Source: Methanobacterium sp.
Lineage (GTDB): Archaea > Methanobacteriota > Methanobacteria > Methanobacteriales > Methanobacteriaceae
Length of the DNA: 59,784 nt
Direction of reading: 5' to 3'
Assembly: GCA_021372715.1 (NCBI GenBank)
Contig: JAJFTX010000045.1
Span: 1-59,784 of the forward strand
Positions within the stretch are counted from its first letter, which is position 1. Each line of letters opens with the position of its first letter. The translations under genes were made by a program, and so were the position numbers. Shown piece by piece: positions 1 through 59,784 of this stretch. The notes beneath the pieces were generated by a model. That model worked only from the letters and a program-made list of their open reading frames with translations. It ran no database searches and was not told the origin of the DNA.

Positions 1-12
1 CCCAGCAGTCAT
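1..12 (-). CDS. First 4 codons of the next A1AO ATP synthase gene after subunit K (probably subunit E); partial, runs off the window
   Basis: ATG at 12..10 on the minus strand, preceded by the GGAGGATAGGAC ribosome-binding-like sequence immediately after the subunit K stop. Gene order H-I-K-E is usual in archaeal operons. Confidence 0.3.
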
Positions 13-23
13 GTCCTATCCTC

Positions 24-509
24 CTATCCGAGAATTCCACCGAAGACCATCAAGAGTATTGCGATCAGGAAACCGTATATAGCCTGGGTTTCTGATAGTG
101 CGGTGAATATAATACCACGAGCAAACATGTCTTCGTCTTCAACAACTGCTCCTACAGCTGAGGAAGCGGTTATACCCTGACCCATACCTGATCCTAAACC
201 TGCAAATCCTATAGCTGCACCAGCACCTATAGCTACTAGACCAGAAGTAACGGGTAAATTTTTTGATGCTCCCATAATTCCTGAGAAAACCAAAAGCAGT
301 ATTGCAATCAGGAAACCGTATATAGCCTGAGTCTCTGGCAGAGCGGTGAATATGATACCACGGGCAAACATGTCCTCATCTTCTGCCACAGCACCTACAC
401 TTCCTGCTGCTGCTATTCCTTGTCCTAATCCTGATCCTAAACCAGCCATACCAACGGCCAAACCTGCGCCGATGGCTGCTAAAGCTGTTCCTAAAACGAC
501 TTCTACCAT
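24..509 (-). CDS. atpK: A1AO ATP synthase proteolipid subunit K, duplicated (two-hairpin) form
   Basis: 161 aa. Two near-identical ~80-aa halves each carry GLGxGxGQG, EDEDMFARGIIFTAL and the ion-binding ETQAIYGF motif. Confidence 0.93.
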   Translation of the reverse strand: MVEVVLGTALAAIGAGLAVGMAGLGSGLGQGIAAAGSVGAVAEDEDMFARGIIFTALPETQAIYGFLIAILLLVFSGIMGASKNLPVTSGLVAIGAGAAIGFAGLGSGMGQGITASSAVGAVVEDEDMFARGIIFTALSETQAIYGFLIAILLMVFGGILG

Positions 510-510
510 T

Positions 511-2520
511 TTATTTACCTCCTAAATCAGTATATTTTCTTTTTGCGCGGAAGGCTCTGAATTTCTGACTTCCACCTATGTAAAACTGAGCAAAATACTC
601 AACGTAATGCAAACGTAATGAATTTATAAAGGCCCCTAAACTCTGGAAGGCCATATTGGCAATATGTCCTCCAATAAATACAATTGGGGCTAAAATTATT
701 CCTATATACGGAATCATATCTCCAACCAGTCCAGTTAATATGTTAACGGTCATGGCTATTCCTCCTGTGGAAAGACATAGAGCTAATAGTCTGGCGTATG
801 ATAATAATGTTCCTAGGAAACCAGTAAGGTCCATAAGACCAAAGGCACCGTTGAAGTAGATGAGCATTATCAAGCTTAAGGCTATAATTGGTCCTCCTAC
901 TATGCCTGCTGTCATCATGTTACCGGTTAAAAGGAACGCGGCTACCAGAGCAACAATACCTGCTTCTAGTACGAACCAGACAATCTGTGCTCCTAAAGCT
1001 TCTCTTGTATCTCCACGGACTATGTTGTTGTAAGCTCCTATGACTAAACCCATGTTGATATGGATTACACCCACAATTAGAGCGATAACTAATATGATTT
1101 CGGGGTGTACAAAAGCGTCAGCTAAGCCTATTGTAGTTGGAAGAGGTGCTCCTCCTAAAATCCATCTGGGGAAAAAGTCTCCAATGAAACCATTTGTCAC
1201 CATTCCCAGAATGAAGGCCCATACACCACAGGCAATCAATACTAAACCAAAACTACCCATAAATTTATTAGTTTTACCCAAACCTTTATATAAAACCACT
1301 CCGATAAGAGCGTCAATTATTCCATAACCCGCATCAGTAAGACAGAATCCAAAGAAGAAGGGGAATACTATCGCCATTAAAATTGTGGGGTCAAATTCCC
1401 GATAGGTTGGGGTGGAATACATATGCACAAAACTCTCATATGGTTTGGCGAACTTGGGGTTATCCAGATGAACTGGTATATCATCCTTCTCAACATCAGG
1501 ATCAGAAACATCAATTACGGAGTGACCTTCGGTGGAGTCTTCAATAATTTGTATAGCTTTATCTAACTTTTTTGCCATGACCCAACCTTCCAGCATCACT
1601 GTGTTCTGGGTCTGGCCGAAGGAAGAATAAATTTCGCTTCTCTGTTTTTCAATTTCAAGTTGCTCTTTTAAAACTGTTAATTCTGGTTTCCACTGTGCAG
1701 ATATAACTGCTAATTCACTTAGTATATCTTTTTTCTCTTTTTCTATGCTTTCTATTCTTGATTCTGCATTTTTGATTATATCACTGGGTTTACCAGTTAC
1801 TCCGGGGAATTCATATCTTTCGAATTCTAGTTTTCTAAGCTGACTGGTAACTTCATCTCCATATTGTTTTCTGGTTATGACGATGAGAATTTTAAATTCT
1901 TTTAGGGCAGCATCGGTGTCAAACAATTCTATTTCATCTGTTAAATTTTTTAAGTTCTCTTTAAACTTTTCAAAAGACGTATTAGAAATTTTTCCAACGA
2001 TGACTGATACATATTCAGATTCTGAAAGGTCTGCTAAATCTATGTTGAAATTAGTTAAATTTTCAGCTACTTTATGTGCATTTTCTAGCTGAGCTTTCTC
2101 AGAATCTAGTTGGTTTAAATTATCTTCGTGAGGTTTGGTTTTTGATTCAACTTCACTAAGTACTTTTTCCACTTTTTTTATTAAATCTTCAACTTCTAGA
2201 GTTTCTACTTCTTTCTTTTCTATTGGCGGAGGGTTGATCATTCCCATAACCATCTTCATCATGCCTTTTTCCCTTTTTCGGACGGAATGTAAAAAATCGA
2301 TAGTACCGGTGGTTTTCATTAAAAGCGAAGAAATACGTCCGGTAAAAGGAGTGGCATGGGATGGTTGAAGGATCTGTTTCCACTCGGCATCTTGTTGTAT
2401 GCGCTCAGATATATCCTGGATTTGTACTAAACCTGCTTCATGTAGTGAACTCACTGCAGAATCAGAGTACTTGTCCAGGGTGATAATACTGAGCTTTTTC
2501 ATCCTGGCTGTTTTAAACAT
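511..2520 (-). CDS. atpI: A1AO ATP synthase subunit I (stator a-subunit)
   Basis: 669 aa. Soluble coiled-coil N-terminal half followed by a polytopic membrane C-terminal half ending in the LRLHYVEYF motif typical of V/A-type subunit a/I. Lies between the H and K genes. Confidence 0.92.
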   Translation of the reverse strand: MFKTARMKKLSIITLDKYSDSAVSSLHEAGLVQIQDISERIQQDAEWKQILQPSHATPFTGRISSLLMKTTGTIDFLHSVRKREKGMMKMVMGMINPPPIEKKEVETLEVEDLIKKVEKVLSEVESKTKPHEDNLNQLDSEKAQLENAHKVAENLTNFNIDLADLSESEYVSVIVGKISNTSFEKFKENLKNLTDEIELFDTDAALKEFKILIVITRKQYGDEVTSQLRKLEFERYEFPGVTGKPSDIIKNAESRIESIEKEKKDILSELAVISAQWKPELTVLKEQLEIEKQRSEIYSSFGQTQNTVMLEGWVMAKKLDKAIQIIEDSTEGHSVIDVSDPDVEKDDIPVHLDNPKFAKPYESFVHMYSTPTYREFDPTILMAIVFPFFFGFCLTDAGYGIIDALIGVVLYKGLGKTNKFMGSFGLVLIACGVWAFILGMVTNGFIGDFFPRWILGGAPLPTTIGLADAFVHPEIILVIALIVGVIHINMGLVIGAYNNIVRGDTREALGAQIVWFVLEAGIVALVAAFLLTGNMMTAGIVGGPIIALSLIMLIYFNGAFGLMDLTGFLGTLLSYARLLALCLSTGGIAMTVNILTGLVGDMIPYIGIILAPIVFIGGHIANMAFQSLGAFINSLRLHYVEYFAQFYIGGSQKFRAFRAKRKYTDLGGK

Positions 2521-2530
2521 GGTATCCTCA

Positions 2531-2845
2531 CTATAAAATGCTTTTCACTATTATTTCTGCAGCTGCATCAACATTATCGGTAGCTTTTTTCTTATTTATT
2601 TCTACCTCTTCGGCAGTTTTATTAGATATTTGGTAAGCTTCCTTTTTTGCATTGGTTTCAGCTTCAAAAAGCATCTTTTCTGCTTCTTCCAGAGCTTCTC
2701 TTTTGGCGTTTTCTATAATTTCTTTCGATTTGGATTCAGCTTCATCAATCATTTCAGATGATTTCTTCTCTGTATCCTCTATTAATTTATCGGCATCGTT
2801 TTCAGCCTTTTTAATGGTTGTAATAGCTTCCGATATCGTTGTCAT
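2531..2845 (-). CDS. atpH: A1AO ATP synthase subunit H
   Basis: About 104 aa, Lys/Glu/Ala-rich helical protein at the head of the H-I-K operon. I prefer the ATG at 2845 (GGTGAT ribosome-binding site 5 nt upstream) over the ORF-track start at 2857. Confidence 0.8.
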   Translation of the reverse strand: MTTISEAITTIKKAENDADKLIEDTEKKSSEMIDEAESKSKEIIENAKREALEEAEKMLFEAETNAKKEAYQISNKTAEEVEINKKKATDNVDAAAEIIVKSIL

Positions 2846-2941
2846 ATAAATCACCATGATATTCCAAAATTTCTCTTGAGTTATATATATCTTTTACTAT
2901 TTAATTCCGGACTTCTTATATCCTTTTTGTTTATTAACGCT

Positions 2942-3823
2942 TTAAACCATTTTAATATCTTCATTTGGATTTCTTTCGTCCACACCATCATAATAAATCT
3001 CATCGGTTTCAATTAATTTTTTGAATGGAGTTTCCTGAGTTTTTTCTTCATGGACATGCGATATTAATGCTGGAATCCTGCCTATCATAAAAATTCCCGT
3101 ACCTAATTTCCAAGTAAATCCCATATCTGATAAAATACCCGCATTAGCCCCATCAACATTTATATGAATATTTTTTCTTTCAAAAAGAATTTTCCCAATG
3201 GCCATAGCCAGCTGGGTATGGTTTCCGTAAAAACCATACTTTTGGGCGGTTTCTATAAGTTTAGGAGCTCTAGGATCTTCTTTATGATAACGATGACCAT
3301 AACCTGGGATTTTCTGGTTTTTCTGCAGATATTCTTCCACTATATTATATGCCAGTAAATTGATATCTTTAGTAGATACAATATTTGACAGAGATAAATC
3401 TAATGTTTGTTCTGCAGTCTCATCAATAACACCATTTTGCAATTTCTCCTGAAGAATTTTCATACATAGTTCCAGAGCACCAGCATGATGTTTTCCGAAG
3501 GCCATAATACCACCAGACACACAAGTATTTAATGGAGAACCAGCGGATGCCATGAGACGAGCTATTTGTGTACTGGGTGGTGTTGTACCATGATCACAGA
3601 AAGATACTAGGACAGCTTCAAGCATGTTAGACTCGTTTTTTGAGGGTTTATTACCATTTATCAACAAATAAACCATATCTGGGAAAGATAGATGTCCAAT
3701 TAATTCTTCCTGCGAATAACCCCTGGTAATAATTCGATTGGGTTCAACTTTGGTTATAGAAGTTTTCCATTTAGGATTTCTAAACTTGAGGAATTCATCC
3801 ATATTTTCGATATTGATTGCCAT
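2942..3823 (-). CDS. Citrate synthase family protein, short form (citryl-CoA lyase-like)
   Basis: Translation carries citrate-synthase-family motifs (GHAGALE-like KHHAGALE, GYGHRYHKxDPR, NVDG...GRIxxxxSHxxEE) but lacks the long N-terminal domain. Start moved to 3823 because the upstream GTG lies inside the GGAGTGAT ribosome-binding site. Confidence 0.75.
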   Translation of the reverse strand: MAINIENMDEFLKFRNPKWKTSITKVEPNRIITRGYSQEELIGHLSFPDMVYLLINGNKPSKNESNMLEAVLVSFCDHGTTPPSTQIARLMASAGSPLNTCVSGGIMAFGKHHAGALELCMKILQEKLQNGVIDETAEQTLDLSLSNIVSTKDINLLAYNIVEEYLQKNQKIPGYGHRYHKEDPRAPKLIETAQKYGFYGNHTQLAMAIGKILFERKNIHINVDGANAGILSDMGFTWKLGTGIFMIGRIPALISHVHEEKTQETPFKKLIETDEIYYDGVDERNPNEDIKMV

Positions 3824-3852
3824 AAATATCACTCCAATATTATTCTAAGACT

Positions 3853-4728
3853 TTAATCATGGGGATGAAAATCAAATGATGATACTCTTGGTTCAACACA
3901 GCAGCACGGCCTAATACTTAATATTCGCACTCCACTGGCTCTTTGAGGTCCTATATTGATGAAAGAACCCAGAGCAGTTACTGAACCACCCAAATTTAAA
4001 GCACCAATTTGATAACTATTGATGGTTTTTGTTAAATCCCTCTCTAATTCTGATTGTATTTCAAGATTTCCATATGCCATGGCTTTAAGCATCAACGATG
4101 TTGCTTCAAAATGTGTCCTACCCACACCTACAGCAGGTATACAGGGAGTACAGCCTAGTTTAGGAAGTTCTAACTTCATAAATTTTTTTATTTCTTCAAA
4201 TATTTCATTATAATCTCTTTTATGAAAAATACTATGGGTTCTTGCCCTTATCTCCGGACCTCCACCTAGCATGAGAATGTGTATCCTTATTTTATCCTGA
4301 TTATTTGGATTTTTTTCTATATCTAGTTGATCTATAATGAAAGATGATGGAATTAATTTTCCTGGTTCATTATAAAGACCTTTTTTTTGTTCTATTCGTT
4401 CTAAATCATTACCTCGAACAGCCATGGGCCTTCCAGGTAGTTCTTGTAATCCCATTTTTATTCCTTCTTTAATTTCTGGAATAAAATTTGCAGGTATAAT
4501 GGAGTCTTCTCCTATTTCTAAGATTACATGGGGGACTCCAGTATCATCACATAGGGGAGTGTTTTTTTCATTTGCTATCTGTGCATTTTCAATTAAAAGC
4601 TTTAGAATCCAGGAAGCCAGAGGATTTACCTCATTTGTAATGGCTTTATGGTAAGCTTTAATCTGATCCTCACGGAATGTTGTACTGGCCTTTATAACGG
4701 CGTTTTTAACTAGATTTATTAGATCCAT
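3853..4728 (-). CDS. Class I fumarate hydratase / tartrate dehydratase alpha-type subunit
   Basis: 291 aa. N-terminal fumarate-lyase class I catalytic region with Cys residues for the Fe-S cluster (PLCDDTG, GCTPCIP). AGGAG ribosome-binding site before the ATG. No beta subunit gene is adjacent. Confidence 0.75.
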   Translation of the reverse strand: MDLINLVKNAVIKASTTFREDQIKAYHKAITNEVNPLASWILKLLIENAQIANEKNTPLCDDTGVPHVILEIGEDSIIPANFIPEIKEGIKMGLQELPGRPMAVRGNDLERIEQKKGLYNEPGKLIPSSFIIDQLDIEKNPNNQDKIRIHILMLGGGPEIRARTHSIFHKRDYNEIFEEIKKFMKLELPKLGCTPCIPAVGVGRTHFEATSLMLKAMAYGNLEIQSELERDLTKTINSYQIGALNLGGSVTALGSFINIGPQRASGVRILSIRPCCCVEPRVSSFDFHPHD

Positions 4729-4785
4729 AACTTCTCCTTTATCATAATTTCTAAGATAAAAATAGTATTATAAAATATAAGTTTA

Positions 4786-5694
4786 TCATTCAGGAATTGC
4801 TAAATCCTTTGACCCCGCTTTAGATGATATTGCTTTAGGATAATAACGTTCTATCATATTTTTGACCAGAAACACCTGTTTTATTCGTTCATTAGCCTCT
4901 TTTGGTGTTGTTTCATAACCATGATGTTGGGCAATGGAACCTCCAGTTTTAAGATAAACTGGTGCTGCTACTCGAATTATGTTGGGAACCTCATAATGCC
5001 TTATAAAACCACCAGATGATTGTGGGTTTTCTGTATGAAAATCTATAGGTATATTTATGGCATTTCTCAAGGCTGCCATCATATTGAGCTGCAGATCCCG
5101 CACTGGATTGAATGAATCAGCACCTAATTCTTCTAATAATTTTGCAGAAGCAGGATTACCATGTCCAGTGTGCGCGGAAACCTTAAAGTGTATATTTTCA
5201 GGAAGTTCATTTGATTCTCTCATTTTTCCCAGAACCCAAAGTAATCCTTCATCATAAACAACTATTCCTCGAACACCAAGCTCTGATGCTCTTTTAACAT
5301 CTTCTATGGCATATAAAAGATTTTCATAACCTCTTAAGCGATATCCTATCCTTGCTCCTTCTTTAGTTTGGGAGGAAGCACTGGTATCATATGTCGCACG
5401 GGGGCCTACGCTTAAAAAAAGTTCTATCTTAGCATCCTTGGCCATTTCTATCATTTCTTCTATTTCAGAATCTGTTAAAAGCATTATGCCTTTGGTTTGA
5501 GTAACCCGATGTAATATCACATCATACTCTTGGGAAGAGTCTAAAAGAGAGGCCATTGCATCTGGTTTTTGGATACCTGGAACTTCAAATCTGTATTGGG
5601 CTCCATCTGAAAATCTAAGATTAGAATCTACTGTTCGATCTACTTGATTTATTCCTAATGTTTTAAGGAATTCCCATGATTGCAAATTAATCAC
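4786..5694 (-). CDS. Conserved hypothetical protein, probable TIM-barrel, resembling the U32-peptidase family core but without any cysteine
   Basis: 302 aa. The alternating beta/alpha pattern and the stretch GVRGIVVYDEGLLWVL...IHFKVSAHTGHGN...LEELGADSF resemble the U32 family core. The true start may be the TTG at 5685. Confidence 0.35.
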   Translation of the reverse strand: MINLQSWEFLKTLGINQVDRTVDSNLRFSDGAQYRFEVPGIQKPDAMASLLDSSQEYDVILHRVTQTKGIMLLTDSEIEEMIEMAKDAKIELFLSVGPRATYDTSASSQTKEGARIGYRLRGYENLLYAIEDVKRASELGVRGIVVYDEGLLWVLGKMRESNELPENIHFKVSAHTGHGNPASAKLLEELGADSFNPVRDLQLNMMAALRNAINIPIDFHTENPQSSGGFIRHYEVPNIIRVAAPVYLKTGGSIAQHHGYETTPKEANERIKQVFLVKNMIERYYPKAISSKAGSKDLAIPE

Positions 5695-5731
5695 TCCGGT
5701 CTATTGGTGGTTAATGGAACTATTATTTGAG

Positions 5732-7084
5732 TTATAATAGAAATGAGTTTAATTCATCCATAAAATTATTTATATTATTATATGAATCCATATTTTCTAT
5801 TATTTCCATTACTTGAATATCCACTTTAGGATTTAATTTTAAAAATTTACCACATATATCAGATTTATCTAAGGGATTTTCCGGTTCACCTAGTGGTAGA
5901 TCAACTATTTTCTCATTTACTTCTTTTTTAGTGGAGATGGATACACGTGATGGTCTAGTGGATGGATATTGTTCATCATATGCGTCATCAATTTCAATTT
6001 TAATTTTTTGGGATAGATCTGAAATTTCATTATCCAGGTCATCGAGGGATGTATAGTTTAATATCAGGTTATCCAATCCATAATAATTATTAAATAGAGC
6101 AACTGCCATTGACACTGGTAAACTTTGTTTCAGGGATTCTGATGTTAGAGGTTGATAATTGTTATGCTCTGCGGCTATTTTATACGTATTAACCCTGATC
6201 TTCTCAATTTCTTTAGGTTTGATGTTTTTCTGGATCGTAATGTCTAGCATCGCATCGATACTGGAGTGTAAATGCCTACAAACAGGGTAGATCTTAAAAT
6301 AAACCTCTAAGATCCTGTAGGTATTCATAAGTAAATCTAGATCTGTTTCGTAAGGATTTATACCTGTCATTGAGGATATAAATCCTTCTTTACCTTCTAA
6401 AATAGTATTTGATCCGGTAAAACCCTTCTCCGCTAATAAAGATGATAAAATTCCAGATTGGGCTGCTTTACCTGCATGTATGTGTTTTCCCATTGAGCCT
6501 GAATGATCGGATATTAGAAGACCGGCTGCTTGGGTCCCGGCCAAACCTAAAGCATTAATTATCTTCTCTGATTTAAGATTCATAGCTTTGCTGGCTGCTG
6601 CTGCTGCACCAAATGTTCCACAAGTACCGGTACTGTGAAATCCTCTACTGCGATGAGCAGGATTAACCAACATTCCCACTACAATGGCTATTTGATATCC
6701 AACCACTATGGACTCTATTAATTCCTTTCCAGTTTTATTCCGGGCTTCACATATAGAAAGAGCTGCAGGCATAACACATGTCCCGGGATGAAGTTGTGCT
6801 CTACGGTGTCCATCATCCAAGTCAAGTGAATGGGCGAATATTCCATTGGCCAATCCGGCTTCAATAGCACTTGATTTTCCTTCACCAATAACTGTAGATT
6901 CGTTATTGGTATTGATGATACTTTTTATAGCTTTACCACTATCAGTTTCAGATCCTCTTAAGGCTACACCTAAAAAATCAATAAAACATTGTTTAGCTTT
7001 AGTAACCACAGTTTCTGGCAGCTGTTCATATTTCAGGGAATTTATATATTCCGTTAACTTTGCAGTAATCATTTTATATCTCAT
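5732..7084 (-). CDS. MmgE/PrpD family protein (2-methylcitrate dehydratase-like)
   Basis: 450 aa with PrpD-family features (AHSLDLDDGH, GTCGTFGAAAAA). Its ATG overlaps the tiaS stop in an ATGA arrangement. Confidence 0.85.
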   Translation of the reverse strand: MRYKMITAKLTEYINSLKYEQLPETVVTKAKQCFIDFLGVALRGSETDSGKAIKSIINTNNESTVIGEGKSSAIEAGLANGIFAHSLDLDDGHRRAQLHPGTCVMPAALSICEARNKTGKELIESIVVGYQIAIVVGMLVNPAHRSRGFHSTGTCGTFGAAAAASKAMNLKSEKIINALGLAGTQAAGLLISDHSGSMGKHIHAGKAAQSGILSSLLAEKGFTGSNTILEGKEGFISSMTGINPYETDLDLLMNTYRILEVYFKIYPVCRHLHSSIDAMLDITIQKNIKPKEIEKIRVNTYKIAAEHNNYQPLTSESLKQSLPVSMAVALFNNYYGLDNLILNYTSLDDLDNEISDLSQKIKIEIDDAYDEQYPSTRPSRVSISTKKEVNEKIVDLPLGEPENPLDKSDICGKFLKLNPKVDIQVMEIIENMDSYNNINNFMDELNSFLL

Positions 7085-8427
7085 CTATCAATTCGGCATC
7101 TGATTAATGGTTTACTTAAATGTCTTCTTGCTGAAGGAGGAACTTCATAAAAACCTTTTTTAAGAGTTCTATTAATTTCTAAAAGTATCTTGTTATCATC
7201 TTTGATTTTCCGCCCACATTTGGGGCATTTATATCCTTTATTTTTTCCTGCAGATTTCATCCGTTTACCGCATGAGCATAAAGGATTAATAGTATTATAA
7301 GCCTTTGCAAGTTCAATTATCTTAAATTTTTCAACATTCAGGGTTCCTTTTTCTCCTATTCCTCCGTAAACTTTTATAAAATCGCCCTTAATTAGTTGTT
7401 TAAATATATCCCGGAAACCTTTAGTTGGTTCATAGGCTGCACATTCTATGCTTCCGGAGTCATCCCTTAACTTTAAAATTACATGACCCCCTGCAATAAC
7501 ATGAGGATTATCAGCTACCTCTCCCTTAACGATATAACAGTTGTATTTAGTCATGTTAGAAATCTGGTTGATTTTTAATAAATGCTGGTCAGTATGCTGA
7601 TTAGTAATAAAAATCGCTGTTCTTTCTATTGGTTCACATGATTTAATCATATCATGTGCCTTTTTGACACAATCAGAAGTTTCACCCCTTATACCCCATA
7701 ATATAGGGCAAGGAGTGTGTGGTTCAATGGCGATGTAACCTTCTTCCTCATCGAGATTATCAAAGGTACAGGGATAGGTAATCTGGTCCATCTTCAGAAC
7801 TGATTCGTATTTAATCCTTCTTTTAGTACCATAATTTAAGGGGATTCGGTAGGCTAAAAGTTCAAATGTTCTATCTTCTAAAGGACAGCCTATAGAGGCT
7901 AATGCTCCTATGATTCCTCTGCCTTTTTTGAATTTATAAATTTCTGCTCCAATTAAATCTGCTGTTTTTTCTGCATCTTCAATAGTGACCAAATTACGCA
8001 CGGTATTCTGGGCATAATCTTCTAAAACCTTGGGTAAAAATAGTTCATCATCAAGATCATCAATATCTATGTTTGTGACATCCATTTTTTGTTTATAAAA
8101 TACCACACCCGGATTGGTATTTTCTTCTTCAAGATGTGATAACTTTTCAACACCATTAAGAATAAGATTTTTAGCTGTTTCAAATTCTTCATTGGACTTT
8201 ACTAGCAATTTAAAGGAAACAGCCCCGTTACCCCTGGTTTTAAACCTTGCAAATGGATTTAAACGAATTAACCGGGGATAACCTATGATTTGGAAACCGT
8301 AATCTTTAAGTTCATCCATCACCACAGCAGTTATATAAGTGGTGCACATTCCTCGACTGGAATCAGTATCATCGATACCCACATATATTATATCATACAT
8401 ATTTTCATTGCACATTTCATAATACAT
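7081..8427 (-). CDS. tiaS: tRNA(Ile2) 2-agmatinylcytidine synthetase TiaS
   Basis: VGIDDTDS...GMCTTY N-terminal signature, OB-fold region and a C-terminal CxxC...CPKC zinc ribbon. The start is uncertain (8427, 8415 or 8400). The ORF-track start at 8469 would overlap the divergent gene. Confidence 0.85.
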   Translation of the reverse strand: MYYEMCNENMYDIIYVGIDDTDSSRGMCTTYITAVVMDELKDYGFQIIGYPRLIRLNPFARFKTRGNGAVSFKLLVKSNEEFETAKNLILNGVEKLSHLEEENTNPGVVFYKQKMDVTNIDIDDLDDELFLPKVLEDYAQNTVRNLVTIEDAEKTADLIGAEIYKFKKGRGIIGALASIGCPLEDRTFELLAYRIPLNYGTKRRIKYESVLKMDQITYPCTFDNLDEEEGYIAIEPHTPCPILWGIRGETSDCVKKAHDMIKSCEPIERTAIFITNQHTDQHLLKINQISNMTKYNCYIVKGEVADNPHVIAGGHVILKLRDDSGSIECAAYEPTKGFRDIFKQLIKGDFIKVYGGIGEKGTLNVEKFKIIELAKAYNTINPLCSCGKRMKSAGKNKGYKCPKCGRKIKDDNKILLEINRTLKKGFYEVPPSARRHLSKPLIRCRIDR

Positions 8428-8463
8428 AAATTTTACCAGGTGGTCCCTATGAGTGGCATCCCC

Positions 8464-9453
8464 ATGCACAGAGATCAGGTCTTAATCGAGATAACCGAAC
8501 TTCTATCTAATCATGGTTTTGAAACATCTAATATATATGATAGAAGCTGTTTTGATATGGTTGCTCGTCGTGAATTAATTCTTCTTTTACTTAAAGTTTT
8601 AATTAATGTAGATGGCTTCAGCAGCCAGCAGGCCCAGGAAATAAAAAGATTAGCCCATACCTTCCTGGCTTCTCCTTTAATTGTAGGGTTTAAATCTAAA
8701 ACAGAACCTTTAGAGGAAGATGTTGTATATGAAAGACATGGAATTCCAGTTGTAGCCCCGGAGACACTACGTAATATGGTGGTGGATGATGTATATCCAG
8801 AAATTTTAGCTGATCGAGGGGGTTACTATGTAAATATAGATGGTGATGCCATCAAAGAAATGAGAATGAAGCAGAATCTATCCCTGAAAGATGTGGCAGA
8901 TATAGCCCATGTGTCCCGAGAGACCATCTATAAATATGAGCATGGAATTGTTCGTGCTGTTCCAGAAACGGCCATGATTCTGGAAAGTATATTGAATATG
9001 AAAATAACACTTTCTATAGACCCATTTAAAGTACCCGATACTAAATCAGACATAATTAAATCAAAAGAATCTAACAAAGAAGCTGATAAATCTAATAATC
9101 AGGAATTGAACCAGAAAGAACCTAAGGAACTTATTAAACTTGGTTTTGGAGTTATACCTACCAATAAAACACCATTCGATGCCATTGCCCAGACAAATTA
9201 TAAAAAAACTGCAGAAAAACAGAATACACTACTAACAAACCTGGAAAAAAATAGAAATAAGAAGATCTTAAAAAAAATGGCACTGAATATTAAAGACCTA
9301 TCTGATATAACCAAAAAAGAAGCAGTTTTTATAATGGAAAGTAAGCGTATCATTGAATGCATTGAGGGCATACCAGCAGTAAATATCGGCGAAATATGTG
9401 AAATGGAAAACTGTCGAGAATTCATTCGTTTATTAAAGGAAAGGAAAAATTAA
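8464..9453 (+). CDS. Putative HTH-type (cro/C1) transcriptional regulatory protein conserved in methanogens
   Basis: Begins MHRDQVLIEITELLSNHGFE. Central HTH: LSLKDVADIAHVSRETIYKYEHG. The part of the track ORF upstream of 8464 is antisense to tiaS and looks spurious. Confidence 0.75.
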   Translation: MHRDQVLIEITELLSNHGFETSNIYDRSCFDMVARRELILLLLKVLINVDGFSSQQAQEIKRLAHTFLASPLIVGFKSKTEPLEEDVVYERHGIPVVAPETLRNMVVDDVYPEILADRGGYYVNIDGDAIKEMRMKQNLSLKDVADIAHVSRETIYKYEHGIVRAVPETAMILESILNMKITLSIDPFKVPDTKSDIIKSKESNKEADKSNNQELNQKEPKELIKLGFGVIPTNKTPFDAIAQTNYKKTAEKQNTLLTNLEKNRNKKILKKMALNIKDLSDITKKEAVFIMESKRIIECIEGIPAVNIGEICEMENCREFIRLLKERKN

Positions 9454-9556
9454 ACATTAAAAAAGTTCACTCAAAAGGGAAAACTAAATAATTCTTAATT
9501 TTTTTAAGCAGCCTGAATTTTTTAATAACCAAATCACAATTTTTTATTATATTAAT

Positions 9557-10306
9557 CTATTCATCGAGCAGTGTTTTAAAAGTATTTTCAGCTTCATCTT
9601 CTGATGCAATCCCTACCGCCACCGAATCGATATAATCCAATGTTTTCAAATATTTAAATGCATCTTTAGGGCTTAATATGCCTGCAGCAAGTGTTTTTTT
9701 TGCAATAATAGTTTTATCTAAATTTTTTATCAGATCAGCTAATTCAGCACGTTCTTTATCCATAAAAACATCAATATCCATTAAATAACCAATATTATTA
9801 ATAGGAAGCATGTATATTTCAAATAAATCCAATACTGGAGATTTTAGAAGTTTTTTAGTAGTTCGAAAAGGGGTGTGGGTTACCAAACCAGGAAGGGAAT
9901 CATTATCTTTTATAATTTGAAGATTCTCACTAATTAAATCCCAATCACAAGTATCGGTGATAACCGCATGCAGTAGCATTACATCAGCACTCATCTGTGA
10001 AAATAATTTTATATCTTCAGTTATATTATCTGGACGTACAGTGCCGATAATGTTCAATTTATATCCCTCATCCTGGGCCCATCTAACAGCTTTAACTACT
10101 GGTGGATATGGTATCAACTGGATGCCTCTAACTCCCAGATTATAGGATTTTTTAATTATTTTAAGAATATTTTCGGGCTGATTATACAGATCCAGTTGAT
10201 AAAGACGTGCACGATGTCCGAATTGGGCTGCTGCAATGAATGGGGATGTTCCTAACTGTATTCTAGGAAATTTCCTATCTCCGAGAGTAAACTGTCCTTC
10301 AAACAT
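9557..10306 (-). CDS. Conserved hypothetical protein
   Basis: 249-aa ORF with coding-like composition. I recognised no motif. Confidence 0.5.
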   Translation of the reverse strand: MFEGQFTLGDRKFPRIQLGTSPFIAAAQFGHRARLYQLDLYNQPENILKIIKKSYNLGVRGIQLIPYPPVVKAVRWAQDEGYKLNIIGTVRPDNITEDIKLFSQMSADVMLLHAVITDTCDWDLISENLQIIKDNDSLPGLVTHTPFRTTKKLLKSPVLDLFEIYMLPINNIGYLMDIDVFMDKERAELADLIKNLDKTIIAKKTLAAGILSPKDAFKYLKTLDYIDSVAVGIASEDEAENTFKTLLDE

Positions 10307-10386
10307 AAAATAAAACTCGCTATCACTTTTTATAAAAATCTAATATAATAAAAGAAGAAAAAAATTTCTTCAAGGCAAATGAATCA

Positions 10387-10734
10387 TTATTCAATTTTAC
10401 GAGCAACTACAGCAGTACCATAGGCTAAAATCTCTTGCATAACTTCAGATATGTCATTTGAATCGTATCTAACGCTTATTATGGCATTAGCCCCGTATTC
10501 TCGGGCATGATCGATTGCTCTCTGTAATGCCTCATCTCTGGTATCTTCCATCATAGATACATATTCTTTGATCTCTCCACCGAACATGGAGCGAATTCCG
10601 GCACCGATCTGCCCTCCTACACCTCTGCTGCGAACAGTTAGACCGTAAACAAAACCTTTAGTATCGATTATTTCATATCCTGGCACATAATTTGAACTAG
10701 CAATTATGAACTCTTCCACTAAAACCATATTCAA
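10387..10734 (-). CDS. YbjQ/UPF0145 family (heavy-metal-binding domain) protein
   Basis: 115 aa. Typical YbjQ pattern (GYEI...G.V.G..V.SR....D..A.....GGE...Y......R..A...M...A...GANA). Confidence 0.8.
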   Translation of the reverse strand: MNMVLVEEFIIASSNYVPGYEIIDTKGFVYGLTVRSRGVGGQIGAGIRSMFGGEIKEYVSMMEDTRDEALQRAIDHAREYGANAIISVRYDSNDISEVMQEILAYGTAVVARKIE

Positions 10735-10893
10735 ACCTCCAAAAATTTACCTTCTAAATATATTATAATAATATATGACAATAAATTTAAATTTATTCCC
10801 ATAAAGTTGTACTGATAATTTTAAAAAATCAGAGAATATTGAAAATATAATTGTTACAGTTCTAATAAGTTTGTAAAAAAGGAGATGAATAAT

Positions 10894-12465
10894 ATGAAAG
10901 TGCTTATAGCTGATCAAATAAATGAAAAAGGAATTGATGAGCTTAAAGATATTGCAGAAGTGGTAGTTCAAACAGATATAACTAAAGAAGAGCTAATTAA
11001 TGTAATAGAAGATTTTGATGGGATAGTGGTGAGAAGCAGAACCAAGGTAACTAAAGATGTAATCGAAGCCAGCCGCAAACTCAAGATAATAGCCCGAGCC
11101 GGAGTGGGTGTGGACAATGTTGACGTAAAAGCAGCCACGGAAAAAGGAATCATGGTGGTAAACGCACCGGAATCAACTTCAATAACCGTAGCAGAACACA
11201 CTATGGGTGTTATGCTCTCATTAGCCCGTAAAATATCAATCGCAGATAAATCTGTAAAGGATGGTAAATGGGAAAAAAGCAAGTTCATGGGTACAGAATT
11301 AGCAGGTAAAACTCTTGGTGTTGTGGGGATGGGTAGGATTGGAAGTCAGGTAGTTACTAGATGCAAAGCTTTCGCCATGAAAATACTGGTTAATGACCCA
11401 TACATTACTGAAGAAGCCGCTGCCAGGTTGGGAGCTACCATCGTAGATAAAGAAACCCTATTTAAAGATGCAGACATTATTTCCATACACGTTCCCCTTA
11501 CACCAGAAACGAAACATTCCATAGGCAAGGAACAATTTGAAATGATGAACGAAAATGCTTTTATCATCAACTGCGCTCGTGGAGGAATCATAAATGAGGA
11601 AGAACTTTATGAAGCTTTATCTAAAGACATCATAGGTGGTGCGGGTCTTGATGTATTTGAAAAAGAACCTCCTGAGAATAGCCCCCTTTTAACCCTAGAT
11701 AATCTGGTTGCAACACCTCACATCGGCGCTTCCACTAAAGAAGCACAGCGCGATGCTGCCATCATAGTTGCTAAGGAGATAAAAAAAGTTCTAAGTGGAG
11801 AATCACCCCGAAATGTTATAAACATGCCAGTTTTAGATTCAGAAACTTCAATGCTCATTAAACCCTATTTTGAGCTGATGGCCAAGCTAGGTAAATTTTT
11901 AATACAAACCGCTAAAGGAAATATCAGAGAAATAGATGTTACTTATTGTGGGGAACTGGCCGATTTTCCAAAACTAGATATGTTAACCCGGATGATTCTA
12001 CAGGAAATTCTTAATCCCATACTCACAGAACCAGTAAATCTGGTAAATGCCATGGCCATAGCAGAAAATAGGGGTATAACCGTCACTGAAAGTAAAAGAT
12101 GTGAAGTTAAAGGATATGAAAGCCTAATCAGAGTGGAGATGAAGTCAGAAGGTAAAGATATAATCATTGAAGGAGTTTATGATAAGGAACCTAAAGTAGT
12201 ATTGATCAATGGCTATAGGGTGGATGTTGAAACTGAAGGTATTTTACTCATAGCCACTTATGAAGATATACCCGGCATAATAGGAGCTATAGGCACTAAA
12301 TTAGGTGAACATCTGGTAAATATAGCTAAGATGCAGGTAGGTCGGCAAGCACCTGGCGGAGAAGCCGTTATGGTGTTGAAAGTGGATCAGATAGTGCCTG
12401 AAGATGTTTTAAATGAACTAAAAAAATTAGAGCAGGTTTATGATGCGGTTTTAGTTAATTTATAA
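10894..12465 (+). CDS. serA: D-3-phosphoglycerate dehydrogenase with C-terminal ACT domain
   Basis: GxGxxG NAD site ([12 protein letters not shown]), catalytic ARGG...TPHIGAST, and long C-terminal ASB/ACT domains. Start placed at the second ATG, 8 nt after the AGGAG ribosome-binding site. Confidence 0.92.
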
Positions 12466-12567
12466 TCCCATTAATTTCTTTTTTTATATATTACACATCT
12501 TCTTTTTATCTTTTAAGGCTATCAATTTTTTTTAAAAAATTAATAATAAAAAAAATATTTTTATTTT

Positions 12568-14391
12568 TTACAGTGTTTTGAATTGGAAGGTATAATAGTC
12601 GGTTAGACTGTTTCCTGCTGCATCAGTGACCGCTCCCGCTGGTAGGTAAACCTTATAAGTATTTTTGCTTAAACGACTGGAAGTCATTTTAAGGGTTAAA
12701 GTGTTGCCACTGATTGTTTTAGATGCGATTGAAACTATTTTACCTGTGGTTAAATTTTTAATATAGATTCCTGTGTAGTTGGGTCCTGCTTTTATGTTTT
12801 CGCTGAAGTTTATGGTTATAGGTGAGGTTAGTGAGAATCCGGTGGCGTTGTTGGTAGGGTTGGTTTTGGTTATGGTTGGTGGGGTGGTGTCGGTTGTTTG
12901 TGGTATGGTGGTGAATTTATAGCTATATACTGTAGTTAAGATGTTTCCTGCACTGTCTTTTATTGCTCCTGCTGGTATGTATACTTGATAAGTTGTGTTG
13001 TATAGTCTGCTGTTGGTTTGTGTAATGGTTAGGGTGTTGCCGCTGATGGTTTTGGTTATGCTTACATTCGCTCCGGAAGCAGTGTTTTTAACGTAGATTC
13101 CCGAGTAATTCGTACCAGCAGCTATGTTTTCGCTGAAGTTTATGGTTATGGGTGAGGTTAATGAGATTCCAGTGGCGTTGTTGGCTGGGCTGCTGGTGGT
13201 TACGGTAGGTGGTACAGTGTCAGTTTGAGTTACGGTAGTGAATTGAAAGGTGTATGGATCAATTAAGATGTTCCCGTTGATGTCTTTTATGGCACCGGCG
13301 GGTATGTAAACTTGATATGAGTTATTATATAGTCTACTACTGGTTTGATTAATAGTAAGGATGTTCCCACTTATGGTTTTTGAGGCAATGGATACTAATT
13401 TACCGGTATTAAGGTTTTTTATATATATTCCAGCGTAGTTAATTTCGCTGCTGATGTTTTCGCTGAAGGTTATGGTTATAGGTGAGGTTAGTGAAACTCC
13501 AGTGGTGTTGTTGACAGGATTACTTTTGGTTATTGAGGGCGGAGTAATATCGTTTGTAGACACACCGCCGTTAAAGTTACTAAGATAAGGACTAAATCTA
13601 AAGAGTATAATTCCATCTGAATAGGCTTTAACGGCGTTTATTTCAGCTAAGATTTCGGATTGGCTTTTTGCAACGGGATTTTGGTCGCTTTTATATGTTT
13701 CAAGTGCTATTAAGAATTTACCAGGATAAGCACTGTTTTGTGTTCTGGCGAAGAATGCTAAGTCACTGTTGTTTTGTCCATAGTCGCCAGTATAACACAT
13801 GGGGACTATATAGTCACATATGGGTGCTAATAAATCATATCTTTGTTCTCCGTCCCATCCTTGGGGTTTAACACATATGCTGAAAATTTGACCGTATGTA
13901 TCGGCTCTCATTTTAGTCAATTCAGGAATATAAGAAGCGATGTTATAGGTTTCAACATCCACCTGCAAACCCACACCATAACTTGCGACCTCCGCAGCTT
14001 GGCTGAATCCAGGAAATACCCATGCATTAAGACGTAAACCATATGAATCGAGCTTAGCTTTGATTGATGGCAAATCTGATACATAAACATAATTACCGCT
14101 GTTTTCGGTCCTCAAATATATATCAGTTACTCCGATGCTTTTCAGATAGGACCAATCGATATTATTAATTCTAGTATTAGCATCATTTGTATTGATATAA
14201 TATCCCACAATAAAATCAGATGGGCTCGATGCCTGATAACTGGTGTATGTTAACTGATTACTCGTATAATTTGTAGATAAATTCTCTTGTTCTGTTGTTA
14301 AATTCTGGATATCTGTAGCTGATACTGATCCACAAAAAACGCTTAAAATAATGATTAATATTGCTATAAGAAATAAAAAACCATTTCTCAA
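12568..14391 (-). CDS. Secreted cell-surface protein: signal peptide, glycoside-hydrolase-like TIM-barrel domain, then three SbsA/Big_5-type Ig-like repeats
   Basis: N-terminal hydrophobic signal. C-terminal half is three ~110-aa repeats, each with PPxxTxxxPxNNATGxSLTSPITINFSENI...GIYxKN...YQVYIPAGAIKD. Confidence 0.75.
   Translation of the reverse strand: MRNGFLFLIAILIIILSVFCGSVSATDIQNLTTEQENLSTNYTSNQLTYTSYQASSPSDFIVGYYINTNDANTRINNIDWSYLKSIGVTDIYLRTENSGNYVYVSDLPSIKAKLDSYGLRLNAWVFPGFSQAAEVASYGVGLQVDVETYNIASYIPELTKMRADTYGQIFSICVKPQGWDGEQRYDLLAPICDYIVPMCYTGDYGQNNSDLAFFARTQNSAYPGKFLIALETYKSDQNPVAKSQSEILAEINAVKAYSDGIILFRFSPYLSNFNGGVSTNDITPPSITKSNPVNNTTGVSLTSPITITFSENISSEINYAGIYIKNLNTGKLVSIASKTISGNILTINQTSSRLYNNSYQVYIPAGAIKDINGNILIDPYTFQFTTVTQTDTVPPTVTTSSPANNATGISLTSPITINFSENIAAGTNYSGIYVKNTASGANVSITKTISGNTLTITQTNSRLYNTTYQVYIPAGAIKDSAGNILTTVYSYKFTTIPQTTDTTPPTITKTNPTNNATGFSLTSPITINFSENIKAGPNYTGIYIKNLTTGKIVSIASKTISGNTLTLKMTSSRLSKNTYKVYLPAGAVTDAAGNSLTDYYTFQFKTL
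12571..13551 (-). repeat. Three tandem ~330-bp coding repeats (Ig-like modules) inside the surface protein gene
   Basis: Protein residues 281-391, 392-501 and 502-607 align over their full length. Repeated strings such as gttttcgctgaagtttatggttataggtgaggttagtga are visible in the DNA. Confidence 0.85.
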
Positions 14392-14516
14392 ATTTTATTC
14401 CCCCATTTTTGGAATTTTAGTATATTGATTTATTTTAATGTACTTAATTAAATTTATCTTTTTAATAAACCACTTTTTGCATTTTCTCAAAAATAAAATT
14501 AAGATATTTTACAGAA

Positions 14517-14957
14517 TTAAATAACTTTAAAATCAATTCTGTCACCAAAGCTATTATAAGCAAATATGCTATTCTCATCATAGGGTTGTGCAATTATTAA
14601 ATGGAATAAACCGTTTTTAGAGAAGAAATGCAGGTCAGCTCCTGAAGGATTACCATTATATCCTGGGTGACTGTGTACAGAACCCACTCCTTCATCAATC
14701 AAAGGCATCATAAAGACATTCATAACCGCTCCCTTATCCGAGGTTTCTCCGGGGAGAAATAAAAGTCCACTAATATGCAATACATCATCTTCGACTTTAC
14801 CCTGTAATAATGCAGCGAATTCATTTGGATAAGCCTTCCTAGCAATATTAAGCATTTCATCAACCACATCCTGGTCTATATACACTTCATGGAAGATCTT
14901 CTTATTAGTACCAAGAATATAACTCATAAAACGTTGAAATAAGCTGTGTTCTTTCAT
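14517..14957 (-). CDS. JAB1/MPN/Mov34 (JAMM) metalloprotease domain protein
   Basis: Complete JAMM motif: E (EFAALLQG) and HSHPGYNGNPSGAD (HxHx7Sx2D). Confidence 0.8.
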   Translation of the reverse strand: MKEHSLFQRFMSYILGTNKKIFHEVYIDQDVVDEMLNIARKAYPNEFAALLQGKVEDDVLHISGLLFLPGETSDKGAVMNVFMMPLIDEGVGSVHSHPGYNGNPSGADLHFFSKNGLFHLIIAQPYDENSIFAYNSFGDRIDFKVI

Positions 14958-14972
14958 ATGAATCTTTTAATG

Positions 14973-15731
14973 TCATTGATTATTTTTTAGGATTTTCCTG
15001 AAAAATTCATCATCAAAAAGAGGTAAATCCCAGTTGGTGAATGGTCTCCTTCTAGTGGTTGTGACTTCTTCTTTCTTGAGAGGATTATAACCTGCAACCT
15101 TGATAATCTTCCTATAAATACCCACACCCCTTCTTTGCCAAGCTGGTACCTCCGTAATATTGACATTCCTTCCGTATAATAATTCATGTATCTCAGGGGT
15201 TTTCTTTTTATCCAGAATCTGAGTTGCTTCGTTTTTACTGTATTTTTGACGGAGAATCCAGTAAGCATAGCCATTTAAGCAATTTCGCCATGCTTCATCC
15301 TGCCTATCTTTAAAATAAGCCACTAAACCCTCAGAATTTAGGGGAATTATTCTTGAATCGAAAGAGATAGATTTAAAGGTTTCAGATCCCTCTATACTAT
15401 TTGAAAATCGTTTATCCAGTAAAATTTGCCGGGTCAGCGCACCGCTAATAAAACTGGAAAATACTGAGTTTATTTTTTCTAAACGTCCGTTAAAAGGTAT
15501 ATCATCAAGTAAGATGTTTACTTCATCAGAGAAAGTGTATATGAAACTGGGAGAAAATTCTTGAAAAAATTCATGACAGGAAGTAATCATAGCCTTAACG
15601 AAATCCAGGTCGTAAGGTTTTTCAAGTTTAAGATTGGAGGCTAAACGGGAGAAATTCCTACCATCACAACGTATAACTATTTTAGAACCGCATGGAACTC
15701 TTAAATTGGAAAATATCTCACATTCTTTCAT
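14973..15731 (-). CDS. thg1: tRNA(His) guanylyltransferase, Thg1-like
   Basis: 252 aa. N-terminal IVIRCDGRNFSRL and FSDEVNILL motifs of the Thg1 palm domain. Confidence 0.85.
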   Translation of the reverse strand: MKECEIFSNLRVPCGSKIVIRCDGRNFSRLASNLKLEKPYDLDFVKAMITSCHEFFQEFSPSFIYTFSDEVNILLDDIPFNGRLEKINSVFSSFISGALTRQILLDKRFSNSIEGSETFKSISFDSRIIPLNSEGLVAYFKDRQDEAWRNCLNGYAYWILRQKYSKNEATQILDKKKTPEIHELLYGRNVNITEVPAWQRRGVGIYRKIIKVAGYNPLKKEEVTTTRRRPFTNWDLPLFDDEFFRKILKNNQ

Positions 15732-15835
15732 AATTATCTAACCAAATTTATTCAAATATAAAAATAATATTATGCTGGTAATAAAAAATAAAAACTTCGA
15801 ATTTAGGTTTTATTTCTATATACTTTTTATAAAAA

Positions 15836-16603
15836 TTATGTCCCTATTTTTAAATTCTCATTTAAACTTTTTAAAAGCTTAATAGCAGAATATGCAGCTA
15901 AAACACTGGTTTTAGGATTTATAGAGCATCTCATATTATGGGTGGTAGTTTTTAGCTCCCCAAAATCACCAACCATATGCACCTCATGACTGTTACGATC
16001 TACATTGGGATCGGCAATTATTTTAACATCAATTTCCTTGCCGCAGGCAATACTTAATGTAGCAGCTACATTTATATTCATAGGAAATTTAAGCACAGCA
16101 TCTTTGGATTTTCCCTCATAAAGGACTGTTTCTGTTTCAGCAGAAATTCCAAGTGATTTGGGTGGTTTACGGGTAATAAGACTAACCTGATGAATCTTAC
16201 CTATGGAAGCTGCTTTAATACCGTCCAGACCTACAATAGCTCCAGAGGGTATATATATTCTGGAATTATTTTGTTCTGCTAGTTTTTCCAGCTCATTTCT
16301 AAGATCTGAATCTATCAGAGCCCCCACACTCATTATAATGACATCTTTACCTCTATTAAGAATTTGGGGGACTATTTCCTTTACAGCCTGGGGGGAAGCG
16401 GTTTCAATAACCAGATCCACCTGATCCAGCAGATCATCGATCTTCAGTACAACTGTACCATCTACCTGAGAAGCGAGATTTTCAGCTCTCTCCATATCAC
16501 GGTCATAAAAAAATTTTAGGTCAACGCCTACTAGCTTACCTTCAGCTACAAAATTAGTGATTATATTAGCTATGGCGCCGCATCCTAATATTCCCACATT
16601 CAT
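15836..16603 (-). CDS. nadX: L-aspartate dehydrogenase
   Basis: 255 aa. N-terminal GILGCGAIA Rossmann motif and the conserved C-terminal AspDH domain (PSGAIxGLDG, NVAATL). Confidence 0.85.
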
Positions 16604-16612
16604 GGGATTCGC

Positions 16613-16939
16613 CTATTGTTGCAGGGTTGATGTCGTGGTTTCAGTCATTTCAGGACTAATAAGTAATATGTCCCCTACAGCCTGAACCCGATCATAGGGT
16701 ATGTCCATACCACCTTCTTCCTGCAGAGGTCTTATTTCATCTCTCTCCGGAACAATGTTTATGGTTGTTTTAATAACATCCCTGATGCCCACATTTTTTT
16801 TATCGGGATTACTGGCTACGGCCTTTAAGGTGGACACTCTACCTTTTTTAATATTTAAAATCACGTCATGTATTCTTCCTACATACCTTCCCCGGGTTGT
16901 GTACACGTCTAAATTATACAAATCTGATAATTCTACCAT
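16613..16939 (-). CDS. PRC-barrel domain protein
   Basis: 108 aa. LYNLDVYTTRGRYVGRIHDVILN resembles the PRC-barrel consensus. Confidence 0.65.
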   Translation of the reverse strand: MVELSDLYNLDVYTTRGRYVGRIHDVILNIKKGRVSTLKAVASNPDKKNVGIRDVIKTTINIVPERDEIRPLQEEGGMDIPYDRVQAVGDILLISPEMTETTTSTLQQ

Positions 16940-17499
16940 TCAACCACCTTTCGCCTAATTGTTGTATCTTTTATATCTTCTCCTTAAAGAAGATTGCCCT
17001 CTAAATGCACTTATATATAGATCAATCTCTGATTTTTAAAATACTAATTATAAAATTATTAATCTCCTGTACTTAAACTTTACGGGTAAGAAGGTCAATA
17101 TTATGGCTTTAAGATGTTTAATGAATAAATGATTCAAATCCAAAAATAAAAAAAAGAAAAAAAAGGTTTTTTTAGTTTAAGAATGATTCTAGGTATAAAA
17201 TCTGAGCAGTGTGTTTATTTGGATGTTTTTATACCCATCATAGACTATTTGATACGATACATTAATGGTAATATGAATAAATTATAATTACTAAATTCAG
17301 TTTATATACTTATATTAGCTTTATATATTATTTCAGAGCTAAATGAGGTTAAAAATTAAAAATTAAACTTTAAATACTTTCATTTTACAATAAATTATTT
17401 AATAAAATGGGAGAATGGTGTCTTAATATCGGTAAATCATAAACAAGTTCATTATTGGAAAATAATAAAAATAAGAGATTGATCATAGGCGGTGTTAAA

Positions 17500-18222
17500 A
17501 TGTGGGATAGCAGTAAAGACTACCGATTATTAGTGGCACAAAAATCCGTTGAACTCTTCTTAAGGACTATTGAGGGAGCAAATTTAAGGGGTAAGTGGAA
17601 TAAGAGAAAGGCTTTAACTAATGCTCAAAATATGGTTCCAGAAATACAATCACTTTATTACAGCTATTTAGATCCAAAGGAAATAGCCGAAACTACTCAG
17701 ATAAACACTTTAAAGGACCAAGCCAGAGAAATAGTCGATGCTTTAGGGGGAGATGATTGGTATCATCAATTTTTCCAACTGGTGGGAAGAGCAGAGAAAG
17801 CTAAATTAGAAGAATCCATTGCTAAAATAAAATTTTTCCTGAACATAATAAGTGGGCTTAAAAATAGACTGATTTTGGGAGAAATCAATGACCCCATAAT
17901 TGGAATCGATATTATAACCGGAATAATATCCAGTGTAGGAAAACATCCAGAGTCAGATAAATTATTAGTATGCAACGTGAATTTAGGTAGAAGAGCAATA
18001 ACTGTAGTAACCAATGATTTAACTGTTAAAGATGGTAACATGGTTGCAGTTTCATTGCTTCCACCAGCGGTATTTCAAGGGATAACAAGTGAGGGAATGT
18101 TTCTCGGAGCTGGAGAAGGAATTTTAAAAGAAGTAAAAGGGGAAATTGGTGGAATACCCAAAGGTATCCCACTGGAAGCTTTAAATGAATCACGTAATTT
18201 TGTTGAATCATTTTTAAAATAG
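17500..18222 (+). CDS. tRNA-binding (Trbp111/CsaA-like OB-fold) domain protein
   Basis: The C-terminal stretch [16 protein letters not shown]...VVTN....G..VAV matches the tRNA_bind domain pattern. I prefer the ATG at 17500 over the TTG at 17455. Confidence 0.7.
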
Positions 18223-18275
18223 GATAATATAAATTTTAAAAATAATTTTTAATTTCATTTTTCAATCAAGTTGAA

Positions 18276-19679
18276 TTATCCTAAAATAACTAATTTAACG
18301 CGGGTCATATCTTCTATCGCGTACTTAATACCTTCTTTTCCCATTCCACTCATCTTAAACCCGCCGAATGGCATATTATCTGTCCTAAAAGTTGATTTAT
18401 TTATTAGAACAGTTCCTGCATCTATTTCTTTCACCGCTCTACGGGCTAACTTAATATTCTCTGTGAAAACACCAGCTTGAAGACCGAATTTGGTGTTATT
18501 AGCAGTTTTATAAGCTTCATCAACTCCATTAACTCTTATTATAGGTGCAACTGGTCCAAAAGTTTCATTCTGCACCAACTTCATCTTAGTAGATACATCA
18601 TCTAAAACCGTGGGCAGATAATAGTTACCATAGCGTTTACCCCCACAAAGAAGCTCTGCACCATTACTCAGGGCGTCTTTTACCATATTCTCCACATGCA
18701 GTGCAGCATTCACATCTATCAATGGTCCAATATCTGTTTTTGGATTTAAAGGATCACCAACCTTTAACTTTTTAGTCATAGATACTAATTTCTGGATAAA
18801 ATCATCTGCAATTTTATCATCTATAATTATCCTTTTAATAGCTATACAAACCTGCCCTGCATTTAAATAGGAACCCTTAACAGCAGCTGTTACAGCATCA
18901 TCTAAATTAGCGTCTTCAAGAACCACTAAAGGATCATTTCCCCCTAATTCCAGAGTAATCTTTTTCATACCTGCTTTTTTTGTTAGAGAAACACCAGTGG
19001 CTACACTACCTGTAAAGGATACTTTATTTATTAGTTCATTGGTTACTATTTCATCACCTATGATTTTACTGTCGCCAGTTAGAGAATTCACAGCACCGGC
19101 GGGTAGATGAAAATTCATTAACTCCAAAAGCTTTAAAGCTGTTAATGGTGCTTTAATAGAGGGTTTAAACACCACGGTATTTTTAGCTGCTAATGCTGGA
19201 GCTATTTTATGAATGGCCAAATTAACTGGATAATTAAAGGGAGTTATAGCACTAACCACTCCTAAAGGTATCCTGAATGTGAATCCCAAAGTGTTTTCTC
19301 CACCAATACCTGCATCAATAGGTACTGTTTCCCCATAAATTCTTTTAGATTCTTCGGCAGAAAGCATTAAAGTATCTAATGATCTTTCCATTTCCACCTT
19401 AGAATCTCTAATAGTTTTCCCGGTTTCTCTAGTTATTAATTCTGCAAATTCATCCAATTTTTCAGATAGATCGTTACGGATGTCATATAAAATTTGGGAT
19501 ATTTCACGAGAAGTCAAGGACATCATGTCTTTTTTAGCGTTTGAGGCAGCATTAATGGCATTTTTAGCATCTTGAAGGCTTCCTAAAGGCACAGTATCAA
19601 CAAAAGAGTCATCGGCAGGATTTTTTATGGTTATTTTTTCTGTTTTATCTACTGAAAATCCGTTAATCAGCATATGCAT
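18276..19679 (-). CDS. NAD(P)-dependent aldehyde dehydrogenase (lactaldehyde dehydrogenase-like)
   Basis: 467 aa. Catalytic LELGGND and GQVCIAIKR motifs. Confidence 0.88.
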
Positions 19680-19780
19680 TTTTTGTTTCCTCCAAAATTC
19701 ATATAAAATTAAACTCTGAAATAAAAAGAATTTTAGATATTATATTATTTAAAAAAAGTAAGTATCTAGTTTTTTTTCTT

Positions 19781-19975
19781 TTATTGGAACTTGTTTGTCA
19801 AATTTAGTATATCGTTTGTGGTTTCATTTAGCTGAGTGCCGTTGATTTCATTTCCCAGTCCTTTAAGATAACTCTGGTATGAAATGAGAGCAACTAACGC
19901 AATTACTATTATCCCTCCAAATAGTAAAACTAGCTCCGCTGAACCCTGTGCAGTTTCATCTTCTAATAAATTCAT
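19781..19975 (-). CDS. Class III signal peptide (archaeal type IV pilin-like) protein
   Basis: 64 aa. Short charged leader, then [21 protein letters not shown] hydrophobic segment typical of prepilin-peptidase substrates. Immediately downstream of the TadB/C-like gene. Confidence 0.7.
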
Positions 19976-19986
19976 TTTGAACTCCT

Positions 19987-20922
19987 CTAAAATCCAAATA
20001 GTAATTTTGGTGCCATTATCATTATTACATAAAATATTGCAAAGGCTCCTGGCGCCAGTAGTATGGCATATTTTATTCCTTTTTTAGCACTTCCATAAAG
20101 TACTATTCCTATTAAAATTCCAGCGATAATTGAGTGTATTATTACGTATCCTCCTGAAGAAATCATAGCTGCTCCAAGTAAAGGATTAGGTTTACCTAAT
20201 GAACCTATGAATGAAGAATAACTCATTGCCATGCCCAAAGCGAATGGGGCGGCAACTATGGCTGCTATAAGAAGGAACATAACGGACATCATCACATTAG
20301 CCCTTCTTTCACGTTTTAAGGCTAGAATAGATCTCAGATCCTCCGCTACGGTTTCAATCACATCTGATAGGCTACCACCAACTCTTCTTCCTTCTAATAT
20401 CATTCTAAAGGTTCTGTCTAAATTCTTAGATTTTAAACGTTCTCCCATTGATAATAATGCATCTTCAAAGGTGCTTCCAATTTTAATTTCAATTACAGCT
20501 CTTTTAAGCTCATCAGTTAGAGGGCCTTTCCCATGTTTGGAGATATCCTCTAAGGCTGTTTCAATTCCCACACCTGATCTTAGAAGAGAGGAGATTTGTC
20601 TTAAGAAATCAGGGGTTCCTTGTTCAATACTATCCACTCGACGTTCCATCATAAAGAATAACCAGGCAAAAACAGCTATTGCTGGGAAAAATAATCCGAT
20701 TATTCCACCTATTAGGGGGTTAATACCCACTAATGAGAATAATATGAAGACAACCACTCCCAATCCAACACCACCAATAAGAACAACTGTTAATAATTCG
20801 GAAGCTTTAACATACATACCTGCCCTTACTAAATTTTCCTGTAAACTAACCAAGTAACGGTCTGGTATGATATTATCCACTGTTCGTGAGATTGGTGCTA
20901 ATGCCGGGGGTATTATGGCCAT
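19987..20922 (-). CDS. Type II secretion system F family (TadB/TadC / FlaJ-like) pilus platform membrane protein
   Basis: 311 aa. Cytoplasmic T2SSF-like helical domain flanked by transmembrane segments. Confidence 0.75.
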
Positions 20923-21073
20923 CCTTTCAACTCGTATATTATATCAGTATATATTATATCTTATTTTTAACTTATATTAATATTTATCCTATGAACGAGT
21001 CATATTTCATATTATAAGTTGAAATATTACTTTTTTATAGTGCAGGATTATAAAAACATTGGTTTTTCCTGGT

Positions 21074-22084
21074 TTAATTAATGTTTAAAGTCATATCTTT
21101 TTTCAATTTAGTTAAAACTTTTGCTTTATTTTTTATTAAGATATCATCTTCAATTCTAATCCCAAATTTATCTTTTATATAAATACCTGGTTCTACAGTT
21201 ATTACCATGCCCTTCTGTAGTTTAAAGTTACTATTAACTGATAATGTAGGGTTTTCATGTATTTCAATCCCTATACCATGCCCTGTGGAGTGTATAAAAT
21301 TCTTTCCATAACCATATTCGCCTATTACTCCTCGGGCTACTTTATCTACATAGGAAGCTTTTATACCTGGTTTTATAACTTTTATAGCTTCTTTCTGAGA
21401 TTCTAAAACTATGCTTAATATTTCTGATTGTTCTTCATTCTCAATGAATGTCCGAGTTAAATCAGAACAGTAACTATTGTAAACAGCCCCCCAATCTATC
21501 ATTACGGGAGATAAAAGATTATTGGATGATATGGTTGCATGAGGCATGCTTGATCGTGTTCCTGATGCAATTATAGTCTCAAAGGCAGGTTTAATGGATC
21601 CATGGGATTTTAACTGATATTCTAGATTAGCTGCTACTTCATTTTCAATTCCACATATTTCAATGTTTAACAATGATTCTTCAGCAATATCTATGGCTTT
21701 TTGAATATATTTTATTTCATCTGTGGATTTTAACATTCTTTTTGTTTCTATGATATCAGTTAATTTAGTATCATGCTGATTACAAATTTTTTTATAGATT
21801 GAAACTGGTAAAGTCTTTTCGATACCTACTGGTCCTTTTAAATTGTTTATTATATTATCCAGAGATACAAATTCAGTTACCGGAATATGGGATCTATTTG
21901 AAGCATCTTCCATATCCATTTTTGATGTATAAAGCAATGCATCATCATCTATCACAATAACTGACATGCTGGAAGGTGAAAAACCTGATAAATAGGTGAT
22001 GTTTGCAGATTTGAAAATAATTAGAGATTCTATCCCTTCCCCTTGCATGGAATCTATTATGCTATTAATTTCCATATTAACCAT
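21074..22084 (-). CDS. M24 family Xaa-Pro aminopeptidase
   Basis: Creatinase-like N-terminal domain plus a pita-bread domain with metal ligands (DxGAxY..YCSDxTRT, HSTGHGIGIEIHE, ITVEPG). Confidence 0.88.
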   Translation of the reverse strand: MVNMEINSIIDSMQGEGIESLIIFKSANITYLSGFSPSSMSVIVIDDDALLYTSKMDMEDASNRSHIPVTEFVSLDNIINNLKGPVGIEKTLPVSIYKKICNQHDTKLTDIIETKRMLKSTDEIKYIQKAIDIAEESLLNIEICGIENEVAANLEYQLKSHGSIKPAFETIIASGTRSSMPHATISSNNLLSPVMIDWGAVYNSYCSDLTRTFIENEEQSEILSIVLESQKEAIKVIKPGIKASYVDKVARGVIGEYGYGKNFIHSTGHGIGIEIHENPTLSVNSNFKLQKGMVITVEPGIYIKDKFGIRIEDDILIKNKAKVLTKLKKDMTLNIN

Positions 22085-22105
22085 CTAAAATCTATCTTAT
22101 AATAA

Positions 22106-22573
22106 TTATTCCAATAAATTCTTTTTAATTTCTAATTTGATGTTATTCATAACTTCGCTGGAAACTTTACGAGCTATTGGTTGGGGAATGTGGCCAAAAT
22201 CAGGATCATCAAATTTCACTCCGCAAAATAAAACTGTCTCCTGGTAGCGAGGAATAAAATGCCAGTGTATTTCAGGATCAACATCGTCATTATCTTTTCG
22301 GAAAGCTGCGTTTTTAAAACAACTCCAATTAAAAAGGTTGGGTTTAAATGATTTATTAACACTATCCTCCATTTTGCGGACTATCTGTACGAAATCATCC
22401 CACTCCGCATCGTTCACTTCGGACAAATTCGCACGTTTCTTTTTAAGAGCTACTACGCAGGTACCCAGATATCTCTGGCTGGGTGCTAGGAAGATCATCC
22501 AATATGGTGTTTCTTCAATCAATTCACCATAACCTCCAGCTAACTGACAGTATTCGCAATTATCCGTCATCAT
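22106..22573 (-). CDS. HIT (histidine triad) superfamily protein
   Basis: EIHWHFIPRY histidine-triad-like motif. Start moved to the ATG at 22573, which has an AGGA ribosome-binding site upstream. Confidence 0.65.
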   Translation of the reverse strand: MMTDNCEYCQLAGGYGELIEETPYWMIFLAPSQRYLGTCVVALKKKRANLSEVNDAEWDDFVQIVRKMEDSVNKSFKPNLFNWSCFKNAAFRKDNDDVDPEIHWHFIPRYQETVLFCGVKFDDPDFGHIPQPIARKVSSEVMNNIKLEIKKNLLE

Positions 22574-22735
22574 ATACTCAATCCTGATTTTGATGAACAC
22601 ATTTTTACAACTATAAATCTCCTTACCCCTGTAATTATATTTAACTATCTACTGAATGGCATAAAACTAGTTATTTTGGTTATTGAGTAATTGAAAGATA
22701 TTATTTAAAATTTTGATGTAAACCTTTTATAGTTG

Positions 22736-23356
22736 ATGTCACATGTTTATAATAATATGATTAGATTCACCTCTAGAGAAGTCATGGACATAGTAATTTC
22801 CATGTCAGTTATAGCCCTCATATTCGCATATCTATTCAGCGGAAGGAATCTTTCAAGCCCAGAATTCTTTTATTTAATACCGGTGACCTTTATAGCTGTA
22901 GGATTAGGATTTGTTCTCCATGAATTAGCTCATAAGTTCATGGCTATTAGATATGGATTCTATGCTGAGTATAGATTATGGGTAGAAGGTCTTATTCTAG
23001 CAGTGATTACTGCTGCTTTTGGATTTGTATTTGCAGCTCCGGGTGCTGTTTATATCCATGGGGAATATATTTCTAAGGAACAGAATGGGAAAATTTCCCT
23101 GGCCGGTCCGGCGACCAACATCATATTGGCTGGAGTTTTCTTCATGTTAATATATTATTTCCCATCAACACCTTTGGTCGTGGTATTAGGAGTGTTAGGT
23201 TTCACCGTTAACAGTTTTTTAGCACTATTCAATCTTATACCATTCAGTATACTCGATGGTGCAAAGGTTTTCAGATGGAATCCCCTTATATGGGTAGCTG
23301 TAACGGCAGTTGCAGGTTTAATGGTATTTTATTCTTTTACCGGTTTGTATTTTTAA
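22736..23356 (+). CDS. Site-2 protease family (M50) membrane metalloprotease
   Basis: HELAHK zinc motif within a transmembrane segment, and a downstream [10 protein letters not shown] motif. The start is uncertain (22736 or 22757). Confidence 0.82.
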
Positions 23357-23446
23357 ATAAGAATTAGTTTATTTATTTGAATGAACATAAGAATTACAAA
23401 TTCCTTAATATTAATATTGTAAATATAAAACAGATCCGTGTTGCAA

Positions 23447-24640
23447 ATGTTTCAAAAAGTCCCTGTTAAATACTTCGGATGCACCCATCGAGCCATCCCT
23501 CCCCAACGCACCATAGAAAACGTGGAAGGAAAACTAAAAAATGCCGGAGTAACTAGGATAGCAGAAATAACCCACCTCGATCGTCTGGGCATACCTGTAT
23601 ATTCTGCAATCAGACCCGGAGCTGCTGAGGGAGCAGTAAGTATTTATGCTGGTAAAGGAGCTACAAAAAGTCAAGCTAAAGCTTCAGCAATGATGGAAGC
23701 ATTTGAAAGATATTCTGCTGAAATGAACAAATCAGACACTTCTCAATTCCAGCAGGGTTTATATGATGAAATGGAGAATGCTGTTAACCCGGAAACACTT
23801 ATTCTACCTCCGCTGTCATTTGAAGCGGAAAAAACTTCCCTGGACTGGATTAAAGTGGTGGAAATAACTGATGAAAAGGATTACATGGCCCCGGCCAATG
23901 CTATTTACCACCCTTACATTTCTTATAAAGGATCTGTACTCTTCAAATCCAATACGAATGGTTTAGCATCAGGAAATCGTATAGAAGAGGCAGTTTATCA
24001 TGGAATCACTGAAGTTGTTGAAAGGGATGCTTGGAGCATATTTGAAGCAAAAAAGGAACCTAAAAATGAAATAGACTGTGAAGAGATTGACAATCCTCTG
24101 ATTAAGGATATGCTTGATAAATTTACCAAAGCAGGAATAACAATTAAATTACTGGACTTAACAGCCGATATTCACATAACCACAATGGCTGCAGTATCCG
24201 ATGATACCATACTTAAAGATCCGGCTTTATTATCCTTGGGTGTGGGAACACATCTTAATCCAGAAGTAGCTGTAATCAGGGCTCTTACAGAGGTTGCCCA
24301 GAGCAGAGCCACCCAAATCCATGGTACAAGAGAAGATACAACTCGTGCTATTTTTATGAGAAAAGCAGGATATGAACGTATGAAAAGAATTAACAGGCAT
24401 TGGTTTAGTGATTCCCATAAGGTCATTGATCTTTCCCAAATAAAGGATAAATCAATGTCCACGTTCAAGGAAGATATTGAAACTTGTGTAAAGATTCTTG
24501 GTAAAAATGGTTTTAAAAGAATATATTATAGGGATTTAACGCGTGATGAAGTTAATATACCTGTAGTGAGGGTTTTAATCCCTGAAATGGAAGTATACTC
24601 AGTAGATACGGAGAGAAGAGGAAAAAGATTAATTAAATGA
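23447..24640 (+). CDS. ycaO: YcaO-type protein (methanogen McrA-glycine thioamidation type)
   Basis: About 397 aa. YcaO ATP-binding core ([43 protein letters not shown]). No tfuA gene is adjacent. Confidence 0.82.
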
Positions 24641-24697
24641 ATAATTTCTACTAATTTTAATAATGAAATTGGATTTTATAAATCATGGGTGTTTTAA

Positions 24698-25039
24698 ATG
24701 AAACAGGTAATTATTATGAGAGGGGACCTACCCATAAGCAGGGGTAAAATAGCTGCACAGGCCTGTCATGCCAGTTTAGGATCCTATAAAAAAGCAGATA
24801 AAAGGATCATACAAAAATGGGAGAAGGAAGGCGGTAAAAAGGTAGTAGTTAAGGTAGAGGATTTAGAAGAATTATACGAATATTATGAGATTGTTAAAGC
24901 AACTGATATGCCTTATTTTTTAGTAAGAGATGCAGGACACACCGAATTACCCCAATCTACCATAACCTGTTTGGGAATAGGGCCCGAAGAAGATGTAAAA
25001 ATTGACAAGATCACCAAGGATCTGAAGTTACTGAAATGA
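24698..25039 (+). CDS. pth2: Peptidyl-tRNA hydrolase, archaeal Pth2 type
   Basis: 113 aa. [10 protein letters not shown]...[11 protein letters not shown]...VRDAGHTE...T.LGIGP is the PTH2 signature. Confidence 0.92.
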
Positions 25040-25065
25040 ATCTTTGAACTTATAATGTGACTATT

Positions 25066-25719
25066 ATGAATTGGGTAGTTAAGGTGGGAGGAAGTCTTTT
25101 CCCTGATCATGCAGTTAACCTATGTAAGATACTGGTAGGAAAGAAGGTTATGATCATCTGTGGGGGTGGTGCATGGGCCAATCTTATTAGAAAATATGAT
25201 AAAAATATGAATTTTTCAGGTACAGCTACTCATAAAAGCGCCATACTCTGCATGGATATACTGGGAATTCTTTTAGCGGATAAATTACCCTTTACAAAAG
25301 AAGTTTATTCCTTTGAAGATGCGGAAAGGGTTATGGATGCGGGTAAACTGCCTATTTTGATACCTTCCCGTCTTTTAGATGATCTGGATCCATTAGAACA
25401 TTCCTGGAAGGTTACCTCAGATTCCATATCCCTTTATATAGCACATCAACTAAAGGCTAAACTATTAATAGCAACTGATGTAGATGGTATATACGATCAT
25501 CAACCATCTCAAGATGGTGCACAACTAATTAAAAATATAAGTGCAAAAAAACTACTAAATTTTGGTGAAACATCAGTTGATGAATTTTTAGCAAAGCTTT
25601 TACTTCAATATGAATCCGATTGCTATGTAATTAATGGAAAATATCCTGAAAGGGTTCTGTCTATTATTGAAGAAAAAAATGATGAAGATAATAAATACAC
25701 ACTTATTGGAGGAACTTAG
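25066..25719 (+). CDS. mfnE: Amino-acid-kinase fold protein, probably [5-(aminomethyl)furan-3-yl]methyl phosphate kinase of methanofuran biosynthesis
   Basis: VVKVGGSL N-terminus and a TDVDGIY motif. Conserved position just upstream of the aEF-1beta gene, as in Methanocaldococcus (MJ0458/MJ0459). The functional assignment is by analogy. Confidence 0.55.
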
Positions 25720-25881
<162 letters not shown>

Positions 25882-25942
25882 GTTATAATTTGTATTATAA
25901 ATAATTTATTTAAATTAACAATATTATTCTGGAGGTTTAAGT

Positions 25943-26212
25943 ATGGGAGAAGTTGTAGCAACTATAAAAGTCATGCCAGAAAGTCCTGATATTGATTTAG
26001 AAAAGACAAAAGAGGATATCATCAAATCAATACCAGAAGGAACAGAATTCCATAAAATAGAGGAAGAACCAATAGCATTTGGTCTGGTCGCCCTTAAAGT
26101 TATGGTGGTTGTGGATGATGGTGAAGGAGGGACCGAAAAAGTGGAAGAAGTTCTCTCCGAAATAGAAAACATAAGCAGTGTAGAAGTGGAAGATGTCAGA
26201 AGGCTTATGTAA
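25943..26212 (+). CDS. ef1b: Translation elongation factor aEF-1 beta
   Basis: 89 aa. MGEVVATIKVMPESPDIDLE...EPIAFGLVALKV is the canonical aEF-1beta sequence. Confidence 0.93.
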   Translation: MGEVVATIKVMPESPDIDLEKTKEDIIKSIPEGTEFHKIEEEPIAFGLVALKVMVVVDDGEGGTEKVEEVLSEIENISSVEVEDVRRLM

Positions 26213-26259
26213 TTTTTTTTAAGTACTATTTTTTTTAACTTCTTTTCATTATTTTTTTT
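26213..26259 (+). terminator. Oligo-T archaeal terminator after ef1b
   Basis: Three T8 runs (26213-26220, 26229-26236, 26252-26259) within 50 nt of the stop codon. Confidence 0.5.
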
Positions 26260-26363
26260 AACATTATTTAATAAGTTATTTATCCTAAAGATAAAGAATA
26301 ATATATAATTAAATCAATATATTGACTATCTAGATTGATAAAATAGGGTAATATCGTGATAGG

Positions 26364-26972
26364 ATGGATATAATAAACTTCAACATTATCCTGGACCTGA
26401 TAGAGAAAGCGTGCGTGATCTTTGTCATAGCATACTTGGTGACGAACCTGAAAAGTTTCCGTGAAGTACTAGATGGTAAGCTAACCATAAAAAATCAGCT
26501 GATTCTTATTATTATATTTGGAGCAATTGCCATCTTCGCCACTTATAGTGGATTTCAAGTGGCTGGAGCCATAGCCAATGTACGGGATCTGGCTCCGATG
26601 ATAGCAGGATTAGTTGGGGGTCCAATCGTTGGATTGGGAGCTGGTTTAATTGGTGGATTGCATCGTTTAACTATTGGGGGTATCACAGCTATTCCATGTG
26701 CCATATCCACCATGTTAGCAGGTCTTATAGCTGGTCTGATCTGGCTTATAAATGGTAAACGTTTCATTGGGATCTGGTGGGCAGTTTTATTTGCCATTTT
26801 AATGGAAACGCTGCATATGATACTTATTCTGTTATTAGCGACTCCTTATTCTCAGGCGTTGACAGTTGTAAGTAATATTTACCTCCCTATGCTGGTTGCC
26901 AATGGGTTGGGAATGTTAATATTCGCGTTTATGATTACTATTATCATAAAAAATAGGAAAGAAGATAAATAA
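26364..26972 (+). CDS. Stand-alone 5TM LytS/YhcK-type receptor domain membrane protein
   Basis: 202 aa. Gly-rich transmembrane helices with RDLAPMIAGLVGGPIVGLGAGLIGGLHR, as in the 5TMR-LYT sensor module. No kinase domain is attached. Confidence 0.65.
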   Translation: MDIINFNIILDLIEKACVIFVIAYLVTNLKSFREVLDGKLTIKNQLILIIIFGAIAIFATYSGFQVAGAIANVRDLAPMIAGLVGGPIVGLGAGLIGGLHRLTIGGITAIPCAISTMLAGLIAGLIWLINGKRFIGIWWAVLFAILMETLHMILILLLATPYSQALTVVSNIYLPMLVANGLGMLIFAFMITIIIKNRKEDK

Positions 26973-27052
26973 ACCCATATAAACTATTTTATAAGTTTTT
27001 TAACTATCTTTTTTTTAAATTATTCTAATTAATTTCTTAAAAAAAAAATAAT

Positions 27053-27061
27053 AGTAATACT
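27053..27061. promoter_or_regulatory. AGTAWTACT palindrome copy 1 (core of the perfect 15-bp palindrome AATAGTAATACTATT, 27050-27064)
   Basis: Abuts the TTTATATT TATA-like box about 45 nt upstream of the TctA-like gene. Confidence 0.4.
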
Positions 27062-27112
27062 ATTTATATTATTAATAATAAAATATAATTCACCATCTTG
27101 GGGGTGATTTAT

Positions 27113-28360
27113 ATGTTCGAACTAATATTTGCCTGCATAATCGGTGTTTTATGCGGCGTAGTAACGGGATTAATCCCTGGAATACATGTCAATACGGTGG
27201 GTGCTTTTGTTTTTGCATCTTCAACTACTATTTTAGCATTTCTATCCCCTGAGTTTTTGGCTGTTTTTTTAATGTCCATGTCTATTTCCCATGCTCTACT
27301 GGAATTCATACCATCTATGTTCTTGGGAGTGCCAGAGGAAGGAACGGTTATGTCAGTTTTGCCAGGTCATCATCTTCTGCTTCAGGGAAGGGGTAAGGAA
27401 GCCATAAGATTGGTAGCTTTAGGAGGATTCGGGGCAATATTAGTAACTATCATCTTTTTCCCGCTTTTTGCACTGATTTTACCTGCATTATACGGTTTTT
27501 TGAAACCATTTATCTGGATTTTGCTGATTTTAGTGGTAATCTACATGTTCATCAGACTTAATAGAGATTTGCAATCAATAGCCTGGTCAGTGGTAATATT
27601 CTTATTCTCAGGGATAATGGGCTGGGTTATGCTTAATTCTCCTGTTTCATCAGGAGTTTCCCTATTATGTATGTTCACTGGTCTTTTTGGTGTGAGCACC
27701 CTGATCTTCAGCCTGTCCCAGAGTTCACTGATACCGGCCCAGAACCAGGATCACAGTCTGCATATTAACAGTAACATTTTAAGGGGAATTTTCGCGGGAG
27801 GAATAGCTGGAAGCATACTAGGGTTTCTACCGGGTATGGGACCAGCCCAGGGAAGTCTATTAGCTCAAGAAATAAGTGGTGGGGGAGACAAAGGAGATAA
27901 TAAAGATGGATTTCTGGTAGCTATGAGTGGAGTTAATGTTTCTGATGCATTATTTTCACTTATAGCCATCTTTTTAATAGGTAATCCACGAAGTGGGATA
28001 GCGGTTTATATAGATAAAATAGTAGAATTATTTGATTTTGAACATCTTATTTTATATATATTCGTTTCAATCACAGCTATATCCCTTTCATTAATTTTAT
28101 GCTTGAAATTAGGTGACTTGATGAGTGAATACATACAAAAATTGAATTATAATAGGTTATCATGGTTAGTAATAGGCTTCATGAGTTTTTTAGTTTTATT
28201 ATTCACTTTAATGGAACATGCCAATATATTATTTATTTTAATAGTGTATGTTACCTCTATAGCTTTAGGACTTCTTCCTCATTATCTTGGTTTGAACAAA
28301 TCCAATCTTATGGGAGTGCTTATTGTACCTGCCATTGTTATATATATGGGAATAACTTAA
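27113..28360 (+). CDS. TctA-family (DUF112) membrane transporter-like protein
   Basis: About 415 aa, polytopic, with GLIPGIH.NTV and [12 protein letters not shown] motifs typical of TctA-like permeases. ATG at 27113 follows a GGTGAT ribosome-binding site. Confidence 0.6.
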
Positions 28361-28401
28361 TAAGCTCTTTAATCTTTAAATGGTAAATAATCATTTATTT
28401 A

Positions 28402-29382
28402 TTAAATTATAACCACTTCTAGGCATAGACTTTCCACGGCTTCTATAAAGCTAGTGGAATCAACACCAGGAAACACATCTATCAGACAAATATCAAATGA
28501 ATCATCTAAAACCTTAATTAGATCCTTAATATCCATGCAATAAACCTCGAAATTATCGCCAGTGGCAATTAAACCCTTTTTCGTGCCTAAATATTCTGTG
28601 GGGAAATCATTGATCTCCAGGTTCATAGCAGTGGTATAGGATGCTGGATACCAAACATCATTAAATACAACCCGGTTGGCACCAGCTAATAAAGCCGCTA
28701 TACCTAATGTACCAGGACCACATGTACAATCAAGGACTTTTGGATTATCATATTTATCTAAAACCTTTTTTAAATGTATAATTTTTGGGGATAATGGTTT
28801 GGGAAGCTCTATGTGCATCTGACCTTGATATTTATATATAAATATAATTCCCCAGGGGGTGTTAATTATATCACATCTTAGATCACAACCCCCCAGAAGG
28901 TCATATGTATATGGCGTGCTATTTGAGTCTTTAATTCCTACGGTATTCTTTAAATCTCCTTTTAATACTCCTTTTACTTCTGGTACTTCATTTATAATTT
29001 TTTCAGCACATTTTTTATCCATTTCTTTAGAGAGAATTACCAGGGAGTTCTCCGACAGATATGGTACCTCATCAAGGGGATATGCGGGTGTTATAAGTGG
29101 TACACCTACATCTCTCAAGGTAGATTCTTCAGTTTTAATACCCTCAACAATCATAATTTTTAGTATATGGGCCATAACCACATCTAAATGACGTTTACCA
29201 CAATTACATTTACCAAAATTAGCATCTAATTGTTTTAATTCAATTTGAATTTTTAATGGTGAATATTTCTTAAATTTATACTCTTTACAATTATCACAGG
29301 GTTTAAAATGACTTTTAAAACTTTCAGAAATGATATTGGTTGATTTAATACAGTCATCACCACATTTACAAATTAGCTCCAT
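28402..29382 (-). CDS. Class I SAM-dependent methyltransferase with N-terminal Cys-rich (zinc-ribbon-like) region
   Basis: C-terminal VLDCTCGPGTLGIAALLAGANRVVFNDV is SAM-binding motif I. The N-terminus has CKCGDDC...CDNC...CNCG clusters. Confidence 0.6.
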   Translation of the reverse strand: MELICKCGDDCIKSTNIISESFKSHFKPCDNCKEYKFKKYSPLKIQIELKQLDANFGKCNCGKRHLDVVMAHILKIMIVEGIKTEESTLRDVGVPLITPAYPLDEVPYLSENSLVILSKEMDKKCAEKIINEVPEVKGVLKGDLKNTVGIKDSNSTPYTYDLLGGCDLRCDIINTPWGIIFIYKYQGQMHIELPKPLSPKIIHLKKVLDKYDNPKVLDCTCGPGTLGIAALLAGANRVVFNDVWYPASYTTAMNLEINDFPTEYLGTKKGLIATGDNFEVYCMDIKDLIKVLDDSFDICLIDVFPGVDSTSFIEAVESLCLEVVII

Positions 29383-29591
29383 ATAATTAGTACAATATAT
29401 TAAGAATCAAATATTTTTCCATAGGGTTAAGGATATTGAGGATGTCTTATGAAATTAGACTAAAAGAGCTATAAATTAGTTAAAATATAAAAATTTTTTA
29501 TAAAATACTAGAAATTAATTTATACCAAGAGATAATATATTAGTAAGTTTATGCTTAAATAGTTGGTTTCCTATATTAATAAGTGAGAATT

Positions 29592-31205
29592 ATGAGAGAT
29601 AAAAGAAAAGAAATTATCCGGGATCTTCTAGGGGATTTTGCAGAAGAAGAAGATGAAGAAGAAGAAGATGAAATAGAACGTCAATTAAGAACCCCAAAAA
29701 AAGAGAAAAAGCCGGATGTTGAAGAAGATTTATTTAATTTAGATAAAATTATACAGAAGCCTTCTAAAAAGAAGTCAACTAAAAAGATAAAGAAAGTCTC
29801 CGATGTAATGAAGGCGGAGATAATAGAGGAAGGCCTGGTACCTAATTATAATGTAACTATTCCCAGTTTTTCACATAAGGAAAGAATGCTTTTTAATGAA
29901 ATAAGGGAAAAACTGGTGGAAGTAGCAGTTACCCAGGATGATTTTAAAGTAGATGAAGAATCCTTTATGGGAGAAGTTAAACAATTCCTGCGCGCCAGGG
30001 GTGTCAGGGATGTAGATCGCTTGTCCGCCCAGATTTCCCAGGAGATGCTGGGATATGGTAAACTAGACCACATGATCAAGGATGATGATCTAGAAGAGGT
30101 CATGGTAATAGGAACCAACAAGAAAGTCTTTGTATACCATCGTAAAATAGGAATGATGGTTACAAATGTTACTTTTGAAGATGAGGCCGAGATAAAAGCC
30201 ATTATAGATGTTATAGCCAGACAGGTGAACCGTAGAATAGACCAGCAGACTCCGATTCTAGATGCCAGATTGAAAGACGGTTCCAGGGTCAATGCAACCA
30301 TACCCCCGGTTTCAGCTGATGGACCCACTCTCACCATACGTAAATTTAAAAAGGATCCCCTGACTGTTGTTGATTTAATTAACTTCAAGACCATATCTGC
30401 CCATCTAGCAGGATTTTTATGGGTATGCACAGATGGATTGGGAGTTAAACCCTGCAATGCCATAATAGCCGGAGGAACCGGTTCGGGTAAAACAACCACT
30501 CTTAACACCGTAGCGGCTTTTGTACCGCCCCGGGAGAGGATAATTACCATTGAAGATACTCTAGAATTGCAACTACCTCACTCTCATGTGGTAAGGATGG
30601 AAACCCGACCGCCGAACATCGAAGGTAAAGGTGAATTAACCATGGATACTCTTGTGAAAAATTCTTTACGTCAGAGGCCGGATCGGGTAATTGTAGGTGA
30701 AGTCAGGGGAGAGGAAGCTATCACCTTATTTACAGCGCTTAATACAGGACACTCCGGTATGGGAACCCTCCACTCAAACAACGCACGTGAAACAATAACC
30801 CGTCTAGTAAATAAGCCGATGAGTGTTCCAAATATCATGATACCTGCATTGGATTTCATAATAATGCAACAGAGGATGTACAGACCAGAAGGAGGATCTC
30901 TACGAAGAATCACCGAGGTGGCAGAAGTAGTTGGTATGGAAGAAGGTAACGTTCAGCTTAACAGAATCTTCGAGTGGAACAACGTTAATGATAAAGTAGA
31001 ATACGTGGGAATAGCCAGTCAAACCTTAAGAGATATAAGTGAACTTCGTGGTATGGGAATTACCGAGATTGAGGAAGAAATAGAAAAAAGACGATTAGTT
31101 CTGGAGTACTTGGCAGATAACAACATCCGTTCCATCACAGAAGTGGGACAGAGTATCAACAACTATTACCGGGATCCAGAAGGGATGCTGGATGAAGTAT
31201 TATAA
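29592..31205 (+). CDS. Type II/IV secretion system ATPase (archaeal pilus assembly ATPase, CpaF/FlaI-like)
   Basis: Walker [10 protein letters not shown], Asp box, Walker B ([12 protein letters not shown]) and His box ([10 protein letters not shown]). Acidic/basic low-complexity N-terminal extension. Confidence 0.88.
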
Positions 31206-31259
31206 ATGTATATTAATAGATCCTGAATTTAGAAAATTTTACTTAAACGGTGAGAAATA

Positions 31260-32417
31260 ATGGCTCCATTTGATGGTATTAAGAAATTTTTCAATAGAAT
31301 TGGTAATTTCACAGTAAATTCTAGTCAAAAAGTTGGAGAAGGAGTACAGGCCCCGGTGAAAAGAATAACTAGTATACGGCCTCCTGAAAGACGTTTAAGA
31401 GAGAAAAGAAAACAGCGTACTGATGAAGAAGGAGAGAAAGATAAAAAATCAGATACCAAACCCTTGTTTGATGCACAATCAAAAGGGCTATTTAGAGACA
31501 GAGAGAAAAAATCATCCTTTAAAACAACCAGAACTCCACGTACTATTAAAAGAAAAAGAATGGACAAAGAAGAAATCGAGATGTTCAAAGATTTAATTGA
31601 TAAACAACATGAAGAACCCGAGAAACCCGTAGAAGACAAGAAAAAGCAGGATGCTCTCAGAAAAGCGTCATTAGAAGAGATACTTAAAGAAGAACAGAAA
31701 GAAACCCTGGATCCTCGTATAATAATTATCTTAGGTGGAGTTTCATTTGCATTAGTGGTCATCGTTTTAGTGATTCTTGGTTTTGGTATAGAAATTGGCT
31801 TGGTATTCGGGATCATCATAATGATGATGGCACTATTCATTGTTTTCCTCCCCCGTATGCGGAAAGGAAGGAAATCATCTGACGCTGCCCGGGAATTACC
31901 CTTTGCTCTAAGACAGATGGCTACAGAATTAAGGGCTGGAATCGGATTACATGATAGTATGCGTTCAATTGCCATATCTGGTTATGGACCTCTATCCGAA
32001 GAGTTCTCCCGTGCTCTGGAAGAGATAAGATACGGGGAAACCACCGAAAAAGCTCTGCTGGATATGAGCGAAAGAATTAACTCCCCTGGACTGGAAAGAG
32101 CTGTTTATCAAATAACCAGAACACTCTCCAGTGGTGGGGATTTAGCAAAGACCCTGGGTGTTATAGCTGATGACACCGCCTATGAACTCCGGATGAAACT
32201 AAAAGATTACTCACAAAAACTAAACTCCTTCACTATGATCTATATGTTCGTAGCTATACTGGGTCCAGTGATAGCTATGATCATGCTGATAGCAGCATCT
32301 ACGGTTATGGGCGCTCTATTACCACCAATACTCTTAATTATATTGTATTTATTCTTCTTCCCTGCTATAGTGGCGTTTATGGCCTTCATGATAAAGAGGT
32401 TGGAGCCGCAAGTTTAA
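31260..32417 (+). CDS. Type II secretion system F family (TadC-like) pilus platform protein with a long Lys/Glu-rich N-terminal extension
   Basis: C-terminal ~230 aa has a T2SSF domain between transmembrane segments. The first ~150 aa are highly charged. Follows the ATPase gene. Confidence 0.75.
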
Positions 32418-32561
32418 TATTTTATTAAATATTTAATTTTATTCTGGACTAAAAATATCCCATTTTTCAAAGATTACACTGAACATGAGGAGTAATAATG
32501 CATAAAAAAATTTTATTGACATTAAAAAAAATATTAGTTATTTTTAGATAATAAACTACCT

Positions 32562-33533
32562 TTAATTTGGTGGTTTATTATTTTCCTGTTCTTCTTCCAG
32601 TATGTGCAACATTTTATGATAGTTTTCCTCACCTAATTCGTGCAAAAGCCGGTGATGGAGTTGATTTTTAATCAGATGTAAAAGATTATGAAAAGATTTT
32701 TCTCCAATAGCATGTAATATCTCATGAAAGGCATCTTCAACGGTTAATTTAACTTTACATTGCACTCCATTCTTTTTAAGTAGATATAAAAGTTCTGCTG
32801 ATTTCGGTGACTTTAGATGGGCTTTTTTAAGTGTTTCGTAATCATTGAATATTTCCTCAGGAGTTCCCTGGCCAATGATCTCACCATCATGTAGAACGAA
32901 GATCTTATCAGCAAACTGGGTGACCATCTCCACATCGTGGGAGGCGATGATGATGCTCATATCCTCCCGATTTAGCATGTATAGTATTTCCATGACTTGT
33001 TCAACACCCTTGGGATCCAGGCCGGTGGTAGGCTCATCTAAAACCATGATCTCCGGACGCATGGCCAGAATACCTGCAATGGCAACTCTTTTTCTCTGCC
33101 CACCGCTGAGGTGATGTGGGGCTTTTTTTTCAAGTCCACTCATCCCCACCATTTTTAGGGCTTCCTCCACCCTTTCATCAACTTCATCATCAGAGAGGCC
33201 TAAATTCATAGGCCCGAATGCTACATCTTCAATCACGGTAGGTGCAAATAACTGATCATCCGGGTTTTGAAAAACAATACCTACTTTTTGTCTGATTTGG
33301 AGTAGTTCCTTTTTTTTATAAACTGCTGCTTCACCATCAATTTTTATCAGGCCGGAAGTGGGCTGGTTTATACCATTGAAATGTGCAAAAAGGGTTGATT
33401 TACCTGCACCATTGGATCCGATAATGGCTACTCTTTCACCTTCTTTTATTTCAATATTGATATCGCGAAGGGCTGAGGTGCCGTCTGGATAGGTGAAGCT
33501 CATATTTTCGGTTTTAATAATTGTTCTTACCAT
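32562..33533 (-). CDS. cbiO: ECF transporter ATPase component CbiO/NikO with an unusual histidine-repeat C-terminal tail
   Basis: Walker [22 protein letters not shown] signature, Walker B MVLDEPT. Extra ~55-aa tail with four HxxLH-type repeats. Confidence 0.9.
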
Positions 33534-33592
33534 AAATTTTCCTCATAGGTTTCTTTTATGCACATTTTCATCCCGCATTAAAAACTATTTTT

Positions 33593-34423
33593 TTATCCGA
33601 TGCGAATTCCCAAAAATCCATAATGTTCAAACAATAACATAGCTCCAATCTGCAGGCATGCTACCAAAGCTATAGTTACTATAATAAAAGTATACTCTCT
33701 AGACCCGATTTTCCTTTTTTTATCATGATAAAGATTTGATTCATCAGAAAATCCCCGGCTGGCCATACTCAGGTAAATAGTTTCTCCATGTTCATAGGCC
33801 CGCAGAAACATCATGCCCACAGTGTATCCTAACTGTCTCATCCGCCATTTATATGGAAGTTCTTTATTAAAGGCATCAAAACATCTTGCTTTCTGAGCTT
33901 GGGATATGCGGTGCAGTTCATCATAGAACATAAATAGGAACCTGATCATGAGACTAAAAATCATAGCAATCTCACGAGGCATACCCAACTTCCGGAATGA
34001 CTGCACAACTTCTTGCATGGGACTTATTGAAGATAAAAGCACGATAGAAGTAAGGGACACTATTAGACGGGACACTAAAAGCGCAGCCCACATTAATCCC
34101 TCGTAGGTGATCTGCAAACCGAAAGCACCGGACCAGATTACAGTACCGGGATGTATGAAAGGCTGAAATAATATTATTAAACCACCAAAGGGTAGAAGTA
34201 AAAGAACTCTGGTTACAGTGGTTTTAAAAGATACATTGGATATCCAAATAAGCATTAAAAGGTAGATCTCCAGGAAAATCATTACCATTATCTGAGTTGA
34301 AAAAACAGCATACACAATGATGAATATCAATATAATTAGCTTTATTCTCCCATCCATAGAATGAAGCGAACTTTCCTTACTGGTCTCTCTTTCAAGATCT
34401 ATTACTGAGCCTGTTCTATTCAT
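33593..34423 (-). CDS. cbiQ: ECF transporter transmembrane (T) component CbiQ
   Basis: Polytopic protein with the conserved ARxxR-type coupling helices (AQKARCFD, ASRGF). Positioned between the cbiN-like gene and cbiO. Confidence 0.85.
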   Translation of the reverse strand: MNRTGSVIDLERETSKESSLHSMDGRIKLIILIFIIVYAVFSTQIMVMIFLEIYLLMLIWISNVSFKTTVTRVLLLLPFGGLIILFQPFIHPGTVIWSGAFGLQITYEGLMWAALLVSRLIVSLTSIVLLSSISPMQEVVQSFRKLGMPREIAMIFSLMIRFLFMFYDELHRISQAQKARCFDAFNKELPYKWRMRQLGYTVGMMFLRAYEHGETIYLSMASRGFSDESNLYHDKKRKIGSREYTFIIVTIALVACLQIGAMLLFEHYGFLGIRIG

Positions 34424-34505
34424 ATATTTCACAATGATTTTAATGATTCAAATTTACTTTAAAAATATTCAAGTGTAATAAAACAAATAAAAAAAAATAA
34501 AGAAG

Positions 34506-34805
34506 TTATTTAGAGGCTTCTGGTGGGCGTCTTCTTTTAAATAACTCAGCAACTCCATAGGCTATTAACAAAGTTATGATTATGCCCAGAGCAAGCGCTG
34601 CTATTTGTCCAATTGCTTCCAAACCTTCAATAGAGTAGTCAGGGAAGGGTGATTGGAGAACAGGTTCTGTTTCGGCTACGTTTAGGTTTTCAGCTGATTT
34701 TTCCAAACCATCCGGGTCTGGGGATGCTAAAAATGGAGACATCACAGCTATCACCAGGCAGATGATCACCCCTCCAATAACAAAGTATTTATCCTTGGTG
34801 CTCAT
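34506..34805 (-). CDS. PDGLE-domain small membrane protein (CbiN/NikN-like ECF accessory component)
   Basis: 99 aa, two transmembrane helices, [10 protein letters not shown] motif. The start overlaps the cbiM stop. Confidence 0.8.
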
Positions 34806-35476
34806 TTGGCTGTCACCTCACTTTGTTCGGGTTTTATTTCCTCTAAATTTTTATTCCGGTTCCAGGCAAGCAGATCGGGTCTAATTTTCTCCAACACATA
34901 TATTACGACTACTGTTAACACGGCTTCTATGATACCAATGAATGCGTGGTATATTCCCATCATTGCCAGTCCTTCAACTAGTGGGAAAGTACCGGCAAAA
35001 GCCATTTCTAAAGCAGTTGCTAAAGCTGCCAGGAAGATAGATAACCATGCGGCAACGCCTATCGCAGGATATTTCCCAATGGATTTTCTCAGGCCTTTGA
35101 ATGTGTAAAGCCCTACAACACCAGCTATAATACCCATATTAAGTACGTTAGCACCCAATGCTGTGATTCCTCCATCTCCGAAGAATAACCCTTGTACCAA
35201 AAGTACAATGGTAAATACTATAATCGCTGCTTCCGGGGCGCAGAATACAATGGCTACTAAAGCTCCACCTACCATGTGCCCACTGGTACCGAATGGAATA
35301 GGCATGTTCATGGACATTATGGCAAATATACCTGCGGCTAAAACTGCCATCAAAGGAACCATTTTTTCATCAAGATTCTTCCTTGCCCAATTTAGGGAGA
35401 AGTACAATGCAACTATTAAAATAACATAGTATATAGCGCACTGCCACAATGGAATAAAACCATCTGGTATATGCAT
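34802..35476 (-). CDS. cbiM: ECF transporter substrate-capture component CbiM/NikM (Ni2+/Co2+)
   Basis: Begins with MHIPDGF, the metal-coordinating N-terminus of CbiM/NikM. Seven-TM-type hydrophobicity. Strong AAAGGAGG ribosome-binding site. Confidence 0.92.
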
Positions 35477-35522
35477 TTTTTTTCCTCCTTTGTTTTTTTT
35501 ATGAGGGTGAATATCTTATTTA

Positions 35523-35531
35523 AGTATTACT
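35523..35531. promoter_or_regulatory. AGTAWTACT palindrome copy 2 (cbiM promoter, between TATA box and probable transcription start)
   Basis: On the minus strand reads TTTATAAGTTAGTAATACTTAAAT, about 45-55 nt upstream of the cbiM ATG. Confidence 0.4.
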
Positions 35532-35633
35532 AACTTATAAATCATTTATATAATATGTAATAACTCTAAATTACTTAAATACCCTCAAATCCTCAATAAA
35601 ATTCTGAATTATTATAATATAAAGTTTACTAGC

Positions 35634-35642
35634 AGTATTACT
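35634..35642. promoter_or_regulatory. AGTAWTACT palindrome copy 3 (distal cbiM upstream region)
   Basis: Exact AGTATTACT, 10 nt from a CTTTATATTA TATA-like box on the minus strand. Confidence 0.35.
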
Positions 35643-35814
35643 TAACATCCAAAAAACTATTTAATAGTATTAAAAAATTATTACTTAAATACCATTTAAC
35701 TGAATTTTTGTAATAATTTCAAAATTTTTCATGATTCAATGCTAATATTTGAAAAAAAAATTTAAATATTTTCTATCCTTTTTAGAATAAATTATAGTTT
35801 TGAATTTTTGGTGA

Positions 35815-36204
35815 TTAAACAGTTCTACCTAGTTGCACCACCTCAAATTCATCCATATCCACACTGCCTATAGTACGTAGACATTCATCACTGGGTAAAC
35901 TCTCCAATTCGTTAATATTCATGTCTTTTTCTTTTTTTAGACCTCTCATAAAATATTTAAAATCTGGTCCTAATTCATCCTTTATCCAATAACCCCTGCC
36001 AAGGTGTTTAAGTTCATCTTGGTTGAATTCTATAGTTAATTCTTTTATTTTGCCTAACAACTTAGCTGATGGTTGTTTATAGGTTCCCATCTCCAGTGCA
36101 GTATATATGTAGAAAGGAATTTCCAGTTTTCTGGCTAATTCTCTTTGTGTGGTGTGTGTATGTTTTCGGTATCCTAAAATCAGATATTTTAAATCATCTT
36201 CCAT
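35815..36204 (-). CDS. XRE-family helix-turn-helix transcriptional regulator
   Basis: 129 aa. N-terminal HTH (TQRELARKLEIPFYIYTALEMG). GGAGG ribosome-binding site. Surrounded by AGTAWTACT palindromes. Confidence 0.7.
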   Translation of the reverse strand: MEDDLKYLILGYRKHTHTTQRELARKLEIPFYIYTALEMGTYKQPSAKLLGKIKELTIEFNQDELKHLGRGYWIKDELGPDFKYFMRGLKKEKDMNINELESLPSDECLRTIGSVDMDEFEVVQLGRTV

Positions 36205-36273
36205 TTTTTTGACCTCCGAATTTTCGCTGATTAATAGTATAATTAGCTTCTTATAAATACTTTTCTTAAAAAA

Positions 36274-36282
36274 AGTATTACT
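36274..36282. promoter_or_regulatory. AGTAWTACT palindrome copy 4 (upstream of the XRE regulator gene)
   Basis: Exact AGTATTACT, 70 nt upstream of the XRE regulator ATG and next to TATA-like sequences. Confidence 0.4.
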
Positions 36283-36454
36283 TATAATAATTTCACCTTT
36301 AAATGTTTCATACTTTTAGAATTAAGGTATATGTGGTTTTATTTTAGTTATTACTTTTAAAAAGCTTTTAATTAGATAATAATAAATTTTTACTTGCTAT
36401 TTTTTTAATTAATTAAAAAATTAATAATAATTTCTTTATGTAAAACCATTAATT

Positions 36455-36463
36455 AGTAATACT
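36455..36463. promoter_or_regulatory. AGTAWTACT palindrome copy 5 (MFS transporter promoter, directly upstream of TTTTTATAG)
   Basis: AATTAGTAATACTTTTTTATAG. 17 of 18 nt match copy 6 at 50815-50832 (the two differ only at the central W). Confidence 0.4.
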
Positions 36464-36523
36464 TTTTTATAGATAATTATTTATATTTTTACTAATATCA
36501 TATTAAATAGGAGGTTTGGAGAA

Positions 36524-37876
36524 ATGTTTAACAATTTAAGGACCAGAATTTTAGCAGTTATTTTTGCCGGGGCTATATTAATAGCTATAGATGGTTCTAC
36601 CATCAGTCCAATATTGGAATCGATACAAAAATCATTCGGAGTGAATGAAAGTGTCATAACTTGGATATTTAACATGGAAATCCTTTTCTTGTTATTGGCT
36701 ACACCTATAATGGCTAAACTATCTGATAAATATGGCCGAAAAAATATTTATATCTTAAACGCTGCTTTATTCTTACTGGGAACATTGATTGTTGCATTTT
36801 CCCCTTCTTTTGAAATATTACTTATAGGAAGAGCATTACAAGGTGTCGGTGCTGTTTTATCAGTATTAGCCATCACTATCATCGGAGATTACTTCGATGA
36901 AACCCGTGGTACTATATTAGGAGCTTTTGGAGTTATAATCGCCCTGGTTTATGCCTTAGGTCCAGCTATATCTGGTTTCCTGGTAGGTTTCGGTTGGCAC
37001 TGGGTTTTCATAATTAACATTCCGGTGGCTGCTATAGTGGTTCTTCTGGGATATTCCCTTCTACCTGAAAGCAAAACCAGTGAAAAATACGCCAGTTTTG
37101 ACTGGAAAGGGATGACCTTCCTGGCAATAGCCATAGCATCCATTGCCTATTTCATATTCAACCTCTCAGGAGAAGTAGCAGCAACCACCCAATACGTTGT
37201 GCTTGGAATTTTCATCCTGGCATTAATTGCATTCTGGTGGATTGAAAGAAAAGCCATAGAACCCATTTTACCCATCGGGCTTTTAAAAGGAAGAGATACT
37301 CTTATAGCCAGCGTGGTGACTCTGGTGGGTTATCTAGCCATGGCTGGAACCTATTACTTTTCTACATACGCTTCCATGGCTTTCAGTCTCAGTTACTCCA
37401 CAGCAGCCTACATGATACTGCCTATGACCATTGCCTCCCTTATAACCACTCCGGTTGTGGGTAAGCTACTGGATAAATTGGGAGCCAAACCAATAATGGT
37501 TTTTGGTGGGGCTCTAACGGCTGTAGGAATGCTAATTTTGAGTTATACCTCAAACATATACTTATTCGCATTTTCTTTAGTGCTCATCGGTATTGGTAAC
37601 GCATCCATTGTGGGTAACGCTCTTTACTATATCTTCCTGGATGAAACTGGTAAATCTGAAAGAGCATCTGGCCAGGCCCTCCTGAACATTCTCCTGAACA
37701 CTGGTTCACTTTTAGGAGGGGCAATTTTAGCCTCAGCCCTGGACTTCACCGCTTCTGGTGCTGCTTCTTTCCGCAATGTTTATCTTTATCTGGCTGTGAC
37801 TTACGTTATCCTGACCATTCTATCTCTGGGACTTAAAGGTAGAATTCTGGGAAGTAAAAGGCCAGTTGAAGGATAA
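36524..37876 (+). CDS. MFS transporter (drug:H+ antiporter-like, probably 12-14 TM)
   Basis: Motif A-like LSDKYGRKNIY, with repeated transmembrane helices throughout. Confidence 0.85.
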   Translation: MFNNLRTRILAVIFAGAILIAIDGSTISPILESIQKSFGVNESVITWIFNMEILFLLLATPIMAKLSDKYGRKNIYILNAALFLLGTLIVAFSPSFEILLIGRALQGVGAVLSVLAITIIGDYFDETRGTILGAFGVIIALVYALGPAISGFLVGFGWHWVFIINIPVAAIVVLLGYSLLPESKTSEKYASFDWKGMTFLAIAIASIAYFIFNLSGEVAATTQYVVLGIFILALIAFWWIERKAIEPILPIGLLKGRDTLIASVVTLVGYLAMAGTYYFSTYASMAFSLSYSTAAYMILPMTIASLITTPVVGKLLDKLGAKPIMVFGGALTAVGMLILSYTSNIYLFAFSLVLIGIGNASIVGNALYYIFLDETGKSERASGQALLNILLNTGSLLGGAILASALDFTASGAASFRNVYLYLAVTYVILTILSLGLKGRILGSKRPVEG

Positions 37877-37962
37877 ATAATATCCTTTTACTTTTTTTCA
37901 ATATTCGATTCATATGAAAGATAAAAAAAAGATCTGAGAATTAAAAAAATGGAAGAAATAAT

Positions 37963-38481
37963 ATGAATAAAGTAATAATAACCGTTTTAATCATAATTTT
38001 AGCGATAGTGGGAATTTCAGGCTGCACAGAACAAACACCTGAAAATAAAACCTATTCTGCAGATGGAATTACTTTTCAGTACCCTGGAAACTGGACAGAA
38101 CTTAATAAAACTAAATATAATTCTATAGATTTGGGAAATAAAAGTGAAGCAATATTTGTTTTAGGTGATGATCAAAATCAGTCTCGTCTGACATTTGGAA
38201 AAATTACCCCTGGCCAAGGTGAATTTTTAAATTCTTTAGCAGTCTGGGCCGAACAAACCAAGTCAAAATCATCTTCCAATGATTTAAAATTTTTATCTGA
38301 AAAAAATTTAACCATAGCTGGAGTTGATGCTTATCAACTAAGATTCATAAATACAGATGGCGACTATATCACATCCATTGCATTAATAAAGAATAACACA
38401 GGCTATGTAATGGTTTATAGGAGCATTTTCAAGGAAACAGAAACACTTGAAAGTATATTAAAAAGTTTCCAAATGCCATAA
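37963..38481 (+). CDS. Putative secreted lipoprotein of unknown function
   Basis: Signal sequence ending in the lipobox-like ISGC. No further recognisable motif. Confidence 0.5.
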   Translation: MNKVIITVLIIILAIVGISGCTEQTPENKTYSADGITFQYPGNWTELNKTKYNSIDLGNKSEAIFVLGDDQNQSRLTFGKITPGQGEFLNSLAVWAEQTKSKSSSNDLKFLSEKNLTIAGVDAYQLRFINTDGDYITSIALIKNNTGYVMVYRSIFKETETLESILKSFQMP

Positions 38482-38589
38482 AATAGAAGTAAAGCTAAAA
38501 TGGGTTTAGATGGGAATTAAAGCGTCGTAAACTTTCAAAAAGAAAATATTATCAATTAATAGAAAGAATAAAGTTATAGAAATGATGAC

Positions 38590-39303
38590 TTAAGCCACAG
38601 TCACCTTCTGATACTGGGGGTTTTCACTGATCATTTTAAGATAATCATCAAAAGAAGAAAACCAGGATACCTGAACTTCATATAAGTAATCCTCCGCAAT
38701 TTTTTTGGCCTTCAACATCTCCTCCCTGGTTGGTGACCTCCATGATGTACCGGGCACTGGGATATAACCAGTAATATGATAATGAATATTAGGATCAATA
38801 TCTGCAATGAATCTGGCAATCTCTTCAATTTCATCATAATCCACCTGCCCAGGAATGTAAACACTACTAGCATCAACCATGATTCCCATTTGGTGGGCTT
38901 TTTGGAAGTTTTGAAGCACTGGTTTATTGGACATTCCAGTGTATTTGATATAAAAATCTTCAGATAAACTCTTAATACTCACCGAAATAGCATCAATATT
39001 TTTAGGTGGGAGGTTATAACCATTTGAATGCCCTATCTTGGTATAGATGCCTAAATTGTTTTTTGCAAAATCAGCCACTTCATATAATAGAGGATAAGTG
39101 GATGACTCTCCCCCTACAAAATGAACCCTTTCTATATCCAGTTCACTTAGAACCTCTTTGATCTTTTTAAGATCCAAGAATTTATTCGGTACTGTTTGGT
39201 TCCCAAGTTTGTAAGAACACCAGGTGCAATTAAAATTACAGCCATAGTTGTGGAGGTTAGCCCGTTTAAATTCTTCACAATAAGTTATTTTGTATATTGC
39301 CAT
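38590..39303 (-). CDS. Radical SAM protein (small, activase-like), divergent from nikR
   Basis: CNFNCTWC = Cx3Cx2C near the N-terminus, GGE motif (VGGESS). 237 aa. Confidence 0.8.
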   Translation of the reverse strand: MAIYKITYCEEFKRANLHNYGCNFNCTWCSYKLGNQTVPNKFLDLKKIKEVLSELDIERVHFVGGESSTYPLLYEVADFAKNNLGIYTKIGHSNGYNLPPKNIDAISVSIKSLSEDFYIKYTGMSNKPVLQNFQKAHQMGIMVDASSVYIPGQVDYDEIEEIARFIADIDPNIHYHITGYIPVPGTSWRSPTREEMLKAKKIAEDYLYEVQVSWFSSFDDYLKMISENPQYQKVTVA

Positions 39304-39331
39304 TAAAACACCACATTAAAATTTAAATAGT

Positions 39332-39386
39332 GATCCTGGAAATAATTAAATAATAGTAGGTAGCACCTTTTCCAGGATCGTGCTAC
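39332..39386. promoter_or_regulatory. Interleaved inverted repeats in the radical SAM / nikR divergent promoter (candidate NikR operator)
   Basis: GATCCTGGAAA (39332-39342) pairs with TTTCCAGGATC (39369-39379). GTAGCAC (39360-39366) pairs with GTGCTAC (39380-39386) across a 13-bp spacer. A third GGTAGCAC copy lies at 39437-39444. Confidence 0.4.
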
Positions 39387-39486
39387 TTATATTGGTTGTG
39401 GTATAAATGTTTTACGATAGCAAACTTTTTAATGATGGTAGCACTATGAAAATATAAATATCAAAGTTAAACATCTGAGGTTAAAT

Positions 39487-39894
39487 ATGACGGTGGAAAG
39501 AGTAGGAGTATCCTTTGAACCAGAACTACTAGAAAAATTCGATGATCTACTTAAAAAAAAAGGCTATACCAACCGATCAGAGGCTATCCGGGATCTGGTT
39601 CGAAAATCAATCATTGAAGCACACATTGAAAGTGAAGATGAAGATGTCATCGGAACGTTGACCATAATCTACGATCATGATGTGGGAGATGTTACCAACG
39701 AACTTCAGCACTATCAACACTTCCATCTAAGCGAGATAATTTCCACCACCCATGTTCACATTGCAAAATACAACTGCCTAGAGGTTTTAGTGTTAAGGGG
39801 TAAAGCAAAAAGCGTCAGAAAACTAGCAGACCATATCCGAGCCATAAAAGGCGTGAAACATGGAGAACTAGTAACCACCAAATCAACAATTTAA
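39487..39894 (+). CDS. nikR: Nickel-responsive transcriptional regulator NikR
   Basis: N-terminal ribbon-helix-helix (RVGVSFEPELLEKFD...GYTNRSEAIRDLVR) and a C-terminal ACT-like domain with the HxHx5C nickel site (THVHIAKYNC). Confidence 0.92.
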   Translation: MTVERVGVSFEPELLEKFDDLLKKKGYTNRSEAIRDLVRKSIIEAHIESEDEDVIGTLTIIYDHDVGDVTNELQHYQHFHLSEIISTTHVHIAKYNCLEVLVLRGKAKSVRKLADHIRAIKGVKHGELVTTKSTI

Positions 39895-39921
39895 AAAATT
39901 CATCCCGGAATTAATAGGAAT

Positions 39922-40230
39922 TTGGATATTTTTGATGAAATTGATTTTTTAGAAAATCAATTCAAGGATATGGAATTTCAAGATCTTATGGATGACCCAG
40001 TATTGCAGAGAGCTTGTCTAAAAAGCCTAGAAATTATTGGTGAAGCCGTTAAAAATATTTCTGATAACTTTAAAAGTGAAACCCCCGAAATTGAATGGAG
40101 AAAAATAGCAGGATTAAGAGATAAATTAATCCATCACTATTTTGGCGTAGATTGGGAAATAGTTTGGAATGTAATTAACAATAAGATTCCGGGAATTAAA
40201 GAGCATCTAAACACCATAAAACATATTTAA
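39922..40230 (+). CDS. HepT-like (DUF86) ribonuclease toxin domain protein, with no MNT partner nearby
   Basis: Rx4HxY active-site motif RDKLIHHY and LEIIGEA motif. Only a TTG start is available. Reading frame is continuous with nikR apart from the nikR TAA stop. Confidence 0.7.
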   Translation: MDIFDEIDFLENQFKDMEFQDLMDDPVLQRACLKSLEIIGEAVKNISDNFKSETPEIEWRKIAGLRDKLIHHYFGVDWEIVWNVINNKIPGIKEHLNTIKHI

Positions 40231-40461
40231 TACAAATAATAAACCCAAATTCAAAAATCAATCCCTTTTTAAGTCCTAGAGATGATGATTCTTTAAAGGA
40301 AAACAGGGCATTTGCTGATTAGAACATGGATAATAAGCTTCTATTTATAAAGCTGTTAAACAGTTTATTTTCAAAATAGTATGCTTGCATAGGGGATAAT
40401 TCTTTTTGTAGTGTAAATTTAACTTTTTTAAAAAAAATAAGAAAAAAAAGAGGGTTTTTTT

Positions 40462-43400
40462 TTAAATTGTTGTCCTGCTGGGGTAGTGGTCGTAGGTGGG
40501 TTCGTTGCCGTCTATGGGTCTTGGTTCGTTGCTGGTCCAGTCGCTCCAGTAGTTTCCATTGGTTCTTTTGTTGAAGTTGTTTTTCTCTCCATTGACTGCA
40601 TATGCCTGTAATGGGTTGTTGATGAAGTTATTCTGGTATACGGAAGTGTTACGAGCGGTGTCTAATATCACTCCACCCCATCCGTTGCTTTCGATGGTGT
40701 TGTGATGTATTACCGTACCATTACTGTTTCTGGCAAATACTCCAATCACACCGTTACTTTTTATCTGCGAACCGGCAATGGTGTTGCTGTTGGAGTTTAG
40801 TATGGCCACTCCAATATCACTATTACCTTGGATGTTGTTACCGGATAGGGTGTTACTTGCTGAGCCGTTAACTATGTAAACTCCTTCTATGTTATTGCTG
40901 ATTTCATTACCGTTATTTATGGTGTTCCCCGTGGCATTGTCCAGGCATATACCTACCCAGCCATTGTTCTGCACGGTGTTAGCACTTATGGTGTTGGTGT
41001 TGCTATTCTGGATGAATAATCCCATAACTCCATTATTAGATAAAGTATTGGAATCTATGGTGTTGCCTGTGGAGTTGTTGAGGATGTCAATGCCGTTGTT
41101 GGTGTTGTTATGGATGTTGTTTCCTGCTACTAGGTTGCTGTTGGAGTTGTTGGCCAGGTAAACTCCTTCCGTGTTATTGCTGATCTCATTACTGTTACTT
41201 ATGGTGTTTCCGGTGGCGTTGTCCAGGCATATGCCTACCCAGCCATTATTCTGCACTGTGTTATTGGTTATGGTGTTGGTGCTGCTGTTCTGGATGAACA
41301 AACCAATTACCGCATTATGGGATAGTATGTTGGAATCTAGGCTGTTGCCGGTGGAGTTGCTGAGGATGTCAACACCATTATTGATGTTGTTATGAATGTT
41401 GTTACTGTTTATGAGGTTGTTGTTGGAGCTGTTTACTATGTAAAGCCCTTCCAGATTACCAGCGATTTCATTACCGTTGATAATGTTTGCAGTGGATTGA
41501 TCCAGACAGATTCCGGTCCAATTATTATTGGTGATGGTGTTTCCGTTGATGGTGTTTGCAGTGGATTTATAGAGTTTGATTCCCATGAAATTGTTGTTTA
41601 TGCTGTTTCCGCTTATTTGGCAGTTATCTGCAGAGTACAAACGTATACCTGCAGAGTTGGTCGCTCCGGTCAGGTTGAATCCGGTGATACTGGTTCCGCT
41701 GCCTGTTGAACTGATACTGAATATGGGAATGTCCGGGTTAGCAGGGTTAACAGTTACAACACCCGTAGTATTGAACGTTAACTGCTTATCGATGAAGACA
41801 TTCTCCGTATAGGTCCCATTATGCACAATGAGAGTATCACCATCCATTGTTAGAACATCTTCAATTGCATCCTGTATACTGGTGTAAACCAGATTTGTGC
41901 GAACGTTAGTGATGATCATCGACGGATCCACACTTATCAGGTCTGTTTTGATTTCTTCATCAGATCCTCCGGGTCCGGTTACTGTTAATTTAACGGTGTA
42001 GGTACCCGCAGCAAAAGACCATAGCGGATTCTGCTCAGTACTATCCACCGTACCATTGTTGTCAAAGTCCCAAGCATAACCAGTAGCATCGGTAGACTGA
42101 TCAGTAAACTGCACAGTTAAAGGTGCAAATCCACTAACAACATCTGCAGTGAAAGCAGCGACTGGGTTCATGGTTAGGGTTAGTATGGCGTTTTGTAGGG
42201 CCATGTATGAACCACCGTATACTCCGAGTTCGTTGGTGCCGTTTTGTAGGGCAGGTACGACGTTGTAATAGTTTAATGATGGGTCACTTCCTCCAGCGTT
42301 GCTCAGGAGGATGGTTTGTCCGTTGAAGAGTATGCTTCCTGTATCACCCTGTCCTGATGGTGTGATGGTTATCATTTGAGCTGAAGATACATTGCTGGTG
42401 GTTACATTATTGAACATTGCAAAGCCTGTGGCTGGTTGATGTTGTAGGACGTCGTATCCTTCATCTATCCATATTTTTCGGTATGGTTGAGTGGCAGATT
42501 GGTAGACCACGATTAGGATTGTGGCGTAGCTGGCTGTGCTATGGGTGGATAAGACTGCTACGTTGTTGCCTGTTGTATTGAAGTATGGTGTTACATCGTA
42601 GATGTCCTGACCATCATCCTGGTCAACATAATGTGCTAGGGGTGTTGTGATGTCGGTGCCATTGAAATTTAAAGTGTATCCTGGGTTGCCATACCAGGTC
42701 CAAGCCTGATATAGGCGGGCGGTTAGGATGATTGCACCTTCTGGAATATTTAAATCACTAGGAGTAAATGTGGCAGTTCCCGTTCCGGAATTAGGGTATG
42801 GATATGCGAACCAGCCGTAACCACCATATTGGGCCATGGCTAATCCTACATTACCTTCAACATAATATTCTGTTTCCAGGTCGGTTCCATTGTAGTATCT
42901 TCCCCCATTCCAGGGATCACCTGTGTAAGTATTGAAATTTCTGGTCTGCACTGGTGATATATTTCCACTAACATCCACCGCGATGAACTTCACAACAATG
43001 GAAGAATATAACGGGATTGTAATAGGATCGCTATATGGTGTGCTATTTGTGGTGGGGTCTGTTCCATCGGTGGTGTAGTAGATTATGGGGTTGGAGTCCA
43101 TGTTGTCAGTGGCGGATAATGTGATATTAGTTCCATTTTGGGTTGCGTCAGCAGTAGGTGCTTCATTATCTGTGATGTGATATATTTCGGTTTGTACTGG
43201 TGAGATGTTTCCACTTTTGTCCACTGAGATGAACTTCAAAGTCAGGTTAGTCGTTTGGTAGATGTCAATGGGGCCATTATATAATTGGCTGTTGGTGGTG
43301 GGGTCTGTTCCATCAAGGGTGTAGTAGATTGTTGGGTTTAGATCGGCATTATCCGCTGCTGATAGGGTTATTAGTGTTCTTATGTTGTAGTTTCCACCTA

Positions 43401-46400
43401 TTGGGCTGGCCACTACGGTTGGTGATTCTGTGTCGTTGATGTTGTAGAGTTCTGTTTGTACAGTTCCGATGTTACCAAATCGGTCCGCGCTTATGAACTT
43501 TAAGGTGGTATTTTCAGTGATGATGATTGGAATGGTGTACATTGCACTGTTTGTAGTGGGGTCTGAGCCATCTGTGGTGTAATAAACCACTGGATAGGGG
43601 TCGTAGTTGTCTGTGGCTGATAATGTAACTGTTATTCTTGATGTGTATGTTCCACTGGCAGGGTTAACTGTGACATTGGGCGCTTCATGGTCGTCTGGAA
43701 GTGGATTTACGGTGATGTAATCGGTTTTTGTTATGGAATTACTACCACCAACATTGGAGGCTGTTAATTTCACTGTGTAAACACCTGTGGTGTTGTAGAT
43801 CCATGTGGGATTTTGTTCTGTGCTGTCAACCGTACCGTCATTGTCGAAGTCCCAGGCCCATGCTGTTGGAGTGCCGTTGGTGGACTGATCAGTGAAGTGC
43901 ACAGTTAGAGGCACATAATCAAAGGTCCTATCAGCATTGAAATCAGCAACAGGAGGTCTGATGTCAAGTTTACCGAAGAAAGCATCTGAACTTCCGCCTG
44001 AAGCTGGTTGGAAGGCTCCGGGTGTTGTCGGAAGCGCAGTATAATTATCGTATCCTGTTATGTACACGTTCCCCTCATTATCCACATCAATAGCGGTTCC
44101 CATATCTGAGCCTGATCCACCGTAGTATGTGCTGTATATCAGATTACCGTTGGAATCGAATTTGGAGATGAATGCATCGTGGGCTGCTGCACCTGAACCA
44201 GGATTTTTGGTTGTCCGGTAAGCTCCAGGGGTTGTGGGGAAGTTTGTAGAATTGGTTCTTCCACCAATGTATACATATCCATTTTTATCAATTACTATGC
44301 TATGCCCATATTCTGATGTATTTGTATCTCCCCCACCTCCAAGGTAGGTGCTGAAAACCAAACTTCCTGCAGGGTCAAACTTAGTAACGACAACATCTGA
44401 AACACCATTAATATTTGTTTGGTAAGCTCCAATTGTAGTAGGGAAATTTGAAGAGGTTGTACGTCCAGTGATGTAGATATCTCCTGCTTCACTCAATGCA
44501 ATCCCTATACCATAACTTGAAGCAGTTACTACGGGCGAGCTATTAGCACTACCTCCAAGGTATGTGCTATATATTAGAGCCGTTCCTTCGGAATTTAGTT
44601 TAGTGACAAATATATCAAAGCCTCCTGATGGGCTTGCTTTAGTGGCTTGATAAGCTCCAGGTGTGATGGGGAAATTTGTAGAATCAGTATATCCTGTGAT
44701 GTAGGCATTTCCATTGCAATCTACTGCAATACCAAATCCATCGTCGCTGCTGCTACCTCCAAGGTAGGTACTGTAAACCAAGTTTCCACTGCTATTAAAC
44801 TTAGATACAAAAATATCATCATATCCGGCTTTGCTGGTTTGGTAAGCGCCAACAGTTGTAGGGAAGTCGGTAGATGAGGTATATCCAGTAATGTATACAT
44901 TCCCATCATTATCGATGGCTATATTTCCTCCTATCTTACAACTACTGACTCCTGCTAAAGTATATCCAACTTTATCCGATCCACTTCCACCCAGATAAGT
45001 ACTGTAGGTTAGATCACCGTTAGAATTAAATTTAGCCAGGAATAAGTCGTCACTGCCAGCATTGGTATTTTGGTATGCGTTGCTTGTGGTTGGGAAGTTG
45101 GTAGATGCGGTATATCCAGTAATGTAGATATTCCCATTTGTATCCACTATAATACCTGATCCGTAGTCATTTCCACTCCCACCTAGGTAAGTGCTGTACA
45201 TCAATGTTCCGCTAGAATTAAATTTAACAAGGTAGGCATCAGTTCCACCGGCGTTTGTGGTTTGGTATGCGTTGCTTGTGGTTGGGAAGTTGGTGGATGC
45301 TGTTTGTCCAGTTATATATATGTTTCCATCATCATCTACTTTAATATCAGTTCCAGACTCTGCACCGCTTCCTCCAAGCATTGTTGCGTAGTTGTGTGGT
45401 ATGACTGCGATGTAGTTGGTTTTGGTTTCTGATACTGTTCCACCGGGTCCTGTCAGAGTCAATTTCACAGTGTAAGTTCCTGGAATAGTGTAGGTGTAGG
45501 TTGGATTTTGCACGTTACTGTCTGTCACATCGTCATTGTTGAAGTCCCAAGCCCAACTGTTTATAAATCCTGTTGAGTTATCTGTGAAATTTACAGTTAG
45601 AGGTTCAAAGCCGGAGGTAGTGTCTGCTGTGAAATCAGCTATTGGAGGTGCGGTGTATTCTTCCCGTATGGTAAGCGTGGCTAGGTTCATTTTTAGTGAG
45701 CTTCCTACATTGGCGTAGGTTAGGGTGGTGTTTGTTCCGGTGTTGATGTTGCTGGTCACGTCCCATTGGTGTTCTTTGTAGTAGGTTCCGGTTTCTGTGA
45801 GGTTGCCGGTTAGGGTGGTTCCGTTGAGGTTGTAGGTTCCGTCTGTTCCGGATAGGGCTACGGTGTTGAGTGTGGCGCTGGAGACCTGTCCGTTGAAACC
45901 GCTGGTGTTGAAGGTGCTGGTTGATGGTGAGGTGGCTGTGTTTATCCAGTCCTGTCCATTAAGGACCCAGTAGTGCACCTGGTCGGTGTCTCCGTCGTTG
46001 TAGGCTACGGTGAGGGCTAAGAGTTTTATCCGTCCGTCGTAGTCTGTTCCGCCCATGTTCTCGGTTTTAACGTAGAGGGTGGGGTTGTTACATGTTATGA
46101 GGCTGGTGACGTCGTACCATACCTGATAATCGGAATAAACCCGGTTGCAGTGGTCGTTCAGCCAGTAAACCGTTCCGTCTGTGCTACCAGGGATGTTCAT
46201 ATCCTCCACACCTAATAGTTCTCCGGGGTCGTCGTAGTCGCCGTCTCCGTTACCGTCTATTTTAACGGTGGTTCTTACTGGCCAGTTTGCTGATCCAGAG
46301 CCGGAGTATACGTTTACGTAAACCCAGGCCGAGTCAATACTGGTATAAGCCGGTAATGTGTTGGCCTGTGTGACTTCGTTGGTCGCTCCCAGGGTGGAGG

Positions 46401-46569
46401 AAGGCCAGCCATCAGTAGTATTAACGTATAAGTCCCCGGATACTGTACCGGTCTGGTTCTCTTGTAAGGGCGTTCCTGCTGAAGCAGCTCCGCTTAAAAC
46501 CAGTACAAACAGCACGGTCAACGTTAAAAATAACATATTCTTCCTATTTATTGGTGAAATCTTATTCAC
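40462..46569 (-). CDS. Giant (2035 aa) secreted adhesin-like protein
   Basis: Domains read from the translation: signal peptide; two DUF3344-like regions; three PKD domains; about 8 SBBP beta-propeller repeats (YSTYLGGSG.D...GN.YITGYT.STNFPTT.GAYQ); three chitobiase-C-like modules (YYTTDGSDPTTNS); C-terminal parallel beta-helix (PbH1/NosD-like) repeats. Confidence 0.88.
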   Translation of the reverse strand: MNKISPINRKNMLFLTLTVLFVLVLSGAASAGTPLQENQTGTVSGDLYVNTTDGWPSSTLGATNEVTQANTLPAYTSIDSAWVYVNVYSGSGSANWPVRTTVKIDGNGDGDYDDPGELLGVEDMNIPGSTDGTVYWLNDHCNRVYSDYQVWYDVTSLITCNNPTLYVKTENMGGTDYDGRIKLLALTVAYNDGDTDQVHYWVLNGQDWINTATSPSTSTFNTSGFNGQVSSATLNTVALSGTDGTYNLNGTTLTGNLTETGTYYKEHQWDVTSNINTGTNTTLTYANVGSSLKMNLATLTIREEYTAPPIADFTADTTSGFEPLTVNFTDNSTGFINSWAWDFNNDDVTDSNVQNPTYTYTIPGTYTVKLTLTGPGGTVSETKTNYIAVIPHNYATMLGGSGAESGTDIKVDDDGNIYITGQTASTNFPTTSNAYQTTNAGGTDAYLVKFNSSGTLMYSTYLGGSGNDYGSGIIVDTNGNIYITGYTASTNFPTTSNAYQNTNAGSDDLFLAKFNSNGDLTYSTYLGGSGSDKVGYTLAGVSSCKIGGNIAIDNDGNVYITGYTSSTDFPTTVGAYQTSKAGYDDIFVSKFNSSGNLVYSTYLGGSSSDDGFGIAVDCNGNAYITGYTDSTNFPITPGAYQATKASPSGGFDIFVTKLNSEGTALIYSTYLGGSANSSPVVTASSYGIGIALSEAGDIYITGRTTSSNFPTTIGAYQTNINGVSDVVVTKFDPAGSLVFSTYLGGGGDTNTSEYGHSIVIDKNGYVYIGGRTNSTNFPTTPGAYRTTKNPGSGAAAHDAFISKFDSNGNLIYSTYYGGSGSDMGTAIDVDNEGNVYITGYDNYTALPTTPGAFQPASGGSSDAFFGKLDIRPPVADFNADRTFDYVPLTVHFTDQSTNGTPTAWAWDFDNDGTVDSTEQNPTWIYNTTGVYTVKLTASNVGGSNSITKTDYITVNPLPDDHEAPNVTVNPASGTYTSRITVTLSATDNYDPYPVVYYTTDGSDPTTNSAMYTIPIIITENTTLKFISADRFGNIGTVQTELYNINDTESPTVVASPIGGNYNIRTLITLSAADNADLNPTIYYTLDGTDPTTNSQLYNGPIDIYQTTNLTLKFISVDKSGNISPVQTEIYHITDNEAPTADATQNGTNITLSATDNMDSNPIIYYTTDGTDPTTNSTPYSDPITIPLYSSIVVKFIAVDVSGNISPVQTRNFNTYTGDPWNGGRYYNGTDLETEYYVEGNVGLAMAQYGGYGWFAYPYPNSGTGTATFTPSDLNIPEGAIILTARLYQAWTWYGNPGYTLNFNGTDITTPLAHYVDQDDGQDIYDVTPYFNTTGNNVAVLSTHSTASYATILIVVYQSATQPYRKIWIDEGYDVLQHQPATGFAMFNNVTTSNVSSAQMITITPSGQGDTGSILFNGQTILLSNAGGSDPSLNYYNVVPALQNGTNELGVYGGSYMALQNAILTLTMNPVAAFTADVVSGFAPLTVQFTDQSTDATGYAWDFDNNGTVDSTEQNPLWSFAAGTYTVKLTVTGPGGSDEEIKTDLISVDPSMIITNVRTNLVYTSIQDAIEDVLTMDGDTLIVHNGTYTENVFIDKQLTFNTTGVVTVNPANPDIPIFSISSTGSGTSITGFNLTGATNSAGIRLYSADNCQISGNSINNNFMGIKLYKSTANTINGNTITNNNWTGICLDQSTANIINGNEIAGNLEGLYIVNSSNNNLINSNNIHNNINNGVDILSNSTGNSLDSNILSHNAVIGLFIQNSSTNTITNNTVQNNGWVGICLDNATGNTISNSNEISNNTEGVYLANNSNSNLVAGNNIHNNTNNGIDILNNSTGNTIDSNTLSNNGVMGLFIQNSNTNTISANTVQNNGWVGICLDNATGNTINNGNEISNNIEGVYIVNGSASNTLSGNNIQGNSDIGVAILNSNSNTIAGSQIKSNGVIGVFARNSNGTVIHHNTIESNGWGGVILDTARNTSVYQNNFINNPLQAYAVNGEKNNFNKRTNGNYWSDWTSNEPRPIDGNEPTYDHYPSRTTI
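40690..41529 (-). repeat. Three tandem ~282-bp (94-aa) repeats in the beta-helix region of the adhesin gene
   Basis: Residues about 1681-1773, 1774-1867 and 1868-1960 align (NNGWVGICLDNATGNTI...GLFIQNS.TNTI..NTVQ). The plus-strand shadow ORFs 40889..41161 and 41171..41395 translate almost identically. Confidence 0.85.
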
Positions 46570-47002
46570 CTCCTTTTAATATTTTTATTATAAATCAGTC
46601 ATTAAATATCGAGTATTACAATTTAAGAAAAAATCAACGTTTTATTCATACTTTTAAGCTTATAAACACCTCCAATTTTCTATTATAAAATAGATTAAAA
46701 AGAAACTTAATATATAATACTTTTCATTTAATTTTTATTATTACTAATCGGGTGAAACACAATGAAATTGTAATACTATACGATGTAAGATTAATAATTA
46801 TTTGATAAAAAAAGGAATAAAAGTATTAAAGAAAATAGTCAGTCCATAAAAAAAGTATATTTAATACACTAAATCATGATTTACGATTTATGATAAAGTA
46901 ATTTAATTATTTATTTGATAAAAGAGAAAAGCAGGATTCAGTAGTCTTCTATTGATCTCCTTTGGGAGGTTCCATCGGGAAATACGGTTATCCAGCTTTT
47001 CT

Positions 47003-47710
47003 TTATTCAGCAATCCTTTCTCTTCTACAGCTTCTACTTATTATCACATTTTTTAGATGTTTTTTAGCTCGGGAATATGCATTTTCCATTTCTAATGGGG
47101 TGGGATTTCTGGAAATATTTCATTGGTTGGTTTATAATCGTTTATTCTGTATTCTATCTCCGGATTGATAGTAGAAATGAATCTGGCAATATTTTCTATT
47201 TCCGCATCATCTACTATCCCCGGAATATACACTGTTTTGACGGCCAATTTGGTTTTTTGATGAATCACTGGTGCATTTTTTAAAATTGGTTGATTAGATA
47301 AGCCCGTATACCACCTATGCAGCTCTTCATCATATGCCTTTAAATCAAGCATCACTTCATTTAATCCAGCTTCAACCAGCTCATCAACATATCCTTCATC
47401 TAGAAGATAGCCATTGGTTTCTAATATCACATCACCAAAATTCAACCCGAAAACCAGATCAAGCAGATAATTCCGATTAAGGGTGGGTTCGCCTCCGGTT
47501 ATTAAGATTTCTTCTGGTAATTTTTTATAATATTGTATGGAGGCTTTTTTAATGAGGTTTACCAGTTCATCAATAAACTATTTTTTCCCCCATTACATCT
47601 CTTACTGGACTAAAACAGCCGTGGCATGCAAAATTACAGTCTGAAAGGGTTATCCAAACCCTTGGCGCGATTTCTGATATGGTAATAAAAGGTATATGCC
47701 GATGTTCCAT
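47003..47710 (-). pseudogene. Decayed radical SAM gene, related to (same family and length as) the gene at 38590..39303, with at least two frameshifts
   Basis: Fragment A 47710..47570 (MEHRH...CNFACHGC...GEKIVY then stop). Fragment B continues in another frame to 47092 (DELVNLIKK...ITGGEPTL...ETNGY...). Fragment C 47089..47003 (MENAYSRAKKHLKNV) aligns with the paralogue C-terminus. Confidence 0.7.
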
Positions 47711-47788
47711 TTGAAAACTCCAGATAATTTCCAGTTAACCTATGTACTGTTCTATTCTGTCATATATTTCAAAAAAAATTAAAACATC

Positions 47789-48217
47789 CTATTCTAGGGC
47801 ATCATCTACTCTATCACCGATTATATCAGCGATCCTGGGATCTGCTCCTAATGGTTCGATGTAGACTATTTCACCATCAAATTCTATTTCTTCCTGTTTC
47901 ATATGTAGATAATGTGCACCTTCACGTCCATTACCTAAACCCATCATGTAAGGAATATCCTGTTTGGTGTGAAGACCATGGGCTAGGAAAACAGGCATAG
48001 CAATAATTTTAGTTACACCTTTTTTTGCCAGCATATTTATTGCACTGGGGATGGTCGGTTTCTCCACATTCATAAATCCTACTTCAACAGGATAATCTGA
48101 CTTTTCTTTATACTTTTCAGCCAGTTCAAATATCACTTTGTTACCAGAGGATAAACTGCTTCCATGCCCTATTAGTAAAATGCCAATACTTTCATCTGAG
48201 TGAGAATTTTTCTCCAT
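47789..48217 (-). CDS. cfbA: Sirohydrochlorin nickelochelatase / small CbiX-type chelatase (coenzyme F430 biosynthesis)
   Basis: About 142 aa. LLIGHGSS N-terminal motif and the AMPVFLAHGLHT motif of CbiX(S). Start placed at the ATG at 48217. Confidence 0.82.
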   Translation of the reverse strand: MEKNSHSDESIGILLIGHGSSLSSGNKVIFELAEKYKEKSDYPVEVGFMNVEKPTIPSAINMLAKKGVTKIIAMPVFLAHGLHTKQDIPYMMGLGNGREGAHYLHMKQEEIEFDGEIVYIEPLGADPRIADIIGDRVDDALE

Positions 48218-48288
48218 TATATTCACTTCCTTCAATAAGAAAATCGTTTCTAAATAAATAAATTTAATTCAATCACATTTAATTTAAG

Positions 48289-49092
48289 TTAGACTATTTT
48301 TCTGATCAATACGGATGTATTGTTAATCTTACCTGTTGGTAGTATCATAACCTCCTTATGGAAACCACGGGTGGCTTTTTCTGTAACTGGAGAATATAAT
48401 ATTGCCCTCATACCGGTGTATGTCCTGTAGATTACAGGGGTTATTGTGTCCATTATATCCCATAGGTTGGTAAATATCCGCTCTTTGGGTTCGGCCAGGG
48501 CAGCTACCATTATCACCGTATAATCTATGTCCTTTACACTGTTTTCATCTCCCTCTACTACCTCAATTTCAGATTCCAGTCCCAGTTTTTTTAACACCTG
48601 GCGGGATAGTTCTGCCACTTCTGGCAGGATCTCCACACTCACACATTGTGATCCGTACAGTTTGTTGAAGAGGATCAGGGTCAGAGGAAGGGGTCCGCCA
48701 CCTATAAACACCACTTTCTGTTCGGGGGTGAATTTAACCAGCTGATTTTCGTTTTTTATAAGTCCCTGATAGCGATGGTAGAAGTGGAATGATTCCAGGG
48801 TTTTCCAGGGTTCATCTGAATTCAATATTGCCATTGCATTTTCAGTTTCCAATCTAGACCCTAACCTAGTATAGAACTTACGGATTAATTTAAGGGCTTC
48901 ATTCATTTGTTGATCATCTAGGATGTGCTTGGCAGAGTCAAAATCAATTTCCTGGTCATGGGCAATTACTTCAACTGAATCTAAAAGAGATATAATCTCA
49001 TCAATGGGTGTTTCATCAGTTTTATATTCTTTATAATCTTCAAGAGAATGGGCTATTGCTTTTATTTTATCCCAGTATTTATAACAACTCAT
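48289..49092 (-). CDS. Nicotianamine synthase-like protein (archaeal thermonicotianamine synthase type)
   Basis: 267 aa. Starts MSCYKYWDKIK. VFIGGGPLPLT SAM-binding loop, MVAALAEPK and YRTYTGMRAILY motifs, as I recall them from the Methanothermobacter NAS homologue. Confidence 0.75.
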   Translation of the reverse strand: MSCYKYWDKIKAIAHSLEDYKEYKTDETPIDEIISLLDSVEVIAHDQEIDFDSAKHILDDQQMNEALKLIRKFYTRLGSRLETENAMAILNSDEPWKTLESFHFYHRYQGLIKNENQLVKFTPEQKVVFIGGGPLPLTLILFNKLYGSQCVSVEILPEVAELSRQVLKKLGLESEIEVVEGDENSVKDIDYTVIMVAALAEPKERIFTNLWDIMDTITPVIYRTYTGMRAILYSPVTEKATRGFHKEVMILPTGKINNTSVLIRKIV

Positions 49093-49302
49093 TTTCTATC
49101 TCCATACAATAAATTAATTTATTAAGCATTAATGGGTTTATATCCTCTTTCTCCAATAGAATCAAAATAATAATATTAAATTTTAGATTTACATTGTATT
49201 ATTTGATCTTTTTAATATAAAATAGATTCTAATTGACTATTTTCTATTTTTATGGGTGGAAAAATTACATCAATTAGCTATACATCTTTTAAATTTGATT
49301 AT

Positions 49303-49881
49303 TTATAAATTATGATTCATTTTAAAAGAAACATCATCATAGTCGATAATTTTCCCCACATCATCGTTTAAAATCACCTTTAATAGGTCTAAAGCTTTTT
49401 CTACGCCCTTTTTTTGTCTTTTTAGTAGCTGAGATGAGCATAAAGAGGTAAGATCAGCGTAGAATCCTGAAGTGGTAACTATGGTGTACTTTTCGGTGGA
49501 TAGGGCAATACCGCCCCTACCAATACCGGCGGTGGTACCTATTCCTATATCGGCTTTGGAAACATCCATTATGGCATTGGCCATTAGGATTGCTACTTTT
49601 TTGTCATATTTTTCATCGTACACTTTGACCCCTTTGATTATTTTAAATGGTGTGGGGGCATCGATTTTTAAAATATTTTTTAAACCGGATAATGTGGGAA
49701 CGAAAACACCACATATAACGGATATATCCTGTTTAAACACATTTTTTACAGTTTTAATAGGCTTATTTGGATCATATAAATATTCACATCCAAATTCTCC
49801 TTCATAACCCTGAGATAATGCATGTATCTCTCGTGCGATTAATCCATGGGTGAAACATTCAGCGGTAGCGATTTTTATCAT
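49303..49881 (-). CDS. hcgF: HcgF, [Fe]-hydrogenase FeGP-cofactor biosynthesis protein (UPF0254 / CinA-C-like)
   Basis: 192 aa. MIKIATAEC places the conserved Cys at position 9, the known thioester-forming residue of HcgF. Located in the hcg cluster. Confidence 0.78.
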   Translation of the reverse strand: MIKIATAECFTHGLIAREIHALSQGYEGEFGCEYLYDPNKPIKTVKNVFKQDISVICGVFVPTLSGLKNILKIDAPTPFKIIKGVKVYDEKYDKKVAILMANAIMDVSKADIGIGTTAGIGRGGIALSTEKYTIVTTSGFYADLTSLCSSQLLKRQKKGVEKALDLLKVILNDDVGKIIDYDDVSFKMNHNL

Positions 49882-49905
49882 TAAAATCAGATTTTAGAAC
49901 TTTTT

Positions 49906-50547
49906 TTATATTTTGATTAACATCTTTAAAATTTCTCTAGTCATTATATTGGCAATTTTATCCAAAACATACGGTGTTATGGGTATATTATCTTCGATGA
50001 ATTTGCCTGTTGTAACAATTTTATGATTTTTTTCAATTCCATGTTCTCTTAGTTCTCTTACTACTGGGTTTTTATCATCTGCTTGGGAGATATCCATGGT
50101 TAATATTTCTTCTGCGCCGATACCAAAAACACCAGCGGTACTTATGGTTTTAGCCCCCATATCATGTGCTCTTTTTATTGCGGCGGCTGTGATTGGTATG
50201 GTATTTCCTCCGGCTATTTGGATGCTTACCACATCTCCATAGATGAGATCTAAATTTTTAAGAGTTAAATCTTCCCGGACACTTATAATTTTTCTAATAT
50301 TTTCTGGGTGGGTGCAGAGACTGGAGAGAAGATCTACCTTATAATCACCAAAGTTTCCACCTAAAAGCTTAAAAATGATATCTGATGATGAAATTTTCTG
50401 ATTATCGATGGCGGTTATTTTATTTGGTCCTCCTCGGTGGACTTGAATTAAATTTACACCAATTTTTATCCCTAATCTTCCAACACCCACCAGTGTAACG
50501 TGGCGTTTGGGAATTTTACAATTTTCCAGTTCAGTGATATCTTTCAT
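49906..50547 (-). CDS. hcgE: HcgE, ThiF/MoeB-like adenylyltransferase of FeGP-cofactor biosynthesis
   Basis: 213 aa. Rossmann motif VTLVGVGRLG. Position directly upstream of hcgF. Confidence 0.72.
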   Translation of the reverse strand: MKDITELENCKIPKRHVTLVGVGRLGIKIGVNLIQVHRGGPNKITAIDNQKISSSDIIFKLLGGNFGDYKVDLLSSLCTHPENIRKIISVREDLTLKNLDLIYGDVVSIQIAGGNTIPITAAAIKRAHDMGAKTISTAGVFGIGAEEILTMDISQADDKNPVVRELREHGIEKNHKIVTTGKFIEDNIPITPYVLDKIANIMTREILKMLIKI

Positions 50548-50649
50548 AGATTTATTGCCTCAGAGGGGGGAAATTTTTTTTCTTTTGCATAAAATTTTTC
50601 GATAAGTTAAACTAGAATGAAAACAACATAATAATTGATAGAAATTTTA

Positions 50650-50720
50650 GGGGGACATCTTAACAATCTAATGATACATTTGAGCGAAAATGTGATGATA
50701 TGGGTTGTATGATGTCCCCC
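50650..50720 (-). other. Perfect 10-bp inverted repeat (GGGGGACATC ... GATGTCCCCC, 51-nt loop) in the hcgD-hcgE spacer
   Basis: Read directly: 50650-50659 and 50711-50720 are exact reverse complements. G/C-rich arms in an AT-rich spacer. Confidence 0.5.
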
Positions 50721-50738
50721 AAATTTTCATCTATTTTC

Positions 50739-50780
50739 ATTTTGAGGTAGTTGGCGGAAGAAGTAAACTATCCTCAAAAT
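50739..50780 (-). other. Perfect 9-bp inverted repeat (ATTTTGAGG ... CCTCAAAAT, 24-nt loop) next to the first hairpin
   Basis: 50739-50747 and 50772-50780 are exact reverse complements. Lies downstream (minus strand) of a TTTATATAAG TATA-like box at about 50796-50805. Confidence 0.45.
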
Positions 50781-50819
50781 AAAGGGGGCGCATCTTATAT
50801 AAATACTTTTTTATAAATT

Positions 50820-50828
50820 AGTATTACT
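50820..50828. promoter_or_regulatory. AGTAWTACT palindrome copy 6 (hcgD-hcgE spacer, next to the TATA boxes of a probable hcgEF promoter)
   Basis: Minus strand reads CTAAAAGTAATACTAATTTATAAAAAAGTATTTATATAAG. Confidence 0.4.
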
Positions 50829-50980
50829 TTTAGCTGTTTATACGGTGTTTTGTATTAAACGTAAATGATTATTAAAGGTCATTGGGGGCATAATGAAATA
50901 TTATATTTGTATATGCTCCTTATTTTGAAATATGGGGAACGATTAACTGATTTGTAATTAAAAAATTTGAAATAATTATA

Positions 50981-51694
50981 TCATATTTTAACGGTCTTCC
51001 AGGGTGTTCCTTCATTGGTTAGAAGCGTTTCAACTCCAAATTCATTAATGAGTTCACCTAATTTTATTAACCCCGGAATTTCAGTTGCATAATGTGTGGC
51101 GTCAACCACACTAACCCCTAATTTCCTGGCAAACATAGCAGTTTGATGATTCAAGTCTCCGGATAAGAATAAATCCACGGGATAATCATGGGCTAATTTT
51201 ATATATTCAGGATTTTTTAAACCAAAACCCGAAACTATAGCCACTTTTTCGATTATTACTTGCGAATTGCAATTTATCATGTTAATATAATCAGTGGGTA
51301 GTGAATTAGAAACTCTATTAATTAAATCTTCAAAGGTGATTGATGTGGAACAGATCCTACCAATACCTGTTTCTACATCGAAAACATCCGTAACTCGCAG
51401 TTTTAAGCATTCAGCAAGGGCATCATTTGCCCCTCCTTTTACAATATCCCAGTGGGAGTGAATCACATAAACTGGGAATTCTGGTTCAAAGAGTGGGGGA
51501 TGATGGATGATTAACAGGTCAGCCCCTAATTTTGAGGGATCATAATTTGGTAAGAGGTCTAATGAAACCTGAACCTTGTTTACTTCCATTCTATCAGGAT
51601 CCAAATCACCTAAATATCCTATCTTATCATTTTTAAGGGCTAAATGAGGTGGAACTTTTTTCTCAATTAATTTGAAGAGTTTAGAGGCTAACAT
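50981..51694 (-). CDS. hcgD: HcgD, NIF3-family protein (iron-trafficking role in FeGP-cofactor biosynthesis)
   Basis: 237 aa. NIF3/GTP cyclohydrolase I type 2 family motifs (HHPP, ATHYATE). Overlaps the end of hcgC. Confidence 0.78.
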   Translation of the reverse strand: MLASKLFKLIEKKVPPHLALKNDKIGYLGDLDPDRMEVNKVQVSLDLLPNYDPSKLGADLLIIHHPPLFEPEFPVYVIHSHWDIVKGGANDALAECLKLRVTDVFDVETGIGRICSTSITFEDLINRVSNSLPTDYINMINCNSQVIIEKVAIVSGFGLKNPEYIKLAHDYPVDLFLSGDLNHQTAMFARKLGVSVVDATHYATEIPGLIKLGELINEFGVETLLTNEGTPWKTVKI

Positions 51695-52451
51695 TTTCTA
51701 CTTGGGAATCTAGTTTTTCCATATATTTATTTATTATTTCGTCACAGGAAAACGGTTCCAGGGTTGAAACTGTAATTGCAGGCTTTTTTAGAAGATCTAA
51801 AAATTTATCAACATTTTTTTCCTTAAATAATATGCCTTCATAGAATTCCATACCGGCCACCCCATATAGGGCTCCGGGGGTTTTTAAAGCATCTGTAAGG
51901 CTTTTACTTAAAATTTCCATGGTGATGGTCATGGTGCCAGATGTTTTAAAGTTCAGGCCATGAGTCCTTAAAATGCCTTTGTAATGAGCAGTTGCTGATT
52001 TCAGCCTATCCATTATGTTATTCTTTCCTTTTATCAGTTCATCACTCCCATCTGATGTGGGATCTTCCACTAAGAATATATTTGCATTAATAAGTTCGGC
52101 CATTTCTGGTGCTAAACCACCAAGACCAGTGGTGTCTATTACCAGATCAGCATCTTCGATTACCCTAATATCTTGGGAAAATTTAACATCCTTCCCTAAC
52201 ATATTTTCAAGATGAGGATAGATATCAACCAGGGTGACATTTGATGTCTTTTTTAACTCTTTGGAAAATCCTGAACCGGTGAGATAAGCGCCTACTATGA
52301 CGGTATTTTCAATATCAACATTTAATGACTTAATCCAAGTGGAAGTAGCATAGTATTTTTTTTTAATTATTTTATCCATCAGAGCTTTAACTTTTATCTG
52401 AGATGTGATGGTGAAGACTTCTGATGTAATTCCTTTCTGATAATTATTCAT
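51681..52451 (-). CDS. hcgC: HcgC, SAM-dependent pyridinol methyltransferase of FeGP-cofactor biosynthesis
   Basis: 256 aa, Rossmann-like. Position between hcgB and hcgD, with overlapping start/stop codons at both ends. Confidence 0.68.
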   Translation of the reverse strand: MNNYQKGITSEVFTITSQIKVKALMDKIIKKKYYATSTWIKSLNVDIENTVIVGAYLTGSGFSKELKKTSNVTLVDIYPHLENMLGKDVKFSQDIRVIEDADLVIDTTGLGGLAPEMAELINANIFLVEDPTSDGSDELIKGKNNIMDRLKSATAHYKGILRTHGLNFKTSGTMTITMEILSKSLTDALKTPGALYGVAGMEFYEGILFKEKNVDKFLDLLKKPAITVSTLEPFSCDEIINKYMEKLDSQVENVSL

Positions 52452-52951
52452 TTTATCATCTTTAACCCGATTCTATATAGGGCTTGTTTTGTTTCTTCAG
52501 CTACAGCTATTTTTAAATCTTTTCCATGCACCACATGGGAGGGTGAAGTGGTGGCGGTGAGTATTCTCCCCTTATAATCAATTATTACTAGCATGGAACC
52601 TGAGCCAGGAATACCCAGTCGGCCCCGAGCAAACACCACATCACATTCGCTTTGATCAAGTGCCATAATCGCCTTGTTAATTGCGGGCATTCGATTTAAA
52701 TCTGCGGTATTGGTGTTTATTGATAATTGTTCCGCTTCAGAAAGCCCGAATTTCTTAAATACCTGATTTATTATTTTTACCTTACTGCTATTTCTGGTGG
52801 GTATTATAATTTTTTTAGCAGATTTCAAATATTCCTGTATAAAACCTATCTCTTCTTCAGTATCGCCATTTCTAGTTCCATTGATGGATTGTTCATCGGC
52901 TTTTTTAATAATCTTTTCCAATTTCATTTTTTCCCTTGAATTAAAGTTCAA
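52448..52951 (-). CDS. hcgB: HcgB, pyridinol guanylyltransferase of FeGP-cofactor biosynthesis
   Basis: 167 aa. Size and position (directly after hcgA, overlapping hcgC) match the canonical hcgABC arrangement. Confidence 0.68.
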   Translation of the reverse strand: MNFNSREKMKLEKIIKKADEQSINGTRNGDTEEEIGFIQEYLKSAKKIIIPTRNSSKVKIINQVFKKFGLSEAEQLSINTNTADLNRMPAINKAIMALDQSECDVVFARGRLGIPGSGSMLVIIDYKGRILTATTSPSHVVHGKDLKIAVAEETKQALYRIGLKMIK

Positions 52952-53008
52952 TTATCCTTTAATTAATTCTAGTTCGATTATCCTATCTGATTGTAGTTTA
53001 ATTTCATC

Positions 53009-54031
53009 CTATGATTCTAGTTTAAGTCCCAGTTCATGAACTGCTCCAACAACATCTTTAAGATTCCCATAAGATGGAGATCCAACTCCTTTAACATCAG
53101 CAGGGTAATCTTCAGGAATTACTGTAGCTAAATTATCAGCTCCTGCAATTAATGAGTATTTAATATTTCTGGGTCCGATAGTAGGGGTGGGAACAGTTAT
53201 TCTTACTTGGGGGAACATCAATCTGGTTATGGCAATGGTTTTCACCTGTTCTGTTAGAGGACAGGGAGGGTGATCTTCCATAGGGGTGTTTTTATAGGGG
53301 TTGAATCCCATTATGGGAATTTCACCTAAATTTTGGAATTTTTTAAGAAATAGAAGATGATTAACCCGGTCCTGGTAAGACTCGCCTAAACCGATCAGTA
53401 ATCCTGATGAAAGTTCAATTCCCAGATTAGATATTTTTCTACAGATTTTAATTCTATCTTTAAGTTTTTCACCGGGTTTAAGTTCACAAAACAGATTTTT
53501 ATTTACAGTTTCTAAATTACAGCATATGGTATCAGTGTTATATTTATAAAGCTCTTTTAATGTGGTCATATTTAGATCTGCACCTACATTTACAAGAAGT
53601 TCCAGTGAGGTGTTTTCTTTAACAATTTTTGCAGCATTAACGGCTTGAAATCCATTATAACCATGTGCTCCTGAGCAACTTACCCGGGGGATGTCTGATT
53701 TTTCCACGCATTTAACTGCATCCAATATTTCCTGGTCTTCTTTAAAAAATGGATCATAGTATCCATCTAAAGAAGTTCTAGCTGCAAATCCACAGTATTT
53801 ACATTTAGGGGTAATTTGACAGATGTTGGTCAGGTGTACAGTTGAAGTGAGTTTAATAGTATTATTTTTAGAATTTCTTACCTGTGATGCGGTTTGTAAT
53901 AAATCCAGAAAATCATCTGCATATTTAATTTTAAATAATTGTAATAGATCATTTTTATCCAGTATAGGGTTCTTTTTAGCTTTTTTTAAGATATTTCTTA
54001 TCAATTTGACACCAGTAAAGATTTTTAGCAT
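53009..54031 (-). CDS. hcgA: HcgA, BioB/ThiH/HydE-like radical SAM enzyme of FeGP-cofactor biosynthesis
   Basis: 340 aa. Atypical Cx5Cx2C cluster motif CQITPKCKYC (nt 53792-53821), which is the HcgA hallmark. Immediately downstream of hmd. Confidence 0.85.
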   Translation of the reverse strand: MLKIFTGVKLIRNILKKAKKNPILDKNDLLQLFKIKYADDFLDLLQTASQVRNSKNNTIKLTSTVHLTNICQITPKCKYCGFAARTSLDGYYDPFFKEDQEILDAVKCVEKSDIPRVSCSGAHGYNGFQAVNAAKIVKENTSLELLVNVGADLNMTTLKELYKYNTDTICCNLETVNKNLFCELKPGEKLKDRIKICRKISNLGIELSSGLLIGLGESYQDRVNHLLFLKKFQNLGEIPIMGFNPYKNTPMEDHPPCPLTEQVKTIAITRLMFPQVRITVPTPTIGPRNIKYSLIAGADNLATVIPEDYPADVKGVGSPSYGNLKDVVGAVHELGLKLES

Positions 54032-54085
54032 TAGAAAAGCGTCATTAATGGGGAAATAAAAAAAAATAAAATTTGTTTAATTTTT

Positions 54086-55141
54086 TTATATATTGCAGGT
54101 GGGGCCTTTTCCTTTCCTCGTTTCCAGTACTTCTAAGACTGATGGGAGCATATCTGCAGCCGCCCCAAAGTTCATGGAATCTGCTGTTCCTAGCAGGGCT
54201 CCTGGGTCTAGTTTTTCTTCCATATGGTCAATTCCCACATTATTCATCAGATCTGTTACCTGTGATAGTGATTCTTTCGCCATCATCTGGGCGAAACCTG
54301 CTGGAGCTCCTAAAACATTCATAACAGAGTCTCGGTAGCGGAGTATTCCTGCATATGTTATTGCAGTCAGTGCAGAGCACATATCACAGACAGGACCTAG
54401 TAATTCAGCGGGTAATTTGTAGGCGTTTCCCCGAGCTGCAACACCCCAATCCACCAGGTTACATATGGCATCTTCGGAGGCGTAACCTTCGGCAACATAT
54501 ACTTGTCCCTTCATTTCAGGTACTGCACCGGGATGATAAGATGAGACATTGAATTTTGGTGCAATATTCATCTCATCACTGCTGATGTCCTCAAATATTT
54601 TCTGGAACATGGTGGTGGGTACTGTACATGCATGGGTTAAAATAGCACCTTCTTTAAGGTTGTCGGCAAATTTTTCGATTATACCTAACTGCATGTCGCC
54701 TTTGGGTAACCAGGTCATTACCCAATCAGCATCCTGAACAGCTTCGTTATCATCGGTGGTGATTTCGAAACCTAAATCTTCAGGGTGGGTGAAATGAATT
54801 GCACCTTCTGGTGGTTTAGGAAGGTCTTTAGCCACTGTATTGACTTTTTCTCGGATCTGTGGCATTATGCTTTCCGGGTTATCTTTATGGGCTTCAATCA
54901 CTGCCTCATATTCAAAATCGTCTATGACTTTAAAGTCATTGTCGAATGAAGGGTCAGCTACTACAATTTCATCCACTCCGGCTAATTCTTTCAATTCTGC
55001 ACCCATTGTAATGGTGGAATGGGTCATAGCTATTTCTGGTTTACCTACTTGTTCTGCTACTTCACAGGCTCGGCTGAAGTTGGTTATCCCACTGGCTGCG
55101 TGAGTACGATAACATCCAGCGCCTAATATTGCAAGTTTCAT
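54086..55141 (-). CDS. hmd: [Fe]-hydrogenase, H2-forming methylenetetrahydromethanopterin dehydrogenase
   Basis: MKLAILGAGCYRTHAASGITNFSRACE N-terminus and the iron-ligating Cys context THACTVP. Start at 55141 with a GGAGTGAT ribosome-binding site. The track start at 55162 (GTG) includes that site. Confidence 0.93.
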   Translation of the reverse strand: MKLAILGAGCYRTHAASGITNFSRACEVAEQVGKPEIAMTHSTITMGAELKELAGVDEIVVADPSFDNDFKVIDDFEYEAVIEAHKDNPESIMPQIREKVNTVAKDLPKPPEGAIHFTHPEDLGFEITTDDNEAVQDADWVMTWLPKGDMQLGIIEKFADNLKEGAILTHACTVPTTMFQKIFEDISSDEMNIAPKFNVSSYHPGAVPEMKGQVYVAEGYASEDAICNLVDWGVAARGNAYKLPAELLGPVCDMCSALTAITYAGILRYRDSVMNVLGAPAGFAQMMAKESLSQVTDLMNNVGIDHMEEKLDPGALLGTADSMNFGAAADMLPSVLEVLETRKGKGPTCNI

Positions 55142-55167
55142 ACTATCACTCCTTTTTTTCACTAAAT

Positions 55168-55176
55168 AGTAATACT
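55168..55176. promoter_or_regulatory. AGTAWTACT palindrome copy 7 (hmd promoter/leader, 27-35 nt upstream of the ATG)
   Basis: Part of the 14-mer AGTAATACTACTTA (55168-55181), identical to 55687-55700. Confidence 0.45.
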
Positions 55177-55686
55177 ACTTATTTATTTTGTAGTACAAAA
55201 TTTAGATGATCAAAATGTAATATAAATGTTTTGATTGATATTACTATTTGGCATATAAATTAAAAAAATGTAATAAAGTGCAGAATAAAATAAAAACATA
55301 GTAAAAAGAAGTAAATAAAAATATTTATTCATTCTATCTTTTAATAATTAAATAAAACTCAATATTTACGGATAAAATTCATTAATAAAATGTATATCAC
55401 TAATATAAATAACAAAAGTAATAATTTATATAAAAGTAATATTATTTTTTTTCCTGAACAAATTATTATATAACTATTATTAAACCTCCTTTTCTGTTAT
55501 TCTCTTTTTATAACATCTTTGAGCATATTAGTTCATTATTAACTATTTAAAAAATAGGGGATATAAGGGGGTTTTAATCATCAAAAGCACATTTAATTCT
55601 TTAAATATGGTATTTTCCTGATATTTGCTTATTTAAATTTGTAAAAAAAGTTTTAAAGAGGTTTTATTTATCCAAACGTTTATTAC

Positions 55687-55695
55687 AGTAATACT
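55687..55695. promoter_or_regulatory. AGTAWTACT palindrome copy 8 (promoter of the 55728 / fdh-like operon)
   Basis: Overlaps a second perfect palindrome TATTACAGTAATA (55681-55693) and follows a TTTATTA TATA-like box. 33-41 nt upstream of the ATG. Confidence 0.45.
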
Positions 55696-55727
55696 ACTTA
55701 AGGATTTATTAATCATCTGGAGGTAAT

Positions 55728-56114
55728 ATGAATATGGTAATTAATAATACAAATTTGAATGTTTATATAGGTGAAATAAAGATGATTAGGCCGGGAATTC
55801 CTTTTGGAACGGGTGTGCACAATTTAAATGTTGATTGGAATATTGAATACACAAAAAAAGAGGATGAAATCATCGAATATATCTGCACAATTACCACAAT
55901 AGGTGATATACCGATTAAATTTGCCATTCATGGCTATTTAGATAGTGAAAATCCTGTAAAAAATATAGAAGAAAGATATAATGAAATATCACCTCTGATC
56001 CTTGACCGGTGTACCGAAACAATGATCAATATATTAAATTCAACCAAAACCACTACAGTAACCATTAAAACAGTTCCAGAGGTTTATTTAAGCTGTGTTT
56101 CTGGAGAATTATGA
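55728..56114 (+). CDS. Hypothetical protein (128 aa), first gene of the fdh-like operon
   Basis: GGAGGT ribosome-binding site 4 nt before the ATG. No recognisable motif. Confidence 0.5.
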   Translation: MNMVINNTNLNVYIGEIKMIRPGIPFGTGVHNLNVDWNIEYTKKEDEIIEYICTITTIGDIPIKFAIHGYLDSENPVKNIEERYNEISPLILDRCTETMINILNSTKTTTVTIKTVPEVYLSCVSGEL

Positions 56115-56186
56115 ATATTATACAATTAAGAAAAGAATATAAAGACTTTAATTCTTTTTTTAAAAAAATATGAAGGTGTATAAAAT

Positions 56187-57290
56187 ATGATGAAAGTTGC
56201 CCATAGCATCTGCCCGTCCTGTAGTGTGGGATGTGGTGTGAACCTGATAATTAAAGACAACGAAGCAGTAGGGACCTACCCCTATAAAAGACATCCTGTA
56301 AATGAAGGAAAAACCTGTAGAAAGGGACGTGAATGTTTTAAAATAATGACAGAAAACCGTTTGAAGGAACCTCTCATAAAAGAAGATGGACTTAAACTTT
56401 CTAATTGGGAAGATGCCCTAGACACCGTGGCTTCTCAAATTAAATCCTATCCTTCCCATGAAATAGGGATTCTCGTCTCCGGGAATTATACCAACCAGGA
56501 ATATGAAACCTTAAAGAAATTCGCTGATGCTCTGGGAATCCGAAATATCGGATGCCATACCGGAAGTGTTCCATCATCTAATCTGGAGACAGTTGCCCTT
56601 GATGATGTGGAGAAATCTGAATTTATACTGATCATAGGGGATGTCATAAAGAAATATCCGCTTCTGGGTAGGAGGGTTATACTGGCCCAGGAAAATGGTG
56701 CAGAAATACTTGCAGTTGATGAGCCCGATAAAACCCTGACTGGAATAAACTCCCAAGAGTACATTCAAGTTGAATCCGCATCATCAATAATAGATGAAGT
56801 TGATGATATAATCCTGGAGAAGTTAAGTCCACAGTCAACAGTTTTAATTAGCAATTTAGAAAGTGAAGATGATTTTGAAAAAATCGTAAAATTCTTCGAA
56901 CAGTCCGATGCGAAGATCATCCCTGTTTTCCAGGATTGTAACAGCAGAGGAGCTGTGAATATTCTACCTGTTTTAAGTTCAGATGATATGAAAGGCATGC
57001 TTGAAAGGGTAAAATTATTGTATATTCTGGGTGATGATCCAGCCCCTCATATGATGGAATCCATAAAAAACCTTGATTTTATAATTAGCCAGGGCTATCT
57101 AATTAATAAAACCACCTCAATCTCTGACGTGGTACTTCCCGGCTCCTGCTGGGCTGAAAAAACAGGATCCTTTACTAATACCACTGGAGAGACACAGGAA
57201 ATTTCAAAAATAGTAGATGCCCCCGGTGCGGCTCTGGATGACCAGATAATAATTAAAAAGATTGCAGAGAAAATAGGACTTGATTTATAA
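56187..57290 (+). CDS. Molybdopterin-oxidoreductase (MopB) family protein, FdhA-like short form
   Basis: N-terminal CxxCxxxC...C 4Fe-4S motif (CPSCSVGCGV...C). 367 aa is about half the length of a catalytic FdhA, and the C-terminal MGD-capping domain is missing. Confidence 0.65.
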   Translation: MMKVAHSICPSCSVGCGVNLIIKDNEAVGTYPYKRHPVNEGKTCRKGRECFKIMTENRLKEPLIKEDGLKLSNWEDALDTVASQIKSYPSHEIGILVSGNYTNQEYETLKKFADALGIRNIGCHTGSVPSSNLETVALDDVEKSEFILIIGDVIKKYPLLGRRVILAQENGAEILAVDEPDKTLTGINSQEYIQVESASSIIDEVDDIILEKLSPQSTVLISNLESEDDFEKIVKFFEQSDAKIIPVFQDCNSRGAVNILPVLSSDDMKGMLERVKLLYILGDDPAPHMMESIKNLDFIISQGYLINKTTSISDVVLPGSCWAEKTGSFTNTTGETQEISKIVDAPGAALDDQIIIKKIAEKIGLDL

Positions 57291-57301
57291 GGTGATAAAA
57301 G

Positions 57302-58450
57302 ATGGAAACACAATTTTTACTAGCTAAAGCAAAAGATAAAGAACTAGCTAAAAGGGGTGAATGTGGGGGTGCTATAAGTGCTTTATTTAAATATCTGTTA
57401 GATCAGGGTTTGGTTGATGGTGTTTTAAATTTAAGACAGGGAGTTGACATATACGACGGTATCCCCACTCTGGTTGAAGATTCAGAGGATCTTATGGAAA
57501 CATGCGGCTCCCTCCACTGCGCACCGACCATGTTCGGTGACCTGATAAGTAATTATTTAAGTGACATGCGATTAGCGGTTAGCGTGAAACCCTGCGATGC
57601 CATGGCCATTAGGGAACTGGAAAAAAGGCATCAGATTAATGAAGACAACCTTTTCAAAATAGGTCTCAACTGTGGGGGGGTGGTAATGCCCCTAATCGCC
57701 CAGAAAATGATAGATATTTTTTACGAAGTCGATCCTGATGATGTAGTTAAGGAGGAAATCGATAAGGGAAAGTTTATAATTAAACTTAAAGACGGGTCCC
57801 ATAAATCCGTGGAAATCGATGAACTGGAGGATCAAGGATTCGGAAGACGTATTAACTGCCAGAGATGTGAGTTAAAGGTACCACGAAATGCTGATCTGGC
57901 CGGGGGTAACTGGGGTGCTGAACCAGGATGGACCTTCATAGAAGTACTTACAGACAAAGGTAAAAAACTCGTGAAGGACGCTAAAAAAAGCGGATATATA
58001 GAAGTTAAAATCCCTTCAGAGAAGGCCATAGGTATGAGAGAGAAGATTGAAAATGTTATGATAAAATTAGCCCATAAATTCCAGGATAAATATCTGGAGG
58101 AAAATTATCCTGATACTGAAAACTGGGATGAATACTGGAACCGGTGCATCAAATGTTATGCCTGCCGGGATGCCTGTGCCTTATGTTTCTGTAAGGAGTG
58201 CGATCTTGAAAAAGACTTTTACAACGATGAAAATGAAGTGGTGCCGGATCCCCTTACTTTTCAGGGAATAAGGATGTCCCATGCATGTTTCAGTTGCGTT
58301 AATTGTGGTCAGTGCGAAGATGTGTGTCCCATGGAAATTCCATTGGCTGTTATTTTCCACAAGATGCAGAAAAGATACAGAGATAAAACTGGCTTCATAG
58401 CAGGTGTAAGTGAAGAGTTGCCACCGCTATACAGTCCGGAAAAAAGTTAA
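57302..58450 (+). CDS. FdhB/FrhB family protein (coenzyme F420 hydrogenase/dehydrogenase beta subunit-like) with two C-terminal [4Fe-4S] motifs
   Basis: N-terminal GECGGAISALFKYLL and the FrhB core. CIKCYACRDAC and CVNCGQCEDVCP ferredoxin motifs. Confidence 0.78.
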   Translation: METQFLLAKAKDKELAKRGECGGAISALFKYLLDQGLVDGVLNLRQGVDIYDGIPTLVEDSEDLMETCGSLHCAPTMFGDLISNYLSDMRLAVSVKPCDAMAIRELEKRHQINEDNLFKIGLNCGGVVMPLIAQKMIDIFYEVDPDDVVKEEIDKGKFIIKLKDGSHKSVEIDELEDQGFGRRINCQRCELKVPRNADLAGGNWGAEPGWTFIEVLTDKGKKLVKDAKKSGYIEVKIPSEKAIGMREKIENVMIKLAHKFQDKYLEENYPDTENWDEYWNRCIKCYACRDACALCFCKECDLEKDFYNDENEVVPDPLTFQGIRMSHACFSCVNCGQCEDVCPMEIPLAVIFHKMQKRYRDKTGFIAGVSEELPPLYSPEKS

Positions 58451-58482
58451 ATAACAGGCAAGTATGAGGAAAGAGGAAATTA

Positions 58483-58944
58483 ATGGTGAAAGAAATGTCT
58501 GATGAAAAAACAAAAATATTGGGATTCTGTTGCAACTGGTGTTGCTATGGAGGTGCAGATACTGCGGGCACTGCCCGTATGCAGTACCCTCCAAATGTTA
58601 GAATTTTAAGAGTGATGTGTTCTGGTAGGATCAACCCATCGATGGTATTTAAAGCCTTTAAAGAAGGGGCTGACGGTGTTTTTGTGGGCGGTTGTCATAG
58701 GGGTGACTGTCATTACGATGCAGGTAACTATAAATGGAATAGAAGGGCTGAATTAATCAAGGATATTCTGCTTGAATTTGGAATCCCAGAAGAGAGGTTT
58801 AGATTTGAATGGATCTCAGCTTCTGAGGGTGAAAAATTCCAGAAAACCATGGAAGAGTTCACGAAAACCATAGAATCAATGGGTCCACTTCAAAGGACTT
58901 TTCCAATATGTTCGGTAAAGCAACAAGGAATTAAGGCCAAATAA
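58483..58944 (+). CDS. mvhD: MvhD-type hydrogenase iron-sulfur (delta) subunit
   Basis: 153 aa. [15 protein letters not shown]...RVMCSGR...GGCHxGDCHY is the MvhD/FlpD signature. Confidence 0.88.
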
Positions 58945-58989
58945 AATCGTTATTAAACTTTAAAATTTAACAGTACAGGGTGAAAATTT

Positions 58990-59784
58990 ATGAATATCAC
59001 TGTATATGGAGCTGGAAACCAGGAATTATACGTTAACCAGCTCCAATTACCAGAAAAATATGGTGGAAAACCTCCTTATGGGGGCTCTAGAATGGCTATA
59101 GAATATGCCCGTGCCGGACATGATGTTTATCTGGCTGAACCAGATTCAAATATCCTTAAAAAAACCACTGGAAGATTGTAGAGGATTCAGGGGTGACAGT
59201 CACAGAAGATGATGTGGAAGCAGCAAAAAATGCCGAAATAGCTGTTCTATTTACTCCTTTTGGTAAGAGAACCTTCAATATAGCTAAAGAAATCATATAT
59301 CATCTCCCGGATGGGGGAATAATCGCCAATACGTGTACGGTATCGCCTCTTGTATTGTACTATGTACTGGAAAAAGAAATCAGGAAAGACAGGAAAGACA
59401 TAGGTATTGCTTCCCTACACCTGGCTACAGTTCCAGGAACCCCTCAACACGGACATTATGTTATTGGAGGACGTTCCAGTAATGATAGAGACATAGCTAG
59501 TGAGGAACAAATTCAAAAATGCGTAAAACTAGCCCAAAGTTGTGGAAATGATGCCTATGTGGTCCCTGCTGATGTTTCATCGGCGGTGGCTGATATGGGT
59601 TCTCTTGTAACCGCAGTAACACTTTCCGGAGTGATTGATTACTATAATGTGGGTACGGAGATAATTAAAGCACCTAAAGAGATGGTAGAAAAACAGATAC
59701 TCATGACCCTGCAGACGGTGGCCTCTCTGGTGGAATCTTCTGGTGTAGAAGGAATGTTAAAGGCCATAAATCCAAATTTACTGG
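58990..59784 (+). pseudogene. hmdII: Hmd paralogue (HmdII/III type) interrupted by a frameshift in an A7 run; partial at the window end
   Basis: Frame 1 (MNITVYGAGNQELY...GGKPPYGG...AGHDV) stops at 59179-59181. The homologous sequence continues in another frame from 59163 (NHWKIVEDSGVTVTEDDVEAAK...NTCTVSP...) to the window end. One extra A in the run at 59158-59164 would restore the frame. Confidence 0.7.

Follow-up and report, generated by a model that had tools for sequence, protein, structure and literature searches.

AGTAWTACT, a short palindrome, stands before most of the operons of a nickel-related gene island in Methanobacterium sp., and we put at roughly 0.6 the probability that the island comprises at least six transcription units of one nickel-responsive regulon marked by this sequence. 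The island lies in a stretch of 59,784 nucleotides, called the window below. Because most of its operons share a DNA switch that is found elsewhere beside nickel-sensor genes, the arrangement points to a single nickel-controlled programme, and we regard the palindrome as in-silico evidence of nickel co-regulation. The preliminary description had proposed an island that manages nickel scarcity; synteny and the shared promoter palindrome favour that idea, but not its staphylopine-like route nor the window's own nikR as island-wide regulator. Every gene it had named was found in place by Pfam and NCBIfam matches, although it had omitted 6.6 kb holding a HepT-like and a DUF3344 gene. The genes, assigned by Pfam and NCBIfam unless noted, and the other features are as follows.

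32562-33533, minus: cbiO
33593-34432, minus: cbiQ
34506-34805, minus: PDGLE/CbiN-like gene
34802-35476, minus: cbiM
35815-36204, minus: small protein, weak HTH/XRE-like match
36524-37876, plus: DHA2-like MFS efflux-type transporter
37963-38481, plus: lipoprotein, weak PsbP_2 match
38590-39303, minus: intact small radical SAM protein, CX3CX2C
39360..39386, no strand: perfect dyad GTAGCAC-N13-GTGCTAC at nikR, of NikR-box architecture
39487-39894, plus: nikR, RHH and NikR_C domains
39922-40230, plus: HepT-like ribonuclease domain gene (Pfam)
40462-46569, minus: 2035-aa secreted DUF3344/PKD/SBBP/CHB_HEX_C/NosD beta-helix surface protein (domain matches)
47003..47710, minus: radical SAM pseudogene (intact orthologue in L011)
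47789-48235, minus: cfbA, sirohydrochlorin nickelochelatase (F430_CfbA equivalog)
48289-49092, minus: NAS, thermonicotianamine-synthase orthologue (also PDB 3FPE match)
49303-54031, minus: hcgF/E/D/C/B/A, with hcgF and hcgE at 49303..50547 and hcgD, hcgC, hcgB and hcgA at 50981..54031
50645..50725, minus: hcgE-leader RNA hairpin, conserved, with stem GGGRCATC/GATGYCCC
54086-55141, minus: hmd ([Fe]-hydrogenase)
55728..58944, plus: elpX (orf128), elpA, elpB, elpC (PDB 8RVU chains D and E; PMC12350162)
56187-58944, plus: within these, truncated FdhA-like (elpA), FdhB-like (elpB) and MvhD-like (elpC) genes (profile matches)
58991..59784, plus: hmdII, cut by the window end (sequence)

The 9-bp palindrome occurs in 8 exact copies in the window against 0.79 expected, a count reached by 0 of 100 shuffles of the window. 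All 8 are intergenic and 7 lie inside the island. Those inside precede cbiM, XRE/MFS, hcgE, hmd and elpX, and the eighth a TctA gene; this TctA-gene box falls outside the region that the preliminary description covered. The boxes carry no strand assignment.

27053..27061: AGTAATACT box, 37 bp upstream of the TctA-family transporter gene (27098-28360, plus)
35523..35531: AGTATTACT box, 47 bp before the cbiM start, downstream of a TATA-like element
35634..35642: second cbiM-upstream AGTATTACT box, 111 bp from the first
36274..36282: AGTATTACT box, divergent XRE/MFS promoter region
36455..36463: AGTAATACT box, 61 bp before the MFS start, just upstream of a TATA box
50820..50828: AGTAATACT box, minus-strand reading, upstream of hcgE and followed by a conserved TATA box
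55168..55176: AGTAATACT box, about 27 bp before the hmd ATG
55687..55695: AGTAATACT box, 33 bp upstream of elpX

The spacing of the two cbiM boxes is nearly the same in L002 (112 bp), the hcgE-upstream box is invariant across 6 genomes with variable flanks, and L015 and L016 have a box at the position of the hmd-upstream one. Together with 55191-55197 the hmd box makes GTAATAC-N14-GTAGTAC; the true hmd start is the ATG at 55141, preceded by an AGGAG ribosome-binding site. The hairpin in the hcgE leader has an invariant loop, CGCTCAAATGT. Most window boxes are single, not paired. NAS promoters elsewhere carry the box, but that of the window has lost it; control of NAS-cfbA in the window would require read-through from hcgE.

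Orthologous promoters of Methanobacterium and Methanobrevibacter keep the palindrome. Of the copies in 80 NAS-centred loci and the window together, 237 fall between genes and 16 in coding sequence. Counted over the intergenic stretches the total is 223, whereas shuffles lead one to expect 6.2 and give no more than 13, and the exact 9-mer far outnumbers every one-mismatch variant. The genes downstream of boxes are NAS (31 loci), GNAT (27), NikA-type SBP_bac_5 (15 loci), cbiM (11), XRE, hcgE, MFS, FmdE/His-rich, T2SSE and elpX (6 each), HcgG and P-type ATPase (5 each) and hmd (4), a target list that is biased because the loci behind most box counts were picked around NAS. The sole unbiased sample is a metagenome scan for paired boxes, and of the 120 loci that it returned, 8 (7 independent) have a nikR start no more than 100 bp from the pair. 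In L096/L110, L156 and L179 the pair separates nikR from a divergent NicO nickel-permease gene. L135 shows the same arrangement, although there the divergent gene was identified from its sequence signature alone. In L105 and L145 nikR is a direct neighbour of the pair, and in L117 the pair separates nikR from a nikM-N fusion. On methanogen-like contigs it precedes cbiMNQO, NAS/GNAT, SBP_bac_5 and genes for 1700-aa CobN-domain proteins. We read AGTAWTACT as a candidate NikR-type operator, with paired boxes 31-32 bp apart versus about 20-21 bp centre to centre in classical NikR boxes.

The window's own NikR has the nickel ligands H-V-H-x5-C, in alignment with the E. coli and P. horikoshii proteins. 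Its dyad, with a third half-site at 39438-39444, fits the NikR signal 7-N13/14-7 (PMC545781), and in the three genomes that have it the spacer varies but the half-sites are kept (L011 and L077). Because this operator differs from the island-wide palindrome, the window nikR probably does not control the island as a whole; through GTAGCAC-N13-GTGCTAC it would autoregulate itself and the adjoining, divergent radical SAM gene. The second radical SAM gene, previously described as a decayed paralogue, is indeed one, carrying two or more frameshifts when compared with the intact L011 orthologue.

In the mechanism that we propose, a Ni-loaded NikR-family repressor, probably a NikR paralogue other than the window nikR, would sit on the AGTAWTACT boxes when nickel is plentiful, where it would cover the region of transcription initiation at cbiM, hmd and elpX and, at the MFS gene and hcgE, lie immediately before the TATA box. 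With scarce nickel the boxes would be vacated. Ni2+ would then be taken up by the ECF NikMNQO-type pump, thermonicotianamine would be made and possibly exported by the MFS pump, CfbA would be raised and nickel directed to F430, electron flow would pass to nickel-free Hmd with the FeGP-cofactor genes hcgA-F, and ElpABC would feed Hdr from F420H2.

For the right half (hmd, hcg, elp), induction by nickel limitation has been demonstrated experimentally in M. marburgensis, where Hmd, ElpX/A/B/C, HcgG, CobN1 and NikR1 rise (PMC12350162). There Hmd and Mtd substitute for Frh, and ElpABC for Mvh (PMC12350162); the earlier statement that Hmd replaces a nickel-containing Frh/Mtd route needs amending, since Frh is replaced by Hmd together with Mtd, itself a non-nickel enzyme. 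The FdhA-like/FdhB-like/MvhD operon is present, but its identity is ElpXABC including orf128 (PMC12350162; PDB 8RVU), a known electron donor to Hdr during nickel limitation (PMC12350162). The [Fe]-hydrogenase system had been called complete; hcgG (Fibrillarin_2), which in Methanothermobacter is placed past the elp genes (PMC3087415), was not found within the window. Within hmdII the reading frame shifts by -1 at the A7 run 59158-59164.

The thermonicotianamine synthase MtNAS, whose structure was reportedly solved in 2009, is MTH675 (PDB 3FPE/3FPF/3O31). The window NAS aligns with M. thermautotrophicus MtNAS (PDB 3FPE) over its full length (E 3.6e-90) and keeps the catalytic residues, Glu82 and Tyr108 corresponding to MtNAS Glu81 and Tyr107. 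Because it is an MtNAS orthologue, the enzyme was already described in a methanogen, and the earlier statement that such a route was undescribed in methanogens is wrong as regards the enzyme. Nor is the staphylopine-like route of NAS, MFS exporter and ECF importer supported by the genes found, as CntM and CntK are lacking and CbiM binds the bare ion. The importer, cbiM-PDGLE(cbiN-like)-cbiQ-cbiO (32562..35476, minus), is of the ECF Ni/Co type; its CbiM has Met1, His2 and His67, and its CbiO a His-rich C-terminal tail. Since the Met1-His2-His67 site of the S-component binds bare Ni or Co and excludes larger molecules (PMC3945884), this importer cannot carry a metal-chelator complex into the cell. 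The DHA2-like MFS transporter is a candidate chelator exporter, and the lipoprotein gene adjoins NAS in L001, L002 and L033.

Adjacency of these genes might reflect inherited synteny and local rearrangement of independent operons, not function, which we judge improbable. Every genome has a different gene order; the island is broken up by the HepT gene, which has no MNT partner in the window and is probably unrelated, and by the 6-kb surface-protein gene, which has one-mismatch boxes upstream (46612 and 46769) and whose giant DUF3344 relatives, in some cases with CobN domains, border on NAS in L010, L076 and L082. The conserved backbone flank PTH2-AAK-TctA-MTase-T2SSE-T2SSF precedes NAS in Methanobrevibacter too, and in Methanothermobacter the island's genes are dispersed, NAS of M. 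thermautotrophicus, MTH675 (AAB85180.1), being remote from hmd (MTH1142; PMC3087415). Nearness nevertheless survives the shuffling. In 80 related loci NAS is repeatedly beside nickel uptake genes, often with cfbA, MFS or hcg/hmd/elp, and of 22 Methanobacterium loci, 14 have cbiMNQO within 10 kb of NAS, 10 have cfbA and 7 the MFS gene. L015 and L016 hold elpCBAX-hmd-hcgA-F-NAS-cbiOQNM inside 16 kb, L005 and L079 have hcgA-F-cbiOQNM-NAS, and in L009, L010 and L082 NAS paralogues directly follow cbiO-like genes. Because the clustering recurs in related genomes we take it to exceed chance, and the strongly enriched palindrome ties the units together. Least probable is that the left half (cbiMNQO, CbiX-type chelatase, NAS) serves cobalt/corrinoid supply: NCBIfam names read 'cobalt transporter', small CbiX proteins match CbiX and CfbA models alike, and NikM and CbiM accept either ion (PMC3945884); but the window chelatase scores 148 bits against the F430_CfbA cut-off of 120, hmd, elpX and hcgG have this box upstream, it also stands between nikR and NicO, and Rfam models matched neither a cobalamin riboswitch nor anything else.

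It is somewhat less unlikely, though still doubtful, that a non-NikR factor such as the XRE-like protein binds AGTAWTACT, the signal being perhaps H2, iron or growth phase. The XRE-like gene has boxes in its own promoter and occurs with NAS and cbiM in 6 loci, and the paired-box spacing is atypical of NikR. The XRE-like family (52 members) is, however, confined to Methanobacterium, while the box is kept in Methanobrevibacter and pairs stand beside nikR in high-GC contigs as well. Other points that weigh against the regulon reading are a proposed regulator that the window does not encode, the mostly single boxes, the boxless NAS promoter, the dispersal in Methanothermobacter, the ability of CbiMNQO and CbiX-type chelatases to serve cobalt as well, and a NAS truncated to 121 aa in M. 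marburgensis strain Marburg, which nonetheless copes with <50 nM Ni. The alternative that we take most seriously, though only as a possibility, accepts the regulon and makes thermonicotianamine an intracellular nickel buffer or chaperone for CfbA and other nickel enzymes, not a secreted metallophore, with free Ni2+ imported by the ECF pump and another substrate for the MFS pump. Plants use nicotianamine inside cells, and cfbA, a NAS neighbour in those 10 loci, follows it by 53 bp in the window. The closed Met1/His2/His67 ion site of CbiM (PMC3945884) also fits. Against this, the MFS gene has a box and co-occurs with NAS, and in Methanobrevibacter NAS adjoins a NikABCDE/Opp-type importer with two binding proteins and the same boxes, the layout of a bacterial cnt operon.

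In E. coli and delta-proteobacterial NikR regulons nikR lies beside Ni transporters with a 7-N13/14-7 operator, and for Desulfovibrio repression of a Ni-free hydrogenase isozyme was predicted (PMC545781). The window is similar in its nikR beside a Ni/Co ECF importer, its 7-N13-7 dyad at nikR with boxes at transporter promoters, and its proposed logic, nickel repressing uptake and a nickel-free bypass. It differs in that the island-wide box is a 9-bp palindrome, single or paired 31-32 bp apart, with a regulator only proposed, that FeGP-cofactor genes, Elp and a nicotianamine-type synthase are among its targets, and that promoters are archaeal TATA/BRE. As in Methanothermobacter, hmd, hcgA-F and elpXABC are orthologous and adjacent (PMC12350162; PMC3087415), but unlike in M. 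marburgensis the importer, nikR, cfbA and NAS join the same stretch, and a candidate cis element is identified, whereas the nickel-limitation paper reports none (PMC12350162). The NAS aligns with MtNAS from end to end and shares its catalytic Glu and Tyr, the product here being predicted from the gene; the window lacks the GNAT gene that is divergent to NAS in 19 of the 22 Methanobacterium loci and also in Methanothermobacter and Methanobrevibacter. The cnt operons for staphylopine, pseudopaline and yersinopine consist of CntKLM, CntABCDF and CntE. Unlike these, the island has neither the CntM opine dehydrogenase nor CntK, its NAS scores 48 bits on the CntL model against a cut-off of 350, and its importer is an ECF ion pump; like them, it joins a NAS-family enzyme and an MFS efflux gene under (here predicted) metal control, and in Methanobrevibacter an Opp/Nik-type ABC importer is adjacent.

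The genes of the island (32562–59784) were identified by ORF listing together with Pfam and NCBIfam scans. Every gene named in the preliminary description was present, in the order given there, but that list had passed over 6.6 kb between nikR and a radical SAM remnant, which holds a HepT-domain gene and the gene for a 2035-aa secreted protein with DUF3344, PKD, SBBP, CHB_HEX_C and NosD/beta-helix domains.

Features of the window, in order:
23438–24640 (+), YcaO-family gene, upstream of the island
32562–35476 (-), ECF-type importer cbiM-PDGLE-cbiQ-cbiO (Pfam)
After the importer, genes for a small HTH protein, a DHA2-like MFS transporter and a lipoprotein (Pfam/NCBIfam)
Divergent from nikR, gene for a 237-aa radical SAM protein
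39922–40230 (+), HepT-like toxin-domain gene immediately after nikR, with no recognisable MNT antitoxin partner
40462–46569 (-), 2035-aa DUF3344 surface protein, G+C 0.44–0.45 against about 0.35 nearby
47003–47710 (-), broken radical SAM gene, whose intact paralogue adjoins nikR
Past nikR, in order: this radical SAM remnant, cfbA, the NAS-family gene (48289–49092, -), hcgF-E-D-C-B-A, hmd
A small ORF, then truncated-FdhA-like, FdhB-like and MvhD-like genes
hmdII, an hmd paralogue that runs past the end of the window

The cfbA product passes the curated F430_CfbA equivalog NF033198 (148 bits, cut-off 120). The radical SAM remnant is indeed decayed, with at least two frameshifts relative to its intact orthologue at L011, one of the compared loci; related radical SAM genes lie directly after NAS in L009, L010, L011, L017, L079 and L082. 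The hmdII gene is out of frame at a run of seven A residues (59158–59164), and one extra A restores the frame; this break could mark a genuine pseudogene or a site of slippage, or be an error of sequencing. Assembly error was considered for all three frameshifts. They are limited to two genes, all other ORFs being intact, including one of 2035 aa, and this confinement favours real pseudogenes without proving them.

The operon listed earlier as FdhA-like, FdhB-like and MvhD adjoins hmd and is ElpXABC. ElpA (367 aa) is a truncated FdhA that aligns from end to end with chain D (342 aa) of PDB 8RVU, ElpB corresponds to chain E of the same structure (E 1e-192), and ElpC is a FlpD/MvhD protein. All the marks of Elp are there: an FdhA without the Mo-pterin-binding C-domain, FdhB-like and MvhD-like subunits, and an adjacent hmd. 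In M. marburgensis under Ni limitation, Elp takes over from the [NiFe] hydrogenase Mvh as electron donor to heterodisulfide reductase, and Elp, Hmd, HcgG, NikR1 and a CobN-like protein are all up in the proteome (PMC12350162). Given this induction and the identity of ElpXABC, the region's right half is a module already known from nickel limitation. The [Fe]-hydrogenase system had been called complete, that is, hmd with all seven hcg genes. The Pfam and NCBIfam scans found hmd and hcgA-F, but no hcgG (Fibrillarin_2/HcgG homologue) was found across the window, so completeness is unproven. The gene may lie beyond the window's 3' end; in Methanothermobacter, hcgG sits past the elp genes (PMC3087415). 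The statement that Hmd replaces a Ni-containing Frh/Mtd route also needs correction: Hmd and Mtd together substitute for Frh, and Mtd is no nickel enzyme (PMC12350162).

The importer is of the ECF-type Nik/CbiMNQO kind, with M, N (PDGLE), Q and O in one operon (Pfam CbiM, PDGLE, CbiQ, ABC_tran). Its family models are named for cobalt; its context, namely nikR and a shared 9-bp palindrome, AGTAWTACT, called here the box, favours Ni. CbiM, as read from the sequence, begins Met-His and carries His67, and in TtNikM2 the residues Met1, His2 and His67 are the ligands of a closed square-planar Ni/Co site from which larger molecules are excluded (PMC3945884). The importer takes up the bare ion and no chelate. 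The CbiO C terminus bears a His- and Leu-rich extension of about 60 aa (32562–32800, -), possibly a metal-sensing tail on the ATPase.

The NAS protein aligns over its full length with PDB 3FPE_A (residues 1–265, E 3.6e-90). Its Glu82 and Tyr108 correspond to Glu81 and Tyr107 of MtNAS (MTH675), which have been assigned as catalytic (PMC10491745), and are invariant in the alignment. The gene is an orthologue of the M. thermautotrophicus thermonicotianamine synthase, and the same activity, formation of thermonicotianamine from Glu and 2 SAM, is predicted for its product. A metallophore route through this gene had been put forward as not described for methanogens; the enzyme was in fact already known from M. 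thermautotrophicus. Among the matches listed, the best relatives of the protein are from Methanobacterium, at no more than 89% identity, so the window belongs to a Methanobacterium species other than those matched.

A one-genome-per-species scan for NAS homologues gave 80 loci, onto which the window's proteins were mapped by tblastn. The neighbourhood, whose conservation the preliminary description had made a point of possible refutation, is conserved across related loci.

Genes within 10 kb of NAS in the 22 Methanobacterium-type loci:
divergent GNAT gene, 19 of 22
cbiMNQO, 14 of 22
cfbA, 10 of 22
MFS gene, 7 of 22
hcgF, 7 of 22
related radical SAM gene, 6 of 22
XRE-like gene, 6 of 22
nikR, 3 of 22

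Gene order and orientation around NAS vary among genomes. The order is elpCBAX-hmd-hcgA-F-NAS-cbiOQNM, within 16 kb, in L015 and L016 and hcgA-F-cbiOQNM-NAS in L005 and L079; L009, L010 and L082 have NAS paralogues directly behind cbiO-like genes, and in L002 a second NikR paralogue adjoins cfbA. In Methanobrevibacter, the neighbours of NAS are the GNAT gene and an importer of the NikABCDE/Opp type, made up of two SBP_bac_5 proteins, two permeases and two ATPases. Downstream of NAS in M. thermautotrophicus are genes for a 962-aa FmdE-domain protein, a 1706-aa CobN-domain protein, DUF2162 and MotA/ExbB. NAS accompanies whichever nickel-uptake hardware each lineage owns. The backbone left of the island (24698–32417; PTH2 and amino-acid kinase genes through TctA, a PrmA-like methyltransferase, T2SSE and T2SSF) is syntenic with Methanobrevibacter (L081), where it leads straight into GNAT and NAS.

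The box was first spotted as a recurring 9-mer by reading intergenic regions. The window has eight copies against 0.79 expected, a count reached by none of 100 shuffles, and all eight are intergenic: two at cbiM, two in the XRE-like/MFS interval, and one each at hcgE, hmd, elpX and the TctA-family transporter gene at 27 kb. The 80 loci and the window together have 237 intergenic and 16 coding boxes, and the intergenic stretches hold 223 boxes where shuffles predict 6.2. The exact 9-mer is commoner than each of its one-mismatch variants, including the more AT-rich ones. The gene families downstream of boxes are those of NAS, GNAT, NikA-type binding proteins, cbiM, XRE, hcgE, MFS and His-rich FmdE-domain proteins, and further T2SSE, elpX, HcgG, a His-rich P-type ATPase, hmd and DUF2162. 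In six genomes with diverged flanks, neither the box ahead of hcgE nor the TATA box after it varies. In NAS promoters the box lies 12–15 bp upstream of TTTATATTA; the GNAT-NAS interval of Methanobrevibacter has box arrays spaced 32, 29 and 32 bp that bracket the TATA box, and in M. thermautotrophicus one-mismatch boxes that retain the GTAWTAC core lie upstream of NAS and of the FmdE-domain and CobN genes. At cbiM, hmd and elpX the box follows a TATA-like element and precedes the start codon, and at the MFS gene and hcgE it abuts the BRE/TATA; these positions fit with repression.

Several further occurrences were noted. The GNAT acetyltransferase gene is divergent from NAS in Methanobrevibacter and Methanothermobacter as well, with boxes between the two genes; both this gene and the NAS-proximal box are missing from the window (49093–49302). 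T2SSE carries a box in six loci, not in the window. One-mismatch boxes are found at 46612 and 46769, upstream of the 2035-aa DUF3344 gene, and in L010, L076 and L082 NAS is flanked by giant DUF3344 proteins, some of which have CobN/Mg-chelatase domains. The 2035-aa protein may be part of nickel capture and not an unrelated insertion.

Because the 80 loci had been selected around NAS, a metagenome scan was run with the pattern AGTAWTACT-N20-23-AGTAWTACT and no gene reference. Many matches were chance or satellite repeats, as expected at the size of the collection. In eight loci (seven independent), mostly on high-GC non-methanogen contigs, the pair lay less than 100 bp from a nikR start, with a pair spacing that is atypical for NikR. 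The divergent gene was a Pfam-confirmed NicO/NiCoT nickel permease in three of these and a nikM-N fusion in one. On methanogen-like contigs the pair preceded cbiMNQO, NAS/GNAT, SBP_bac_5 genes and genes for 1700-aa CobN-domain proteins, the family of CobN1, which is the M. marburgensis protein most strongly induced by nickel limitation. Paired boxes beside nikR and nickel transporters form a pattern classic for NikR operators, and on this ground we assign AGTAWTACT as the predicted operator of a NikR-family protein, with atypical spacing and with most window boxes single.

The window's own nikR probably does not encode that protein, although it qualifies as a NikR. It has RHH_1 and NikR_C domains (Pfam), scores 181 bits with NCBIfam NF003381 (cut-off 105), and keeps the nickel ligands His-x-His-x5-Cys, its HVHIAKYNC aligning with HVHINHDDC of E. 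coli and HVHMDEHNC of P. horikoshii. A perfect dyad, GTAGCAC-N13-GTGCTAC, lies between it and the radical SAM gene and not at cbiM; the half-sites are conserved in L011 and L077, but the spacer is not. Its architecture is the 7-N13/14-7 known from NikR signals (PMC545781). With a conserved autoregulatory dyad of different sequence, the window nikR is probably not the regulator of the whole island. The beta-strand of this NikR reads R-V-G-V-S, and that of the NikRs beside paired boxes R-x-S-x-S; since the H. pylori and P. horikoshii NikRs also have R-x-S-x-S, the strand alone does not define specificity and is a lead only. The XRE-like protein was rejected as general box binder, its 52-member family being confined to Methanobacterium and the box occurring in other genera. 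Control by a riboswitch or known ncRNA was likewise set aside, an Rfam scan of the window having matched no family. Also without an Rfam match is a conserved RNA hairpin in the hcgE leader (50645–50725, -), with a GGGRCATC/GATGYCCC stem showing compensatory A-U/G-C changes and an invariant loop, CGCTCAAATGT. In other Methanobacterium loci its covariance model matches upstream of hcgE/hcgF, XRE, cfbA, cbiM and MFS genes, which makes the hairpin a candidate for a cis-regulatory RNA within this regulon.

The analysis shows what the genes are, that their linkage is conserved, and that an enriched, conserved box goes with nikR and with nickel transporters. We propose one nickel-responsive regulon with a Ni-loaded NikR paralogue as repressor. 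When Ni is sufficient, Ni-NikR would occupy the boxes; when it is scarce, release would induce all units jointly, that is, nickel import, thermonicotianamine synthesis and perhaps export, CfbA, the FeGP-cofactor genes, Hmd and Elp. The window's NAS, having neither GNAT partner nor box of its own, would be regulated only through read-through from hcgE.

Thermonicotianamine has been an orphan metabolite since 2009. A role as extracellular nickelophore is favoured by Methanobrevibacter, where NAS stands beside a binding-protein-dependent importer with the same boxes over both, and by the box at the MFS efflux gene; the close linkage of NAS to cfbA, and an ECF pump that passes the ion only, speak for a nickel buffer or donor inside the cell. 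Thermonicotianamine is a polycarboxylate, and since a box lies 37 bp upstream of the start of the TctA-family (tricarboxylate-type) transporter gene (27053–28360), this gene is a further candidate transporter. NAS is intact in M. thermautotrophicus and shortened in M. marburgensis strain Marburg (121 aa, D9PWQ6) and M. wolfeii (119–190 aa). Strain Marburg, with its truncated NAS, grows at <50 nM Ni, so thermonicotianamine is not essential for the Hmd/Elp switch; a NAS response to nickel was sought in the M. marburgensis proteome tables, from which the fragment D9PWQ6 was absent. Our tentative and rather doubtful proposal is that thermonicotianamine is the Methanobacteriales nickelophore, which would be made on Ni starvation under a NikR-type switch, exported by the MFS protein, and then either re-imported as Ni complex by the Nik/Opp-type ABC importer (Methanobrevibacter) or employed in passing Ni first to the ECF NikMN pump and next to CfbA (Methanobacterium); the nickel-free Hmd/Elp pathway would be turned on by the same switch.

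Each component of the island is already known. To judge by the accessible literature, three points are new: that thermonicotianamine synthase is repeatedly linked to nickel uptake and cfbA, that one box is common to the genes for uptake, chelator, cofactor and nickel-free bypass, and that this box is linked to nikR. A literature search for the box sequence gave only primer-type matches, and earlier mention of the box or of the NAS context is possible. Methanogenesis is nickel-limited in many habitats, and we know of no DNA elements for nickel sensing and Hmd/Elp switching in hydrogenotrophic methanogens. A box common to uptake, chelator, FeGP-cofactor, hmd and elp genes is a concrete candidate operator for NikR paralogues, and would, if the proposal is true, be the long-sought cis element of hmd nickel regulation; the regulon may also account for nickel scavenging in gut and rumen Methanobrevibacter. 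Thermonicotianamine synthase gains a first physiological context, and M. thermautotrophicus is genetically tractable.

The staphylopine-like route suggested for the island is not supported in the form proposed. Its hallmark is a CntM opine dehydrogenase next to CntL, with CntK in some systems; no CntM or CntK domain was found in any ORF of at least 95 aa between 32.4 and 59.8 kb (Pfam/NCBIfam), NAS scores 48 bits against a cut-off of 350 with the CntL equivalog, and the ECF pump is ion-only, but the MFS gene is present. Cnt systems use an Opp/Nik-type ABC importer (CntABCDF), which is absent from the window and adjoins NAS in Methanobrevibacter, and an MFS exporter (CntE), for which the window's MFS gene would be the candidate.

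Follow-up and report, generated by a model that had tools for sequence, protein, structure and literature searches.

A palindrome repeated at nickel-uptake and [Fe]-hydrogenase promoters of Methanobacterium as a candidate NikR operator

Genes and repeated palindrome of the window

The window, by which we mean the whole 59,784-nt stretch of Methanobacterium DNA analysed here, contains a nickel/cobalt uptake operon, a nickel-responsive regulator gene and an [Fe]-hydrogenase block, placed as follows.

32562-35476, minus strand: cbiM-(PDGLE)-cbiQ-cbiO, Ni/Co ECF-type uptake operon
35815-36204, minus strand: XRE-like protein of 129 aa
36524-37876, plus strand: MFS (DHA2-like) transporter
39487-39894, plus strand: nikR type 1, nickel-responsive ribbon-helix-helix (RHH) regulator with the β-strand R-V-G-V-S-F
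49303-55141, minus strand: hmd/hcg block, with hmd ([Fe]-hydrogenase) at 54086-55141 and hcgA-D at 50981-54031
49906-50547 and 49303-49881, minus strand: hcg end genes, an hcgE-like gene and hcgF, respectively
55728-58944, plus strand: elpXABC, encoding an unknown 128-aa protein, a truncated FdhA-like protein, an FdhB-like and an MvhD-like protein

The elpXABC operon, called fdh-like in the first-pass annotation, matches Elp of M. marburgensis in its gene set and in its place beside hmd (PMC12350162). The window NikR is matched by the NikR_C (6.8e-28) and RHH_1 profiles, and the organism therefore encodes a NikR with an RHH and a C-terminal nickel-binding domain. The H, HVH and C nickel ligands of the protein align with those of the solved NikR structures 2BJ1 and 1Q5V, and with the NikRs of E. 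coli and P. horikoshii.

The palindrome AGTAWTACT is present in eight exact copies, at 27053, 35523, 35634, 36274, 36455, 50820, 55168 and 55687. All eight are intergenic and none is in coding DNA, as the first-pass annotation had reported. The intergenic DNA of the window amounts to 7.8 kb in 42 regions, with a GC content of 24%. Dinucleotide shuffles of the whole window give an expectation of 0.79 copies (maximum 3), and 1000 shuffles restricted to intergenic DNA give 0.14 (maximum 2). The outer A and T are conserved in just 60-83%, and the informative core is GTAWTAC, of which there are ten intergenic copies (the eight together with 46613 and 46770; 0.94 expected) and a single coding copy at 40707. 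Matches to eight of the nine positions number 10 in intergenic and 12 in coding DNA, in agreement with the earlier statement that coding DNA holds imperfect copies alone. By inspection of the sequence, a TATA-like box adjoins each exact copy, as also claimed before. The repeated palindrome is confirmed as real and non-random, and its identification as a predicted promoter-associated operator, not a chance product, is supported.

The motif occupies six of the 42 intergenic regions, and each of the six flanks metal or Hmd/Elp genes. The promoters concerned are those of cbiMNQO, the XRE-like gene, the MFS, TctA and giant surface-protein genes, hcgE/F, hmd and elpXABC.

Longer sequences are repeated as well: ATTACTTAAATACC is present twice, 110 nt apart, and TACTTTTTTATAG is common to 21028 and 36460. 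A near copy, AATATTACT, lies at 21023 upstream of a T2SSF-like gene; its sequence and its sharing with the MFS promoter are as first described, and it is without comparative support.

Promoter modules and their conservation

The sites and modules, promoter by promoter, are the following.

27053-27061: site of the TctA-family transporter gene, directly abutting the TATA-like ATTTATATT; gene ATG at 27113
35523-35563: cbiM proximal pair, exact AGTATTACT (35523-35531) and a 6/7 partner GTAATAA (35557-35563)
35634-35673: cbiM distal pair, exact AGTATTACT (35634-35642) and a 6/7 partner GTATTAA (35667-35673), N25 apart
36252-36285, minus strand: XRE-like gene promoter module GTAATAC-N14-GTATTTATA, exact site 36274-36282
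36452-36485, plus strand: MFS promoter module GTAATAC-N14-TTATTTATA, exact site 36455-36463
46612-46777: sites upstream of the 2035-aa surface-protein gene, GTATTAC (46613-46619) and one pair, TTATTAC (46738-46744)-N25-GTAATAC (46770-46776)
50800-50828, minus strand: hcgE/F promoter module GTAATAC-N14-GTATTTATATAAG
55169-55196: predicted hmd operator, full dyad GTAATAC-N14-GTAGTAC, read on the hmd strand as GTACTAC-N14-GTATTAC
55217-55244: second, weaker hmd dyad GTAATAT-N14-ATATTAC, the right half of which is the hmd TATA box itself
55687-55695: elpX site GTAATACTAC, directly 3' of the TATA-like GTTTATTACA and 33 nt upstream of the elpX ATG

The first-pass annotation described four copies bracketing cbiM, the XRE-like gene and the MFS gene. 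The coordinates hold, and the picture was incomplete: the units are the cbiM pairs, 32-33 nt centre to centre, and the site-N14-TATA modules of the XRE-like, MFS and hcgE promoters. In the cbiM proximal pair the cores are N26 apart, with TATA-like sequence between them, and 47 nt separate the exact site from the cbiM ATG that follows it on the cbiM strand. Pairs of the same build are found at cbiM in loci L002, L022 and L090 and in about 20 Methanobrevibacter loci. The distal exact site is followed on the cbiM strand, after 10 nt, by the TATA-like CTTTATATT, and the order site-N10-12-CTTATAAT/CTTTATATA is kept in L002, L006, L090 and Methanobrevibacter.

The XRE-like and MFS modules are the two arms of a 34-nt inverted repeat. 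Promoters orthologous to that of the XRE-like gene carry site-N14-(G/T)TATTTA in four loci (L005, L006, L007, L022). In three M. formicicum loci (L081-L083), GTAATAC is likewise located upstream of an MFS gene, and GTAATAC sites also precede a SBBP/Big-domain surface protein. The hcgE module is invariant in an alignment of 11 species, with GTAATACT and GTATTTATA exactly N14 apart, and has a leader of ~250 nt downstream. A scan of the window at the Rfam gathering thresholds gave no matches, so no riboswitch accounts for the cbiM or hcgE leaders.

The canonical dyad of two half-sites is found at hmd alone; most other sites are single strong palindromes with weak or absent partners. The hmd dyad lies between a conserved TATA box, ~21 nt upstream of it, and the ATG, 26 nt downstream. 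Its half-sites are kept, and its spacer is free to vary, in at least 12 Methanobacterium and Methanothermobacter loci. In several species an upstream GTRNYAC-like half-site stands exactly 14 nt from the hmd TATA sequence ATATTAC. At elpX, TTTATAAnnGTAATACTACTTA is conserved in L002, L003, L008, L009 and L057, and a Methanothermobacter locus (L013) has a site upstream of elpA.

Footprinting of orthologous promoters, proposed in the first-pass annotation as a check, reveals sites kept in Methanobacterium, Methanothermobacter and Methanobrevibacter while the surrounding sequence drifts, the elpX, XRE-like and cbiM sites among them. The regulon that it outlined (Ni/Co import, MFS and TctA-like transporters, hcgEF, hmd and the fdh-like operon) is supported as a predicted regulon. 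In Methanobrevibacter, 47 loci have arrays of the motif in their hmd-hcgG region and 25 have them at cbiM; further sites are found at genes for NAS, GNAT and a NikA-like SBP. The closest Hmd in the set of comparison species is 95% identical. In the related loci, the GTAWTAC core is 10-60 times denser per kb of intergenic than of coding DNA; these loci are centred on hmd or nikR and so provide no genome-wide background.

Exact pairs in 80 related loci fall into strict spacing classes: N14 (n=8), N24 (n=18), N25 (n=44) and N26 (n=9), with at most three pairs at any other spacing between N8 and N29. The N24-26 spacing makes up 71 of the 79 pairs in these classes. The distances of 14 nt and 24-26 nt correspond to two and three helical turns. 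A search of the N25 spacers for a hidden central half-site found none, only AT-rich sequence with T-rich and A-rich edges. The N14 partners within the window are AT-rich 5/7 matches and hence only suggestive; the case for a predicted operator rests on the cross-species data.

Candidate binding proteins

The AGTAWTACT palindrome, with its core GTAWTAC, is probably recognised by a nickel sensor of the NikR family that would exert nickel-dependent repression, a reading to which we assign a probability of about 0.75 on comparative sequence evidence. The first-pass annotation had named the XRE protein or NikR as the binder; the NikR family is the best candidate, and the XRE-like protein is not retained.

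The palindromes are located at nickel-uptake genes and at nikR. Promoters of cbiMNQO carry the motif in the window and in ~30 related loci. A metagenome scan for the pair, many matches of which were chance or unrelated tandem repeats, returned six contigs of high GC content with the pair 30-70 bp upstream of nikR (L103, L113, L116, L141, L152, L168). In the four for which the flanking gene was analysed (L103, L113, L152, L168), that gene encodes the nickel transporter NicO, and unrelated archaeal contigs of high GC have the pair in a divergent nikR-nicO interval. Genes for MCM and an archaeal Hel308-type helicase are present in L168. In another metagenome contig, L126, the pair is upstream of cbiM. 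The GC content of the metagenome contigs with the motif is 45-59%.

To our knowledge, the spacing of 31-33 bp that dominates here occurs in no characterised NikR operator (N11-N16). A dyad of two helical turns (N11-N16) is present at hmd, and, with a weak second half embedded in the TATA box, at the XRE-like, MFS and hcgE promoters.

E. coli NikR represses nickel uptake in a nickel-dependent manner. It shares with the window NikR the RHH and nickel-binding architecture, and its operator at nikABCDE, GTATGA-N16-TCATAC (structures 1Q5V, 2HZV), resembles the hmd dyad in having two half-sites about two helical turns apart. The half-site sequence differs, as does the DNA-contacting β-strand, which is R-T-T in E. 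coli and R-S-S or R-G-S here. E. coli NikR has one known target operon, whereas at least eight promoters carry the motif in these 60 kb.

The closest described relative of the half-site is the delta-proteobacterial NikR box, GTGTTAC-N13/14-GTAACAC, itself a prediction (Rodionov et al. 2004, PMC545781). GTATTAC/GTAATAC is identical to its 7-bp half-sites GTGTTAC/GTAACAC in six of seven positions, both fit GTRNYAC, and the N14 spacing recurs at hmd. The delta-proteobacterial boxes lie upstream of nikMNQO-type transporters, as the palindromes do at cbiMNQO. NikR was predicted to repress a nickel-independent (Fe-only) hydrogenase at abundant nickel (PMC545781), and the same logic would apply to hmd. 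Unlike the delta-proteobacterial box, the methanogen half-site forms a perfect palindrome by itself, the sites are mostly single or in N24-26 pairs, the promoters are archaeal with TATA/BRE elements and a TATA box that often is the second half-site, and hcg and elp belong to the regulon. Judged by homology and synteny, the targets correspond to Hmd, ElpXABC, Hcg, transporters and NikR1/CobN1 in the nickel-limitation response of M. marburgensis. The literature searched describes neither the box, which may be among archaeal NikR boxes listed in Rodionov et al. 2006 (J Bacteriol 188:317), nor the regulator of the Hmd/Elp nickel response and its DNA site.

Within the NikR family, the choice of paralogue turns on a second element of the window.

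39360-39444: related but distinct NikR-type box in the divergent nikR/radical-SAM promoter, GTAGCAC-N13-GTGCTAC (39360-39386) and GTAGCAC (39438-39444)

Of four GTAGCAC copies in the window, this promoter has three. The dyad is kept, with its N13 spacer, in M. formicicum (L081-L083) and Methanothermobacter (L084-L086), and a search of the 80 hmd loci for GTAGCAC-N10-18-GTGCTAC gave no matches. Four aligned NikRs encoded beside pairs (L103, L113, L141, L168) have R-x-S-x-S-(L/V) in common with the NikR2 type, which is found in all three Methanobacteriaceae genera; the corresponding strand of the window NikR is R-V-G-V-S-F. Because the window NikR has its own distinct box, a putative second paralogue of the R-x-S-x-S type, encoded outside the window, is the more likely binder as judged from the sequences. 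GTAWTAC is absent from the promoters of NikR2-type genes in Methanobrevibacter sp. 87.7 and M. thermautotrophicus, the two genomes examined for it. R-x-S-x-S is also present in the NikRs of H. pylori and P. horikoshii, and H. pylori NikR binds a different sequence, so the signature does not imply a fixed specificity.

Recognition of GTAWTAC by the window NikR itself, with tolerance of two central half-site positions (GTRNYAC), is unlikely. Its own promoter would then hold the tightest version, GTAGCAC-N13-GTGCTAC. The nikR gene of the window is only 3 kb away from the promoters of cbiM and the MFS gene, and GTAGCAC, GTAGTAC (of the hmd dyad), GTAATAC and the delta-proteobacterial half-sites all fit GTRNYAC. 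Its Methanothermobacter orthologue is near CobN, and NikR1 and CobN1 are induced by nickel limitation in M. marburgensis. However, the boxes are strictly separated, with GTAGCAC dyads only at nikR and GTAWTAC only elsewhere. The best 120 homologues of the window NikR, all at least 70% identical, include none from Methanobrevibacter, the genus with the densest GTAWTAC arrays, and its β-strand (R-G-S) is unlike that of NikRs beside GTAWTAC pairs.

It is improbable that a transcription factor of Methanobacteriaceae outside the NikR family binds the palindrome, the likeness to NikR boxes being coincidental or part of a separate system. Such a factor would suit two features atypical for NikR, the 31-33 bp spacing and the abundance of single sites, and also the two genomes in which NikR2-type genes are without the site. 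It would leave unexplained that, in six independent cases, high-GC DNA has a pair close to nikR, with NicO or CbiM encoded alongside, which is beyond chance (a random position has an estimated probability of ~3 in 100,000 of lying within 100 bp of a nikR start), and a regulon of nickel-specific content. Among other regulator genes beside sites in the related loci, none recurs.

The first-pass annotation favoured an autoregulated local repressor, the 129-aa XRE-like protein (35815-36204), as the binder, which we consider very improbable. The gene is located between the cbiM and MFS promoters, the site is at a fixed N14 from its TATA box in five species, and the protein has a weak HTH_3 similarity. 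The HTH_3 and HTH_19 matches (E ~0.004, 17.5 bits) are under the Pfam cut-offs, one homologue has a precomputed PF01381 match, and no Pfam or NCBIfam family is above threshold. The 52 homologues found in a word-seeded search, which can miss remote relatives, are all at least 54% identical, and every source-named one belongs to Methanobacterium or Methanobacteriaceae; tblastn of Methanobrevibacter and Methanothermobacter loci found none. The motif is far more widespread, being present in Methanobrevibacter, Methanothermobacter and beside nikR in distant archaea, and, within the reach of these searches, the XRE-like protein and the motif do not occur together across genomes. Moreover, a 9-bp palindrome with 4-bp arms 5 bp apart is too compact for a helix-turn-helix dimer. 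The XRE-like protein is rejected as the binder because of its distribution and the site geometry, and its gene looks like a regulon member instead.

It is hardly credible that the motif is a compositional by-product, a generic AT-rich promoter element or a residue of a duplicated cassette without a specific regulator: the intergenic DNA is indeed 24% GC, the motif AT-rich and a 34-nt mirror-image cassette common to two promoters, but intergenic-only shuffles expect 0.14 copies, sites are kept while flanks and spacers diverge in three genera, spacing is strict, the motif also occurs in contigs of 45-59% GC, and a generic promoter element is ruled out because 36 of the 42 intergenic regions are without it.

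Proposed nickel switch and its significance

NikR is an RHH tetramer. We hypothesize that one RHH dimer fits each palindromic site and that pairs on the same face of the DNA, with their centres 21 bp (N14) or 31-33 bp (N24-26) apart, act together. Alternatively, the unit may be one strong site exactly 14 nt from a half-site-like TATA box (GTATTTA, ATATTAC). Placed over the TATA/BRE and probable start region or on both sides of it, the sites would let nickel-loaded NikR exclude TBP, TFB and RNA polymerase at sufficient nickel. The archaeal repressors MDR1, NrpR, Phr and TrmB occlude the TATA/BRE or start site. The geometry is similar here, the sites abutting or overlapping the TATA box, BRE position or probable start, as is common among repressors of archaea; the protein families and motifs differ. 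Under nickel shortage, NikR would leave the promoters and release the nickel-uptake genes cbiMNQO, genes of MFS, TctA, NAS-like and GNAT functions, the surface-protein gene, and a nickel-free H2 route (hmd, hcg for the FeGP cofactor, and elpXABC, the product of which would take the place of the [NiFe] hydrogenase Mvh). We infer binding, nickel dependence, repression and the choice of paralogue.

A wider reading, to which we give slightly less than even odds, is that AGTAWTACT defines a distinct archaeal NikR operator class and a master H2 switch, with two paralogues and two boxes as a two-tier circuit. The class might be characterised by palindromes three helical turns (31-33 bp) apart or exactly 14 nt from a half-site TATA box, and a single NikR assembly could perhaps bracket or occupy the core promoter. 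We tentatively propose that through it Methanobacteriaceae change their hydrogen metabolism from the nickel-dependent enzymes Frh and Mvh to the nickel-free Hmd and Elp, and back. Operators of this class possibly serve the divergent nikR-nicO pairs of unrelated soil archaea as well. Two NikR paralogues, with separate GTAWTAC and GTAGCAC boxes, might form a two-tier nickel circuit.

That Methanothermobacter raises Hmd when nickel is scarce has been known since the 1990s (earlier work of Afting et al.). Replacement of the [NiFe] hydrogenase Mvh by the Elp complex under nickel scarcity was demonstrated in 2025 (PMC12350162). Nickel limitation of M. marburgensis induces Hmd, ElpXABC, HcgG, transporters, NikR1 and CobN1 (Nature 2025, PMC12350162), the same gene set as here, with ElpXABC next to hmd. 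That study is proteomic and biochemical and names no promoter element; the predicted cis element and its spacing rules come from the present analysis.

The element offers a concrete, testable mechanism, in the form of a defined site and spacings at hmd, hcg, elp and nickel-uptake promoters, and spans three genera, rumen and gut Methanobrevibacter included. By means of it, a whole nickel regulon becomes predictable from sequence, with new candidate members: a NAS-like/MFS/GNAT candidate metallophore set, the TctA transporter and the giant surface protein. Methanogen genetics may also gain from it a promoter cassette under nickel control. Should one NikR tetramer bind sites three turns apart, the known geometry of NikR-DNA complexes would be widened.

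Copies of the palindrome and the genes behind them

The palindrome AGTAWTACT occurs in eight exact copies, at every position given in the first-pass annotation, compared with 0.79 expected from shuffles of the whole window. A gene map made from the ORF list leaves 7.8 kb of intergenic DNA with 24% GC, and this DNA contains all eight copies, as had been claimed. In 1000 dinucleotide shuffles of the intergenic DNA alone, 0.14 copies are expected and the maximum is 2. The informative part of the palindrome is its 7-bp core GTAWTAC, with ten intergenic copies (those at 46613 and 46770 being extra) where 0.94 would be expected; coding DNA has a single copy. The 9-mer is a fair consensus, since its outer A/T are conserved at 60% of all related sites and 83% of paired sites; its 8/9 matches number 10 in intergenic and 12 in coding DNA. 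The motif precedes a listed gene in each of the six intergenic regions (of 42 longer than 30 bp) that contain it, and is no general promoter element, because the other 36 have none.

The window belongs to Methanobacterium, and the best identity of its Hmd ([Fe]-hydrogenase) to any species representative is 95%.

Genes of the window, identified by Pfam and NCBIfam scans
ATG at 27113, + strand: TctA-family transporter
32562-35476, - strand: cbiM-PDGLE-cbiQ-cbiO
35815-36204, - strand: 129-aa XRE-like protein (HTH_3 similarity sub-threshold only, E = 0.004)
36524-37876, + strand: MFS transporter
39487-39894, + strand: NikR
40462-46569, - strand: 2035-aa surface protein
47789-48235, - strand: CbiX
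48289-49092, - strand: nicotianamine-synthase-like (NAS-like) protein
49303-49881, - strand: hcgF
49906-50547, - strand: ThiF-like hcgE candidate
50981-54031, - strand: hcgD, hcgC, hcgB, hcgA
54086-55141, - strand: hmd
55728-58944, + strand: four-gene operon (unknown 128-aa protein, truncated FdhA-like, FdhB-like, MvhD-like)

The four-gene operon corresponds to M. marburgensis elpXABC, and both adjoin hmd. The surface protein is composed of DUF3344, SBBP beta-propeller, PKD and NosD/beta-helix domains; sites lie at 46613 and 46738-46776, and the promoter of a related Big/SBBP protein of M. formicicum has the box too. Nickel starvation may induce it as a surface or scavenging protein. The MFS (36524-37876), radical-SAM (38590-39303) and NAS-like (48289-49092) genes cluster with nikR and cbiMNQO and bear sites. 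Relatives of this cluster, with a GNAT acetyltransferase gene, are present in M. formicicum (loci L081-L083). The NAS-like/MFS/GNAT/radical-SAM cluster looks like a nickel-regulated set for metallophore synthesis and export, comparable to staphylopine-type systems. A 117-aa ORF (47092-47445) aligns to the radical-SAM domain in its C-terminal half alone (profile positions 79-166), and the gene has probably been truncated or disrupted by a frameshift; M. formicicum has a complete radical-SAM gene of 332 aa beside its NAS-like gene. Directly downstream of nikR, a HepT-like ribonuclease (HEPN/MNT-type toxin; 39922-40230) has no obvious MNT partner annotated.

Two repeats described alongside the palindrome are also present: ATTACTTAAATACC occurs twice, spaced 110 nt, and the 13-mer TACTTTTTTATAG is common to 21028 and 36460. 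At 21023-21040, upstream of a minus-strand T2SSF-like gene (19987-20922), AATATTACT (8/9) is followed by TTTTTTATAG, the 13-mer of the MFS promoter; this near copy could be an additional weak site or a chance match. Beyond elpC, the final intergenic stretch contains AGTAACACT (59615-59623), which includes GTAACAC, identical to the NikR half-site of delta-proteobacteria; no downstream gene is reached before the window ends.

Promoter architecture across species

An Hmd-based scan of species genomes yielded 80 loci with 10-kb flanks. Footprinting of orthologous promoters, the check proposed in the first-pass annotation, reveals conserved sites at hmd, hcgE, XRE-like, elpX and cbiM. The dyad GTACTAC-N14-GTATTAC is present at hmd in 12 or more loci of Methanobacterium and Methanothermobacter. 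It follows a conserved TATA box (AAAACATTTATATTAC) after about 21 nt and comes just before the ribosome-binding site. Its half-sites are kept and its 14-nt spacer varies between species, which is the classic sequence footprint of a putative two-part operator. The hcgE promoter contains invariant GTAATACT and GTATTTATA, with GTAATAC-N14-GTATTTA exactly, in 11 of 11 aligned species. In five species the XRE-like promoter carries the module site-N14-(G/T)TATTTA. The XRE-like and MFS promoters of the window are mirror-image copies of one cassette (site, N14 and TATA), forming a 34-nt inverted repeat that is 85% complementary (36252-36285 and 36452-36485). At elpX, the site immediately follows the TATA box in six species.

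The cbiM promoter has paired sites in Methanobacterium and four to six copies in Methanobrevibacter, which typically bracket the TATA box just before the ribosome-binding site. A metagenome cbiM, 95% identical and with other neighbour genes, has the same layout. When 6/7 partners are allowed, the window cbiM fits the pair rule, with TTAATAC-N25-GTAATAC and TTATTAC-N26-GTAATAC on the cbiM strand. The two copies of ATTACTTAAATACC (35570-35583 and 35680-35693) give this upstream region a two-module look that is not clearly conserved; the TATA-linked GTATTTA appears in reverse within ATTACTTAAATACC, as TAAATAC, and the second copy of ATTACTTAAATACC overlaps the 6/7 site TTATTAC. Methanobrevibacter arrays occupy the divergent hmd-hcgG region in 47 loci and cbiM in 25, and sites are also found upstream of GNAT, NAS-like and NikA-like binding-protein genes. 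In every group, intergenic DNA has 10-60 times as many cores per kb as coding DNA, within loci chosen around hmd or nikR that offer no neutral background.

Exact pairs of GTRNYAC half-sites over the 80 loci are separated by N25 between cores in 44 cases, N24 in 18, N26 in nine and N14 in eight; each other spacing from N8 to N29 has three or fewer. The centre-to-centre distances of 21 bp and 31-33 bp equal two and three helical turns on one DNA face. A third site hidden in the N25 spacers was looked for and is not present.

The leader of ~250 nt that separates the hcgE promoter from the hcgE-like ORF holds a conserved structured element (~50645-50725, minus strand). It is composed of GGGGGACATC, ~50 nt with invariant TTCGCTCAAATGTATCA, and GATGTCCCCC, in 11 Methanobacterium loci. 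RNAalifold predicts an 11-bp stem, five pairs of which have compensatory changes, and Rfam gives no match. The element is a candidate for an sRNA or a cis-acting regulatory RNA preceding the genes for the FeGP cofactor.

The probable binding protein

On general structural grounds, a palindrome of 7-9 bp should suit a dimer of the ribbon-helix-helix type and would be too small for one of the helix-turn-helix type. We consider the element to be a NikR-family operator mediating nickel-dependent repression, with a probability of about 0.75. The window half-site differs by one base from the predicted delta-proteobacterial NikR box GTGTTAC-N13/14-GTAACAC, and in the same study NikR was predicted to repress a nickel-free hydrogenase at abundant nickel (PMC545781).

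Metagenomes were scanned with AGTAWTACT-N22-24-AGTAWTACT. Many matches in AT-rich DNA are chance or unrelated tandem repeats. Six loci (L091, L092, L153, L156, L165, L175) carry the paired 9-mer within dense tandem arrays unrelated to nickel genes; one example has 83 cores over 6 kb, another a period of 64 nt. These arrays either form a separate, unrelated family of repeats from other organisms or reflect chance. Six contigs with a GC content of 45-59% have the pair ahead of nikR, at a distance of 30-70 bp, and the flanking gene, where scanned, encodes a NicO high-affinity nickel transporter; in one further contig the pair is upstream of cbiM. By estimate, ~3 in 100,000 random positions would lie within 100 bp of a nikR start, and the adjacency in 6 of 27 higher-GC matches is not chance. 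One nikR contig encodes MCM together with a helicase of the archaeal Hel308 type; at least this one organism is therefore an archaeon distant from Methanobacteriaceae. The linkage to nikR is the decisive comparative result in favor of NikR as the putative binder, a candidate of the first-pass annotation that box resemblance and nikR-adjacent pairs support at the level of the family.

The other proposed binder, the XRE-like protein as an autoregulated repressor, is not supported. Its 52 detectable homologues are all at least 54% identical, those with a source name are all from Methanobacterium or Methanobacteriaceae, and none was found within Methanobrevibacter or Methanothermobacter loci. This narrow distribution argues that its gene is a target, not the regulator.

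The promoter between nikR and the divergent radical-SAM gene (39360-39444) contains a perfect GTAGCAC-N13-GTGCTAC dyad and a third GTAGCAC; the whole window has four GTAGCAC copies, three of them here. This dyad is kept with a different spacer in M. formicicum and Methanothermobacter, was never found mixed with GTAWTAC sites in the loci compared, and looks like a separate autoregulatory NikR box. The window NikR is likely NikR1: its Methanothermobacter orthologue lies near CobN, which fits the induction of NikR1 and CobN1 by nickel limitation. A second NikR type, with the beta-strand R-I-S-M-S-L, is present in Methanobacterium, Methanothermobacter and Methanobrevibacter. Four aligned NikRs adjoining GTAWTAC pairs in the distant contigs have R-x-S-x-S-(L/V), as in the second type and unlike R-V-G-V-S-F of the window NikR, whose best 120 homologues include no Methanobrevibacter protein. 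Because of this signature, the separate box and the Methanobrevibacter distribution, we favor second-type NikR as the binder of GTAWTAC. We infer its identity, since the R-x-S-x-S signature also occurs in NikRs of other specificities and the second-type nikR promoters examined contain no GTAWTAC, so that these genes are not autoregulated through the site.

Proposed repression and its meaning

For TctA, the surface protein and Methanobrevibacter cbiM, the sites directly adjoin TATA on its upstream (BRE) side. At the XRE-like, MFS, hcgE and distal hmd promoters, TATA resembles a half-site and follows the site after 14 nt, and at proximal cbiM, elpX and hmd the sites fall between TATA and the probable start site or span that start. 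We hypothesize that nickel-loaded NikR would sit on the sites and block TBP, TFB or RNA polymerase, and that nickel shortage would release them. A NikR tetramer over 32 bp might involve DNA bending, or two tetramers might bind. M. marburgensis responds to nickel limitation with higher levels of Hmd, ElpXABC, HcgG, nickel transporters, NikR1 and CobN1 (PMC12350162).

A NikR operator with a nickel regulon is already known in kind, and the geometry is possibly new. In the searchable literature, no account was found of the site, of the rules for its spacing or of its connection with hmd, hcg and elp. The results make a 25-year-old regulatory question directly testable and extend a discovery of 2025.
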